NCBI GenBank assembly: GCA_964187785.1
Contig: OZ076409.1
Coordinates: forward strand, 36,644,001 to 36,708,000
Direction: 5' to 3'
From: Amphiscolops sp. MND2022
Lineage: Eukaryota
Length of the DNA: 64,000 nucleotides
The notes beneath the pieces were generated by a model that was not told the origin of the DNA, searched no databases, and saw nothing but the letters and a program-made list of their open reading frames with translations. Numbering within the stretch: the first letter of the stretch is position 1; every line of letters begins with the position of its first letter. Below, in pieces: positions 1-64,000 of this stretch. A program made the translations under genes and the position numbers.

Positions 1-247
1 TGACGGGGACAAATATGGGCTTGCGTTACGATCATTGAACAAAACCTGTGGCCCCAGAAACTCTGGTAGCCATTTGTTTTCAGTTTTCTTTTAAACAACA
101 CTTCTAGTATATGGTACTTTTTTCAACATTGAAAAATTAAACGGCGTTGGACGTTTTCTTTTTCGGTGATTTTGACGTGAACACTAAAACTGTTAGTTCA
201 TACATTTTGTTAAGCAGTCAGAAATTAGGTCACTTTGTTTTTGCAAG

Positions 248-463
248 ATGCCAATGCAACAACCTTTCCGTCGATATCCCGGCCAACCCCCAATGCGAGT
301 GCCAGCACCAGTCTAGGTACAAACTTCCAGAGTTCTCTGGAACAAGGAAAGAGGGTGAATTTAGCTGCCAGCTGGCCAGTGAAGGAGAAGCCCATCAAAA
401 TAGCTGAGCTTGAGAAAGAGCTGGCCCACAAGTTGTTGCAAGACATGATCGAAAGCACTGCTG
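248..463 (+). CDS. DNAH7: Probable DNAH7-like N-terminal exon (DANATTFPSISRP...LLQDMIESTA); gene begins upstream of the window
   Basis: GC-richer open frame between an AAG acceptor (245-247) and a strong G|GTGAGT donor (464). It ends in phase 1, matching the phase-1 acceptor at 4972. The sequence itself is not recognisably dynein. Confidence 0.55.
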
Positions 464-2820
464 GTGAGTTGTGTTACAATTTCTCTCCACACAAATTTGA
501 ACTTATGTCTTATTCAAGGAAAAGATTTGAACGAACTTTCGAGAAGGTTGCATCTTTTTTTAAAATAAAGATAAAAAACACAATAAAGAAAATTGTTTGT
601 CGTAGAAAAAAAAACGAGAATTTCTATCCAGAACTAGGGCTGTGCATCTTCACGCTGAATGCTAGTGCATGGATGTGAGAAACCGACATCAAGGTTTTCA
701 GACTTGTACACCGACCTCGTAGTAGCTGATTTTACTTTTGGTCAGCGAGGTAGCTTGAACTTTTTACATGCTGCATGGAAAACTGCAGGCTAATTTTTTT
801 TTTACAAAACATGGCAAAGAAAAACTCACGGAGCATGCATGGAATAAATTTGTAGGATTACAATGCAGCTTCCACTATTCCAATTAAAACTGAAAAGATT
901 TCAACTTCTTCGCCGTCACAATAACTTTCTTTGCACGCTTAATTTTCCCAAATAAGCAATATGACGATGCTTTGAAACCTATAATGTGGCTGAAGATAAT
1001 CTGCATTGAAATGACGGCAAAATTGAAAAGGTCTCAGCTGCTCTCAAAACTGGAACTGCTTCCTAATGAACTCTGCAAAGCTTTGCGCGTTCGAATTGCT
1101 ACCAACTTTAGGATGCATCTTATAGATAAAATCTTATAGATAATGTTCAAGCAGTTCCAACAAGGTCATAATTTGTTGTAACTGAAAAATCGGTTTATCT
1201 TAAACACGCAGTGAGCAAAGCATCATTTACCAAAGTTCTTGTTATATCAATTTTGTTTGTTGGATACGCAAGAAGAATGAATTGGGTGTGAAGCTGAGTT
1301 TCAGAGCTTGAAAATTTTTCCGTTGGTGAGATTCGTATCCACCACTTGCTCCCTGGCTAAAGAATGTATGTTGTTTCGTAGCAAAAAACCAAAAGATAGC
1401 AAAAAATGACGGCGGACCAGCGTACAAACGAGCGTTAAAAAATAGAACCACGCGTTTAAAAGATGATCAAAAAAGAGCACGCAAAGTAGATGCGCAAAAC
1501 AATTATGTTGAAGAAAACAGGACCTTGAGAAAACTGCAATCTCGGGGAGTTAGAAAAGTAAGCTAATATCTTATCTTAAACAAAATAGAACGCCTGAAAA
1601 CAAGCTAAAGCTTAGCAATTCTTCCTTGAATCGAAACCGCTCTTTTGATGAAGTTTTGAGCGCAAATTTAGCACAGTAGCTAAAGTAAGTTGAGGAATTT
1701 GGACGTAGTAAGCTACGCTCGATGTTGATGTAAGGTCAACATAGCCGTTCGAAAAGAACCAAACACAAGACCCACTAGGTACGTTCCATATCTTGTGAGA
1801 GTTATGGGTTGCCGCTGTGTGTGAACAGTGCTTCCCCAATATTTCCAGTGAATGTTCTGTCTTAGAATTACAGGTGAAAGAGGAGAGTGGAGAAAAAGTC
1901 TAAAGCGAGCAAATCCCTGTCATTGATTTGCTTTTAGAAAGTTCACTATCTGATCATAGATCAGTGAAAATTCTATTTTTTCTTGATTTGTGAGTCCGCG
2001 TAAGGAAGGGAAGCAGTTGCCAAAAGCTATAGAAAAGCATAGCTTTCTTCCCCTGAAAGTCTAGTCCGCGTAGCAAGTTTGATTTGAAAATGATGGTGAG
2101 ATCTTCGTATTTTCTAAACATAAAAGAGACAATGATAACTTTTAAAAAATAGGTGCAAAACAAGGATTGATTATTATTAAAAAAGATCGTTCATGATCAA
2201 AAACTTTTTCGATGTTTCAAGAGTTTCAAGAATGCAATACGGTAGTTTTTCTTCAGCTGTGAGTTTTGCAGTGGCGATTACATCAGCCACTTGGATGACG
2301 GCCATGTTGATACTGCAAAGTTCTCTTCGGTCGGGCATGTTGTTACATCAAAGTTCACTGAGACAAAACAGCCATGTTGTCACTTCAAAATTCACGGTGT
2401 TACAATGTAATCAGTGGTGGATCAGGAGTAATCACGGTGTAATCACGGTGGATCAGGAGTCGCCAGAAAACGGGCAATAAATGTTGAGGAATTGGATGAC
2501 ATTTCCGAATTTCTGGGTCACGTTTCCGTAAACTGGGTGATTTCCTCGAAAACATCTCAAAAACATGATTCTTTCGAAATTTTGACAAGTCTTGTGTAAA
2601 AAATGGAACATTCTGCTTTATCTCAGTAGAAGATCTGTACATGTTAAATTGGTTTTGTCGAGACATGTCGCAAGGTCTGATTTTGATATCACAAACTTTG
2701 TGAAAAAAGTTTCTTTTTTCAAGTAGATGAAGACTGGAACGTGACCACTGAATTCAATTTACCAAGTAATAGCGCATGGAGAAAGTGTTTCAACAATACA
2801 AATGGCACAAATGAAAAGAA

Positions 2821-3467
2821 AACAAGCCAGGACCGGCCCAAGTCGGTGCCATATCCAAGGCTCAAAAATAGCAAAGGACTTCCAAGTGTCAATTTACAGT
2901 ACTCGAAAATCGAAAAGCCAAAAAAATGGACCGAGTGGCGCGCTGGGCCCGGCTAACGCGAGCCCCTGGCGCGCTAAAGAGAAAAAAAAAGAAAAAAAGT
3001 ATCACAATGCCGAAAAACTGAAAGGGGGACCCTTTGGGGTTTTTCAACGTCCATACGGTCGCAAAACATCAAAAAATTGAAGGTGGAAAAATTTTATTTT
3101 CGGAAAAAAATCTCACAATGCCGAAAAGAACTGAAAGGAGGGACCCTTTGGGATTTTTCATTATCTATTCTGTCGCAAAACAGCAAAAAAATTGAAGGGG
3201 GGACCCTTTGGGAAATTTGTTTCCGAAAAAAACTCTCGCAGTGCCGAAAAAAATTGAAAGGGGGTCTCGCCCGGTATGGTATGTTACGCGGGCAAACAGG
3301 AAAAACCTTTTTGGTTCAGTTCGCTAGGCCAAATTGTGGAATTTGGTGCAATAATATTTTGTAGAACTTTTAAGAACTATTTTGGTCAGTTCGTGTGGAT
3401 TGAAAAAAAAAGAAAAGAAAAGTCACTATAATAGTCGCGTTTCACTTCATGAAGCGCCGACTAAAAA
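2821..3467 (-). mobile_element. Family A non-autonomous Helentron-like element (HINE/DINE-1 type)
   Basis: One end is AACAAG-hairpin-AAGTCGG(T/C)GCC; the other is TAGTCGCG...GCGCCGACTAAAA (subterminal inverted repeats plus a local IR). Internal ~100-bp subrepeats; many copies in the window. Confidence 0.75.
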
Positions 3468-4509
3468 TTGCACAGGCAAGTTTTGCTAACTAGCACGAAG
3501 TTCTATTCAATTCAAATAAGAAATTTTGTTGTAGTTATCGCAGATTTTCCTCGGAGTAACAAGATCCGAAAATTTAAAAAATTGACCGCATATAAAATTC
3601 AGAAGACAAATAGCCAAAGACAGTATCAGAAAAACAAAAAAGGTGATGCTTTTTGGAATTTCACCTTGACTCCGTTTTGAAAAACTCACCATAAGTCGTC
3701 TTCTAGTTACCCACGTTCTGGCTGGAAAGATAGAAAATCCAAAAACGGCTATATTCGAATTGTGCTTCATCTAAAATCTTTTGCATATAACAAAAGCTCA
3801 ACTAGGAAAAAGGAAAACCCCATTTGGCAACACGTAAATAACGAAACTTTATATACTGTCGCGTTATAAGTAACGCTTAACAACTTTTGTGTTTTGCATG
3901 CGACAATACGTAACATGAGAAACGCTATCAGTTTCAGTTCAATTTGGGAACGTTTCAGTTCCAACAAGCAGGTTTCCTAAATATGTAAAGGACACTATTG
4001 TTATTATATATTAATTCCTCAGTGCCAAGAAATACCCGAATTTATAGGCATAGTGCTCGAAAATCACTTTTTGCTTGCAGAAGACACTATTGAGAAAACT
4101 TTTCTCGAACTAACAAAGTACCAAAAATACCCATAGGACTCAAAAACATTAAGGAAAGTGAATGGTACACTTTGACCGAACAAAAGTTTTTTTGAAGAAA
4201 AGTCGGACGCAGTCTCATCTGTTTCACAGGACCAAAAGTTAATCGAAGACATCACTGTTAAAACTAGGAAAACGATTCTCCTCAAATAAAAAACCTCAAG
4301 AACCAAAAAATTCAAAATTTATATCCACAAAATTTAAAAATCTTCGGTAAGTCTCATTGTGCCGATACAACCTAAGATGGGCCTCTGTGCTCGCAAAATG
4401 CTTCGTTCCTGCTAAAAATCAAAAGAAGTCGCATAGTGCCGAAAAAATCCAAAAGGGGGACCCTTTGATCTCTCTACTTTTACAAACACGAAATTATTTA
4501 TTTTTTTTT

Positions 4510-4587
4510 GCGAAACTCAAACATACGTACTTCTGCTTCTCAGACCTCGCCACCACTGACAAGAAATCTACGTTAACCACTGGGCCA
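4510..4587 (-). other. tRNA-derived (SINE-like) fragment with Pol III A/B-box-like motifs
   Basis: Minus strand reads TGGCCCAGTGGTTAA...GAGGTCTGAGAAGCAGAAGTACGTATGTTTGAGTTTCGC. Related pieces at ~19250-19296, 58174-58210, 58618-58650 and 58945-58992. Confidence 0.45.
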
Positions 4588-4971
4588 AGAACTAACTTAG
4601 CCAAAATTGAAGATCCTAATTTGTTGAACAACTGGTTCAGGTGTATCGACTCTTCAGGAATATAAAAAACTATAGTCGACTCTTTTTCTAAATAAGTCAG
4701 TATTGTCAATGATATTGAAAAATTCTCCAAGAAACATTATATCCGGTATATGTTATATCCGGTATGAGTTAAATCCGGTATGTGCTGCGTTATTGTCGAA
4801 TGGGATTCCTGATCACTTTTTACAGTTCAATCGTAGCATGTAAATGGTCGAGAGGTTTTCTGAAAATTGAAGAACTTTCGTGGAACTATTTTGGCTAGTT
4901 TTGAACTATCATTTTTCAGATAATGCACAGAGTGAATGATGTTTTCAGTTTTGGATACTTCTTTGTTTCAG

Positions 4972-5185
4972 ATTCTAAGAAGATGAACAAAAGAGGACCC
5001 AAGTTGGACCCCATCCTGACAAAGAAAGCCAACGGAGGGGGCTCCAACCAGGGGGGCCGGGGAGGGGCAGACAAGGCGGGAGGGAGCAGCAGCAACAATA
5101 ATGGCCCCAACTGCTGTGTGAACAACAAGAAGGAGGTAGAGAAACAGAAACAGCTCTTCAGAAGTACTCTCGTCGACATACTAAT
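4972..5185 (+). CDS. DNAH7: DNAH7-like exon (DSKKMNKRGP...EKQKQLFRSTLVDIL)
   Basis: TTTCAG acceptor and GTTAGT donor. KQLFRSTLVDIL resembles the ERFRSTLVNVIM segment I recall from the vertebrate DNAH7 N-terminus. Confidence 0.8.
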
Positions 5186-5553
5186 GTTAGTGTATACTTC
5201 GATGTTTTTTATCAAAATATATTTATCAAGAATCGAGAAAATGGTACTTTTGTCTAAGCGTGAGCTAAGAGTTCGAACTTATCGTTGAATTTAATTTACA
5301 CCATACCAAAAGGCAAATGCGAACACACTACGTTGACCTCAAGTCCCACAGTGATCTTTTCATTGTAAATTATACGAATGGGGTTCTCAACTTTTTGAAG
5401 TTACTCCACTGAAACATTACGTAATGCATAATACTTTTGAGACGTATGATATAATTTGGGACATTACCATTTGAAGATTTCGTGAAATTCGAGTTTGTTT
5501 TTGTTTGTCTTGAATGAATTTTACTTATTCATATGATATTTTTAATGTTTCAG

Positions 5554-5574
5554 ACCAAATGGCCAGACGCTTCA
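5554..5574 (+). CDS. DNAH7: 21-nt micro-exon of DNAH7-like gene (I-PNGQTL-Q)
   Basis: TTTCAG acceptor and GTAAGT donor; phase 2/phase 2, frame-preserving between the flanking exons. Confidence 0.7.
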
Positions 5575-5653
5575 GTAAGTAGATTTGAACTATAGCCTTC
5601 CTATATTCCTTGGTTTTGGTGTCTTACTGACGTCATTCATTAATGTTGTGTAG

Positions 5654-5735
5654 AGAAATCAAGAGCGCACATCAACTGGCCAATGATGACAAACACCATG
5701 CTGGTCGCCCCAACCAAGCCGAAAAAGATTTGATG
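5654..5735 (+). CDS. DNAH7: DNAH7-like exon (EIKSAHQLANDDKHHAGRPNQAEKDLM), followed by a GC-AG intron
   Basis: TAG acceptor; ATG|GCGAGT donor at 5736. Splicing here gives EKDLM-RYHYYI, matching the recalled DNAH7 motif EKDILRYYYYI. Confidence 0.8.
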
Positions 5736-6236
5736 GCGAGTTATTTTATTCTACTCCGGAAATAAAGTATGAAGTGAATTTGAAAAGGCTTTTCCGCCGC
5801 GAGCTTTTTGTTATTCGTAACCAGAAGCTCAAAAGAAAAAACGGAATCCCGAACAATATCAGCAAGTTCAAGAAAGAAATTACTGGTTATTCATGAATAG
5901 CTGCAGCTATGAAAGAAGCAATTGTTTCCGTGAAGTTGCTGCAAAAATGGTGACACATTGCTCAATTTTCACTAATTACAGCTTTTCGCCTGACACTTTG
6001 AGTGATGAGTTCAACGGAAACATTTTCTCGATGTATATTGAAGTTTTCACATGAAATCCTCCAAATTCAGTTCCGGTTGTCCTCCAATTGCTAGTTTTCT
6101 TTACTGTTTGTCACTTTTTAATTACCCTAATCAAATTAAATACACTTTAACTAATTTTAATTAAATTAAGATTTTCACAATTGAGTGTACAGATGTTTGT
6201 GATTGTGATTGTAATTTCGTGGTTGCGTTGTTCCAG

Positions 6237-6448
6237 AGGTACCACTACTACATAGCTAACGGGATAGACACGGAGCACGTGGCCCCCATGGAAGACTCGT
6301 GGCTGCAACACATCATGGGTCTGGTGAAGGAGCCCCTCAAAAGACACAGGGAGACGATCGAGAGTCTGTGCGACGAGGTCAAGGAGGACTACCTCATGAG
6401 TGTGAAGAAGGCCATCGTCGACTTCGTGCTCAACGACCCCTCCGACAG
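6237..6448 (+). CDS. DNAH7: DNAH7-like exon (RYHYYIANGIDTEHVAPMEDSWL...KKAIVDFVLNDPSD)
   Basis: Near-identical to the recalled DNAH7 motif RYYYYIHHGIDTDHVAPMEDSWL...EDYLLSVRKSIVDFVLKDP. CAG acceptor, AG|GTACCT donor. Confidence 0.92.
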
Positions 6449-6755
6449 GTACCTGTAGAGCACTGGGTTATCGAAGACGCGCTTCCATTTATTTTGAAAC
6501 TTTATTTTTCAAAAAGACGCGCTTCCATTTATTCCATTAAGGGTGATAGTTCAAAACTCAATCTGTTCACACCTCCAGATGTACCGATGTATAAATGATG
6601 TCAATTTTGAAGCAAGATTCAGATGCGATGATCCCAAAACGAAATTTGCTATCTTGATTTGCCTTAAGGATCCAATTGAATCCAAATTCTTTCAGAAACT
6701 GGAAAACGGAATAAGATCTAAAGAATAAGATCTAAAGGCAAAAACGGAACACGTA

Positions 6756-8912
6756 TTTTTTATTTTCCGCCCATATTTCATATGAGAAAGGAAAATATTT
6801 AAATCAACGGTTTTATTTTACAAAATTTGTCAAGCACCAAATTTATATTTAACTTTAAGGGTATTACCCATAGAATTCAACTCACATAAATTTAGCTTCG
6901 TGCGACATGTATTTGTGGAGATTTCTGGATTTTTTTGGTTGACCCCAAGGACCACAGAATGACCCAAAAAATGAGAAAATTTGCAAAAATTTCCAAATTC
7001 TTACCTTTTAAAGCAGTTTTTGTCAATTTTTCGATAAAGATCGTGGATTAGAATCATGATAACGCTCAACAAGGCACGAATTTGTTGTCTAATAGTCTTC
7101 TATGAAGAGATAATTGCTGTTATCCAAATGAAAAAAATCTCATTGAAATTGCCAAAAAAAAACAAAAATGTCCCGATTTTTAACGTTTTTATGCGATTTT
7201 TGTCAAATTTTCGATGGACTTCGTTGATTAAAATGTTGAAAACGCTCAACGTGGCACGAACTCGTTGTCCAGTAGGCTTTTTCCAAGAGCTTATAGCTGT
7301 TTTCCAAATGGAAAAAATTCAAATTGCAGGTTTATGAAAGAACAATGTCTCAAATTGACACCGAAAATCACAAAAAACCCAAAATTTCCCGATTTCATTT
7401 TTTTGTCTTTTTGTAAACGTTTTGACAGACTTCGTGGTTTAAAAGGGTGAACAAAGGAAAAGGTTGGTTGTCCAGTAGTGTTTTTTGAAAAGGTAATTAC
7501 AGTTTTTCAAATGAAAAATGTCTCAAATTGACACCAAAAATGACAAAAAGCCCAAAATTTTCAAATTTTCAAAACCGTTATGCATTTTTCCCACGTTTTT
7601 GACAGACTACGTGGAGTGGAATGTTGAGAAGGGCCAACAAGAAAAGAATTTGTTGTCCAGTATGCTTAGAGAAGAGATAAATGCAGTTTTTTAATTGAAA
7701 AAGTCTGGATATAACATCGAAAAAGACAAAAACTCCAAAAATTCCGACTTTACCATTTTTGTTGAATTTTTGTCGAACTATCGATAGAGGTCGTGGACTA
7801 GAATGTTAAAACCCCAGAAAAATGGGAAAACTTGTTGTTCTGGTGAGCTTTCGTCATGAGATTGTCGAAATTTGTCGAAAACTTTTTAAGTTTTGGTCAA
7901 CTATAGGCTCAGGATTGAAACGTGTATTTACCGGTAGTGGTTCGAAAAGATATCAGACAGGTTTAGTTGCACATTTTTCAAAATTTTTTCTTGAAAACGT
8001 AAGTTTCAATCTCATTGGTCAAATATTCCTTTTTCAATGAGCTCCAAGCAGAATCACTAGATCTAGAGTACACCTTCCAAAGGAAAATGTTTCGAGCTAT
8101 TTCGTGGGTTAGAATTGTGTGAACCATCAACAACAAGTAAACGCAGTGTTCAGGAGGCTAATTTTTGAAGAGACATCTCTAGATTCATGTTCGAAAAGTT
8201 CCTCGAATTGACCCCAAAGTTGTAGAAAATTTTTCCATTTTTTGACACTTCAGGTGAAACTATGTGAAATATTATAACAAACCGAAACCGTTTCCTAATC
8301 TTAAAAAAGACATAGTTTCAAGCTTTGCCTAGTTTCTCAGTGCTAAAAATTACCCCAAGAAATACGCCTGAGCCTCGGAAACCCCAACAGGAATCACAAG
8401 AATTCAATTTTTTGAATTTTTTGGGTAAAGTCCTACGATGGCAAAACAAGTTTCAGCTGGCAAAACAGCAGGGTGTACCCTTTGACTTAATGAAAGTTTC
8501 GGAAAGACACACAGAGCTGAAAAAACTGAAATGAGGTATTTTCCACTAACAATGGGAAAACTCATCAGTTTCACATGATCAAACGTAACAAAGAGGTCAC
8601 CCTCAAAACTCGAGAAACTTATTTCCTCTGCAGAAAACCTCAAAACTAAAAATTTCGAAAAATGTTCCTGGAAAATTGGTTTAGAAAAGTCGGTAAGTCG
8701 CATAGTGCCGAAAAAACGAAAAGTGACCAGCTATGGCGAAAATAATAAAACAAGTGTTTCCTTCAAAAATGGGCTAAAATGAGTCAAAGCTTTCTTTTAT
8801 TCGAACTTCTTTGCGTTTTTATGGTCAATTGGCTATTCTTGAGCCTCGAATTTATGAAGTTGTAAAGCAGTTTGCTGCGGAAAATATCTCGCCGCTCAGC
8901 GGGCACCTTGTT
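6756..8912 (+). mobile_element. Family B long non-autonomous Helentron-like element
   Basis: 5' TTTTTATTTTCCGCCCATAT..ATATG..GGAAAAT (subTIR plus IR); 3' GCGGAAAATAT-CTCGCCGCTCAGCGGG-CACCTTGTT. Internal degenerate tandem subrepeats (TGTTGTCCAGTAG...AAATTGACACC). Confidence 0.7.
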
Positions 8913-9545
8913 TTAGCTCAAACCAAAAAGCAATTATGGGTAAACAAAACATCAAAAAGAGAAGTGTGAAGTGTGAAGAGTTCTCGAAACGAAGTATGAG
9001 CCTGAATTGACCTGTCAAATAAAAAGTGCGAAACGCGATCCGTTTTCAAACCGACCGTGATATAAAACGGGGTTTTGTATGATGATTTATCGATTTACTC
9101 TCAGTACTAGTCAAGTCTGTCTGATAGTGCCTTCGAAATTTATTTTGTCTTGAATGATTGACAGGGAACAAAATTAAACTTGAAAAACATCTTGTTGACA
9201 AATGTTTACGTTTTGAACTTTTGTTGAATTTTCACGTGTACTGTTTTCTGTGCGTCACCTAGTATATGGAACCATACAAGGAACATAGTTATATTCATAC
9301 ATGGAACCATACAATCCATGCTTTGCTGAAACTGAAAAACCAAGAGATATCATCCTGTTAGTTGGTTCAATGATAGTGAACTGTTTCATTAGTTTTTAAA
9401 GAAATATCGGTAACTGAGGGGGCAAAGTTTTGTTTCAATTTGAGAAGATGTTGTCCTACGTGAAGTCAATATGAAAAACTGAAAAGAAACTTGGAATTTG
9501 AGCATCTGTAAAGATCTTTTCAGATCTGCAATTGTTCTTCCGTAG

Positions 9546-9647
9546 CAGTGGCACGATCTTTACAGATCATCAAAGAAAAAAAGGCTCACAGATGTGTACA
9601 GATTCCGAAGGAAAGCTCAACATGGGTTGCAAACTTGTATCGTACTG
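9546..9647 (+). CDS. Candidate additional/cassette exon of DNAH7-like gene (SSGTIFTDHQRKKGSQMCTDSEGKLNMGCKLVSYW)
   Basis: TAG acceptor at 9545, open frame in phase 2, phase-2 donors at 9642 or 9648 (96 or 102 nt, both frame-preserving). No homology support. Confidence 0.35.
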
Positions 9648-9843
9648 GTATTCAATGATTCGTCAAAGTTTGTATTCGTTATCAATTGAAACGAAAGGTT
9701 AAAGCTTTCATGGGAAATATTCATATTTTTAACTGTTCCGAGAAAAAGTTTTCGTATTTTTTACGCAACCAAAACTAACGTTTGTAACGTAACCAATAAA
9801 TAAATTTGAGCGACTTGTATTATAAAGTTATTATTGTTTTCAG

Positions 9844-10017
9844 GCATGGAAATTGTGGTGCTATAGAACCGCCTGTACCTCTGGCTCAGAAGACGCCGGC
9901 CGGGGCTGCCAGTCGCATCAAGTCCAGTAAGAGCATGTACAGCGACCGGGACAGTGTGTTGGAGGAAGCAACTCCCAAAATGGCCTCCTTCTCAATTGTG
10001 CCCGAATACAAACTAGA
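9844..10017 (+). CDS. DNAH7: DNAH7-like exon (HGNCGAIEPP...SIVPEYKLE), mostly a lineage-specific insert
   Basis: TTTTCAG acceptor and GA|GTTAGT donor, phase 2/2. It joins NDPSD-R to E-LLVVPKPW in frame. Confidence 0.75.
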
Positions 10018-12094
10018 GTTAGTTCAAAACTCAATCTGTTCACACCTCCAGGTGTACTGATGAAATGATGTCAACGCTAGAGCAAGATTCAGATGCAAAA
10101 ACAAAACGTCTTAAGGGTCTAATTGGATCCAAGTTCCTCAAAAAATTAGAAAACAGAATAAGATCTAAAGTATAAAATCTAAAGACTCGAGATGGAACAA
10201 GATCTGAAATCTAAAACTGTACAGTTGAATAGTATCTCAAGTTCTAAATAAAGAAAACATCCTGTTTTATATCAAAGTTTTCATTTTTAGGAGATGTTAG
10301 TCTTTTAAAATTGTATAGAAAACTGTGAAGCGTGAGAGAAAATGCAACTGGTACGTCAACTATGCGTAAACAACGTCAGATGCCAGGATGTTTTCAATCA
10401 TTATCACTGGGGAGATGTATGCTTTAATTGGATGTATGGGCCTGTTCGACAGAAAATATTCCAAATTAGGAAGTTTTTGGTGAAGTGGAAAAGTGTTTCC
10501 GAAAAGTATTGGTGTATTTTCTCAAAAAGTGTCATCCAAAATGTCTGGTTGTAAAAGTTCTCATAATGAACCCAAAAATACCTTAAACTCAACGTTCAGT
10601 TTTTCACATTTCTGTCCTATTTTTGTACAGTTTTCGAATAATCTCGTGGGCAAGAAAATCCAAGAAGCCCCAATATGAAAAAACCAGCTGAAGCGATCAC
10701 ATTTTCGGAGAAGAAATTGTTTTGTTGAGGAGGTTCCCCGAATGACCCACAAGAAACATAAAATATTCAATTTTTCACTTTTCAGCATTTTAAGCACATT
10801 TTTGAAATTTTGAAAAACAAAATGGGTCAAAATCCAAAAGTTTTTCTTCAATTTTGAAATAATTGCCACTCTCTGCAGTTTTCGAACAATCTCGTGGGTT
10901 AGAAAATTCAAGAATTTTCCAACATAAAAAAACACTCATTCAGAACAATTTCCTGCAGTGATTTCTGAAAAGATTTGTAGTGAATGTGTCTCACAATAAC
11001 CACAAATTATTGAAGTTATCAAATTTGTTAATTTCTTGGCTTTTGAAGGCCATTTCTGTCGACTTTTCGGACGTTTTGAAGAAATAGGTCACTCCCAAAG
11101 TTCCTGAGCAAACCAGCTATCTGCTCCATACCCTGTTACGAAGAATAATGTGTTGCTTTTGTTTGAAAAAGCGTCATGTTTACCCGGAAAAAGTTAGGAA
11201 GTCAGTTTTTTGAATGCTTCAAGAATTTGCCTGGAGTTTTTTAAACGTTTTGAGAGATTCAAAGACCCACAGAGTTGACAGACGAAGCGAATACTCATCT
11301 GATACGCCTTTACGGCAAAATTTGGAAGACATGAGAGAAAAGAAGTCTGAAAACACCAAAAATAGCAAACTTATCTAATTTTTGACCGAATGTATCCTTC
11401 TAGTGGTCCGTGAATTAAAGATTTTACACGTTACACAACCCAAAGAGTCACCTTTACAGAAAAAAAACTATCCAACAAGGTTCTTCGACCAGAAGTTGTT
11501 TGTTCCAAAATCCAACATTGCTTCCCAAAAATTTGAAAAGTTCTTTATTTTGATCGTTTCATGCAGTTTATGTACAAACTTTGTTTCCATGGGTACAATG
11601 TTCTCCATCTCAAAAACAAAGCTTTCAATAATTTAGGAGAGAGCTTTTAAATAAACAAAAAGTCTTTTTATGAAGAAAAATTCTAAAAATTGCATATTGT
11701 GTCACTTTGAGGCATTTTTTTCACATACTCTCTTTTTGTTGGGGATTGCTACACAGAGAGCCCAGAAACAAGTAGAGTTTCTTGGTAGTGTAATCAGAGA
11801 CGCACGTTAACAAAGTCTCAAATTGACACCAAAGTTTCAAAAAGAAACAAAAAATTTCCAATTCAGTACCAATTTTGTACAGCTTTTAGTCAACTGAGTA
11901 GTTTACAATATCCATTGAACAGAACAAACAATTCAACTTCGCACTACGTTTTCAGAAGACAAATTTGAGAGGTTTTCAGAAAAAACTCAACAAAGCCCAC
12001 ACAAAATAGTTTTTTACCAGTTTCAAAGGTACTTTTTCCACACATTGTTCGCATTTTTATGTGGATATGAAGAATCACAACATTCGAAAAAGCA

Positions 12095-14979
12095 TTATTA
12101 TTTTCATATGGGAAAGGAAAATATTTAAATCAAAAGGTTTTTTTTACAAAATTTGCCAAGCATCTAATTTATATTTAACTTTAAGGGTAGGCTTTTCCGA
12201 TGAGTTTTTTTTCAGTTTTCGAAGTGAAAATGTCTCAAATTAATACCGAAAATGACGAAAAACCCAAAGTCTTCAAATTTTCAAAGTTTTATTGCATTTT
12301 TTGTTAGGGTTTCGACAGACTTCGTGAATTGGAATGTTTTGAAGGGTCAACAAGGAACAAGTTGGTTGTCCAGTAGTCTTTTATGAAGAGATAACAGCGA
12401 TGATCTGAATGGAAAAGTCTCAAATTGACACCGAAATTGACAGAAATCTCAAAAGTTTACAATTTTCAAGGGTTTTGTGCATTTTTTTCCAAACTTTTGA
12501 CGGACTTGGTGGATTGGAACGTCAGAAAAAGTCAACACGGAAGGAATGTGTTGTCCAGTAGGCTTTTTTGAAGAGTTTATTCAGTGTAAAAGTTTCAAAT
12601 TGACACCGAAAATGACAAAAATCCTAAAATTTTCCAGTTCTCAAAAATGTCAAGCATTTTTTCCCAAATTTTCGGCCGACTTCGTAAACTGGAACGTTGA
12701 AGAGAGTCATCAAAGAAACAATGGAAAGAATGTGTTGTCCAGTGTGCTTAGAAAAGAGATAAATGCACTTTTTCCAGCGAAAACTGTCCGGAATTGACTT
12801 CGGAAAATACACAATTTAGAAATTTTTCCGATTTTCACTATTTTTGTTCGCTTTTAGGGCGCCTACTAGACTGATAGACATCGTAGACAAGAATGTTAAA
12901 ACGCCTAAAACATGGGCAATTTGTTTTGTTGGTGAGCTTTCGTCACGAGATGAGTTCAATTTGTGATAGAACAATGCCAAAAATTGACCCTGAACTGTCG
13001 AAAAATTTGAAGTTTTTGTCATTTTGATGCATTTTCTGTACAATATCCGAAAAATTTCGTTTGAAGTTTCCAACACAATCAACTCAACTAGAAAAGAACG
13101 TACTTTGCATTTAATTCTCTGAAGAGAACGTTGCAGCGTTTTGCTTCAAAAACACTTCAGAATGACTCCAAAGCAGTCAAAAAATTTTAACATCTCTGTT
13201 TTTGTGCAACTTTTGTACTTTTTCAATCGTTTTGGAGTGACAATAATGGCAAACGTTCAACAAAGACTGACCTCATTATCCAGTAGGCGTTTAAAATGAT
13301 ACTTACCGACTTTTGTTGGAAAATGTCTCAAAATTGACCGCGAAAAAACGAAACTGTCGAAATTTTTGTCAATTTCCGTCAGTTTCAGTGAACTATTTTT
13401 TCAGATTGGAAAATATCGGTAGAACAAAAGCTTCGAAAAACTCCAGATGACAAAACTAGGTCCGAAGCACTTGTCTCGGGAAAAAATTGCTTATTTTATG
13501 GTCGAAAGTTTCCTCAGAATGACCCAAATATTGGAAAAAAAATTTCAAGTTCTTTTTACAATTTTAGGCAATTTTCTGTACACTTTTTGAGCTACTTCCT
13601 TGCATAAAATGGTTTAAAAATTCAACAATGACTAATCCGGGTATCTCTAGTAAGCAGTTGTGAAGATATATTTCATTTTTTGGTGGACTCGGCTTAAAAA
13701 CACCCAAAAACCCAAAACTCGATGAAAGAACAAAAAAGCACGTTTTTAACAAAATGATCCAAATTTTTGTTCAAAACGGATGAAACAGTGAGGTATTCAA
13801 AACGCAAATGGGCAAAAGTGGGATGAAGTTCATCGCGTTTACAACAAAGGTGTCAAAGTTTCCGAACTTTCTTTATTCTTGACAACATAGTCCCAATTTT
13901 GGACCCTTTCCGAAAACTTACTTCAATCAGAAATTCCTTAGGCTCACAATTGAAACGTGTAGCTACCGGTAGTGTTTCGAAAAGATATCAGACATATTAA
14001 TTTGCCCAAGTTTCAAAACTTTTTCTTGAAAACGTAAATTTCGAACTCGTTTTTCCAGTATTCAATATACAAAAAAACTGCAAACAGAATCACCAGATAT
14101 GGAGTACACCTTCGAAAGGAAGATGTTCGGAGGTACTTCGTGGGCTGAATGGTATTAACATTAAACAGTAGCCAAACTCGGTGTGCAGTAGGCCTAACTT
14201 TGAAGTAACATCTGTAGATTAATGTTGGAAAACTTCCTCAAATTGACCCCAAAGTTGTCCAAACAATTTCCAACTTTTAACACTTTTGGTGAAACTATGT
14301 GCAATAATATAACAAACCCGGATCGCTGAACTTTTCTAACTTTGCCAAAGACCCAGTTTCAAGCTTTTACCATTTCCGGAGTGCCAAAATTTACCTCAAG
14401 AAATACGCCTGACACAAGGGAACCACTTTGTGACCAACAGGAATCACAATAAATCTATTTTTTGATTTTTTTTCTGGTAAAATTCTCTGATGGCGAAGCG
14501 AGTTTCAGCTCGCAAAACTACATGTCTCAAGCCGAAGTCAGTTATGAAAGCAAGGGGGTACTCTTTGACCAAATGAAAGTTCGGAAAGACGCACAGATTC
14601 GAAAAAGAGAAATGTGGTAATTTCCACAATCAGGAAGAAACCTCGTCAGTTCCATATGATCAAAAGTAACAAAGAAGTCACCCTCAAGACTCGGGAAACT
14701 TTCCTTCACAGAAAACCTCAAAAATTAAAAATTACAGAAAATGTTTTTCAAAAAAGTTTTTGAAAATTTTCTCGGGGAGTCGCATTGTGAAAAGTGGCCA
14801 GCTATCGCAGAAATTATATTTCAGGGGTTTCCTTTCAAATGGGCTAAAATAAATCAAAGTTTTCCTTTCTTGGAACTTTGCGTTTTTAAAGTGCATTGGC
14901 TATTCTTGAGCCTCAAATTTATTTAGTTGTTTCACAGTTTGGGGCGGAAAGTATCTCGCTGCTCAGCGGGCGTCTTGTT
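12095..14979 (+). mobile_element. Family B Helentron-like element, second copy; related degenerate sequence extends upstream to ~10480
   Basis: Colinear similarity to 6780-8912; same 3' end GCGGAAAGTATCTCGCTGCTCAGCGGGCGTCTTGTT. Extra isolated 3' ends at 15172-15207 and 23093-23129. Confidence 0.7.
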
Positions 14980-15325
14980 ATTGAACGCTTCATGCGCAGG
15001 TTTCTGTAGAATGAATATCCATGGATTTCAATAACAATAATTCTACTAAACATACTTTGATTGGGGGAAGCAGTCGTTTAGTGTTTGTAAAGCAAAGCGT
15101 AAAATGAATTGAAAGGTGTACAATTTTCACTCTTGAGCTTTAAGAACATATCGTAGCTATTTTATGTCAGTGCGGAAAATATCCCGCTGCTTAGCGGGCG
15201 TCTTGTAATAGATCTCTTTGGTGAGTTCGAGTGGTTTTTAAAAAAATTAGAAAAAAGACCAACCAAAAATCATCATAATAGTGAATCTTTATTCCATATA
15301 AAAATTGGAATTAATACAAATTGCC

Positions 15326-16757
15326 GATTACCAGAAATTTCGTCGTCGGAAATTTCGTCGCAAGAAGTTTCGTCGTCGGAAATTTCGTCGTCGGTGATTA
15401 CGTTCTATAAAACGTCGCATTTTCTTTAATCTATTAGGAATCGTCTTTTTGTTGAGCCTTAATAATTATCGATAATTGTGCAATAATTACTATCATTGAC
15501 TACTTTTTGTTATGGTTTTGAGAAAAAGATTACCAGAAATTTCGTCGTCGGAAATTTCGTCGCAAGAAATTTTGTCGTCGGAAATTTCGTCGTCAGAAAT
15601 TTCGTCGTCGGAAATTTCGTCGTCGGTGATTACGTTCTATAAAACGGCGCATTTTCTTTAATCTAATAGGAATCGTCTTATTATTGAGCCTTAATAATTA
15701 TCGATAATTGTGCAATAATTACTATCATTGACTACTTTTTGTTATGGTTTTGAGAAAAAAAGTTTCGGACCTTATAACTCCCCATATACACGTTTTTTGT
15801 TATCCCCCCAACACGAAGTTGTTTCGACACTTAAAGCAAAAATTTCCATTACCAAAGGATTTTTTGATAATTTTCTGACAAAAAAACAAAAATTCCCCCT
15901 GGCGCAAGCTTGAATTGTATTGTAAAGCCCCGGTAAGTAGTTCCACTGAAAATATAGTAGGACTGAAAATATACTATTGCTCAAAAAGCGTCTTGATGAG
16001 TTGATTGAATGCAATTAACTTTTTGACTCAATTTTGGTGTCAATATGAAACTTGTTCTTAAGATCTCATTTTAATAATTAAGTAATTGTTTAATTAAAAT
16101 GATATCTTCTGGTGAACGCTGTATTCTAATCAATACGACGAAATTTCTGATGACGAATTTTCTGACGACGAAAATTCTGGATTTGCTAATACGACGAAAT
16201 TTCTTACGACGAAATTTTTGACGACGAAATTTCTGGCGACGAAATTTCCGCCTCCCGAGAAAAAAGTTTCGGACCTTATAACTCCCCATATACACCTTTT
16301 TTGTTATCCCCCCAACACGAAGTTGTTTGAAACACTTAAAGTATCCATTACCAAAGGATTTTTTGATAATTTTCTGACAAAAAAAAACAAAAATTCCCCC
16401 TGCGCAAGCTTGAATTGTATTGTAAAGTCCCGGTAAGTAGTTCCACTGAAAATATAGTAGGACTGAAAATATACCATTGCTTAATAAGCGTCTTGATGAG
16501 TTGATTGAATGCAATTAAATTTTTGACTCAATTTTGGTGTCAATATGAAACTTGTTCTTAAGATCTCATTTTAATAATTAAGTAATTGTTTAATTCAAAT
16601 GATATCTTTTGGTGAACGCTGTTATTCTAATCAATACGACGAAATTTCCGACGACGAATTTTCTGACGACGAAATTTCTGGATTTGCTAATACGACGAAA
16701 TTTCTTACGACGAATTTTCTGACGACGAAATTTCTGGCGACGAAATTTCCGCCTCCC
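15326..16757. mobile_element. Foldback-like element with 15-bp subrepeats and XXYY internal duplications
   Basis: Left blocks of (GAAATTTCGTCGTCG)n and right blocks of its reverse complement (CGACGACGAAATTTC)n. A ~200-bp unit starts at 15326 and 15528; a ~500-bp unit starts at ~15755 and 16257. Confidence 0.65.
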
Positions 16758-16994
16758 CAAATTGCCATATGGAAGCCACTCACAGAGACCTGTGGCTTAA
16801 TGTTTCAGTTAACGCAAAATCCAGTCATCCATAATGCAAAAACTTTTTGACTGATAAGTTGTTCTTTGAAATCTAATTCAATCTAATCTTAGAATTGAAG
16901 GCTTCAATTAACTGTATCAAGTACAATCCATATCAGGTTTTGTGGCAGATAACTAAAAGGCGCTTACTCTTCATTGTAGCGTCTCTTCTTTCAG

Positions 16995-17120
16995 ACTGTT
17001 GGTAGTGCCGAAGCCGTGGGAAAAAAGCTACTATGCAGCGAGGAACAGCATGATAGCCGAATTGAATGTGGTCAACCCCTGTATGAACCAGGTCTTGAAC
17101 ACATGGTACCAACACTACGA
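16995..17120 (+). CDS. DNAH7: DNAH7-like exon (LLVVPKPWEKSYYAARNSMIAELNVVNPCMNQVLNTWYQHY)
   Basis: Matches the recalled DNAH7 segment EILPKPWRKSF...HLNAMNPTMLAVLDLW. TTTCAG acceptor, GTAAGT donor. Not in the supplied ORF track in this frame. Confidence 0.88.
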
Positions 17121-18044
17121 GTAAGTTCATGTCATCTTTCATCACGTTTTGCCGTGATCAGCTTTCGTGCTTTCCTCATTCTACATGGCCTTGGTCATAC
17201 GTCATAGCAGTAGTATTACGATTTTACTGCCAGAATATTTTTTCACTTTAAAAAGAAATGGAAACGAATGGTATTACCAATTCAACGTAAAATTTACGTT
17301 GAATGAGTAAATCAAATTCCCAATTATTCAACCAAAAACGTCTTTGGTATTCAACTTTTGCTTCAAACAACCGTATACGCATTAATTTTTTTCATGTTTG
17401 TTATTTATTCATAAATTGTTGATTATTTAGTCATAACATGGTCCTGAATGAAGGAAAAAGTGTCAATTTCATCGACATATAAAAAACTGCACTTTCATGA
17501 TAGAAACCGGAATGGATTTGATATGAAAGGGTGAATTTCAAACAGCTAATTTTTTTCTTGATTATGAAACTGATATGAACATAATAAACTTTCAAAGGTA
17601 GCAATTAATGCTAGTTATAAATAAGATCACTGAATTCTATTTTTATTTTCTTTGATTCTTTCTCCTGGTGAAATTTCCTTCGCTTGTATGAATCTTGAAA
17701 GTTTTAGTTCATTCTATTTCAACACATCATAAAGAACGCACCAAAGTTACGATGCATTTTGGTCTGATTATGAGATTATTGGAAAGAATTGCGTTAAACG
17801 CAAGTAATATTTCAAGGAAGAAATCACTATTTTAATGAGCTATAAGCACTTTAAGCAATATATGCACCTAAACAGCTTCGACGTGACATCATTATGTAAT
17901 AGAACTTTTGTTATGTCAAACTAGATCATTCATCGAAACAATATATTGACCTGAAAGAGCAGCTTCCAATGTCACTTGGTTGACCTCTTAGGGTCAAGCT
18001 TCTCATCTGAAAGGGCCATGACTACAGTTTGCTGACATGAAAGG

Positions 18045-18352
18045 TTAAAGTGCGACCTGATACATTCCGCTGGAGATGAGAAACAAAAGTAAAAACATGA
18101 TCTGTCCCCCTGTGGAATAAACGACTGAGTAGAGGGCGGGCCAGAAATGGGCGCTGATGAAACAGATCCAACAGAGACAGGTGAGAAAGTGTAGGGAGAG
18201 CTGTCTGACGATGCGCGGGAAATACTCCTTCTCGAAGGTGATGGCAGTGATGTGTTTCCACTGCTGGGGCTTGTCTATCATCTGGTACCTCGTGTTCAGG
18301 GCACTCAGAATTGACATCACCGACATTATGCTACCTGCTACCAGCAACACGA
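18045..18352 (-). CDS. Nested 7-TM gene, last exon (IVLLVAGSIMSVMSILSAL...FLTCLCWICF...FLISSGMYQVAL*)
   Basis: TTTTTCAG acceptor in phase 1, three hydrophobic segments, TAA stop. Confidence 0.75.
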
Positions 18353-19491
18353 CTGAAAAACAACAAACAGTGACAATTCATATCTGTTCAGTCCTGTACT
18401 TCACAGTGTTATATTTTGTGGCATCTAATGACGATAAGAAACAAGGTAGAAAAAGTTCTTTGTAAAATATAACGACAAAGGCTGGAAATTTCTCCGCAAA
18501 AGAAGCTCTCAAATTTTAAAGGAATTGTTATCAGTAAAAACGTAGTGTGACTGCCTAGAAATTTGTCGAAACCGTACGGCAATATTTTTTTTGTCTTTTA
18601 AGGTGTAACCTTACAACGAAAGTTTTAGCTTAGTGTTCAATTTGGGAGAGCACAAAAACCACCCGCTCAAGGTTAAAAAAACATTTTTTTTAAACATGCA
18701 AAAAGTTGCGCACGAGACTGGAAAAACAGCTTTTTCCCCAACTGGAAACATCAAAAAAGTGAATTTTTGAAAAATTAATATTTTTCAAGAAAACATTTTT
18801 TCTTCGAAAAAAGTCCCATCGTGCCGAAAAAGGAGCTTGGAGCTTGCCAAACGCTTTTTTGGTCGAAAACATTCATTAAAAGGGAGGGGTACATTTTGAT
18901 CAGTTGAAATTTTTTTCGAAAAAAATTGCACTGTGCCGAAAAAAGCCGTAGGTCTTTTTCGCAATCATTGAGAGAATTCATCAGTTCCACAGGATCAAAA
19001 AATAATGGGAGACTACACTCAAGACTTGGAAAAATATTCCTTCACAAAAACCTCAAAAAACGAAAAAAGGCGGGAAACATTTCGAAAAATTTTTGATATT
19101 TTCAATATTTTAAACAATTGTCGGTAAGTTCATAGTACTGAAAAAACCCTGAAATGGAGGGTGTTCGGTTTTAAAAAATTCAAAAGGTCGCATAAATTCG
19201 AGAAACCCAAAGGGTCTCTCCTCTACATTTGCAAGCATACAAATTTCGATTTAGTGCGAGACTCCAACCCCACGTTTTCCTGCTTCTCAGACCTCGTCCC
19301 ACCTTCTCAGAAATCCTAATTAACCTCCAGGTCAAGTGGAAGTTAGAAATCACGTAGGTAACTAGTTTACTAATATAAGATGGTACTCATAGAAATCTGT
19401 CAGTTAGCTTATCTTAAAAAGCCTTTGCTTTAGTCGGGTCTTCTTTTCGAGACGCTCCGACTGAAAGGTCAAAAAATGTTATTCTGTTCAA

Positions 19492-20242
19492 TTTTTAGTC
19501 GGCGCTTCATTAAGTGAAACGCGACTATTATAGTGACTCTTTTTTCTTTTTTTTTCAATCCGAACGAACTGGCCAAAATAGTTCTTAAAAGTTCTACAAA
19601 ATATTATTGCACCAAATTGCACCATTTGGCCTAGCGAACTGAACCAAAAAAGTTTTTCCTGTTTTTCCGCGTAACATACCATACCGGGCGAGACCAAAGG
19701 GTCCCTCTTTTCAAATTTTTTCGGCACTGCGAGACTTTTTCTCGGAAAAATTTTTTCCTCGAAGGGGCCCCCTTCAATTTTTCTGCTGTTTTGCTACAGA
19801 ATGGATGTTGGAAAATCCCAAAGGGTCCACCCTTTCAGTTTTTTTGGCACTGTGAGAATTTTTTATTAAAAAATTTTCTCTCCAAAGGGCCCCCCTTTCA
19901 GTTTTTGGGCACTCTGAGACTTTTTTTCTAAAAATATTTTCTCTCCAAAGGGTCCCCCTTTCAATTTCTTTGATATTTTACAAACAACAGAATGGGTGTT
20001 TAAAAATCCCGAAGGGTCTCCCCTCTGTTTTTCGGCACTGTGAGACTTTTTTTTTCGAAAATTCCCCTTTCAACTGCGACAAAAATGCTGACAATTTCAG
20101 AAGTGTCTCCCCTTTTAGCGCGCCACTCGGTCTATTGTTTTTGGTTTTTCGATTTTCGAGTACTGTAAATTTACACTTGGAAGTCCTTTTGCTATTTTTG
20201 AGCCTTGGATATGGCGCGGATTTGGGCCGGTCCCGGCTTGTT
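19492..20242 (+). mobile_element. Family A Helentron-like element, full copy
   Basis: 5' TTTTTAGTCGGCGC...GCGACTA; 3' GGCGCGGATTTG-GGCCGGTCCCGGC-TTGTT. Reverse complement of the 2821-3467 copy. Confidence 0.8.
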
Positions 20243-21380
20243 GATATTTCAATGCAAATTTCATTCACTTTCTGGACGTGTTTGTAAGTGTTACTATATA
20301 CAAGGTTTGAATATGCCCACTTAGCACGCCTTTCAAGAACGATAGATACGATGTTCGTCTCATTGAAAACCCTCGAAATGCTAAAAAATGCAACTTGTGA
20401 GCTTCTGACCTTTTTATGCATTATGTTCAATTTGTGGATGGTTTGGTAGGTTTCACTATACAGAGTTCAAAGACTGAGTAAGAACCTTTTTGGCACGTTT
20501 ATGAAAAAAGTCGGAAGTTTGTTTCACAGCACTGCTTCGAATTTCCAAAAAACAGCGAGAATTTTCAAGCTACCTTGGTATAATTCGTACATTTTCCATG
20601 GGTATAAACATCCGCCGAGTTTTAAAAAAACTTGAGTGCCCAAGCAAACAGTTCCGGAGAAACACTTTGGTTTGCGTGAAATCATCCAAAATATTTCATT
20701 TTCCTACTGTTCATGCATCTCTGTTTTCTATTGTTTCATGATTTTATTTCAAATAATTCAAAATTTTTTGTCTGTTCGGAAAATCAAAACATGATTGGTG
20801 AAGCGTTTAACTACTTCGCATAGTTTTGAAAAGAGAAATGAATATTTTTTTCCAAAAAGTGCATGAATAAGCAAAACAATTTTTAGATCTTTTTGGCAGT
20901 TTTTGAACAGGTTGTGGATATTTCCGTAAGTATGAAATTTTAAATTGTTCCGGCATGTGGTAGTGGTAGAGCAAAGGGCCTCCCCTGAATTAAGCTTCGA
21001 ATCTCTCTCAACTCGAAAATGTTGTGAGCAATCTCTTTGCCTTTAGCTCAGTAGTTTGGTTATGAAAAAACGCATTGACATCAAAAATATAAAGATCAGC
21101 GGCGAACAACCAGGTCTTTCTGAGTTTGAGTAAGTCGTGCAATGGTGGAATGAACTTCCTTCTTCTTTGTTACCATCTATCGACTGTTTGTTTGCAATTT
21201 TTTCATTAGTTTTCCATGTTTTGTTGGTATGAGTATCTAGAAAGTTCAACAAAATTAATAGTTTTTAGCCTTGACATGTTCGAAAAAAATTTCGTCAAAA
21301 AGATGAAACTAAAAGTGCCATGATCAACCGAAAAGTGTCAAAGTTGTCGGTTTTTTTTTAAAATTCTCAATTCCCGGGTT

Positions 21381-22959
21381 CCCCGACCAAGCCGATCATA
21401 ATCTGACCATATTATGGCACCATACAAATCATACAAATTTCCTTACTATGATCTTGCCATGATTGGCCTGGAATCATATATGGTCCAGAGTATGGTCAGT
21501 CTGAAACCATAAACTTTTATGGTCCAGTATGGAACCATATATGGCCCAGAGTATGGACAGCCTGAAATCATAAATGGTCCAGAGTATGGACAGCCTGAAA
21601 TCATAAATGGTCCAGAGGATGGACAACCTGAAATCATAATAACCTAAAAGTTCAATTATAATCAGATAATTGTCGGACATGGCAACCACTTGTGCACAAA
21701 GTGCACAGAAATTTGTTGCCGAGGTCCTTATGCTGTATTTTTAGGGAGGCACTCAGCTCGTGAGATACATAGTATCGCACTTGACGAGACCCACGACAAG
21801 AACGTGGCCTTCTTCGGGTCTCAAAAAAGTAAAGCACAATAGGCTCCAGGGGTTTGGTACTGCAGTGAATTCCCAAATCGAGTTTATAAAAGTTTACCAA
21901 TATCATGGTAGTTGATACATTTGAATGACTCTGGAACCTGTTTTATTATAGCCAAAAATTTCTTCAACAAATTGCAAGTCATAAGGTCATACATTGACAA
22001 CGATAGATTGGAAGCAATGAAAGCTCCTGGTTATCCTATACTGCAGTGAAATCTTGAATCGAACTTAGATTAAGTTTACCAGTATGATGGTAATTGATGA
22101 AATTGAATGACTGGAAAACCGGTTTTATCATGGCCGAAGAACTTTTTAAACTGCAGGTCATAAGTATCTATTTTGAGAACTTCTCGAAACGAGTACTCCC
22201 ATCAAGCTGCAAATGGTCTTTTCTGAGCCTATATACCATACTATTCGAAGAAAAACGTTTCTCCTTCTTTTCAACAGTCCCATGTCTCGAATTTCACAAT
22301 AAAAATACACCTAAACATTTTTTAGAAAAAATTTACGGGTCGAGCGGGTCTAGAGTTCATGGTAGGGCCCGCCTACGGCAATTCACCAGCTGGGTTGAGG
22401 ATTGAACCAATTAACAGTGTATTTTTGACTAAAAGTGTCACTTTAGTGATGTAGCAAGAAAAAGGTAAACGCAATTGAAAAGAAATCGTACAAAGTCTAG
22501 ATTTCCAAAAGTGCCCTTAAACGCGAGTTGGCCATTGCATGGAGCTTCTAGAATGGAGTATATGTGATCTCAACTAGAAGTTTGCACTTCGGTGACTTTG
22601 ACAGCTGTTGACAGGAAAATGTCGATTTTTTTCATGAAACTGAATTAAGATGCAAAGTAGCCACAAATTTATCCTTTTTTCCTGACATTTCTCAAGTTTT
22701 TAATTGTCTCGGGAAAGGAAAAAGTTCCACATATTGTTTCAGACCGATCATTGTCTGAACCATATATGGCCCAAAATATGGTCAGGCTGGAATCATAAAC
22801 TTTGCTTTTTTATGGTTCCAGGTTGATCATAGACTGGACCATATATGTCCAGAGTATGGTTAGCCTGGAACCATATACATTTATGGTCCAGAGTATGATC
22901 AGCCTGGAATCATACCGTGAGTATGATGGCAGATTATGATTGACCTGTTTTTGTATGGG
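21381..22959. mobile_element. Degenerate TIR/foldback element with 30-bp tandem subrepeats in both arms
   Basis: ATATATGGTCCAGAGTATGGxCAGCCTGGAAxC units at 21470-21640 and 22755-22915. Terminal TCATAATCTG.CCAT has its reverse complement near 22925-22940. Confidence 0.5.
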
Positions 22960-22975
22960 AGGGAAACCCGGAGGG

Positions 22976-23089
22976 AAACTATTTCAATAAAAACATACTT
23001 TTAGGCTCGAGCGTAGCCGGTAAAATACGGAATTCCGTATTTTACCGGCTACGCTCGAGCCTAAAAGTATGTTGTTATTGAAATAGTTT
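22976..23089. repeat. Near-perfect palindrome, 114 bp
   Basis: 57-bp arms, no spacer, centre GAATTC, one mismatch. Confidence 0.95.
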
Positions 23090-23302
23090 GGTGCGGAAAA
23101 ATATCCCGCTGCGCAGTAGCCGTCTTGTTGAAGTTCCCCAACAGTCTGCCATCTCGTTTAGATGTTTTCGTCTTGAGAACTTTTCAAAGATTCCAAAATT
23201 TCACGCACAACTTTGACTCATGAGGGCTTCAGAAAAATCACGATCAAGCCTCGAATGAAATTTCAGTTGATGCTCCACCTGATGTGAATAAGAGGTACTC
23301 AC

Positions 23303-23477
23303 TGAACTTTCCGTAGGAGGAGTAATGTCTGGGGATGCGCTGAGCGGCCAGGCAAATGGCAGATGCCTCCTCGTTGTTGCTGATTTGGTTCTTCAGTCCG
23401 TAGTTGTTTGACATGGTGAAGGTGGACTCGGCCAGAGACAGAACTATCATCACTTTCACTATTTGCTTGTGACTCAC
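23303..23477 (-). CDS. Nested 7-TM gene, exon 3 (VSHKQIVKVMIVLSLAES...ICLAAQRIPRHYSSYGKF)
   Basis: TTTCAG acceptor (phase 0) and A|GTGAGT donor (phase 1); one TM plus a Cys-containing loop. Confidence 0.75.
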
Positions 23478-26277
23478 CTGAAACATATTGTTGACCTGCT
23501 ATCGCTTTTTGCAACCAGAAGTTTATGAGGTCTGCCGATTAAAGTTTGTGTATATTTGAAAACAATGGTTCCAAAAAGTTGAAGACACTTTATCCGAAGA
23601 CAGAGTCCGCAAAGATTTCAACCTCGCCCATTTGAATTGCAATTGCACATATGAAAGACTTGAGAGCGTTGGGTTTTTGCATTGGTTATTACGAGATGCC
23701 GCGTTATAGAGCTCAAAACTTCGATGTGAAGAACGTTCTTTCCGAAAATCCCATTTTATAGCTTTCAACAAAATTTTTCTTACAGATAATTTCAATTAAA
23801 ATACTTTAGGAACAGTAGATTTTGTTGTTTGATTTTCTAAGAAACGATACTCAATTTTTTAAAAACCCAATTTGTTTTTGCTTGTCAATTGAAAATGTTC
23901 TATTTTTGATTGATTTGAATGAAGCTGCTTTTCTAGAATATGTTTCTCTTTCGGTGGATAATTGTTTAAAATTTTCTTTAGGACAACCTCAAACACCGTT
24001 TTCTCCTAGTTTTTAATTCTCCTAATATTGCTCGATAAAATGCCTATGATATGCTGATTGCTCATCAAATATCTTGTCGGAAGCGATAGAGAAATATCTC
24101 AACCAGACAAATATCCCAACAGCACAAGTAGCAAATAATTTATGTTCGGTTCGTGTCATGGAAATTTCGGAGAAAAAGCGAAACTTACAGCGGGCATGTT
24201 TTTTGTCCAGCTGTTATTGTAAAGACCATTTTTCGTAAATTCTTATATTTTTCACTGAAAATCTCAGATGTGAGGTCGTTGGCTTTGATTTTAGCACGCT
24301 GACCAACCTTTCGGCCGACACTCGGAATTTTTTTCCGAGTTTTATTTCACCAAAGAGTCCCTTCCCCTTTGCTTTTTGAATGTTTTTGGTTTAGCAAAGG
24401 CGGCTTTAGTCTTTGCAAGTCTAAAAGGTCTCTTTATGGGTTTATCGGCACTATGAGGCTTTTTCGAAAAAAAGGTTTTTTAGATTAAAAAAGTTTCTCC
24501 CAAGTTCGAGTTTTTTATGTATTCAGTTCGAGAAAAAGCGAGTATCAAGAGCGCCCCGTTCAGTATTTCTTGGCACTGTAAAATTAATTAGAATTTCCAC
24601 AATAGATTTTTATTTCCACTATTTTCGACTTAGACCGTTCCCGACTTGATCCGTTTTTCTTGCGTCATGCCAGACGGAAGAGTAACAATTTCGACCTTGA
24701 AAAACAATGTTTTGCGTTGTTTTCCAAACGTATACCCTTCAAATGCTTTTAAATTTGCAACCATGTAGAAAAAAGCAACTCAAGCCTTCCCCTCTTCCAA
24801 TTAATTTGGCACTGCCACTGTTTTGAAATTTCAAACAAGAACAGTCCCTCAGCAGATTTGAAAGATGTCACGCTTCTCGGACCCTAAAGTGTGCGCCTGC
24901 TAGGACTGTTTGCTGCTTATTTACACTTGAATATTTCTGAATATGTTTGATGCGGGATTTCGTTTCATTCCAATTGATTTGAGTGGTTGAAAGTGTGAAG
25001 CTTTTGCTCTTCATTCAAGAGGACTGAGTGGTACATGATTATTTCTGTACCATTCCCAAAAACATTCCCCTCCAGTTTTTTTCAACGTTTGTTTTTCGAT
25101 TAGAATGTAAAGAGTGGCTTTAGTTCTTATTCCAGTGGTTTGAGATCTTTTTATAGTGAAACTAGAAACAGCGTTATCCAAGGCATTACGACATTGTAAA
25201 GTTTTCCCTTTTGTTCGAAACAATTATTGTTTTTCTCCAAATTTTTTGATTCTGAACTTAGATACGGTAAAACTTGTAAAGAAGAAGCGGCCGCCGGTGA
25301 GACATATCCCGGTAACGAACTAGCAGGATACCCGGTCATACATGGGCCATGCGAGACTTTAATTTTCTGCTACCCATTCATTACATGTTGGCGGCAAAAA
25401 TTGTGTATTTTGAATTAATTGAACAGTTTTTAACGCTAGTTGCGTTTTTGACATCAACCGGATCAACTTGCGGAATTGGAATAAAAACTCGTGCAATTAT
25501 AGAGAAATGGAATTTTCAAACAATGATTTTTCATGAAGCGTAACATGAACTCGGCTCTTAGTACCCCCCTAGCGTCCATATATAACATCAAGAATGTCTG
25601 TCTTACATGTATGTTTCTTTCGTGTACTTGAGCTCATTAAAAACAAGCTGATATGCAAGTACCGGTGTCACAATTCTTGTAACGGGAGAATCAATCTAAA
25701 GACTACCCCTCTGGATCAATGCTCTGAGATCAATGAAAACCATGAATTTAGTACCCATAGACATGTTGGATGCTACTTTTTTTTTAAAAAAAAAACAATT
25801 TTTGTGCTTCATTCAGTATTTTATTTCTTAAATTCCTGAAAAATGCCTATACAAAAAACGTCTAGTGGGTGTTCGGAGAAGCTCTTACCAACTCTGGTTG
25901 AAACTGCTTCAACTTTTGACTAGTTTTGTTGGTTGCCAAGCAAACTTATCATCAGTTTATAGAACTCTCACGGAAAATTCCATGCATTAGGCAAATTATC
26001 CTTCAACAACCAATTGATTCAGTCAGACCGACCAATTGTGAAGAGAATACATTCCTCGGTCTTATTCAATAGCAGTTTGTACCCAGTAATGAACTTGCGA
26101 TAGATAAAACCTCGAAACTGTGAACCTCTAAGGGTTCAAAGGTGTCACCAACTGAATATCCATCAGCCAATGCTGTTTGTTTGCTGCTGGGATTAAAATT
26201 ACGTGTCTCTCAAAAATAGGAAAGTGTTTTCATAATTTCGAGTGACACATTCTGATGTATAAGAATAGCTAACTTAC

Positions 26278-26523
26278 ATCTCTGGCGGCCACGTACCCCA
26301 TGGTGGCAATCTCGAGCCAGTTGATGGGCAGAAGAACCGCGCAGTATCCGAACATGGAGATGCCGAACACGATGAAGAAGTCACTGAGACAGTACATGCT
26401 GTCTCCCTTCAGCAGAATCGAGAGTTGCTCCGACTCACGCGACACAACGTCCAGAAGAATGAGGATGACGCCACAAGTGAAGTAGATGTTCACCACCCCG
26501 TAGATCACCCATAGACACACAGA
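26278..26523 (-). CDS. Nested 7-TM gene, exon 2 (SVCLWVIYGVV...MYCLSDFFIVFG...YVAARD)
   Basis: GC-rich hydrophobic ORF with a GAT|GTAAGT donor. The 5' boundary has no AG; the best fit is TTTCACAC|TCT. Confidence 0.7.
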
Positions 26524-26889
26524 GTGTGAAATTGAATATTTTCACATGAAAAAGACCCAAAAACTGCAAATTTATAGTATAGAGAGTTATCAGAGGTCTT
26601 AGTTTGGATTTCTTTTATTTGAGCAGAGACGAAAACGAAACATATATATTCGTTCATGGCGAAATTAAGCGACATCAGTGATGTAATTTATCATTTTTCG
26701 TAGTCTTAAAAAACGAACTTTTAGTTTCAACACGGGATTTGTCAGAAATTCTTTTATATCACTTCTTGCCAAAAGCTACTAGATGCGCTGGTGGATGGTA
26801 CTTTTCGATTCAGCCTAGCGGTTAACGCGTATCTCTATGATTGCTGACGGGGCTGTGAATCAGCGGTATATGGGTTATGTGCGCATGGG

Positions 26890-27057
26890 AGTAGTAGAAG
26901 TACGTGGCATTATAGAAGGGGGGGGGGGGTTGAGTGAGTAACCAAATATGGTTATCAAATACTTTCGCAATCATGACGTCATTTTGGAGTCCGCGTTATG
27001 ACCATATTTGGTTACTCACTCAATCCCCCTCCTATAATGCCACGTACTTCTACTACT
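26890..27057. mobile_element. Short MITE-like inverted repeat (~60-bp arms, ~45-bp spacer)
   Basis: AGTAGTAGAAGTACGTGGCATTATAG...GAGTGAGTAACCAAATATGGT and its reverse complement. Confidence 0.6.
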
Positions 27058-27608
27058 TATGGGGTATGTGAGTAGAGGGTAGTCCAAAGGGGTTTTTCCA
27101 AAACTGCGCGTTTTGCATGCACCCTTTTTGCTTAATTTGGCATCGTGGAACTGATGAAAGGGTTCTCAGTGATCGCGTATTGTTTTTTCACCTCTATGCG
27201 ACTTTTCATCATTTTTTTTCTTTTTCACTAGAGGCTTGCTGCTTTGGTTATTTTGAAATTCCTTGTTACATAATTCCGTTTTTCGAGTCTAAAGGGTCAT
27301 ATATTTGGGCATTTTTGGCAGTGTGCAACTTTATTTGAAACGACAAATTTTGAAGAAAAGACACAATTTTGGGTTTTTTGATGTTCTCAGTCAAAAAAGT
27401 CTTTTTCACCCAGAAAGGTCCCCTTGAGAATATTACTTCCTTTTAAGACTGTTTCAAACTATTTACCATTATAAAAACCCCCAGCGTGGAGTGGATGTTC
27501 ACCACAAACTCGTAGCAATCTTTTGTAACTTTTCAAATTAACTAGGATAAAACATATTCTAGATAAAAATTATTCCAATGAGAGAGTGCTATGACCGAAC
27601 TTTTGACG

Positions 27609-28325
27609 TTTTTTAGTCGGCACTTCCATATAATAAAAGAGTCCGACTATCAGAGTCACTCGTTTTGTTAGTTTTTCTTTAGAACAGACTCGGATACGAC
27701 GAAAATTTGTGTTCAACTAAACGAGTACCTGGGAAACGCACCTGGGAAACGCTCAAGTTATTGCAAAGGGCCCCCTTTCATTTTTCACCTTTTTAGCATA
27801 AAATACAAAACTGGACGAGACTGAAGGGTCCCCTTTCATTTTTTAGACTGTTAGATTTTTTTTGAAAAAATTTAAATTTCTCCAAAAGGTTCCATTGTCA
27901 ATTTTTTTGATAATTTGCAACAGAGTATTTTTTTCCTTTTTGATTTTTTGGCACTACAAGACTGTTAAAAATTCACATTTTTCGTCTGATATTAGGTTTT
28001 GTCAATATATATCCACTATTTTTTGTCAATACTATCAGAATTTTTGACGTACCATCCGAAGTAAAGCGATATGTCCGAATTTTTGACGCTATATTCGAAC
28101 TATATTGCGTTTACCAAGGAGGAGGCTGAGGTTCAAAAACAAGCGCTCCCATTTGTTCCAGCTCGCTATATCCGAAATTCTGAAGCGTTTTTCGAGCACG
28201 AAGGCACCTTTTCGGTGTTTTGGAAGATTTTTGTTAGTTTTTCGTAACGTCCTGAGCATATTTCAAAAACTTTTTGAGCTTTTTGAGCCTTAGGTACAGC
28301 GCCGACTTGAGTCGTTCCCATCCTG
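27609..28325 (+). mobile_element. Family A Helentron-like element, diverged
   Basis: 5' TTTTTAGTCGGCAC; 3' GAGCCTTAG...GCGCCGACTTGAGTCGTTCCC. Confidence 0.65.
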
Positions 28326-28689
28326 AATTATTTGGATTTGACAGGAGTAACATAGGGGACACATTTATTATGTTTCCATTGTAACTATTCTCGGACGAAT
28401 ATACTTTTACAAAATTTTTTATAGTTTCACTTTCATCGTCGTTTGGATCATTAGAGTTGATGCAGTTGAATTATTGTGAAAAATGAAACGAGCTCATCAC
28501 TTTTCAGGCAAATCAACATTTCATTCAATATTCTTTAAGATCACTTAAGTAACTTATTAGTCTTTTTTAGATTTAACTTTTAACTTGAATTGTTAATTAT
28601 TTTAACTGATAATGGAACAAGGTATAATTATAGTTTTGCGTATACAATTTTCAGGGAATTTTGTAGTTTTGTAGTTTTCACACTCTTAC

Positions 28690-28857
28690 CCAAATACCCA
28701 ACATAATCAGATGGTAAACGTAGAAATCGATGATGAAAAACGGCGAGTTTTTGTTTATCGACAGCTGTGTATGCGCTTTGATGAAATTCGCAATTGCCAT
28801 TGGAGTCAATATTAGCAAATACACCAAGTGTATTACCTTCTGCGGGATGTCATCCAT
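28690..28857 (-). CDS. Nested 7-TM (GPCR-like) gene, exon 1 (MDDIPQKVIHLVYLLIL...HLIMLGIW)
   Basis: ATG at 28857, hydrophobic TM1 and start of TM2, TGG|GTAAGA donor (phase 0). Confidence 0.65.
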
Positions 28858-30554
28858 ATTTGCCGCGAGTAACAACATAAATGAGAAATTCGAGTGGCTT
28901 GAGAAAAATTCTCAAGAACAGTAGACGGTAGAAATAATTTCCGCTTGATCAGCGAATTAAATTCAAGCTCTAGTTGCTGTTGTCGGGGTTCCGCGAACCA
29001 TATGAATTTAAGAGGAAAAATTTTCAAAAAACATTTAAGAACTGTCGATATTTTACAGCGGTGAATTTCTGTAATTACGGCTTTAGTCGGTTGCCATCTA
29101 GAGAAACGAAATACAGCAGGAATGCGGTATCAAGAAAAAACGGCGATTTATGAATAGAGCAAGTAGAGCAAGAAAGCTAACGGCTTGCACGTTTTGATGG
29201 GTTGCTTTAGAAAGATGGTTCACAAAGATGAATTTTTGCCGCTTCAAAAATGTACGGCAATTCGAAAGAAACTGGTCTTAAGCCACCTTTTTTCAGACTA
29301 AACGCACAGATTATTGGTCAAAATCAGTCAGTTGAAAAACTGAATCATGTTTGGGAAAAACATTTTTAGCTAAGTAAGGGAAGACGCCGTTTCCATGTTT
29401 CCCTGTAGGACAATCAGCTCGAAACAAAAAAACCTCATGAAATCCGTTTAACTCGAAGATTGTATAGTCCGTCGTTCTCAAATTTGATTGGATACGAGTT
29501 GGCTGACGTAAATAGCCATTTTCTACCGATAACCAGCATGAAAAAAACGTAACAAGACAAAATGGAAACGAATTTGAAGCATTTTGTGACGTTATGAAAT
29601 GTAAATCAATTCACATTGCCGAGGTAGTACGATAAGCATATGATGTTTATTTACGCTGTGCTAAATCTCATTAAAGTGATAATGGCTACTCCGTTCCGAC
29701 AGTTGAAGCAAAATGAAACTAAACCTCAATGGATCAAACTACAAAAAATTTAGGAGACGAAGCCACTGGTAAATCTGTGCATTTTTGACTAATACCTGAG
29801 GCACATTCAAATAGGTGTATTCAAGAATGTCGTTTCCTGTTTTGTCGACTTTTATCAGCAAAAGAATTTTATACATTATTGAACAAAAAAGTCCAATAAT
29901 GCAATTATTGAAGCCTGACTCTGTTATGTTTGAACCTTTACAGCAAAACAACAAAAACCTCGGTGGTTTTTAGCACGATTTTCTCTACATGCTGCATGTA
30001 AACACAAAAAAATTGTTCGCAAGGGTTGCCTTCCCAGCGAATTTCTTCACCTTGTGTTCGTGAACTTCTTTAAGCATAATTATTGAACGACTTGGACCAT
30101 TTATCTCGTGCAAAACGGAAATGATATTTTGTGACATCACTGTTGAAACTTAAAAGGTTTCGAAGATACCGCTATTTGCTTTTTAAAGCATTTTTGACTG
30201 CTTTTTGCATTGCTGTTTGCAAAATTTTTCGAAAGATGGCGCCTGTCTCGCGCTGAAAAGATGTTTCCATTAGGATAAAGGATTTTCTGTTAACAACCAA
30301 CTCGAGTATAAATAATTTTTCTTATCAAGTTTCCAACAAAATTGAGTTTATTTCAAAAATTAAATTAAATTTAAATTTTTTTTGCCAAAGTATGGCAAAA
30401 AACCAACAAAAGAGATTTTTTAATAACAATTAAAATTGGTGGATGTAAATTTCGACAAATAATCTATCTTTTTTCCTTGTTTCTTAAGGTTATTATGCAA
30501 TACGATGAAACAGAAATATTTGACAAGGGAATTGTTACCGCTTTTGTGATAATC

Positions 30555-33000
30555 AGCTAATCCCAGTCCTCCTGTCATCATGTGATATTCGGCTTCCTGT
30601 CTGTTTTCGTTTATTGTAATTGTATCGTCTAAGGTCTCGTTTGCAACTCCAAAAGAGGTTGACGGTTGTGTAATTCATACATTTCTGAGGACTGAAAGCG
30701 ATTATCCTGTTTTCTGTCTTCATCGATTTCATTGTTTGATGCGTGTTTTCTCCTGAGATGCCTTTTTTCTGGATTTGAAGTGCTAGGTCTATTGTCCTCG
30801 GCATCCTTTTCATCATTCGCCAAATGGCTTTCTCTATTTGTTCTGATTCCTTTGAGTATCTCTTCGAATTTACTATTCAGCTGTTGTTCAATTTGTGTCA
30901 TTTTATGGTTGTTTTGCTCAGACAATCTCTGAGTTATTGCTTTTATCTCATTACTGATTTGCGAAGACTCTGTTAGTTCGCTACCCAAGTTCTTTCAAAA
31001 ATGTTAACATTTTCAGAAACTTCAACTAAAGTCGCATTACCTTGAGTGAAGCTTGTTTCTGAAGTGTTTTCGTCTCTGTCTGATGACTGAGATTCTACTC
31101 TCCTTGAACGTCTATTTCTCTTGTTCCCATGATGAAAACAGTTTTGAGTGCAAAAATTTTTGAATTACAAAGATCTTTGGGTGAAATGAAAATGAGGATA
31201 TTTTACAGAAAGGAAGTGTAAAATGTAGAAACTGCGCAATTGGAGTGACTGTCTTGTCAGAGTGTTTTGTTCTTGAATGTTTGTGGGGAAACCTGATTTT
31301 AAAGGTATCTTCCAAAGTGATTTCATTGGGTGTTATTTTTAGTAGCATGACAATCAATTTTATTCAAATCATCAACACGTCATGTTTCTAGGGTCAAATG
31401 TTAAAAATAAATCATTACATCACATCCCTAGAAGGTCTAAATATAGCACTGTAGTAGCGGCGGCTTAACGCGGAGTAATACGTAATTATGCTGTATACTA
31501 TTTTAATTCCGCGTAAACTGCTCCGTACAAACGGCAAATTTCAGTATAACACGATCACTTTCTCGCGCTGGTGTTCAATATGCTGTTTTCTAGTACAAAC
31601 ATCATGCTGTTTTAATGGAATTACCGCATATACTGTTGTACTCAAATTACTGCATATACTGTTTTTCAACAATTCCGCATATGCTGTTTTAACAATAACA
31701 CTGCATATGCTGTCATTACCGCATACGCTGCTTTATAGAAACCGCATAATACAGTGTAAGTTGTAATTACAAGTACGTGTAAAATCATCATATCATAATA
31801 CTGGCGATGACTGCTTCAGTTTTGTTGCACTCCGGACATCTCGCGCGGATAACCTTGCGACAGTCCAGCTTGCTTGAAGCAGATCAACGCCGCTCCAAGT
31901 CCATCGATGAGTGCCCCTGATTGTACGTGTTGATATCTGTTCGTCGTCATATGCTTTGTCACCTCCCTGTTTTTACTGTCAACAATTCTAGCTTCTGACC
32001 TTTGTGCTCTTTCCTGGTGTTTTTCACTTAGTTCTCAGGGTTCGCAATTCGAACAGTTCGTTAAATCTTTTAAAACTGCAATTTCATTTCTTCGAGAAGG
32101 GAGAAAATATCTGAATATGATGCAAAAATTGAGTCGCCAACACAACGTCTGTATTTCAATTATTTTTGACTATTATGTATTAGAAGAAAACAATCCTGTA
32201 TTTAATTTCGCATCAGCTTTATCACAGATTTCCTTCCGTGTTTCCTATACAAAAAGATGAACAAATTTCGTTTTTTCATCAGCCCTCAACAGGCCCACTT
32301 CCGGGTTTCCTGTCCAAAGTGATGAACAAATTTAATTTTTTCATCAGCTCTTCACATATCCATTTCCGGGTTTCATTTTCCAAGTGATGAACAAATTTTT
32401 TGAGTCCACTCCAGAAATCAAAGTGAGAATTGATCAGGTTCCTACAATTTTGATCAGATAACTTCTGTTTCCGATTGGTTTCAGCTTCCTGTATATGGAA
32501 TTTTGTTTGTGTTCTAGCTCCTCTCGATCTTTACGTTTCTATCCAGGCTCAATCTCCCATTCTTGATTCATTTTCATTCACGGCAGACTGTTTTGACGTG
32601 GTCCCCTGTTTTGCTTTGAAGTATCGTGGGTTGGTGGGCGTTTGGTATATTTCCAGGTTGAAAAATCAGTTCATTTTCAACTTTGGCCTCTGATTGGTCA
32701 CTTATTTCCCGGCTCAGAATCAAATGACCTTGAATTGAAAATTGGGCGCTGATCCAGTGTCTTTTATTGCTTCGTTTGATAAGAGTTTGATTTCCTTGAG
32801 ATCTTGCTATCAACCAAGCTATCACGTATCTGAAATTCATTACTTTGTGTTGTCCTAAAGACAATACTTCAACGATTGATTGGGTAGCCGGTAGTGCAAC
32901 TATAGCTTTTGTACGATACAACAAAATGACATTCAAATACAACATAAAGATTTTCAAATTCAACAAAAAATATATGTGATTCTACTATAAAAGAAGAAAT
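30555..33000 (-). mobile_element. Decayed LTR retrotransposon remnant (leader plus N-terminal gag-like coiled-coil fragment)
   Basis: Frameshifted, intronless ORF pieces 30553-30988 (QISNEIKAITQRLSEQNNHKMTQIEQQLNSKFEEILKGIR). PBS-like TGGCGACTCA at 32139-32130 (-) and AATAAA on - near 32765. No pol sequence visible. Confidence 0.45.
32255..32400. repeat. Short tandem repeat, ~63-bp unit, ~2.3 copies
   Basis: GATGAACAAATTT...TTTTTCATCAGC...TTCCGGGTTTC repeated. Confidence 0.7.
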
Positions 33001-34604
33001 TCAAACTCAATAACAATTATTCCATAGCAGTTTGATTCAGTCAACCGGCCTATATAGTTCATGACGTTGTTCAGGCAAGCTGAGGCATTTGGCAGAGGTG
33101 ACTGCACTGCTGCTTTCTTCAATTAAGGATATACAGGAAGTCGTTTTGTTGGTAATTTTTTTCTTCACTACCATATCCTCAATTTTTCAATGTCTAGGCG
33201 TTGTCGAGTATCAAGTAAGCATGGACAATAGGCCGGTGCTCTCCCAAACGATCTTTTTGTCCTAATGTTACATTCAAATTCGTCCATGAATACTTTCATC
33301 GCCTTTACAGAACTCTCAATTGTGTACCAGTCAGTATACTGTTTTCGGGCAGCTTTTGTTTCGGGCTTGTTTCGGTCAACGGGTGAATTTCAGGGTGAAT
33401 GCAAGACCATTTATCGCATTAGACATCGTTTTGTCACTCAATCGCGGTTTTTCAAGTGTTTATCTCCTCAACTTCAAATTGAGGTTTTTAACGGCGAGCA
33501 ACCTGTTGTTTTCTAGCAAACTCGTTACATAAGACACATTTCATTGTCGAAGTTTTAATTGTGCGATCCACCTCAAGCGAGTTACTCCTAGACAGTCATC
33601 TCCGTTTCGATAAGCATCTCGAATACGTTCTTTATCAAGTAGACTAATCTTCTGATAACGCTCTCGTGTCCAATTTAAAAAATCTCTCTTCCCTTTAAAA
33701 ACTCGATGGAACTGTATTGTAATAAATTTATGTGAAAATGGTTCGTCAAGTTTGTTGTTCAATTAATGAATTTCCTGAAACCGAACAATGCCACTTTTGT
33801 TAGAATTCCGTAAAGTTTGTGTATCGTCCTGCAAAGGTTGCAAATTCCTGCTTAAAACGTAATAAAATTACATTAATTTTACAAAATTCTTAGAAAAGTG
33901 GCTTTGTTCGGTTTTAGGAAATTTTTGAGAGGTTGGTGTAGCCTATCAATGAATGAAGATACGAAACTATTTATGGGACTTTGTATTAGATTGACTGGTG
34001 CCGGATTTTTTAAACGAATAAAAAATAGTCAAGTTCGTAACCCCTCTTAGGCTGTTTGAATTGATTAGATAGCAAAACGCCCGCTGAATACCCGGGTGTT
34101 TTCCACCTTGAATGGTTTTAGAGCTCCAGGGTAATCAAAACTTTACAAAATTTGATAAATTTGACATGTTTTAAGTTCGTTTCAGTCACATTTCTTCGAA
34201 TAAAATTCGATATCGTCATGAAAATTTTTTCCACGTAGTTAATTGTATTGCCGTTTAACTGTGAATGTTCATATTCACAAAATTATTCAAAAATGTACCA
34301 AAGCTGCAAAAAAAGTTCAACACTAGAAGTTTTTTCATATGTTTTGGATATTTTCAATTTTTTAATCAAAAAGCCTGCATCTTTCAAAAAAAGTATACCA
34401 AGGAGTTTATTTTGCCAGAGAACTATGTTGATATTCATACTCCCCAAGACATCGAAAACTTGTACCAATTTTGCACAGAGGTGTGAAAGTTTTTCGCTTT
34501 TTAGAGTTCCTTATAGGGACAGATTTGAAGAACAAAAAAGTTTTGTCGTTGAACTGTGTGAGCAAAATGCCTCCGGAAATCTCTAGAAGCTAATTGGATC
34601 GTTA

Positions 34605-35182
34605 AACAAGCCGGGAACGGCCAAAGTCGGCGCCATATCTAAGGCTCAAAAAAAACAAAAGGACTTCAAAGTGTCAAAGTATTCTCTCCTACATTACCCG
34701 AAAAACTCAAAAGTTGGACCGGATTGGCGCACCAGGGACACTTTGCGATTTTTCATCCATTCCGTCGCAAATCATCAAAAAAATGGAGGGGGAGCTTCGG
34801 TGAAAAAAACTGAAAAAAGTCTCACAATGCCGAAAAACTGAAAGAAGGGACCCTTTGGGATTTTTCAACATCCATTCTGTCGGAAAACTCCGAAAAATTG
34901 AAGGGGGGACACTTTGGGGAAAAAATTTTAGTTTGAAAAAAAGTCTCACACAGTCGAAAATACTTTAAGGGAGTAGCCTTTGGTCCCGTTGAGTTTCTTA
35001 AATGATGTGAAAATACGTTGCAAGTTTTTGTGCAATTATTTATAAATTTGCTCGCTAAAATTCATGAATCATGAAAATTGTAAAAGTAAGTGGACCATTC
35101 AGAGTGAGATTGTCAACTGAAAAAAACTACCCATTGTAATAGTCGGGCGTTTTTCCTTAATGGAAAATGCGCCGACTAAAAA
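34605..35182 (-). mobile_element. Family A Helentron-like element
   Basis: AACAAGCCGGGAACGGCCAAAGTCGGCGCC ... TAGTCGGGCG...GCGCCGACTAAAA. Confidence 0.75.
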
Positions 35183-36404
35183 CAGCTCCTTTCAAGAAGC
35201 ATATTAAAGAGCTAATTGACGTGTTGTTGAATTCTGTGGATATTAGTGCCGACAAAAACTTTCAACAGGTGTACCGGTAATGAATGAAACTTGAGAATTG
35301 TACAATTTTGCAATCCTTGGTTTTCTGGAAAAATTTTTTCCAGAACTCAAAAAGAGGCTAGTTACTATGAGGTTCAACTGCGTGGATTTCGATAGTCGTA
35401 CCCACTGAAAGTTTCGAAAATTCTACTGAAAGTACGTAAAAAAGTAAAACTTAAAAAAACATTTTGAGGCTTTCGGGTCATTTCAATACGTCAGTTTTCC
35501 CTTGAAGAAGTATAGTAAACAATAATTTGTTTGGTGCGGAAAATGGTGAGTTTCCAATTGCACAAAAACCTCCAAATTTCATGAGGTTTTTCCCAAAAAG
35601 CTTCTGAAAACCTGTGAAACAATTTATTAAATATCAAACTGCTCATTCGGACAGCTGTCAATCTTCTCGCCCAAAAAATCTTGAATAAACTGCAAAAAAC
35701 CACGAAATGATCAAAACTAAATTATGGCTGGTTAGTTTTTTTCATTAGTTCCGACTCTTTCCGCATTGAAACTTTCCAAAATTATCGTTTTCCTTAAAAA
35801 ACTGTTAAGACGCTAGCTATACATCATATACGCCCCGAAAAGTTCAGTTACGACAAAGTATTAAGACTGAAGCGCCAATGTTAATCCACAGACAAACAAG
35901 CAGGGAACGGTCCAAGTCGACGCGCCGCTCAAGGTGCCAAACGAGCTAAGTGTTGGAAATTATCACGGGGCTAAAAATACCCGAAGAGGTACCTTGAGAC
36001 TGGCAAAGAGGTTTTTCTGAACTGAAAACATCAAAAAAACACAAATTGTGAGGAAAAAAATGTTTTTAACTTTCAAACAAAGTCTTGTAGTCCCGGAATT
36101 TCAGGAGAGACTTTTTAAAATACGCAAAGGGACATTATTGTGAAAATTATATCACTTTCACTGAGCCAAAAGCACCCGAAGGAACCCATAGCCATAGGAC
36201 TCAAAAATCTTTCTTTTTCCGACTGGAGACATCAGAAAATCCGACGGAAAAAATTAACTTGTCGGAAAAGGAGCTTTAAGCTCGCAAAACGCTTTTCACA
36301 AGCCAAGAACGACTCTAAAAAGGGTATCTTTTGACCAAATCGACAATTTTTTTTCGACAAACAAGTCGCATGGTACCGGAAAAACAGTCTTTTCCACAGG
36401 TGTT

Positions 36405-37531
36405 TGTCGCGCTATGACTAACGCTCTAACAATTCGTTGTTGAGTAATACTGCTGTTTGTATTAAAATGACATGTGCAAAAAAGAAACAGGAAATGAAAC
36501 TAACGTTGAGTGAAGGCCACGAAACCAGGGGGAATAAAGTAAATGGCAGCGGCCAAAACGTGGCGGTCGCAAAGGGAAATATTAATAAGGAAGTACTATG
36601 GGAAAGGAATTGCATAAGTGAAGATTTCTCTTAATTAACTCGAAGATTTAAAAATCTAGTGAAGCCGCTATTGGCTGTTTGCAAGACATGCCGTCCAGGC
36701 AGAAGTGTTGAACTGTTTTTATACCGCGCGCACAGACTGGAGCTTCATTCTTCTCGCCGAACGACTGACCTGAACTTAAGCAGCTCTCGTCCCTCTTCCT
36801 CTCTGTTCCTCCAATTCTCTTATTTTTACTCTCCCTCTTTTCTCCGTCTTTTCTCCCTCGACTCTTTTTCCCCCTTTCTCTCTTGCTTATCTTCTCTCAT
36901 TAATTTGTTGTTGCTTATCTTAGATTTGAAAAGTCTATCTTCTTGTTTCCTCCTTCCCTTTCTTTCTTTGCTATCTTAGTCAAACTTCATTTGCTCCCAA
37001 GTTCAGCTTCCAATTCAACTCATTCCCTTTTCTCAAGCACAACTTATTCTCTTCGACCCTCCCTGGTCCTCGGTTTGGTTAGTCAGAAATAACCTAATTT
37101 TTCTCAGTGGAGATTTTTCATTCTCCCTTTTCTAACTAAATTTTAACTTAGAATATTTTCCGCCGATTGCAGTTCGCGGTTATCTTAAATTTTCTAACCT
37201 AGAATATTTTATGCAGATTTCAGTCCGTGGTTATCTTAAATTCTAACTTGGAATATTTTGCGCAGATTTCAGTCCGCGGTTGTCTTAGATTCTAATTTAG
37301 AATAATTTCCGCAGATTTCAGTCCGCAGTTATCTTAATTTTAACTTGGAATATTTTGCGCAGTTTTCAGTCCGCGGTTATCTTAGATTCTAATTTAGAAT
37401 AATTACCGCAGATTTCAGTCCGCGGTTATCTTAATTTTAACTTAAAATATTTTCCGCAGATTTCAGTCCGCGGTTCTAACTCAGAATATTTTCTATCAGA
37501 CTAACGCGGAATTTACAGGGTTGACGTTACA
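36405..37531 (+). mobile_element. Possible solo LTR containing a minisatellite
   Basis: Starts TGT and ends TTACA, with a TATA-like TTTTATA near 36717 and a long pyrimidine-rich tract. No target-site duplication seen. Confidence 0.3.
37141..37495. repeat. Minisatellite, ~40-43-bp unit, about 8-9 copies
   Basis: Tandem AACTTAGAATATTTTCCGCAGATTTCAGTCCGCGGTTATCTTAAATT-like units with no unique spacers. Confidence 0.9.
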
Positions 37532-38848
37532 TACTTTCACCCTAACAAATAAACTGACTTTGTCTGATAATTTATTCACCCAAAAGTCTTGATGCTATTC
37601 ATCTTAAAATTGAATAGAGACAAAAAAAACTAAGGCTTCTGTTTAAAATTGTACGGACTTGTAGAACTGTATTCTGATAAATCTCCTGAATTGAAAAGAA
37701 CGTTCGTCTATTTCATTGACGCTAAATTTCCCTAATATTCTGCACGAAATTTAAATAAGTAAAGTTATATTACTTCGGTGAAAATAAATATTTTTTTTGC
37801 TCATAAGACATAAGAGACTGACAAATATAAGTGTGGGAATAAATACTGCTATGTCCATAAAATTTTGCTCTATATTTACGTCGGTTCGCTTGATGTAATT
37901 CAAAATATTTATTTCCCATGTTTTTCTTTTTCCAGATAGCTCATTTACATAAACTGCCTTGCACATACTCACGCAACTTCCTTTGTCCGCACGTACACGC
38001 AAGGCACTTCTTTCCAGTACTACGCAGAGTAAGCTATAGAGACTTTCTTACTCACACCCAATTAATAAAGGAACGGTTGTATAGAAGAAATTTGCAAAAA
38101 GCCACAGAAGCTGAACTGACTATTATTAATAACAATTGAACAGTCCCTTGAAAAGAGAAAACAGTAAATATTAAAATTTATCCATGCGTGCGACATATTA
38201 GAAAACTCTCATCAGTCCCACGGACCAAACAATAACCGAGGATGTCACCCTTATGACTTCGAAAACGAATTTTCTCAATAGACAATCTCAAAAATTTGTT
38301 AAAAGTTTTTTAATCCAATTTTTTTCACAAAATATCTTCGGAAAGTCGCGCAATGCCCTCAATGCTCACAAAACGTTGCTTCTGCTAAAAATAAAAGGCG
38401 GGCATTTCGGTTGTTTCTGAAATTTCGGAAAAGTCGCATGGTACGGAGAATGCCTAAGGATGTGATCTTTTCGCTGCAAACATAACTGAAAACTTTTCAA
38501 AAAAGTCTCATAGTGCCGAAAAACGCATGAGAGGGGACCCTTTGGGCTTTTCTATCATCCAATTGGTTTAGAAGTTTAAAATAACTAAAGATGGGACCCT
38601 TTGGCGACCTCAAAAATTTCCCACGAATGTCTGACAATTCCGAGAAAAAAACAGTATAATTGTTTCAGAAAAAAACTATCTACTGAGTGGTTTAGTTACG
38701 ACAAAAGCTTTGAGGACTATGGTAGTCAAAATTGGTACCCTTTGAAAGCATCCGAGAATGCTTTCTAGTAATGTAGTAAAGCCTAAAGAAATTCTGTAAA
38801 AAGTGGACCTTTCACTGTGAGGTTTGTGGTCTGGAGAAAAAAAAGAAA

Positions 38849-39348
38849 AACAAGACGGGAACGTCTAAATTCGGCGCTATATCTAAGGCTCAAAAAGCGC
38901 AAAGTTTTTGAAACATGCCCAGGACATATTTATGAAAAGCTCCAAAAACAATTTCGAGACACCCAAAGGGTGCCTTTCATGCTCGATATGACTCGGAAAC
39001 CACTTTTTTCCCAACGAGGACTCTTTGTCACGTCCCGTTTGTAGGTTACGTTAAAAAAGTAAAAAAAAGAAAGGGGGACCCTTTGAACTAAGTTTTTCTT
39101 GGCCGGATTTGGCCTGAGTAGTTTTAGTACTTTCTGTAAAAAGTGGACCGATCAGTGTGAGGTCTGTCATCTGAAGAAAAAAAGTTGACGGTTAGAGTCG
39201 GGCATTTTTTCTCAGAAGGAAAAAGCGCCGACTAAAAGTGGTCACTGTAAGAGTCGGGCATTTTTCCTTAAATGGAAAAAGCGCCGACTAAAAAGGGGTC
39301 ACTGTAAGAGTCGGACATTTTTGGTTCACAGAAAGCACCGACTAAAAA
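38849..39348 (-). mobile_element. Family A Helentron-like element with triplicated terminal unit; preceded by another partial copy (~38200-38845)
   Basis: AACAAGACGGGAACGTCTAAATTCGGCGC start; three tandem AGTCGGGC...GCGCCGACTAAAA units at ~39190-39348. Confidence 0.75.
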
Positions 39349-40815
39349 GGCCTATGTGGTCCATTTTAGCTTCCGTTCTTTTTTTAAAGAAAGAAGAAAA
39401 ACTGCCTATTCCTATTTGGAAAACTGCAAGATCTTTATTTTTTAATTGAGCTTTGTGGAATCTGATACTCGCAAAAACACCATAAATTGTCCAAAAAACT
39501 ACAATTTATGGTCGAAAATTAATATTTTGGACCCTTTTCGGGGCGTTTTTCCTAATTTTAAATGAGAATATGCTCAATACAAGAAAAAGCAAAATTGGTA
39601 ATTGTTTTGTTCTGAACTGCATGGTTACTCAACTCTCAAGTCCGCGAATTTTCAGAAAAATTTAACTGTTTGCTTGAAAATTGATATAGAAGAAAAAAAA
39701 GTTCGTCTCCCAGGAAGACCCACGGAGTGGACGTTGACTAAACATTTCAGCTTTTCAACAGCGGTGCAGTAGTTGTCGGCTGAAAATTGTTATTTTAAAC
39801 TGACTTGTCAATGTCAGAACGGTTTGACGGCTCGTCGTTGGACTTTCAAATTGTTTCCCAAGCCCATTGTCATGACCAAACCTGTTATGGCGCAAAAGTT
39901 TCACATGTATTCGAATTGACTCATCTAAAATAGTATGTCACGGTTACGCATTTGGGGCTTATAAATCGATGAAGATGATTTTTTTTCATTATATACATTG
40001 TAAAACAAAATTTTAACTTTAGCAATTTTTTTTGCATTCAATTTGTATATTCAATCAAGTTATTCATTTTATGATATTCCAAATAAAAACCTGTCGATTT
40101 TTACTAATAATATGAATAATTACTTTGATTTAACGAAATTTCGAGTATTAGTGTTAGAATTGGAAGTTTGAACGGGCTCAAAAATCTTCACAAAAGAGGA
40201 GAGATGCAGGCTACAATCAACGTAGTTGATTTTAGTCCACATAATTATTTTTCGAAAGAAGTTTGACATCGGGTCTTCATTGAAAATCGAAACATTCAAC
40301 CAATTTTAAGATATTTTATTTTCTACGAATTGTCTGTGACTGGATATGAACTACTTTTGTTTCTTATCATGTGTCTTCGATTTCATTTTTTGTATGAATC
40401 ATGTTTTTGATTGTTTCACTTCTAACAGAAAATAATTCACGCTTTATAGCGACATTGATTCTTTACATGTATTTATTTATCTGCTTAACTATGTACTTTC
40501 TTCGACAGTTCGTAATTATAATTTAACATAGAACCTAATCAATAATTTGCGTAATTTATCAGCGAGATAACTAGAACTGCCGTTTTATTCAACTGACAGT
40601 TATTTAGCGGTTTGAATTTCACGTTTCTGGATCATTTGGTGCTTACGTTAGTCAAAAATAAACCGTTTGAGCATTTTATTTCGGTAAAGAATTCTGGAAT
40701 TTTGCTAAATTCTTGGAGCTCAGTAATACTTTACTTCAATCAAATTGAATCAATATAATTTTTCTGTCGTTGTTCCAATTAAAAATTACCAGTATTAAAA
40801 ACTTACTTATTCAAT

Positions 40816-40936
40816 AGTTTAGGTTTTCAAAGTTGATATATGTGGAGCATCGTTGGTTATCATTTTTTGTTAAAAGTTTTAACAAAAAATGATAACCAAC
40901 GATGCTCCACATATATTAACTTTGAAAACCTAAACT
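40816..40936. repeat. Near-perfect palindrome, 121 bp
   Basis: 60-bp arms around a single G (TTAAAA-G-TTTTAA). Confidence 0.95.
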
Positions 40937-41075
40937 TCCAACTCCCTGAACGTAAAACTACCTCATTTTCTGTCACAGACTACCTTAAACTTGAATATCA
41001 AAAAACTACCTAGAATGCAATGATCCAGACTATCCAGATATCTTTTACCCAGAGTAAAGATCCAGAGTAGAGATT

Positions 41076-42590
41076 ATGTCGCGCAAGTTCGTACCAGACC
41101 ACGTGAACCTTCCCACGGTGCCTGGATCGCCTTCCACTGCGGAAGAGGAGACGATGGAGGACATAGAGACGGAAGACACAAACCCAAACATGGAAAACTT
41201 CAACTCGGAGCACGAAGTGTTTGTGGAACCGCATTCAGACGACAAACAAGAGTTCATCCCTGTTCCTAGGAAGCCATGCTCATCCATACAACATGTTACA
41301 AGATCATTTAGGCTTCGATGTTTATTCACAAGCAACAAGCTGTGGAACTTTCGTTTCCATTAAGGAGAGAAAAAAAAACAAAAATTAAGTTGAAATCGAT
41401 TCAAGTTTTGCATAAAAATGGAAGGATGGACATGGCTGTTCTCAGGTCTAATTTCTTCACAAACCCAATCTTGGAAGCTCCTCGGCCGGCAGTCACTGTC
41501 AATGTAGTCAGTGGGTCATTGAAAGGTCGCAGTCGTAAAGACACAAAAAGTGACTCTTCATCTAAGAGTCAGTCGCACAAATCATCTACGTCATCACTGA
41601 GTCGCGTGATGACCCCTGGAAACGTTTCCCGAGAAAGTGGGTACATAACCAGCACCCAGAGAACTGAAATTGGTTGGAATTTTTTTGCTTTTCTCCAGTT
41701 TTTGTGGCTAGAAATAGCCAAACATGTTGTATACGATTTTCGATTGTGTCTATCTTGAATATTGCGCATGTTGTGGCGCAATCCAAAAAAGCCTCTGTTT
41801 TGTTTTAAAAGAGAAACTCACTAGAAAGTATAAAATTTTCGTTTGGGGAAAACAAAAAATTGCCAGGTATCATCAGTCCCAGCAGAACTGGATCGTATAG
41901 GAGCGAAACTGGTGTTAGAGTCACCCATAGACAAACATCTATGGAAACGCCTGGATCTGTTGCAACTACAAGTTCCCAACGTTACAGAGAATTACCTCAA
42001 GTGTTTTTCAACGCCAACAGTCGGAGAAAATCTTCTGCTGAAGGTTAGAATCAAGAAAATGCCTGGTTAGAGTTCATGATCAGTGTTTGACTTGGTGATT
42101 CGTTTGAAGGGCGAGAAGTGACTGCGTCAACCGCTTCGAGCAGATCTGTGGTGAATTCAGGCACCGTTCAAACTGCCCATGAAAACCTGGAAGATTCGGA
42201 AGATTTTGTATTCACAGATTCTTGCACTGCAAGTGATCAGAACAGCGAAGGGAAGCGTGTACAGATAGCAGTTGGTTTTCGATTTGTAGTTCTTGCGAAA
42301 CAAAGAAAACCCAAAATTTTCATTTCTGGTATTTCAGACACCTAGCGGCGGCACGAAAAATTTTTCGCCCTCCAAGTCTTCGCATTCCCAAGCAGTCTCG
42401 TCGGGTCCGACAGGAAAAAGGTCATACGACACATTGTCATCGGTAGAATCTTTGAAGTCTCCTCTCAAAGTGTCCTCGAAAAGGTCATCTGTAATAGCCG
42501 AGGAACAACAAAACCAACTTGAAGAATCGCTACTTCTGGATTTAAGCACTCTAGGATCTTCTCCTCGAAATAGAGTCGGTGGTTCTTCGG
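41076..42590 (+). CDS. Same-strand nested gene, exons 1-5 (approx. 41076-41269, 41446-41640, 41877-42043, 42110-42258, 42338-42590); acidic then Ser-rich low-complexity protein
   Basis: ATG at 41076 and a chain of phase-compatible AG/GT-bounded ORFs with consistent S/T/G/E/K composition. The first donor is ambiguous. Confidence 0.65.
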
Positions 42591-43177
42591 GTACTTCTCT
42601 TTCTTCATTTTCTTAGTTTTTTGCCCACATACCAACCTTCTAACATCCGAATTAAATTGGATATGGTTCTAACTGTGCTGTTTTCTGCCCCCGCTATCAA
42701 AATATTTTAAAGGAAATTTACGAGAAAATTTTTGAACTGGCCGAAATAAAAGTATTTTTTTGATAACAGGAAGTTAACGTCGATTAAAATAGTTTTTCGT
42801 TTGAGCAAACACTTTTCACAAAGTTTGACTGTGATTATGCTCGAATCAACGTTTCGTTTCACTCAAAATCAAAACAAAGTGTAAGTTGTCACGCTAAAAA
42901 AAATGTTTAAAATGAAGGTTTCTGGTCTGGTTTTGGGTTTTTTAAAACTTTTAAAGCTTGGAAAAACCTAAATCAAAAAGAATGTAGTAGAATACAGTAG
43001 ATCCAAAGTTTGATACTTTCGAAATCATCAAACTTTCTGAACATGAAAGCAGTTCTTTTTATATCAATTGACTGTTTGTAACAAAAATTTAGAAAATCCG
43101 CGAAAACGATCGTTTCACATGTATAACTGACTCACACAGCCATAAAGCGTTTTGTAATATTGACAACGTTTCAAAAG

Positions 43178-45770
43178 ACAAGACGCCTGCTGACCAGCGG
43201 GATATATTCCGCCAAAAACTGTCCCACTACGACGTGATTTTGAGGCTCAAAAGTAGGCAATGCACTATGAAAACGCATAGAAGTTCGAAGGAATGAAAGT
43301 TGTCAACTTTTTGATTCATCCTTTCCCATTTTTAGGGGGAACACCTGATTCGAGAATACGTGAAGTACCGATTTGTCTTGTTGTTGAACTAAGTGAACAC
43401 CAGTACCTAACCTACCAAATATTTATGTTTATATACACGAAAAGTCACTAAATGTTTGAAAAAAAGAGGTTTTCCACTCTTTTGGGTAATTTTGACGCGC
43501 TTTTCAAACACCAAACTGCACATATCTTCTGAAAAACGCCTACTGGATATCGGACTCAGTGGATGGTGTATATTCACACCAATCTAGCACGCCAAAAAGT
43601 TGAAAGGCTTTCCAAAAATTGCATGAGAATGTCCAACACTTTTCGGTTTTTTGGGGTTTTCCTTTGTTGTTTTTTTTGTACCAGAAAAATAAAAATTGCA
43701 AAAGTTCCAGTTGGAAGGCGCACTTATTAGGTAGTCGTTTCGTCTTCCTAATGAAAAACAAATACTGAACAGAAAGGTCGAAAAAAAACATGATTCTGAG
43801 GAATTGTTTCAGAACCAATAGGTAGTTTTTGCAGTAGTGCAATTTCGTTTCTAAACCCGTACTGGTAACTACATGCTTCAACCCTGAGCCTCTGTAGTTT
43901 CTAATTTAGAAAAACGTTCTGAAAATGTCCATAAATGGGAAAATAAGGTCAATAAACTAGAAACTTTGGAGTTAATAACTCCTTTGTTCCAATATTCAAA
44001 GAACTTTATCCCATTTTCTTGCCCAAGTCGTGTTTTGAAAAGCCTATTGTTTTCACGTTCAGGTCAATAGAAGTTTTTTCTACAAAACTATTGTGAATCG
44101 AACAAAAACTGGCGCTTAATAAAAGGAAATTAGAACGGGGGAAAATAACGAATAAGCAACAGCAATTTTCTCCAAAAATATAAAACTTACGCGTTTGATC
44201 GTTGTTGAAGGTTTTCATCATTCTACCACAAGAAACTTCGGGACAATTTTACAAATCTTGCAAGAAAGATATCAATTTTGAATAATTTGAGATTTAGACG
44301 GTTTTTGTCAATTTGTGGTATTGTTCATTCTAAAAATCAGCCATTTTTAAGTTAAAGGAAGTACTGCCTTGCTAGATAATTCGTTTGGAGTCTAAGTTTT
44401 CTTCTAATTTCCAGTCTTTAATCAAAAAGTCTACAAAACAAATCTAGAAAAGTGATAAAATGTTAATTTCCGACACCTTTGAGGGCAATTTGCATACACA
44501 AACAAAAGCATGCGGACATCTCTTCGAAAAGCCTACTTGTGAAAAGTTTCATTCCCCTTCGAACCATTTCAACTTTTTAAGTACAAATATTCTCAAAATT
44601 TTGATCAAAGTTACATAAAAACTTCAGAAAAAACAGAACTGTCCGATCTTGCGTCTCATTTGGAGTCTTTCTGAAGTGTTTTTCTGAAGAACGTACCACT
44701 GCAACTTTCTCAACGAGAAGGTGCAATTCACAGCTAAATTTTTCGTCTGTGAACTTTCATAAAAAAAGTAGCAACTTGCATTTTTTATATATTCTGATTT
44801 CAAAACGTTTCTAAGATTAAACACGTTGCATAACAACGTGAAGATTTCGGATTTTTAAAATTTTTTGTCCCATTTGGAGTCATTCTGAAGTGTTTTTGAA
44901 GCAAAAAAAAGCAAAAAATGTACTGCATATCTGGTGCCGTCGTCTTTGAATGTTTCGAAGCTTCTAACCCATGCAAACCCTCGGAAAGTGAACCAAATTG
45001 TATGAAAAATGACAAAGCTAGAAAATTTTGGAATATGTTTTTTTTGTGTCCTTATGAGACTTTTTTACATCTAACTCAAGCATTTATCTCTTCACAAAAG
45101 TCTACTGGACAACGACTTTTTCTTGTTGAATGCTTTCACAATTTATTCTGCAATTTCTATGAAAAATTTGATAGTTGTTGCATAAAATTGTGGAAACTCG
45201 AGTTTCCGTCAATTTCATTTTCAATTTGAGGCTTTTTTTTATCGGAACACTGCATTTAGTTTTCAAGAAAAACCTCCTGGATAACATTTTTTCTTGTTGC
45301 GTCTTTCATCTTTCTAAGCAATGCAGTCTACCGATAATTAGACAAAATTTGCAAAAAATATGTAAAAAAGAATCTGAAATTTTCGGAACTTTTGTCAATT
45401 TCGGTAAAACTTTGAGGCATTATTCCATCGAAACGCTGCTTTTATTTTATCAGAAAAACCTCCGGGACAATAAATTTTTTAAATTGAACGTTTATAACAT
45501 TCTAAGCCACCAAGCCTGCGAAAAATGCATAAAAACAGTAAAAATTGGTTTTTGGTGTCTTTTTGTGTCATTCTGCGGTTCTTCGGGTCAACTAAAAAAG
45601 TCCAAAAATCTCAACAAAACGATATCGCATAAAACTAAGTTTACCCCCCATGGAATTCCTTGGGTGAAACCCTTTAACTTGGTTTTAAATTTGAACATGG
45701 CAAATTTTGTTAAAAAAACGCGGCTGATTCAAATATTTTCTTTTCCCATATAAAATATGGGCGGGTGTAA
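43178..45770 (-). mobile_element. Family B Helentron-like element in an intron of the nested same-strand gene
   Basis: ACAAGACGCCTGCTGACCAGCGGGATATATTCCGCC (reverse complement of the 3' end) at 43178; reverse complement of the 5' end (ATTTTCTTTTCCCATATAAAATATGGGCGG) at ~45735-45765. Confidence 0.7.
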
Positions 45771-45815
45771 TAAGAAAAAGCAAGAGTCTCGTGGGTATTT
45801 GTTGTATGTATTCAG

Positions 45816-48800
45816 CTCAGATGTACAACAACAGCATGCCAGCAGCACCCTCGTTGTACCCTGGGGCAACTCATAGTTCCGACAGTTCTTCTCTACTCGC
45901 TCCACAAATAAGAATTCATCTAACACATCAAGACAATCGTGGTCAACTTGATTCAAGGCTGGTATCGTCTCCAATTCTCAATGGGATTCATAAATCTCCC
46001 GCTTTATGAATAACTTTTGACAAAAACAATGTTACAAATGAGCAAAAGGGTAACCCGATAATTTGAACGAACAGAACGGTATTGACGAAATCTGAAATTC
46101 ATACGGCAATGGACTTTCAGGGACATTTTGAGCAAGTTTTTGTTTAATGCAATCTTTATCCCGCTGTAAACTCAAAAGATGACAGTTTAATATGAAAACA
46201 AACAAAATTAGAGATCTGCCAATTCTTCTGATTATTCAATGTCATCCATGTTTTTGACCAATTGTTTGTCTACACGAATACAGCCAATTGACTGCAGACA
46301 ATGTATGGCTTCAGTGATGCTTTTATTCCACGTATCCGCTTGCAAAAGTTCGAGTTTTCCAGGTCAATTCATCCTAGTTCCTGGGGCAGAACCCCTGTGT
46401 CTTTTCCATCTATGCCGACTTCGAGAACAACGAACTCCTCTGGGAGTGGCTCTTCCTTCTCTTCCTACAGTCCTTCGTTCTCCCATCAGTACTCCAGCCC
46501 CGAGAAAACAAACAACCATAGGGACCGAGAGAGATTTCCTTCCGACATCAGGACTATGACCTACAGCAGTTACACTGAGGTGCCTTGCTCTACTTGCGAC
46601 AACGAAAGTTTCTCCAGGTTTCAAACTTTGCCAGTGGTTTCAGCAAAAAATGTTAACCACAAGTCTCAAGGCGACAAAATCAATAATTGAATTTGAAATG
46701 AAATGTTTTCGTCACAGGAGCTATGAAGAATTTATGCAAACGGAGCACATCACCGGAGATGGAACCCAGCGAAACTATATGAGTTTGTTCACAGGCACTG
46801 AAATCCCACTTCTAACTCGCAGCGTTAGGACTCAATGTTTTCTATATCTTCCCCGGTTTTCGAAAATGGTAAAAAGTGGTATTCAAATAACTAAACACAT
46901 ACTTTACCCCATTACTGTTATCAAAAATCCTTGCTCTTAATTGTATAGACGGGACTATAGTGAGCTCGAAACTTCAACAGACAATTGATAAATTGCTGAT
47001 CGGAAAAGAATATTTGATAGTTTTGTTCAAGTCTTCGTATTATGATCATAGGAAATCTATTTTAGTAGTTTTACATTAAAGATGCCATTTTTACGCCAGG
47101 GGGAGACAACAACAACTAGACCTTTTTCGTTCGGACAACAACTCCACCCTGACTTATTACGTCACACAGCGTCCAATTTGAGTGACACAATCGCTGCTAA
47201 TTTTGGTCGTCTTCAGAAGATACCGCCCGTTGTAAGGACAGCGATGAGTGCGCAAGAAGTGAAAAGCAAAGGATCTAGGTTCGGTTCTAGCTCCACCTCA
47301 TCCTCTTCAAAGCGTGCAGAAACTGCGAATGAGGATACTCCTGGAGATAGTGCAAGTGCAGATGACACGGGAACTGCGAAGAAGACTTGTGAGGTCGTGC
47401 AGAGTTTGGTCGATGATATTGAGTCAGAGGCAGGGATTAAAGAACCGGGTTATAATAAATAGTTAGGAGTTAACTCCTCAGAAAGACAGACTCCTCGCAG
47501 GAAATTGAGTGCACTCGATTTACAGAAACTTATTGACACGTTGGAATGAGGATGTGCAAGATTATTGTATTTTTTGGAGATTTTTCGAAAATCAAAACAA
47601 GCTCATGAGGACCCTTTTATGAGCAAACAGCTCATTGTCTCAGAAGTTTTTCCTAATTCCTTTCGACCATGAATTCCTGTCTATTCCGTTTGCTTTGATG
47701 AAAAATGTCAATGCTAACTCTTCATCCCTTCAACGGGGCAATCGCCTTTTGGGAGTATTTTCTGGCATTGATTTCGTCTGTGTTTGACTTATGTTGTTTT
47801 TATAATTCAGCCAAATAAATCAAATATTATTAATATTAAAATACCGTTTAATCCTCTACCATGGTTTATTAACATTACTTAACCCTACGTTTGTTTGGCT
47901 GTCATTCATAATCCCTGCTGGGACCCTGCAGGATGTGAACGGAGAAGAGGAGGATTTTGAGGAGGAGCTGGAAGGGGGAGAAGAAGAAGAGGAAGCAGCA
48001 GAGTTGGGGGAAGAAGAGGGGAGAGCTAGTGAAGGTACCAGGGTTGTTGAATGACTCATTCATTCAAGACTCTCATTTTCACCTGAACTATCTAACTGGT
48101 TTCTAACAGACAGGAATCATCCCAGCGTGATTCTAACAGAATATTAACTTTTGTACAAAGAAACAACTTCGAGCCAAGCTGGCAACGCTAAGGACCGTCA
48201 ATTCATGTTATTATTTTTTATGCTAATTTTTTCGAAAATTCTGCGAAACTAATCAAACAACATCTGTGTGTATAGTTTGGTGTATACAGATTGTGTATAA
48301 ACATGTAGTTTTTGACATCCCTGACAGGCACTCAACTGGGGGGAGCAAGCACCCAAGAGTCTGTCAAGTTCTCAAGGACAGGATACACGGTGCCTACCAG
48401 CAGCCAAGACCAGCAAAGCACAAACAGCAAGACCTCCCTGAGAGAGAGGGTAGCTAAGTCGGCCGCCACTAAAAGCAGTGTCTCGTGGAAACCCTCTATT
48501 AAGACATATTCATCAAACTCCATGAAAGACACTGAGCTCAGCTTCGTACGTTATCATGATAACCTTCTCTTCAATTGCTGTGTCTTAAAGAGGACTTTCC
48601 TTGTTTCAGGAACACGCATTTGAGGATGTTTTTAAAAGATTAGATAAAAGTAACCTTGACAAAATATGTCTATTTCTTATTCCAGCCAAAACGCTGTTGT
48701 TTTTGATTTCTATTCAAGCCATCTTTCCACGGTAATTCACAAAAAACGCATTTTCAGTGTTTCCTATCATTATACTTGCTAGTTTGTTGACAATATTACA

Positions 48801-50660
48801 CAAGGAAAATTTAGAGGGAATAACTGTAGTTTGTAAAACTGACCAGGAAGAGTTTATCTGCACTGCTGGATCTGTATGTGACTGCACACAGACTGACGAG
48901 AGTGGTCTCACAAGAAGCAGCAAAAATAAATCCCAGGCCTCACAGAGCGAGGACTTGCTAATCGATGACCTTGAAGAGGATGCCAACGATGGGGGCATGC
49001 AGACCCTGGGGTCAAGTGGAGGCGTTATGAGAAGCACGACCAAACGTAGCAAGACTCCATCTAGGTCAACCGGTCCGACTAGATCTGTGGTCAAAGTACA
49101 TAAACTCACTTTGCGCTTGTGGTTCATGCAATTTTTGAAATTTCAAACGAACTTTTTTTAGACCGAAAGCGGAGAAGAATATTTTCTGCCAAATGCTTTC
49201 TTCCCGATAGTGACTCTTGATATTTTCTCGGTAGTGACTATGTAGTGTTTAAGAACAGTGTTTATTAACAGTTTAATAACAATAATAATTGAACTTGAGA
49301 AGTTTTTCCGATTTTTATAAACTCGCATGCATGTCATTAAGCAAAGTGAGTGTTGTAGAGCTTGAAAAGTGGCGGATCCGGTATGAATTCCAAGCAGCCA
49401 TCCTTGTCTAAAAAGTCGTTCGACTTCAGCAAGAAGTCAGGCAGCAAATCAGAACAGATAAGTGAAAAGAGCCGATCCGACTCGTTTAACCAAACCAGTT
49501 CGACCGGCCCCAAGTATGGGGAAGGTCTGTCTGGAGCAAGTTCCGAGATGAAAGGTTCTCAAAGTCTTTCGGGATCTGGAGGTAGTTTGGCAAAGAGTGA
49601 AACATTGACAGGAGAAAACCTGCGGGGTTCTTCGGTGAGAGTGGATACTGTAGTTCAAACTAGTGGGGATTCTGTTACTGGGTCCTCCAAACGAAGGACC
49701 CCATCACGAAGTACCACCCAGTCTTTCACCTCTCCAGCTTCGGGTAGTAAAATAAAAAGCGTGAAGTCTGTCAGCCAATCAAAGAAATCTTCCGGATCTA
49801 GAGCGGTGATGCCGGAACCTACACAAAGTGTTGCTGCATACCCGAAATCTTTGTCCAGCAGTGGCCCCAAGTTAGGCAGCAAGATGATCGCTCCCAAAGT
49901 AGGACCGTCATGGATTTGAACTTCTCACTCCGTAAAACTTTTAGTTTAGTGGCATCCCACTATTTTTATGTACTGTTGTAATGTAGTCTACACTGCCAGT
50001 TAGGCTACATACATGTAGGTTTAATCTGTTAGTTTCTGGTGTTAACGAGACCAAAGTTTAAAATTTTTCGCTATCGAGTGAACGATGTTTGATTTTTATC
50101 TTCGTTTTTCCTCAGATGTACCTGAAATTACCTCTTTCGCAACTGATTTCTACGAAATCTTTTGAAACGATGCGAAGAGTGGTCTAATTGTGAAAAAGTT
50201 AATCTCAAGCGGTTTCACGTTCCCGTTAGCTTTCAAGGTTAGCCCATCTGTCACTCAATTGTGCTTGATTATATTTTATGACGGCTCTTTGCTCAGGCGT
50301 CGTCAGTGGGGGGTGCTTATAACCGAAACCAAACTGGAGTTGGTACCAATGTCAGCATCAAGGCCCCTACAGCCCCGGGTGGCATGGCTGGAAGCAGCGC
50401 CGAGTCAGTTCGTAGTATGAGTCCAGCTTCATTCACAGCCGAAATAAAACTGGATCTCAAGGTAGACTTTGGCAAGGATGGTGCCATCATACAAGCACAG
50501 CCGATAGCTGCAGCGCCACCACAGAACTCCGCTGACGTTCAAAGCTCAACCGCTGGAAGTGGATCCACGTATGTGCGCAGTAGAGTACCGGACACACCGT
50601 CTTTGAAAAGCTCAACTCGGAGCACAGGATCTAAAAAATTAACGTCCACGCAGTCTTCGG
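45816..50660 (+). CDS. Same-strand nested gene, middle exons (approx. 45816-45961, 46298-46617, 46718-46823, 47217-47429, 47932-48034, 48328-48545, 48892-49095, 49359-49898, 50297-50660)
   Basis: Phase-consistent Ser/Gly/Thr/Lys-rich exons plus a poly-Glu exon (DVNGEEEDFEEELEGGEEEEE). Some boundaries (47217, 47429, 50660) are uncertain. Confidence 0.7.
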
Positions 50661-50932
50661 GGATGGATTTATATCCGACACTATCTCTTACGAAGTCTCA
50701 TAAACTTTGAACTAGTTTTTATTCAATTTTTCAACACTTTGACAAATATCAAAGCTGAGTTTAACTTAAGTAACAATTTGCTTTGTAATAGAAAATGCTT
50801 TCAATGCAAAAAGTGTATTTGAAGCTGTCGCTGATGAAACTATTGCAGTAGATCAAGAGTTTTATTCTTCCATAAGACCTGAAAAAGCATCGAAAAGAAC
50901 GATATAAATCAAGTGAAGCACGACGTCACCAG

Positions 50933-53900
50933 GAACGGGAACCAGTGGTTCCGTTGTGAACTCGGGATTGGGGGGTGATGCAGTGGAGGACGGGTCATTG
51001 CAGAGCGAGAAAGAAACGACAGGCGAGTTGTCGGAGATAAACGAGACTTCGGAGACAGGAGGCGAGCTCCTTATGGACGAGGTTGAAGACGAGGCACCAG
51101 ACGAGTCGGGTGCTTCGGACGGAACCAGTTGCGAAGATCTCACACAGGCCATGATGTGCGTGACGTTATAATTGGGTGTCATTGAAATGTTTTTTTTTTT
51201 CAATAAAAAAGAAGGTTTTCTCCCCAAGCAAAAAATTATTCAGAATCGAACATTAATTTCATCCATCTTTTCCATGTTTGAAGAATCTGAGTTTTTTGCT
51301 GTAATTTGCTTTTTTAATAGATTCTCAGACCTGTTATGTTTCCGATGCCTTTCTGACAATTATCAAAATGTCAGTAAAAGCTTTTACTGACATGTTGATA
51401 ATTGTCAGAAAGGCATCGAAAATATGACAGGTCTACAGGCCTAAGCTAATGTAGTACTTTAGTGCCCAATACTATAGCGCGTGAATTGCACATCATTCTT
51501 CTAAAGAGAATTATGCGCCCAAGACAGAACTCAGATTGCAGCTCAGATGAGAATAGACCGATACATAAGGAATGAGTCACACTTCCACGACGACCGCGAG
51601 TTGATAGAGCGACTGATGCTGCATTCTGAAGACAGACTGTCTAGGTTTGCATTCGACTACCGAGACCAGTACTTCGCCAACACAAACAGACTCATGTCCC
51701 ACTGTCACGCCTCCGAGCGGTTTCTTAAACATTGGAACCAGACCGAGAAGGCACTCTACAAGTTGTTCAGACACAACAAGTAGGCCCTGCTTAAGCAACA
51801 AACATTCGACAGTTTCAACTACAACATTGGTCTATTGGTATTCCGTATTCTAAGAAAGTATTCGTCAAACTTGCAGAACCTACTCGATTTTCACGAAGTT
51901 GAAAAATTATTTTTGAAAAATTTTCAGTTAATAATTTGCCCCAGGATCTCTTGAGGATGCTAATATGACTCGATTAGAAAACTTTTCGATTTGAAATAAA
52001 ATTCATCAATTCTGTGAATACTAGACTTCTTATGCAGTCCGATGATACAAGAGCATCTATTTGTTAATAAAGTTAGGAATGCCTGTACTCCTGAGTAAGT
52101 GTGGTCCCAAGCGATTTCTCCTTACTGAGTGTGGTCCCTATAGTGTAAGTGTGGTCCCTGCATATTTTGTCGGAAGAATTATTATAACGTAGTCAGCTAT
52201 GTTCACATACTCCTAGTGCTCTAAATGCAGGAGCGAAGCGAAGCGGAGCGACGTGCCATATGGCCATGCCTCAATGTTGCTACTTGGCGAAGGGAGCGAA
52301 GCGACCGGGCCATACAACAAATATGCTAAACTCCTCAAAACAAGTTCCATACATATTGGCTGTAACAGCACTAAAAGCTAGTAAATTCAATTCTGCTGTT
52401 TTGAACTACATGTAATGTTTGCTTTACGCTGGCTATTCTAAATTTGCTAGGGACCACACTTAGTCAGGAGTTTGCAGACCGGCTGCATAAATTTTGTAGG
52501 GACCACACTTAGTCAGGAGTACCGGAAAGCCTAATGGTTTCGCAATTTTCTCAAAAAATGGCAACTTTTTAATGAGTTGGAGAATAAATGGAAATTAAAA
52601 TGGTTTCTGAAGTAAACAAAAATAAAAAACTAATATCGGAAAACAAATTTCAATGGTAATGCATAGCGAGTTGTGAATTGCTAACTTCCGCAAAAAGTGT
52701 CACAAAAGTTTCAAACAGACAGAAATTAAACTATAAGAATTCTTTTATGCTAATGTTTTTGAAACAATCGATTATCTAAATGTATTGACATAAAGATGTT
52801 CTCGTTAAAAATTTTTTGGAGTTTAAACTCCAAGAAATTTTTATCGAGAACATCTTTAGATCAATACATTTACATAATCGATTGTTTCAAAAACATTAGC
52901 AGAAAATTAGAGTCTTCGGAGCATTAATACCAAATAAAGCTTCCATTCTTTAGTCATAAACTCTACGTACTTCGGAACAGAATAACTTTGAGCATACAGT
53001 AACGTGGTGAAATATCGCAACTCCATTGCATAAAATTGCAAAATTCAAATCCAAATATCTTAAAACCTGCCAGGAATACGAAAAATTGTCAGGTACGGAA
53101 GTTTCTTAGAATTTTTTGCAGTTTTTGAAAGCATTTGGTTGAAAAATTTGCGACAAAATTGACAAAAGTTAGAAGTTTTAAATTCTGACAAAATTTCATC
53201 GAATTTTCTTCTTGATTTTCGATATGGGTCGTAGACATTTCAAACAAATATTTTTGTAAACTAGATTAGATTCTAAGACACTTTTGTTGCTAACAATTTT
53301 TTTGTATTCATGACAGTTTGAAAGATATTCGATTATGAATTTTGTCATTTTGACAAATGGAATCGCGATATATTAGACCGCTACTGTACTCAAAACGCAT
53401 TGCTATCAAAATTAGTTTAGGCTGAAATTGTAGAAAGTTGAAAATGTATTAGGTAGAAATTGTGATCAGTTGAAATTGTTACGGTGGAAATTGCGTAGGT
53501 TGAAATTGCATAGGTTGAGATTGAATAGGATGAAATGTCCTGACATCGTTTGCTATTACAGGCAAAATGCTACTTAGAGTATTGTTACCAATTGGTTGCT
53601 ACTACGAAGTGAGCCATGAGACTAATGTTGGAACATGTTCTATGATCCTACAATGGGTTCATCGCTGTTTCTCATAGTAATCTTGATGATGTGCTTCTCC
53701 ACGGTTCTCAAAAAAATTGTCTTGATGCCCTTCAAAAACTGTATTCCTTTCCAAATCATCATACTCTATGAATTTTTTAAAGCAAAAATGAGTAAAACTT
53801 AGATATATATAATCAGAACTCACCCGAAAGCCTCTCAATTTCTTGTTGATTGTTTGCTGCCGTCAGAGACAAACCGAGGATTCCTTACCGCCAAGAGAAC

Positions 53901-55416
53901 TGTTACGATGAGAACAAAAGAAGGGTCAACCTGCCTTTCTATGGAGGGGTGGCCGCCAAAGAAAGCTTTTCATTGGTCGCCAATTTGCAGAACTCTCTTG
54001 CCTTGCTCAACCAGGGATGGGGACTATACGATTACATGATATAGATCAACGTTTGATGCTTATATTTGGTGAAGTATAATGAGGGGTTCCTTCGTTCTTG
54101 TTGAGTTCATTTCGGAAACATTCAAAGATATAATGAAACCTTTGACAAGAACTATGCAAAGTCTTGAAACTTTCATCATGTTTTTGCCATTACCGTTGTG
54201 AGCTTTTCAGTTCAATGATTTTTGTTATACTGATTTTTGCAAGATTTTTTCTGTAAGAATTTGGTATCATTTTACATGTTCAGATTGCATGAACTTCTAT
54301 CGCAAACTGGCAAATATTATTCAAATCATATACCTCAAATAATATTCTGATTTGTGTTTCGAGGAATATTTTGAGGTTGAGGATCGTTTTTGATGGACGA
54401 AGGAATAACGTGAATCTAATATTCTTATGATAAGTTCACCTTAAGTATTAGTCGAAACATTAATTAAATAAGTTTTTGAAAAACACATCTACTCTAACCC
54501 ATTTCTGAGCTTGTGCCCATCAGTCTCTGAACCAAAAACAAACGAGTCTGGTGAAAACGAATCTTCAGAATGCCCTGAGACAGCTGGTGGGTAAGAAGAT
54601 GCAGAGACCCAGTCCTATGGAGATCCTCATTGTGATGGAGAGACAAAAGCTGCGTTTCGAACTCATTCACCGCGACCTGTGCAACAACATCTCCAAAACT
54701 ACCGATGCACTCATTCAAAACGTGCGAAACTATCATCACTCGCCTTCAAACGCTTTTTTAAATTTCTCGATTGGTGAAAAAGGCAAATGTTTGATAAAGA
54801 CTTGAAAGAGATGCTTGCTTTTTCAGAAATCCATGGATTTCTCAGCTTTGTTTTTGGTTCGTAGAACTCAATCGACCAAATTCGTTCTCGATTCTGATTT
54901 ATGAACGATTACTTTCTCGGAATCGATTCAGTTTTTCTCTATTTTTCTCTCCCAATGAACCATGAGTTTTTGTTCCGGTTCGTCTGTTAATTAACGACTG
55001 TTTTCTGCTACATTTTTCTCGGAAGTTTTGGTATAAACAACTTTCGGCAGCCTCAACTTTGTTTTTCTTTGCTATTAATTGCTCACTACGGAAAGATTTG
55101 CACAGATTTCAGTAAAAAACTTAACTGCGCAAAATCTATTGGTTCCTTTGAGGGCTGGTTGCAGGTTTTACTGAAACAAGAGAAAGAAGTTTGGCGGTTC
55201 ATAGAACTGAAGCATCAAGAGATTATGACTTTGTGCAACTTCATTGCTGAGAACGAGGATGAAGTTTGGAAGAAATCCAAAGACCAGAATCAGCATTATC
55301 TGTCTCACATTGAGGTCGAGCCTTTCTACAGAAACAAGAGCGAATTCTTGCAGCATCTCAAACATGTCAGCAGAAACATGCATGATCGGATGGGCCGACC
55401 TGATGATAGAACTTGA
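50933..55416 (+). CDS. Same-strand nested gene, 3' exons (50933-51155, 51528-51779, 53867-54014, 54524-54721, 55165-55416); predicted alpha-helical C-terminal domain of unknown family
   Basis: Phase-consistent exons ending in TGA at 55414-55416. High-complexity helical sequence (MRIDRYIRNESHF...NLQNALRQLV...HLKHVSRNMHDRMGRPDDRT*). Confidence 0.72.
51327..51434. repeat. Near-perfect palindrome, 108 bp
   Basis: 54-bp arms, centre AAGCTT, a few mismatches. Confidence 0.92.
52086..52521. mobile_element. MITE, Tc1/mariner-type (TA-flanked) with IR/DR-like terminal repeats
   Basis: TA|CTCCTGAGTAAGTGTGGTCCC ... GGGACCACACTTAGTCAGGAG|TA; the AGTGTGGTCCC core occurs 3x on the left and 2x on the right. 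Confidence 0.75.
52748..52901. repeat. Near-perfect palindrome, 154 bp
   Basis: 77-bp arms, centre GTTTAAAC, a few mismatches. Confidence 0.92.
53420..53545. repeat. Degenerate 15-bp tandem repeat (GTTGAAATTGxxTAG)
   Basis: About 8 periodic GAAATTG-like motifs. Confidence 0.65.
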
Positions 55417-56594
55417 TGAGTATATTGCGATTCTGTTTTTTTTTGAAACTGTGTAGAAACAAATGATACCTCATAATTTTTTTGTATTGGTATTTCTGAT
55501 GGTATATAATTTTTATTAACATAAACAACTTTGAAGGTTATACTCATTTTTAATGGCAAAACAGCAAATTGTGCAGATGTAGATTCTGCATCAAATAGTC
55601 AGGACAAGCGTCTTAATTCATAAGTTTTCCAACAACTGAATGAATTATATCGAACTAATGACCTGTTCTGTTGATAATTCTTGACCTCTTTCCGTTAATT
55701 TAGTTGATCTATTCTTAATTTACTCAGCTTATCAGACTTATACAGTGACGCTTACGTGTAACATTGAACGAAATATTTATGGGGGAATAAGAAAATTGAT
55801 TTCTCAGCAAGGTTTTTTTACAATTTGTCCTGCTTCAATTTAATACTCAAACAAAAGTGTTCCTTCCTCAGTATTCAGTGATAAAAAATAGATTCGTTGT
55901 AAATATATTTTTAAAACTTGAAATTTTTCACAGAAAATGCGGTAAATTAGAAATGTCAATATGATACAAACTTCAATTTTCGAACTTTTTGTGCAAGTTC
56001 CGAGCAAGTTTCAGAACTTATGTTGCTGACAGTTCGGAGCGATAACTGTCTCGAAGCTTATCGGGTCTCTTGTTGAAATTTTGTAATCAGTCTGTTTCTG
56101 AAAAACATGGGCAAAAAGCGGTGGAATCACAACTTTTTACTTCTTGTTTTCACTGGGAATAAGAAATGTCCGGATGGGAAAATTTGCTATAGATGGGATT
56201 GAGCGTGTGTAGCAAAATCCACAACCAATTCTCTGGAACATCGCATTACACCGCACGGTTACGCAAATTTTGCTGGAAGCAGTAGAATCCACTAAAGACA
56301 CCCAATACATGGCGAAATTTCAGTCGCCTGGTTTCAACAATCCGCGCAGCAGTGGATTACAAAATAGATGCAGCGAAATCCGTTGAAAATAAAACTCTGG
56401 CTTTCTGATGGCTTCTTTCTGAAACAGTGGAGTTCGCTGCAACCAACTGGAAATCAGCCAAAAATTCATATGAAAATATGCTAGCGGAAATCACTGACTC
56501 ATAAACGCAAAATGTGTAATCCTTTTTCGGCAGAGTAGTGTCCAAAAAATAATTATTGAACTTTTAGTAGCCTGGACACAAATGCCTTCGGTTT

Positions 56595-56798
56595 AGAATG
56601 GTGACCTTGATTGCTGAGGTGCTCGTTCATGATAAGTGAATCTAGCGCCTGCTTTTTAAATCAAAGGTGGTTCTTTATTTAGTTTCAAGTAGAATTATTT
56701 CTACTTGAAACTAAGTAAAGAACCACCTTTGATTTCAAAAGCAGGCGCTAGATTCACACATCATGAACGAGCACCTCAGCAATCAAGGTCACCATTCT
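56595..56798. repeat. Near-perfect palindrome, 204 bp
   Basis: ~100-bp arms AGAATGGTGACCTTGATTGCTGAGGTGCTCG... with the centre at AGAATTATTTCT. Confidence 0.95.
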
Positions 56799-56876
56799 CC
56801 CAATTACCACTCTCCCAAAGAAATACTCTTCTTTTGACCTGAAGAAACAAGTTCATCAGAATTTCATTCCGTGAAA

Positions 56877-57176
56877 CTGGTTAATTTCTGTACTTCCACG
56901 CATCCATCTTCTAAAAAACTTGAGGAGTTAGGTGAGACCAGAGACCAACTTTTTGGCTATCAATTGATTCAGTTTTTAGGTTGCTGTTCAATTGTTCCAA
57001 TTTTAGGATTTAAACAAATCCTCCTACTTGACTCAGAAGTAGAGGAAGAACTGTTTATTGCCGTTTCAGCAACCTAAAAACTGGAGCAATTGATAGCCAA
57101 AAAAATGGTCTCTGATCTCTCGTAACTGCAAGATTTTTTTAGTATATGGATGCGTGAAATTACAGAAATTAACCAG
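56877..57176. repeat. Older, diverged inverted repeat with spacer
   Basis: CTGGTTAATTTCTGTA...TTTTTAGGTTGCTG and CAGCAACCTAAAAA...TACAGAAATTAACCAG. Confidence 0.8.
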
Positions 57177-57388
57177 CTTTGTAGTAGTAATAAAAGTTGA
57201 AATCTGGTTGATTAAAAAATTCTAAGCTTCGGGTCGCTCTATATCCGAATTTTTGACGTAATGTCCGAAGTAAGTTGAGCTCTACCCAAGAGGAGGCGGA
57301 GTTTCAAAAATATTGCGTTTTATCCAATTTTCTAGACCAGCGAACTGACACATTGCTTTAAGCTTTTGTATAAGTTAGTTTAGAACCA

Positions 57389-58906
57389 TACAAGACGAGA
57401 ACGTCTAAAGTCGGCGCCATATCTAAGGCTCAAAAAGCGGAAAACAATTTTTTGGAAAAAAACTTGAAATTTTTGAAAAAATTTTTTCTTTCAAAAAAAG
57501 TCGCGTAGTGCCGAAAAATGTAAAAGGGGGACCCTTCTGGATTTATTGACATACATTCCGTTGCAAAATATCAAAAAACTCGAAGGGAGGACCCTTTGGG
57601 GACATTAAAAAATTTTCTAAAAAAGTCGCACAGTGCCGAAGAAAATCCAAAGGGGGCCCTTTAGGCACGTCCAGTTTTGTGGGTTTCCTTGAAAAAGTAA
57701 ATAAAAAGTAAAAAACCAAAGGGGGGACCCTTTGGAATAACTTAGATGCGTTTCCGGGGTATTCGTTTAGTTGAAGATACTGAACGTTAACGTTCGTCGC
57801 TTCGAGTCTGTCTTAAATAAAACAAGACGGGATCGTCTCAAGTCGGCGCCATATCTAAGGCTCGAAAATATTCAAAGAACAACTATTGGAAACATTTGGA
57901 AAAATTATTTTTTTTCAAAAAAAATTTTTGAAATTTTTTTTTCGAAAAAAGTATTTTTTTAGAAAGTCGCACAATGCCGAAAAACTCAAAAAGAGGCCAT
58001 TCAGGCTCATTAAACGTTTTTACAAACCGAAAACTTCCAAAAAATGCAAGGGGTTACCCTTTGATAGAATCCGAAAATTTTCGAAAAAAAGTCGCATAGT
58101 GCCGAAAAAAACCCAAAGGGGGGACCCTTTGGTCTCACCTGCTGTACTTTTGGAAGCATAAAAATATTATGGTTTAGTGCGAGAATCGAACCCCCGCTCT
58201 CCGGCTTCAGAAATTTAGTCGAAGATGAACAACAGAACAGATGAACAAATTGTAAAAAGTGGACCATTCACAGTGAGATTGTAGGCTGAAAAAGAAAACA
58301 AGACGGGAACGTCCCAAGTCGGCGCCATATCTTAGGCTCAAAAATATTCAAGGAACAACTATTGGAAATATTTGGAAAATTTTTTTTTCCAAAAAAAGTA
58401 TTTGGTAAAAAAGTCGCACAATGCCGAAAAACCTAAAAAGAAGTCATTTAGGCTCAATCAACGTTTTCTACAAACCGAAAACTTCAAAAAAATGCAAGGG
58501 GGTACCCTTTGATAAAATTCGAAAATTTTCGAAAAAAGTCGCATAGTGCCGAAAAAAACCCAAAGGGGGGACCCTTTGGTCTCACCTGTACTTTTGGAAG
58601 CATTAAAAAATTTATGGTTTAGTGCGAGAATCGAACCTATGCTCTCCGGCTTGGTCGAAGATGGAAGATGAACAAATATGAAAGATGAACAAATTGGAAG
58701 AAAAGTGGACCACTCAGAGTGAGATTGTCAACTGAAAAAAAACTACTCACTGTAAGAGTCGGGCTTTTTTCCTTAAGGGAAAAGGCGCCGACTAACAAAC
58801 TACCCACTGTAATAGTCGGGCTTTTTTCCTTAAGGGAAAAGGCGCCGACTAAAAAAACGAGTGACTGTAATAGTCGGGCTCTTTTCTTAAGAGAAGCGCC
58901 GACTAA
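57389..58906 (-). mobile_element. Head-to-tail array of three family A Helentron-like elements with triplicated terminal unit
   Basis: The CAAGACG(G/A)GA.CGTC..AAGTCGGCGCCATATC motif restarts at ~57389, 57821 and 58297; three terminal units at ~58745-58906. Confidence 0.8.
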
Positions 58907-59563
58907 TAACTGCCAATTGACCATGGGGTTTCCAGTTCTTGTGACGGGGTCTGAGAAGCAGGAGTACGTGGGATCGAGTCTAGAACTCAACCACGCTTTC
59001 GTTGTTCGTAGACGGTCCCCCTTGAGTTTTCTCAACGGAAGTTCCCCCTTTGATTTTTAATCGGAAAAAAGCGTTTTGATAGCATAAGGCGGCCACCTCA
59101 GGTTTTTCGGCACAATACGATTTACATTAATTTTTCTAAAATTTTTCGTCAATTTGTTTTTATTAACGGTTTTTCGAAAAAAAATTGTTTGGTTAAAGTG
59201 TACTTCCTTCACTTTGATAAATGTTTATCAATTATCATGTCCCAAATTGAATAGTTTGGGAAAACGCCCTGCTTCCAAATTAACAAGCAGTATTTTTTCT
59301 ACTGCCTTCTCGATAGTGAGAACGCAATTCAGAATCTAAACATTGCACGCTAAAATATTGTATATTCATTACCATTAGAAATAATTTCATTTTGTTATGA
59401 TCGAGACACAAACATATCGTTTTATGCAAATTTTTGAAATGGCCGAACAGTATTATAAAATCCTCAGTTCTATCAGTTTGTTTTCTGCTATTGTTTTTCT
59501 GAGCAGTTTCTAGCTTTTCTTTCAGATGATTGAAATCTGACTTTCTCCGATTGTTTTGTTTAG

Positions 59564-59683
59564 TAAAATGCGATTCGTGGACGCCAATGATTTCTGCAAC
59601 ATCCGAAATGCTGTGGAGCTGGCAGTGTTTCAAGGAATAGTGAACAAACATATAGAAAGCACTAAAGAACGCCTGCATAAATC
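59564..59683 (+). CDS. DNAH7: DNAH7-like exon (KMRFVDANDFCNIRNAVELAVFQGIVNKHIESTKERLHK)
   Basis: Matches recalled KLRLVDIKEFHNCQDALELSSFQNIIMRHMDSAKETLLK. TTTAG acceptor, GTGAGT donor; phase 2 continues from 17120. Confidence 0.88.
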
Positions 59684-60223
59684 GTGAGTTTCGTATCAAT
59701 TTGGTACACAGCATTTAGGTGCAAAGGTGTATTTGACAATCACTATAATTTTTTTCAATTCCCTGCATGGAGTTATTAATGCGGCATGTTTATTGATAAT
59801 TGTCGTAAAAATGCAATAAATCGGTTCTTTTCCTACGCCCCACGCGTTTCAAAATTTTAAGCTAATGTATCAAAAAAGTTTTTTCTTCATAATTCGTAAA
59901 GCAAAATTTTCATTGTTTTGATGACGTCACAGAATTTCACAACATCAGATACTACTAGGGATACTACTACTAAATTAGTAATTTATCATATCTTCCAAAC
60001 TTCGCAGAAAATTCGACGAGGGTGGAGCGTAAAAGGAAGAATTTCCGGTATATTACATAAAAATCATTCAGTGCTAATTCGAAATTCGAAGTGAAAAAGT
60101 ATGTATAAAGATCGTTTTTGGAGGTATTGGAAGTATATTACTTTGTGTAAACTGTTTGCGATAAAAAATACTTAGGAAAGTTGTCTCATTTTATAAAAAA
60201 TTTGTTGATTGTAATGTTTACAG

Positions 60224-60407
60224 ATGGTTTCCCGAAATCCAGAACTTCTACTTCCAGGGTAGCAAGCGTCGCATAGTGCCGACGAGTCACAACCCCCGTA
60301 AGCTGGAGTCATACTTCAACTGTGCCGCCGCTCTTATGACCCGCAACCTGCAAGTTCTTGGCATCAATTCCATCCTTGACTACACTGACCTCCTCTGCAA
60401 ACACGAG
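60224..60407 (+). CDS. DNAH7: DNAH7-like exon (WFPEIQNFYFQGSKRR...KLESYFNCAAALMTRNLQ...TDLLCKHE); gene continues beyond the window
   Basis: Matches recalled WFPEVQNIYYQGNKKK...KLESFFNCAAALMTLQLQDL. CAG acceptor, GAG|GTCAGT donor. Confidence 0.92.
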
Positions 60408-61130
60408 GTCAGTATTCTTGTTCATTGACCTTAATTCTACAATGCCCACATTGAATTTACTTCGGGTTCAGGTCTAGTGTTTTTTTAAAATCTTGATCTG
60501 GTGCAACAATCATTCATTTTTGTAATGTACAGAATGGTAAAAAAATATACGAAAGTTTTTCATACCCTAGTTGTATCTGCTGGGAAGTTTTTTCATGCTA
60601 TGCATGCGATGCTAATTTTTCACTTAACATGGAAAACTCCGTTAGCTTGCTTGGGAAAACTTTGTAAGAATACAATACAGCTTCCATTTGAAATAGTTTC
60701 ATTTCTTCACCGTCTCGATCACTTTGTCTTCACACTTCATTTTCTTTAATATTTAACTTATATAATCACCGTTTTTCAAATTGCACGCTGAATATTACGT
60801 TACTTCGAAATCTATGAAATGATTGAAGTTGATTTATATAGAAATGAAATACTTTCAAGATGGCTTGAGCCTGGATAAAAATTATGGTGTGTTTGTGAGT
60901 AATTGTTCGCATGAGAGCTATGTTTTCCTTAGAGTGAATTTCTAACGTATATGTTTCAATTAACACAAGCAATTTGATTAGCAATATAGATTTACTACTA
61001 ATTCCGGAAGTTCTGAAGATGTTTCAAGACAAGTTACCAAAGATATCTCTTGATGCTCACAAAGTGAAACTGAAGACGAATCAAGGGTTAAAACACTTGA
61101 TAAGTTGCCCATATTTGGAATGTTATGACA

Positions 61131-61393
61131 TCACAAGTCTACATGGTCTTTGTTCTTGAGCATGGCTTTGTATCCGATGATCATCTTCTTGAACCAGAAA
61201 CAGTTCATCAGACTGACAAGGACGTAGAAGAAAGTAGATGAGGCGTGATAGATTGTCTGTGACTTGGGGTCGTTCCAGAGCAGCTCCAGTTGCCAGTACA
61301 GCATCCAGGGTATGGGGATGACCCGGGTTATGAGGAAAGAGTAGAACATTCCAGTGGATACAATTTTGTACACCAGTGACTTTTTGGAGTATT
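61131..61393 (-). CDS. TLC-domain protein, last exon
   Basis: TTTTAG acceptor in phase 1; TLC motifs FLITRV and LMNCFWFKKMIIG; stop codon. Confidence 0.85.
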
Positions 61394-62643
61394 CTAAAAC
61401 ATTCATGTTCCACATTGAAATCCATGATTAATTCTCTATCTCAGAAGTAACTTGAGGTCAAGGGAGAGAAGGTTTGATGCATGTTAAAAATTCAAATAAG
61501 TATGTAATAGAAATAGATGTAAGAATAAGTCTATCTTTGCCCAATAAAAAGATCGAGATGTTTCCGGTGCCCACGGGACTTCAACACAACTCTGAAAACA
61601 CGATCTGTGCCAATTCTAAATGTAACGATAAGCATTGACATAGCTTGATAGCTACGGTAGATGGAGAAACTAGACTACAAAACATATACGTCCGGGACTA
61701 GATCGTTTCGTAAACCAGCACATTTTCCTCCTAGGAATGCTTTACTCCTAGGAGAGGAACCGTCTTAAAGGACATTATCTGGCCCAAATCCAGTCTGTTA
61801 CTGCTACTAGGTACGGGCATTATGCTTTTTCTTATAACCACTGCAGAAATAGCCTCTAAAAACTGTGTTGCTGAATTTCTGAATTCATTCCAAAAACGGG
61901 AAACCTGATAAACGAAGAAATAATAAATTCAAACAATAGCTCTCGAGTATATTAATCTAGACAAGAGTCAAAAATCAAATATTACATGTAGTCCATGTAG
62001 AAGGTAAGGTCGTCTGCACACCCAGCGTGCGAGCTGGACACACCTCCTGTGCACCGGCAAATACTTTAAGGTCCAATCATGGTCAGAGAGTGTCGTTACC
62101 AAAAGTGACGATAATCTCCCATTTTACGGCACAACACCGTGGTTTGGCACGTTTTTCTAGCTGTTTTTTTGTCTCTCTCACTTTTCTTCTCGCGGGCGGC
62201 TTTTTTTGCGTCTTGTTCTGCTTTCTTGCTGACGAAACATGCTCACAGTCCGAAACATTTTGGACAAAACATGCTCACAGTGCCACGTCAATTTTGAACA
62301 AATTTTTGGATACCAGTCAAAATATAGTGGGGTCGGCAGTTGCCGTTCCAAAACCTGTCCAAGTCGAACTTGACCTCATTAACATATCGCAGCTTTCTGT
62401 TTTTATCATTTAATTCACAACACTTCATCGGGGTTTACCTTCCTCGTCGTTGACTTGGTAAAATATAAAACTTAACAGCCTAACCTCGTTTTTATTGGAC
62501 GAAAAAATATAAACGATATAGGTACTTTTCAATACTATAGTACAATTTATCTGTTGAAGTTAAATAAGGAAGGACGCTTGAACAACTGTTCAGAAGAAAA
62601 TAATAATCAGAATTTAGACCTGTAGGGACTCCTTTAAACTTAC

Positions 62644-62995
62644 TGAGAGACAAACACATGAATCTGCAGCTGATGTAGGGGTTAGCGAGCTCCATCAAAC
62701 AGAAGACATGTTTGGGTGTGAGCCAATTCCCGTCGTAGTGCGATGACTGTGAAAGGCCTACTCCCACCAAATGATGAATAACCATAAAGATGAGATTGCG
62801 CTTCAGTTGAGCAACTATCCTGAAGACTGTGTCGGCCAGCAAGTAGGCGCCTATGGAGCAGTTGCACCAGCGAAAAGCATAAAACATGCCCTGGTAGTTG
62901 CCTTGAGGGAAGTTGAATATGAGTGAATAGACTGTGATGACGCTGACTGCTGATGAATTTACTACTGAGACCACGTCCGTGCAAAATGAATTAAC
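62644..62995 (-). CDS. TLC (TRAM/LAG1/CLN8) domain protein, TLCD4/TMEM56-like, middle exon
   Basis: TLC hallmarks GAYLLAD, MVIHHLVG and MELANPYISCRF. TAG acceptor, A|GTAAGT donor. Confidence 0.85.
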
Positions 62996-63859
62996 CTATT
63001 CACTCTTTTTGCTTTCATTTTTCTGTCATAATTCCATCAGAGAACATTTGGTTTAGTTTTTGATGATGATGCCGAATAGTTCAGTTGACTTGTTTAATTT
63101 CAACAAAAAAATCATGTCTAGGTTTTCGGTGAATCACATTTTCTAAATTGCCACGATCATTCTTTAAATCTATATGAAATGAGGCGTTTCGTCTGTTTTC
63201 GGTTTTTATTAATCCTCCAAAAAAGCATCACAGAAAGTCTACCGCACTATTAGGATCCAACGAATGCCAAAAGAGTACAAAGGTTCCCATGTAGATTTTT
63301 TCGGCACTAGACAATTTCCCAACATTTTTGAAAGGGTCCTGAGATTTTTTAATTTTTCAAGCAATGATTTGTTCCCTTAAACCGTAAGCAGAAAAATAAG
63401 GGGAATTGGCTCAATGTTTTTTGAAGAAGCGGTACAAGCGAAAACGAGGAAACTTTGAATTTTCACCTTTTTTCAGGATCGGTATTAGTATAATTTCTGA
63501 AACGATATTGAGATCGAATAAAGATGAGATGGTAGTTAATTTTGGATGGCTGATGGTAGTTATTTTGGCATTGAAGCAGAAATTTGTCAGACTGTGGGGT
63601 TTTTACCATTGTACCATTTTTTGTAAAGGTGTCTTGTAACAGTATACGAAAATGATCCCAGTGCACTGCGCTTCTTGTTACAACTTTCCTTCAGGGAATG
63701 TGCATAATTTAGCACGAACGAACATTGCTAATTCCAAGTGTTTGGAGCCATGTCTCACAATGGACCCCTAGAACAAATTTAATCGGAACCACAGAAAACG
63801 AAAAGCCCAAAACTTCTGGTTGCCTTTAAAGTTGAGTAAAAGCAAAAAGAGAGGACGAC

Positions 63860-64000
63860 TTTGTCTTTCGGGGCATTCTTCAGAGGACGAACAAATGCTC
63901 TGAGCAATCTAGGGCATATGAGAAATAGAAGATGGTAGAACCCTAGCAATAGACTGAATCTTTTGTAATAATCAGCATCCAATGCTGTCTCGAAATCTTC
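63860..64000 (-). CDS. TLC-domain gene, 5' exon (partial; EDFETALDADYYKRFSLLLGFYHLLFLICPRLLRAFVRPLKNAPKDK)
   Basis: Frame open to the window edge; TM helix then a basic stretch typical of TLCD N-termini. AAA|GTCGTC donor, phase 0. Confidence 0.6.

Follow-up and report, generated by a model that had tools for sequence, protein, structure and literature searches.

Two consecutive exons of an axonemal dynein gene are separated by 42,443 nt in the window, the 64,000-nt stretch of Amphiscolops DNA analysed here, and other genes appear to lie between them. We asked whether the separating sequence is a single intron of the dynein gene, or whether the gene has been divided, wrongly assembled or broken at this point. 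A sequence-only reading of the window had proposed one intron of 42,443 bp within a dynein locus hosting at least three unrelated genes.

The host gene and its junction

The exon at 6237..6448 matched DNAH7 with an E value of 3e-23, compared to 9e-6 for the next-best paralogue (DNAH3 and DNAH12 being among those compared), and the two exons beyond the interval (Table 1) matched DNAH7 only. Alignment identifies the host as DNAH7, an inner-arm axonemal dynein of the single-headed class DHC7 (PDB 8J07, 9FQR; class table of PMC5100056). Four exons were collinear with its residues 163-388, and no paralogue fitted as well. Compared to known DNAH7, the window holds the N-terminal tail only, and the N-terminus is lineage-specific, with a 40-residue insertion. 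The nine dynein exons identified between 247 and 60407 form 450 stop-free codons with a GC3 of 0.64 and intact splice sites. The start of the gene lies 5' of the window and the gene also continues past its 3' end; the next dynein exon was not found in 60408-64000. The exon at 247-463 is absent from the sequence-only reading.

Table 1. Positions of dynein exons, the putative intron and neighbouring genes in the window
Feature	Position	Strand	Remarks
DNAH7 exon	247..463	+	residues 85-151 of C. macropyga P0001 matched at 66% identity; frame continues into next exon through a GTGAGT donor; 5' edge undefined
DNAH7 exon	4972..5185	+	P0001 residues 152-228, E 7e-8; canonical sites
DNAH7 21-nt microexon	5554..5574	+	frame kept; peptide present in P0001
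DNAH7 exon, then GC-AG intron	5654..5735	+	GCGAGT donor, phase 0; P0001 residues 252-269
DNAH7 exon, mammalian residues 163-231	6237..6448	+	93% to P0001
DNAH7 exon with lineage-specific insertion	9844..10017	+	in frame; canonical sites; insertion at same place in P0001 and L001
DNAH7 exon, residues 249-290, before the long interval	16995..17120	+	donor and DNAH7 alignment
Putative DNAH7 intron	17121..59563	+	phase-2 GT-AG; position ancestral
Membrane-protein gene, last exon with stop	18045..18352	-	TTTCAG acceptor; open to TAA
Membrane-protein gene, middle exon	23303..23477	-	TTTCAG acceptor; GTGAGT donor
Membrane-protein gene, first identified exon	26278..26526	-	codon bias starts just past out-of-frame ATG at 26512; 5' edge not fixed
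Same-strand orphan gene	41076..55416	+	hand-built model; predicted boundaries
Same-strand gene, C-terminal exons	51507-51779, 53867-53948, 54524-54721, 55165-55416	+	helical-looking part
DNAH7 exon, residues 290-329, after the long interval	59564..59683	+	acceptor and alignment; first in-frame ATG 59568
Last DNAH7 exon of the window, residues 331-388+	60224..60407	+	E 2e-17, DNAH7 only
TLC-domain gene	61131..64000	-	exons 64000-63860 (runs off window), 62995-62644, 61393-61131; open three-exon frame

The upstream exon ends at a phase-2 GTAAGT donor, with GT at 17121, and the downstream exon follows a TTTAG acceptor whose AG ends at 59563. Positions 3-40 of the upstream exon aligned with residues 251-288 of mammalian DNAH7 and positions 1-38 of the downstream exon with residues 291-328. 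Since these alignments abut, the split codon is DNAH7 residue 290; across the junction residues run 249-289, 290 and 291-328, none missing and none doubled. When the 645 open AG acceptors up to 46 kb from the donor were scored against the expected next DNAH7 residues, 59564 reached 42 and the runner-up 16, making it the sole good partner for this donor. Donor, acceptor and matching phase restore the reading frame across 17121-59563, as in a major-class spliceosomal intron. In nine tblastn queries each dynein exon appeared in single copy, with none repeated in the interval (best match starting inside, E 0.2). The in-frame join of 17120 to 59564 claimed by the sequence-only reading, with no DNAH7 sequence missing, is confirmed. 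A single cis-spliced DNAH7 intron containing nested genes is the best-supported reading of the interval, with a probability of roughly 0.75 as judged from the sequence.

The window contains no N, its GC content is even, and the interval shares repeat families with the flanking sequence. Other introns of the gene are also large (4508, 3395 and 6977 nt). Splice motifs and polyadenylation signals inside the interval had no strand bias (GTRAGT, 15 vs 15; TTTYAG, 72 vs 71; AATAAA, 40 vs 38), so the sequence itself offers no separate indication of its being transcribed as a plus-strand intron. A strict search for juxtaposed AG|GT recursive splice sites on the plus strand gave none (0.8 expected from shuffles), and there were no Rfam matches in the 64-kb window.

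Genes within and beside the interval

The same-strand gene, which the sequence-only reading had described as a sense gene of about 19 exons, closed in our hand-built outline as 19 exons encoding 1465 aa, with GT-AG introns throughout and both ATG and stop inside 17121-59563. Its coding signal shows in an exon-chain score of 127, where an equally long stretch without genes gave 20-24. Of the 18 donors and 18 acceptors in the hand-built model, an automatic chain reproduced 6 and 8, respectively. GC3 was 0.50, against 0.64 for the dynein exons. The predicted protein contains 17% Ser, its N-terminal 80% being of low complexity and its C-terminal part helical-looking. For the exon at about 51507-51780, none of 21 candidates proved homologous, and neither 1.84 billion representatives nor five viral stretches contained a match; a Pfam scan gave no family for the other exons. 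Atlas recognition of this exon (2076; unnamed clusters at 0.92, about 160 shared features) was taken as noise.

On the opposite strand, three exons with coding signal, all inside 17121-59563, encode a membrane protein. Five segments in its 243 aa exceeded the hydropathy threshold and a sixth was weak, in a model whose 5' end is not fixed. A search for its beginning yielded neither a start codon in frame nor an acceptor nor a preceding exon; between 26560 and 59560 on the minus strand, the best candidate exons scored at most 7 and were shadows of plus-strand exons or very short. Queried exon by exon, which makes for weak queries, the gene gave no Pfam match under E 0.05, a best PDB E value of 0.31 and Atlas scores under 0.9, and none of 70 candidates for its last exon was a homologue. 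A seven-transmembrane, GPCR-like assignment is not supported by these single-exon queries, which matched no receptor profile or solved structure. In outline the gene is antisense and multi-exon and encodes a membrane protein, in keeping with the earlier claim, but neither its completeness nor a count of seven transmembrane segments was confirmed. As far as single-exon queries reach, both nested genes are without a detectable homologue.

A third gene, encoding a TLC domain, lies beyond the last dynein exon. Two of its exons, scanned singly, matched Pfam PF03798 with E values of 6e-4 and 3e-4, each alone falling under the curated cut-off; together they span nearly the whole profile (2-137 and 122-197 of 198), and the gene is real. 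Its 5' part extends beyond the window and a dynein donor at 60408 lies upstream of it; it probably sits inside the next dynein intron. The proposed third nested gene thus exists, but its nesting is likely only, because both it and the next dynein exon run past the window; of the 'at least three' nested genes, two lie within the 42-kb interval.

History of the probable intron and a proposed account

We retrieved 32 metagenome loci, of which 15 were informative; 11 of these had a phase-2 donor at the same position and four had no intron. At the four loci where length could be measured the codon-290 intron was 64, 66, 92 and 736 nt long, in contrast to 42 kb here. The 64-nt case belongs to a close relative (locus L002), and at locus L001 the length exceeds about 210 nt. 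By this comparison the position and phase of the intron are ancestral, and it was formerly short. In an 18-row tree, from which P0016, P0040 and P0043 were omitted after motif extraction failed, the window was placed nearest the acoel Convolutriloba macropyga, L001 and L002, without starred support (84/73). C. macropyga, the best named relative, has a RefSeq model (XP_075255201.1, 'uncharacterized') that ends at the same residue. This agrees with the forecast of the sequence-only reading that predictors would split the gene, although the cause of the end is not visible.

We propose that one DNAH7 gene is transcribed through 17121-59563 and that the whole stretch is removed as an ordinary GT-AG intron. 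The ancestral short intron would have grown to 42 kb in this lineage through repeats and the gain of two unrelated genes, each with its own putative promoter. The antisense gene would show no splice sites to the dynein pre-mRNA, whereas the same-strand gene would present about 19 exons, and a 3' end as well, to the host transcript. The host most likely skips these exons since both of its splice sites come close to consensus and those of the nested gene are weak; the skipping may be aided if the two genes are active in separate cells, such as germ line and ciliated epidermis.

Other explanations for the interval

The leading competitor, which we consider improbable, is a true fission of DNAH7 at the old intron, in which the 5' part would end at a stop read through the donor, the 3' part would be a separate transcript, and the genes between would be ordinary neighbours. 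The 3' part could receive a spliced leader (SL) at the acceptor that ends at 59563, with translation beginning at the ATG at 59568; alternatively, it could be joined in trans to the 5' part. An equally improbable specific form would divide convolutid acoel DNAH7 into a short tail protein and an SL trans-spliced, motor-bearing gene starting at the ATG past the old acceptor. Reading through the donor does give Glu and then TAA (17121-17124), and an in-frame ATG lies four bases past the acceptor; however, the same stop and Met codons flank the 64-nt intron of L002 and are therefore an inheritance and no mark of fission. The end of XP_075255201.1, which bears no 'partial' label, is what a true split would produce too, but 48 of 68 DNAH7 matches carry the junction motif and 26 of these, predicted proteins from many animals, stop exactly there for annotation reasons alone. 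A second, partial 5' copy in C. macropyga (P0060) and SL trans-splicing of 30% of Symsagittifera genes (PMC9911081) fit a division of the gene, which would also spare the host from skipping 19 same-strand exons. Models for fission exist in the split dynein heavy chains of Giardia and basidiomycetes, whose parts are trans-spliced or translated separately according to PMC5100056. Those parts, as described there, lie on different chromosomes or have breaks unrelated to introns, whereas the halves here are collinear around an ancestral intron, agree in strand and phase, keep their order and have consensus splice sites. Ahead of 59564, neither exon chains nor promoter signals pointed to a new 5' end. 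If fission were true, an animal axonemal dynein heavy chain would be made from two genes.

Marginally less probable is an assembly artefact, in which a foreign block was joined between two dynein exons. Acoel genomes are repeat-rich and their contigs short (N50 0.24 Mb and 0.19 Mb; PMC9911081, PMC13650328), and 43% of 55420-59563 is repeated within the window. The window is nevertheless gap-free, and an artefact would require two mis-joins in one intron, with order and strand kept. In addition, the C. macropyga model stops at this point and the intron of L001 already exceeds about 210 nt, which makes a long intron plausible in this lineage.

We regard it as very unlikely that the same-strand exons are alternative 3' exons of the dynein, which would append a long Ser/Thr-rich protein to the DNAH7 N-terminus. 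Six of the modelled exons, among them exon 2 at 41446, begin in phase 2 like the host, and a phase-2 AG at 41066 precedes the ATG, but any one exon would agree in phase by chance one time in three, the gene starts with an ATG of its own and differs in codon use, and none of the 68 DNAH7 matches shows such a fusion. Just as doubtful is an insertion that broke this copy, or two truncated paralogues, with a working DNAH7 elsewhere: P0060 offers a parallel and our copy count covers the 64-kb window, but all nine exons have open frames, their splice sites are intact and their GC3 is 0.64, and the halves are exactly complementary with no exon duplicated in the window.

Comparison with known nested genes, and donor strength

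Nested genes inside introns are an arrangement already known, and by itself this case is a modest result, chiefly an annotation warning, as the model of the closest annotated relative is cut at this junction. That nested genes are mostly antisense, as the sequence-only reading had stated, holds for Drosophila (71%; PMC3814207) but only weakly for mammals (PMC11694760). The D. melanogaster pairs described in PMC3814207 likewise combine conserved hosts with fast-evolving, unrelated genes in one intron, in both orientations. There, however, 73% of same-strand nested genes are single-exon and the remainder have a median of one intron, unlike the roughly 18 introns modelled here from DNA. In the ctenophore Hormiphora californensis, PMC8527503 reports 2357 nested genes in 1654 hosts; a host holds several genes of more than one exon, many of them in its own orientation, and the animal uses SL trans-splicing. 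That genome is compact (110 Mb) and its nested genes are proven by Iso-Seq; acoel genomes, by contrast, are rich in repeats and measure about 1 Gb. Our literature search found nothing on nested genes in acoels, while mentions may exist in subscription journals or supplements outside its reach; among the matches listed, a nested gene in a dynein heavy chain intron returned ciliate work only, and splice site strength with parallel orientation a review only. Since a relative has 64 nt where this gene has 42 kb, the earlier state can be seen and the history of the nesting is traceable across acoels.

A nested gene that shares the strand of its host, a ciliary motor gene, and has about 18 introns is a case that the mis-splicing hypothesis, argued for Drosophila in PMC3814207, expects to be rare. 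The donors of this gene, which the sequence-only reading did not mention, appeared weak. None of its 18 modelled donors ended in AGT, whereas the training genes had this ending at 11 of 12 donors, and the difference persisted in introns of at least 250 nt (0 of 13 vs 9 of 11). This is what selection against mis-splicing predicts, for a model built by hand; random GT sites, with an AGT background of 1.3%, would lack AGT too. We tentatively suggest, as a possibility likelier than fission, that the gene uses a distinct, weak donor style that hides it from host splicing. The apparent weakness offers a genome-wide test, in which donor strength is compared between same-strand and antisense nested genes. 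Donors of the short dynein introns of L001 and L002 were also weak (AGT in two of nine), as was one donor of the TLC gene. Five of the 18 same-strand donors began with GTAC, against a background of 4%, a pattern noticed post hoc.

The DNAH7 exon junction at 17120/59564

Nine exons of DNAH7, an inner-arm axonemal dynein, span 247 to 60407 and form an open frame of 450 codons; the sequence-only reading had used one exon fewer, and the gene starts upstream of the window. The exon at 16995-17120 (+) ends with TAC GA and is followed by a GTAAGT donor, and the exon at 59564-59683, which opens with T AAA ATG behind a TTTAG acceptor, lies 42,443 nt away. In single-exon searches against solved structures, query residues 3-40 of the first exon corresponded to DNAH7 251-288 and residues 1-38 of the second to DNAH7 291-328. 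The split codon is residue 290, and therefore no residue is lost or duplicated at the junction, in agreement with the in-frame join proposed earlier. The outer upstream exon matched DNAH7 163-231 (E 3e-23; paralogues 9e-6 or worse), and DNAH7 was the sole match of the outer downstream exon (residues 331-388, E 2e-17). Among 645 open-frame AG sites up to 46 kb from the donor, the acceptor at 59564 scored 42 against the next expected residues and the runner-up 16; chance pairing is no candidate explanation. A DNAH7 search of the window, which that reading had suggested as a check, was performed with nine queries and detected no second copy of any dynein exon in the interval. The core of the earlier observation stands, and its details held only in part. 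The other dynein introns in the window measure 79-6977 nt, indicating general intron stretching in this genome. Arrays of a 15-nt unit, in both orientations, occupy 15333-16772, just 5' of exon 16995.

Features in and around the putative giant DNAH7 intron (window positions)
Feature	Position	Strand	Remarks
DNAH7 exon	247-463	+	66% identity to residues 85-151 of Convolutriloba macropyga XP_075255201.1 (P0001); upstream of the exons in the sequence-only reading
Dynein microexon, 21 nt	5554-5574	+	confirmed by P0001
Dynein GC-AG intron	5736-6236	+
Membrane-gene exons	26526-26278, 23477-23303, 18352-18045	-	strong splice sites; 243 codons and stop
Same-strand gene, hand-built model	ATG 41076 to stop 55416	+	19 exons, all GT-AG, open, 1465 aa
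Near-perfect hairpin-forming inverted repeats, MITE-like	22976-23089, 40816-40936, 51327-51434, 52743-52906, 56595-56798		arms 54-100 nt, loops 0-4 nt
TLC-gene exons (two)		-	PF03798, complementary profile parts, each below cut-off
TLC-gene third exon	64000-63860	-	in-frame join; continues past window edge

Age and former size of the intron

The best match to the dynein among 68 hits was C. macropyga XP_075255201.1, with 93% identity over exon 6237-6446 and 85% across two exons, and the window's own protein was absent among DNAH7 hits of 124-2000 residues. A tree grouped the window with C. macropyga and the metagenome locus L001, with support of only 84/73. The G+C content of the window (37.2%) is near the 36.7% given for Symsagittifera roscoffensis (PMC9911081). 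We take the DNA to be that of an acoel, and probably of a convolutid. About 40 additional DNAH7 tail residues (exon 9844-10017, +) are common to the window, C. macropyga and L001, and are missing from the metagenome locus L002 and other animals; the window has an intron immediately 5' of this exon that is lacking in L001.

The junction intron is old and was formerly short. The motif before the junction was present in 48 of the 68 hits, and 26 of these 48 terminate exactly five residues past its Trp, the pattern of a predictor reading into a phase-2 donor. The junction was reached in 15 of 32 metagenome loci; a phase-2 GT without read-through was seen at its position in 11, and the intron is missing in four (L003, L004, L005 and L008). 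No intron interrupts these four over at least query residues 135-437, and both the codon-290 intron and its neighbours are accordingly missing there. Four of the 11 loci had the next exon on the contig, with intron lengths of 64 nt (L002), 66 nt (L007), 92 nt (L006) and 736 nt (L028), and in the other seven it was not found on the contig. In L002 (74% identity), the most telling locus, the peptide, donor and Met codon that flank the 64-nt intron are the same as in the window, and L001 (83%) has a donor at the same position followed by ~210 nt without the next exon up to the contig end. The C. macropyga model (441 aa) terminates at the window's junction, which is compatible with a failure of gene prediction at a long intron; an assembly gap (the contig N50 is 0.19 Mb; PMC13650328), a partial duplicate or a true split would look alike. 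One such partial copy is P0060 (XP_075255991.1), a second, near-identical copy of 185 aa of the C. macropyga DNAH7 5' region. It lies on a contig equal in length to that of P0001 and is either a duplicate of local origin or a haplotype left in the assembly.

Fission, with DNAH7 split in two at the old intron, would raise the importance of the locus if true of an animal axonemal dynein, but is unlikely, as the stop at the donor and the Met codon after the acceptor are common to L002 around its 64 nt and point to predisposition rather than fission. Mis-assembly of the interval is also quite improbable, given that it contains no N, is level in G+C and has repeat families in common with the sequence outside it. 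Agreement in phase is the one point in favour of the same-strand gene being alternative 3' exons of the dynein, which we consider very doubtful, and a dead locus or two paralogues, for which P0060 is the one positive sign, is similarly far-fetched.

Genes within and beside the putative intron

The sequence-only reading had placed a complete antisense 7-TM gene in the giant intron. An antisense three-exon gene is present and its product is predicted to be a multi-pass membrane protein; seven segments and completeness were guesses, since five segments exceeded the hydropathy threshold, a sixth was weak, and no in-frame ATG or AG was found at the 5' edge, nor a further upstream exon in 26560-59560. 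Codon bias sets in immediately behind an out-of-frame ATG (26512) within a three-G run (26505-26515, -), so that an indel in the assembly or a frameshifted allele is possible. Queried exon by exon, the gene matched neither a Pfam family nor a solved structure, and no homologue was recovered.

The region 41000-55420 (+) holds 5149 nt in stop-free stretches of at least 100 codons, compared to 1476 on the opposite strand; the preceding gene-free stretch gave 1011 and 844. An exon-chain program trained solely on the dynein, membrane and TLC genes scored it 127, against 70 for the opposite strand and 24 and 20 for the gene-free stretch. The earlier count of ~19 exons is matched by the hand-built model, with which the automatic chain has just 6/18 donors and 8/18 acceptors in common. 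Ser makes up 17% of the predicted product, whose C-terminal part looks helical, no library tried gave a homologue of exon 51508-51780, and the gene is an orphan or very fast-evolving. The model omits coding-looking sequence at 47394-47540 (+); the frame of exon 9 runs past a lone TAG (47460-47462) for ~28 more protein-like codons (47394-47549, +), and this TAG may reflect a tiny intron, a premature stop or an error.

The TLC exons support a third gene after 60407, as had been suggested. Its location in the next dynein intron would hold if the dynein continues beyond the window; the dynein exon expected next, queried from L002, had no match in the window (best E 0.15, at another place).

Splice signals and nested genes

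None of the 18 donors modelled for the same-strand gene ended in AGT, compared with 11/12 among the other three genes (dynein, membrane and TLC); for introns of at least 250 nt, with one further weak TLC donor included, the values were 0/13 and 9/11. Median leave-one-out matrix scores were 0.0 versus 4.5 for donors and 2.2 versus 5.4 for acceptors. The same-strand donors differ from random GT sites in +3 A (8/18), +5 G (7/18) and -1 G (8/18), each ~2x background, and in GTAC (5/18 against 4%), enrichments that are partly circular as the donors were picked by eye. The short dynein introns of L001 and L002 are likewise weak (AGT donors 2/9). Neither a depletion of strong (+) splice sites across the whole giant intron nor a recursive splice site within it was found.

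Most probably, the dynein pre-mRNA would be transcribed through the interval and its GTAAGT donor joined to an acceptor 42 kb away. The antisense gene would present no splice sites to this transcript, whereas the same-strand gene would, and weak sites together with expression in separate cell types could allow a 19-exon gene to persist. If such weak donors were verified in a nested gene that is rich in introns and parallel to its host, the importance of the locus would rise. In Drosophila, PMC3814207 describes same-strand nested genes as fewer, mostly single-exon (median one intron when any) and testis-enriched, which its authors ascribe to selection against mis-splicing. Because the nested genes have introns, they would have been inserted or rearranged into place at the DNA level, unless their introns were acquired later.

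The probable giant DNAH7 intron is a further case of a known arrangement. In fly, mouse and human about one gene in ten is nested (PMC3814207; PMC11694760). Hormiphora, a ctenophore, carries 2357 nested genes within 1654 hosts; many of them run parallel to the host, and 484 are doubly nested (PMC8527503). A review views introns as neutral ground colonised by genes (PMC3488318). A search with most subscription journals and supplements outside its reach found no publication that treats this locus or gene nesting in acoels.

One MITE-like inverted repeat lies 140 nt 5' of the same-strand gene's ATG, and a 49-nt tandem array of ~7 copies occupies 37137-37475 within the giant intron. Broken reading frames at 28600-33800 (-), especially 30632-31164, one coiled-coil-like and none with a Pfam family, are probably, at a guess, decayed transposon remnants.

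What the first reader, a model, noticed from the sequence alone, without database searches (positions are those of the whole stretch)
40979..55416. Same-strand nested gene: ~19 exons that the host dynein transcript must skip
Seen: an independent ATG-to-TGA exon chain on the same strand as DNAH7, ending about 4 kb before the next dynein exon. Its donors are mostly weak (GTACAT, GTACAG, GTACTT, GTATCG, GTTTCA, GTGCGA), while the flanking dynein donors are strong (GTAAGT, GTGAGT). Splicing dynein exon 17120 to the acceptor at 40978 gives an immediate stop (GAA CTA CCT TAA), so this is not a simple in-frame dynein isoform. Inference: the dynein pre-mRNA must ignore all these exons and the nested poly(A) site; weak or non-canonical sites, or mutually exclusive cell-type expression, may allow this.
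Basis: partly seen in the sequence, partly recalled or inferred. Interest (0 to 1): 0.75.

Follow-up and report, generated by a model that had tools for sequence, protein, structure and literature searches.

The report
Nineteen-exon gene inside a dynein intron
A likely 19-exon gene with no known relatives lies inside one intron of a cilia motor (dynein) gene and reads in the same direction; its predicted splice signals are unusually faint for this genome, which would help the motor gene's message skip over it.

Summary
The architecture is real. DNAH7 exons 16995-17120 and 59564-59683 join in frame across a 42.4-kb intron (human residues 249-289 | 291-328). Inside, on the same strand, lie 19 single-copy, GC-rich, stop-free islands (about 1,400 codons, Ser/Thr-rich, helical C-terminus). 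No homologue was found and no RNA run was listed, so the chain is a prediction; three junctions (A-B, P-Q, R-S) have no convincing sites.

Yet against a genome-trained model the nested sites are weaker: donors 0.1 vs 3.2 bits, acceptors 1.5 vs 3.9. Neutral decay cannot explain this, since it would leave about 50 stops. "Not an in-frame isoform" is unproven: the host donor is in frame with four nested acceptors.

Best reading: an independent, lineage-specific, probably tissue-restricted nested gene whose faint splice sites keep it out of dynein mRNA. Same-strand nesting is known, but 18 introns is extreme (fly median among multi-exon cases: 1). No non-nested orphan gene was available as a control.

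The parts
16995..17120 (+). Host DNAH7 exon upstream of the intron (human 251-288); phase-2 donor CGA|GTAAGT, 4.5 bits
17121..59563 (+). 42.4-kb phase-2 DNAH7 intron; the same position is about 1.16 kb long in the paralogue on G000:C11
59564..59683 (+). Host DNAH7 exon downstream (human 291-328); acceptor 2.5 bits, donor 1.0 bits
40979..41290 (+). Island A: acceptor at 40979, ATG at 41076; donor not resolved (best -1.3 bits)
41446..41636 (+). Predicted exon B; phase-2 acceptor in frame with host exon 17120
41867..42043 (+). Predicted exon C
42110..42270 (+). Predicted exon D (alternative donor 42258)
42338..42590 (+). Predicted exon E
45816..45961 (+). Predicted exon G (both ends uncertain by a few nt)
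46363..46617 (+). Predicted exon H, the best-defined one; phase-2 acceptor in frame with the host
46718..46823 (+). Predicted exon I
47100..47429 (+). Predicted exon J (donor 47393 or 47429)
47932..48034 (+). Predicted exon K (Glu-rich)
48328..48545 (+). Predicted exon L
48847..49095 (+). Predicted exon M; shares a 30-nt 83% repeat with exon D
49162..49230 (+). Predicted small exon N
49359..49898 (+). Predicted exon O, 180 Ser-rich codons; other frames hold 12 and 9 stops
50297..50620 (+). Predicted exon P; donor not resolved
50933..51155 (+). Predicted exon Q (acidic); acceptor not resolved
51507..51783 (+). Predicted exon R (helical, GC3 0.63); donor at 51779 or in-frame TAG 51781-83, with 35 coding-like codons beyond it and AATAAA at 51995 and 52066
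54524..54721 (+). Predicted exon S; weak repeat similarity to T
55165..55416 (+). Predicted last exon T (helical), TGA at 55414-55416

Best explanation
A likely independent, lineage-specific protein-coding gene of about 19 predicted exons lies on the same strand inside a 42-kb DNAH7 intron, and its unusually weak predicted splice sites would let dynein transcripts pass over it. Shown: the host intron, the coding islands, their single-copy status and the low site scores. Inferred: the gene arrived after DNAH7 duplicated (or the paralogue lost it); it has its own promoter or upstream non-coding exon; and it is spliced from its own transcript across mostly short (66-500 nt) introns. Also inferred: it is expressed in a narrow cell population, by analogy with flies most likely the germ line. 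In dynein-making cells its sites sit in the range of the decoy exons the host already ignores. Its poly(A) site is bypassed because an intronic poly(A) site needs an activated upstream acceptor. The predicted product is a long Ser/Thr-rich disordered chain with a helical C-terminal region, likely a scaffold or structural protein.
For: Host collinearity. Open-frame asymmetry and dynein-like codon use in A, H, L, R and S. Junction pairs beat shuffles overall (Fisher p 4e-5), and CAG|G is enriched at acceptors (11 of 18 windows vs 4.6 expected). ATG 41076 has an in-frame stop just upstream, as a first coding exon would. Sites are weaker than homology-defined dynein sites even ignoring phase (donors 0.1 vs 3.2, p 7e-5; acceptors 1.5 vs 3.9, p 0.014; n 18 vs 113). 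They are also weaker than ab initio sites of other genes, including donors of antisense-nested genes (3.0, n 8, p 0.006). Decay would need d about 0.3-0.4 and leave about 50 stops; 0 of 1,396 codons are stops. The intron holds 43 plus-strand pseudo-exon pairs at or above the reference 25th percentile. Flies: same-strand nested genes are depleted of introns and testis-biased (PMC3814207). A DNAH7 paralogue exists as possible backup.
Against: No transcript evidence and no homologue. Only 4 of 18 junctions beat shuffles at p<=0.05, against 72 of 98 reference junctions. An unconstrained chain through mostly non-genic DNA reaches similar median scores, so weak scores could partly mean wrong boundaries. 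A-B, P-Q and R-S are unresolved, and the TAG after R may end or break the gene. Acceptors are not significantly weaker than those of antisense-nested genes (p 0.21, n 7). No non-nested orphan multi-exon gene was found as a control, so the weakness may be a trait of fast-evolving genes rather than of nesting. Control rows were picked by eye.
Confidence: 0.5

Rival explanations
1. The islands are an alternative 3' branch of DNAH7. The host donor 17120 splices to a phase-2 nested acceptor (41446), making a motor-less protein of about 290 aa of dynein N-terminal tail fused to the Ser-rich chain, with weak sites setting it as a minor, regulated isoform.
For: In frame with four acceptors; 1,223 stop-free codons through 41446. 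A-B has no good donor, so B could be the entry exon. In human, 22 of 53 tandem 'nested' genes were re-judged as alternative 5' or 3' exons of the host (PMC3192792, section 6).
Against: Island A has strong coding signal, its own ATG and only poor phase-2 acceptors (-4.2). Four of 18 acceptors in phase 2 is unremarkable. The paralogue has no such branch.
Confidence: 0.2
2. The islands are not one intact gene. They are either two or three short tandem units (for example ending at the TAG of R, with S-T separate) or a very recently inactivated gene with a nonsense codon at 51781.
For: Coding-like codons continue 35 codons past the TAG (p 0.004, one of 24 post hoc tests). There is no good R-S pair. 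AATAAA follows E, J and R.
Against: D and M share a DNA repeat. R, S and T show a faint repeat likeness (BLASTP finds none). Most other extensions are not coding-like. Decay beyond 2% is excluded by the open frames.
Confidence: 0.2
3. Host and nested gene are co-expressed, and the nested short introns are simply excised inside the large host intron (inner-first or nested splicing), so skipping needs no weak sites and the weakness is incidental.
For: Most nested introns are short. Co-expression in single cells occurs in mammals (PMC11694760 passages). Stepwise removal of long introns is documented (titles and abstract starts).
Against: It does not explain why both site types are weak. The recursive variant fails: regenerated donors score -2.5 to -11.4, and AG|GT is not enriched (4 of 18 vs 30 of 115).
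Confidence: 0.07
4. The islands are non-coding, transposon cargo or an assembly artefact.
For: No homologue, fold match or RNA. An unchecked note says transposons in this genome carry spliced cargo genes.
Against: Single copy by DNA and protein; 3% repeat-masked core; strong frame and strand asymmetry; no N-gap in the window.
Confidence: 0.03

Closest known systems
Same-strand nested genes of Drosophila (Lee and Chang 2013, PMC3814207; Assis 2016, PMC5174743)
   Same: Complete gene in a long intron of a conserved host on the same strand; fast-evolving or orphan nested partner; mis-splicing proposed as the cost.
   Different: There 72.5% are single-exon and the multi-exon ones have a median of one intron, so the conflict is avoided by having few sites. 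Here about 18 introns are predicted with weakened sites. Expression is untested.
OMP in CAPN5 (PMC6549253) and KTI12 in TXNDC12 (PMC3192792)
   Same: Same orientation; the host skips the intron carrying the nested gene (OMP); host exonization occurs near the nested gene (KTI12).
   Different: OMP is single-exon; no internal splice sites have to be ignored.
SAFB suppression of sense intronic elements (Ilik et al. 2024, PMC10901741)
   Same: Explains how sense intronic units with poly(A) sites avoid becoming gene traps; cryptic sites are weaker than annotated but above random; suppression relaxes in testis.
   Different: Targets are intronless A-rich L1, Tigger and retrocopies. These exons are 30% A with 1.9 GAAGAA per kb. 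SAFB in this genome was not examined.
Alternative terminal exons of a host mistaken for nested genes (PMC3192792)
   Same: Same strand, in-frame entry possible.
   Different: Here island A has its own ATG and an upstream in-frame stop; not decided without RNA.
Recursive splicing (ratchet) sites
   Same: Several nested acceptors are followed by GT or GC.
   Different: Not enriched, and regenerated donors are decoy-level.

Membership tests
Same-strand nested protein-coding gene | Lies wholly within one intron of a host whose flanking exons join in frame | tested here: met
   (human 288 to 291 collinear); intron position conserved in the paralogue
Same-strand nested protein-coding gene | Same strand as the host | tested here: met
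   19 of 19 islands open on plus, 8 of 19 on minus
Same-strand nested protein-coding gene | Protein-coding under selection | tested here: inconclusive
   Frame asymmetry and codon use support it; no homologue for dN/dS
Same-strand nested protein-coding gene | One continuous spliced frame from ATG to TGA | tested here: inconclusive
   A chain exists but A-B, P-Q and R-S lack convincing sites
Same-strand nested protein-coding gene | Own transcription start, no exon shared with the host | not testable with these tools
   No RNA data; an in-frame entry from the host is possible
Alternative 3' isoform of DNAH7 | Host donor in frame with a nested acceptor | tested here: met
   41446, 46363, 46718, 51507
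Alternative 3' isoform of DNAH7 | Chimeric junction present in RNA | not testable with these tools
   No run available
Decayed pseudogene | Stops and frameshifts in proportion to splice-site erosion | tested here: not met
   About 50 stops expected, 0 in 1,396 codons; one candidate TAG after R
Recursive splice sites | Acceptors that regenerate a usable donor | tested here: not met
U12-type introns | U12 donor consensus (motif recalled) | tested here: not met
   No match in 40001-56000
Transposon cargo gene | Multiple copies in the genome | tested here: not met

The most novel reading that the evidence does not exclude
Splice-site camouflage: an 18-intron gene survives on the same strand inside an essential motor gene because selection has pushed nearly all its donors and acceptors down to the spliceosome's minimum. 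It is then invisible to the dynein transcript and spliced only from its own promoter or in a permissive cell type. This would be a third solution to the same-strand conflict, beside intron loss and opposite orientation.
Probability: 0.25. Interest if true: 0.7.

Novelty: new variant of a known kind. Interest (0 to 1): 0.45.

Why it matters
Same-strand nested genes with many introns are thought to be removed by selection against mis-splicing; the fly evidence is that they are rare and intron-poor. An 18-intron case with measurably weakened sites would make a direct test of how a spliceosome tells two overlapping same-strand transcripts apart. If the fusion rival holds instead, it is a motor-less inner-arm dynein isoform. 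If RNA shows ordinary separate expression and equally weak sites in other orphan genes, the locus is just an extreme member of a known class.

Tried and rejected
RNA: no RNA holder was listed for 46200-55500; this is no evidence either way. Homologues: none from word-seeded searches with exons T and O (weak, since a DNAH7 exon also found none), full HMMER with exon R (0 hits), metagenomes with T, Pfam, ESM Atlas (low recognition), or PDB with the repeat alignment. Single-sequence folds of R and T are helical but low confidence (pLDDT about 56), and Foldseek gave nothing at E<=0.001. Rfam had no hit. A hidden non-canonical splice motif: none convincing beyond CAG|G; U12 none. Intronization: frames do not run further into nested introns than into reference ones (p 0.17). 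Candidate exons 43336 and 52217-52376 are dispersed repeats. Genome-wide chain and cluster controls were swamped by transposons, and 400 kb of extra sequence gave no non-nested orphan gene. In one search the nested cluster scored 1.4, between clean dynein clusters (3.2-8.8) and most transposon-rich clusters. One search used a wrong Pfam accession and tested nothing. The bacterial promoter scan is irrelevant. Kumar 2009 was not held.

Full report
Setting. The window is G000:C1:36644001-36708000 of a 1.07-Gb genome. That it is an animal is inferred from DNAH7 and the neighbouring genes. The host is DNAH7: four exons match human residues 163-232, 251-288, 291-328 and 331-388, and 16995-17120 + 59564-59683 + 60224-60407 translate without a stop. 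The motor and C-terminal domains follow over the next 200 kb. An intronless inner-arm dynein from a metagenome contig (L026) aligns collinearly in 52 pieces; the three with stops include intron sequence. A paralogue on G000:C11 has the same phase-2 intron at about 1.16 kb, and no match to the nested model except a dispersed repeat. So the 42.4-kb intron is real, given the assembly, and the nested material is specific to this copy.

The islands. Nineteen GC-rich stretches between 41076 and 55416 each have an open plus-strand frame, while shifted frames carry many stops and only 8 of 19 are open on the minus strand. A, H, L, R and S have dynein-like synonymous codon use (0.22-0.36 bits per codon against -0.28 for intronic frames). 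The Ser-rich pieces are intermediate. Exons R, S and T and the DNA of 40700-43500 and 46200-51800 are single copy apart from small repeats. A chain model yields 19 exons and 1,443 aa, but it omitted N and used a repeat as a bridge. The predicted protein is 17% Ser and 9% Thr, with a helical C-terminal region at low confidence. No relative was found.

Splice-site yardstick. I defined junctions by protein alignment alone in five dynein genes of this genome: 146 examined, 113 donors and 115 acceptors kept, the rest dropped for low alignment margin, low score or length difference. Only 14 of 113 are GTRAGT (host 6 of 37). Donors after exonic AG are nearly free at +3 to +6, and others need +5G (47 of 52). 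Long introns have no stronger donors (median 3.4, n 18).

The weakness is nonetheless there. Taking the best site within 60 nt of each boundary regardless of phase, nested donors have median 0.1 against 3.2 (p 7e-5) and acceptors 1.5 against 3.9 (p 0.014) (18 vs 113, reference scored leave-gene-out). Intronic decoys sit near -5. U1 matches average 5.6 of 9 against 6.3 (16 resolved donors, p 0.001). Exons of other genes called ab initio (host N-terminus, three antisense-nested genes, a LIM-homeobox gene, a phosphatase-like gene and a transporter; labels partly recalled; rows chosen by eye) have medians of 5.0 for acceptors and 3.3 for donors. For the antisense-nested genes alone, donors differ (p 0.006, n 8) but acceptors do not (p 0.21, n 7). 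Neutral decay would need d about 0.3-0.4 to give these scores and would leave about 50 stops, against 0 in 1,396 codons.

Results against. Only 4 of 18 junctions beat shuffles at p<=0.05 (72 of 98 for the reference). The combined p of 4e-5 is inflated because windows were centred on chosen sites. A free-running chain through mostly non-genic DNA reaches similar medians, so some low scores may be wrong boundaries. A-B, P-Q and R-S have no good pair. After R an in-frame TAG is followed by 35 coding-like codons (p 0.004, post hoc, 1 of 24 stretches) and by AATAAA, so the gene may end or be broken there. No non-nested orphan gene turned up as a control in 400 kb.

17120 to 40979 stops at once, but 17120 is in frame with 41446, 46363, 46718 and 51507, giving 1,223 open codons through 41446. 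Kaer et al. re-judged 22 of 53 human tandem nested genes as host terminal exons (PMC3192792; abstract and section 6 read). The poly(A) hurdle is not special: 40 plus-strand AATAAA lie in this intron, and the first after the TGA is at 56388. Ilik et al. state that intronic poly(A) sites do not terminate transcription unless an upstream acceptor is activated (PMC10901741; passages and section 8 read). The intron also holds 43 plus-strand pseudo-exon pairs at or above the reference 25th percentile, which the host must already ignore.

Mechanism. Most likely an independent gene with its own start, spliced across short introns in a restricted cell type, and skipped in dynein transcripts because its sites are at decoy level (0.5). 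Rivals are a dynein-tail fusion isoform (0.2), several units or a freshly broken gene (0.2), co-expression with inner-first splicing (0.07) and artefact (0.03). Recursive splicing, U12 introns, a hidden motif and intronization were tested and not supported.

Comparison. In Drosophila 71% of nested genes are on the opposite strand. Same-strand ones are 72.5% single-exon, have a median of one intron when multi-exon, and 58% peak in testis (PMC3814207, passages; PMC5174743, passages). In mammals, orientation bias is slight and co-expression occurs (PMC11694760, passages). OMP in CAPN5 is same-strand but single-exon (PMC6549253, passages). PMC4889658 (passages) covers telescripting and excludes introns with nested genes. 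Supplements were not read and may list multi-exon same-strand cases. Searches listed no paper on weakened splice sites in same-strand nested genes; most subscription journals are not covered. The other large dynein introns inspected here (host 43 and 17.6 kb; C6 37 and 18 kb; C3 30 kb; C1 17 kb) showed transposon frames and no similar gene, by eye.

Verdict. A real and extreme case of a known arrangement, with one calibrated oddity (weak sites at both ends) that is testable but rests on predicted junctions without RNA. Interest 0.45.

Noticed in passing
window 18057-26500, minus strand: An antisense multi-exon membrane-protein gene (at least 3 exons, no Pfam hit) in the same 42-kb intron, with normal-strength splice sites.
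   Followed up: partly
window 61131-62995, minus strand: TLC-domain (TRAM/LAG1/CLN8) gene nested antisense in the next DNAH7 intron.
   Followed up: partly
L004:7983 to L007:1784, minus strand: LRR-Ig-FN3 gene nested antisense in a later DNAH7 intron. This host carries at least four nested genes.
   Followed up: partly
five dynein genes: The genome has a relaxed, compensatory 5' splice-site rule: T is common at +3 (35%), AG|GT donors are free downstream, and non-AG donors need +5G.
   Followed up: yes
window 5735 and L010:3782: Two GC-AG introns in the host DNAH7 gene (the first by eye, the second by alignment).
   Followed up: partly
G000:C1:36904700-36913200: Recent tandem duplication (98% over 3.3 kb) containing the last DNAH7 exon.
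   Followed up: no
G000:C11 about 5.96-6.21 Mb, minus strand: Second DNAH7 paralogue (73% identical over the tested exon).
   Followed up: partly
window 40816-40936: A 121-nt near-perfect palindrome 43 nt upstream of acceptor 40979; others at 51327-51434 and 52743-52906.
   Followed up: no
window 37936-38028: The strongest plus-strand pseudo-exon of the intron (12.4 bits) lies in a repeat; it could be a recruited 5' non-coding exon of the nested gene.
   Followed up: no
window 47463-47548, 48610-48672, 50116-50237, 50792-50901: Protein-like stretches or strong exon-like site pairs between the modelled exons; codon use does not support them, so they may be alternative exons or chance.
   Followed up: partly
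L008:7173-7372: A 200-N gap in a later DNAH7 intron; none in the window.
   Followed up: no
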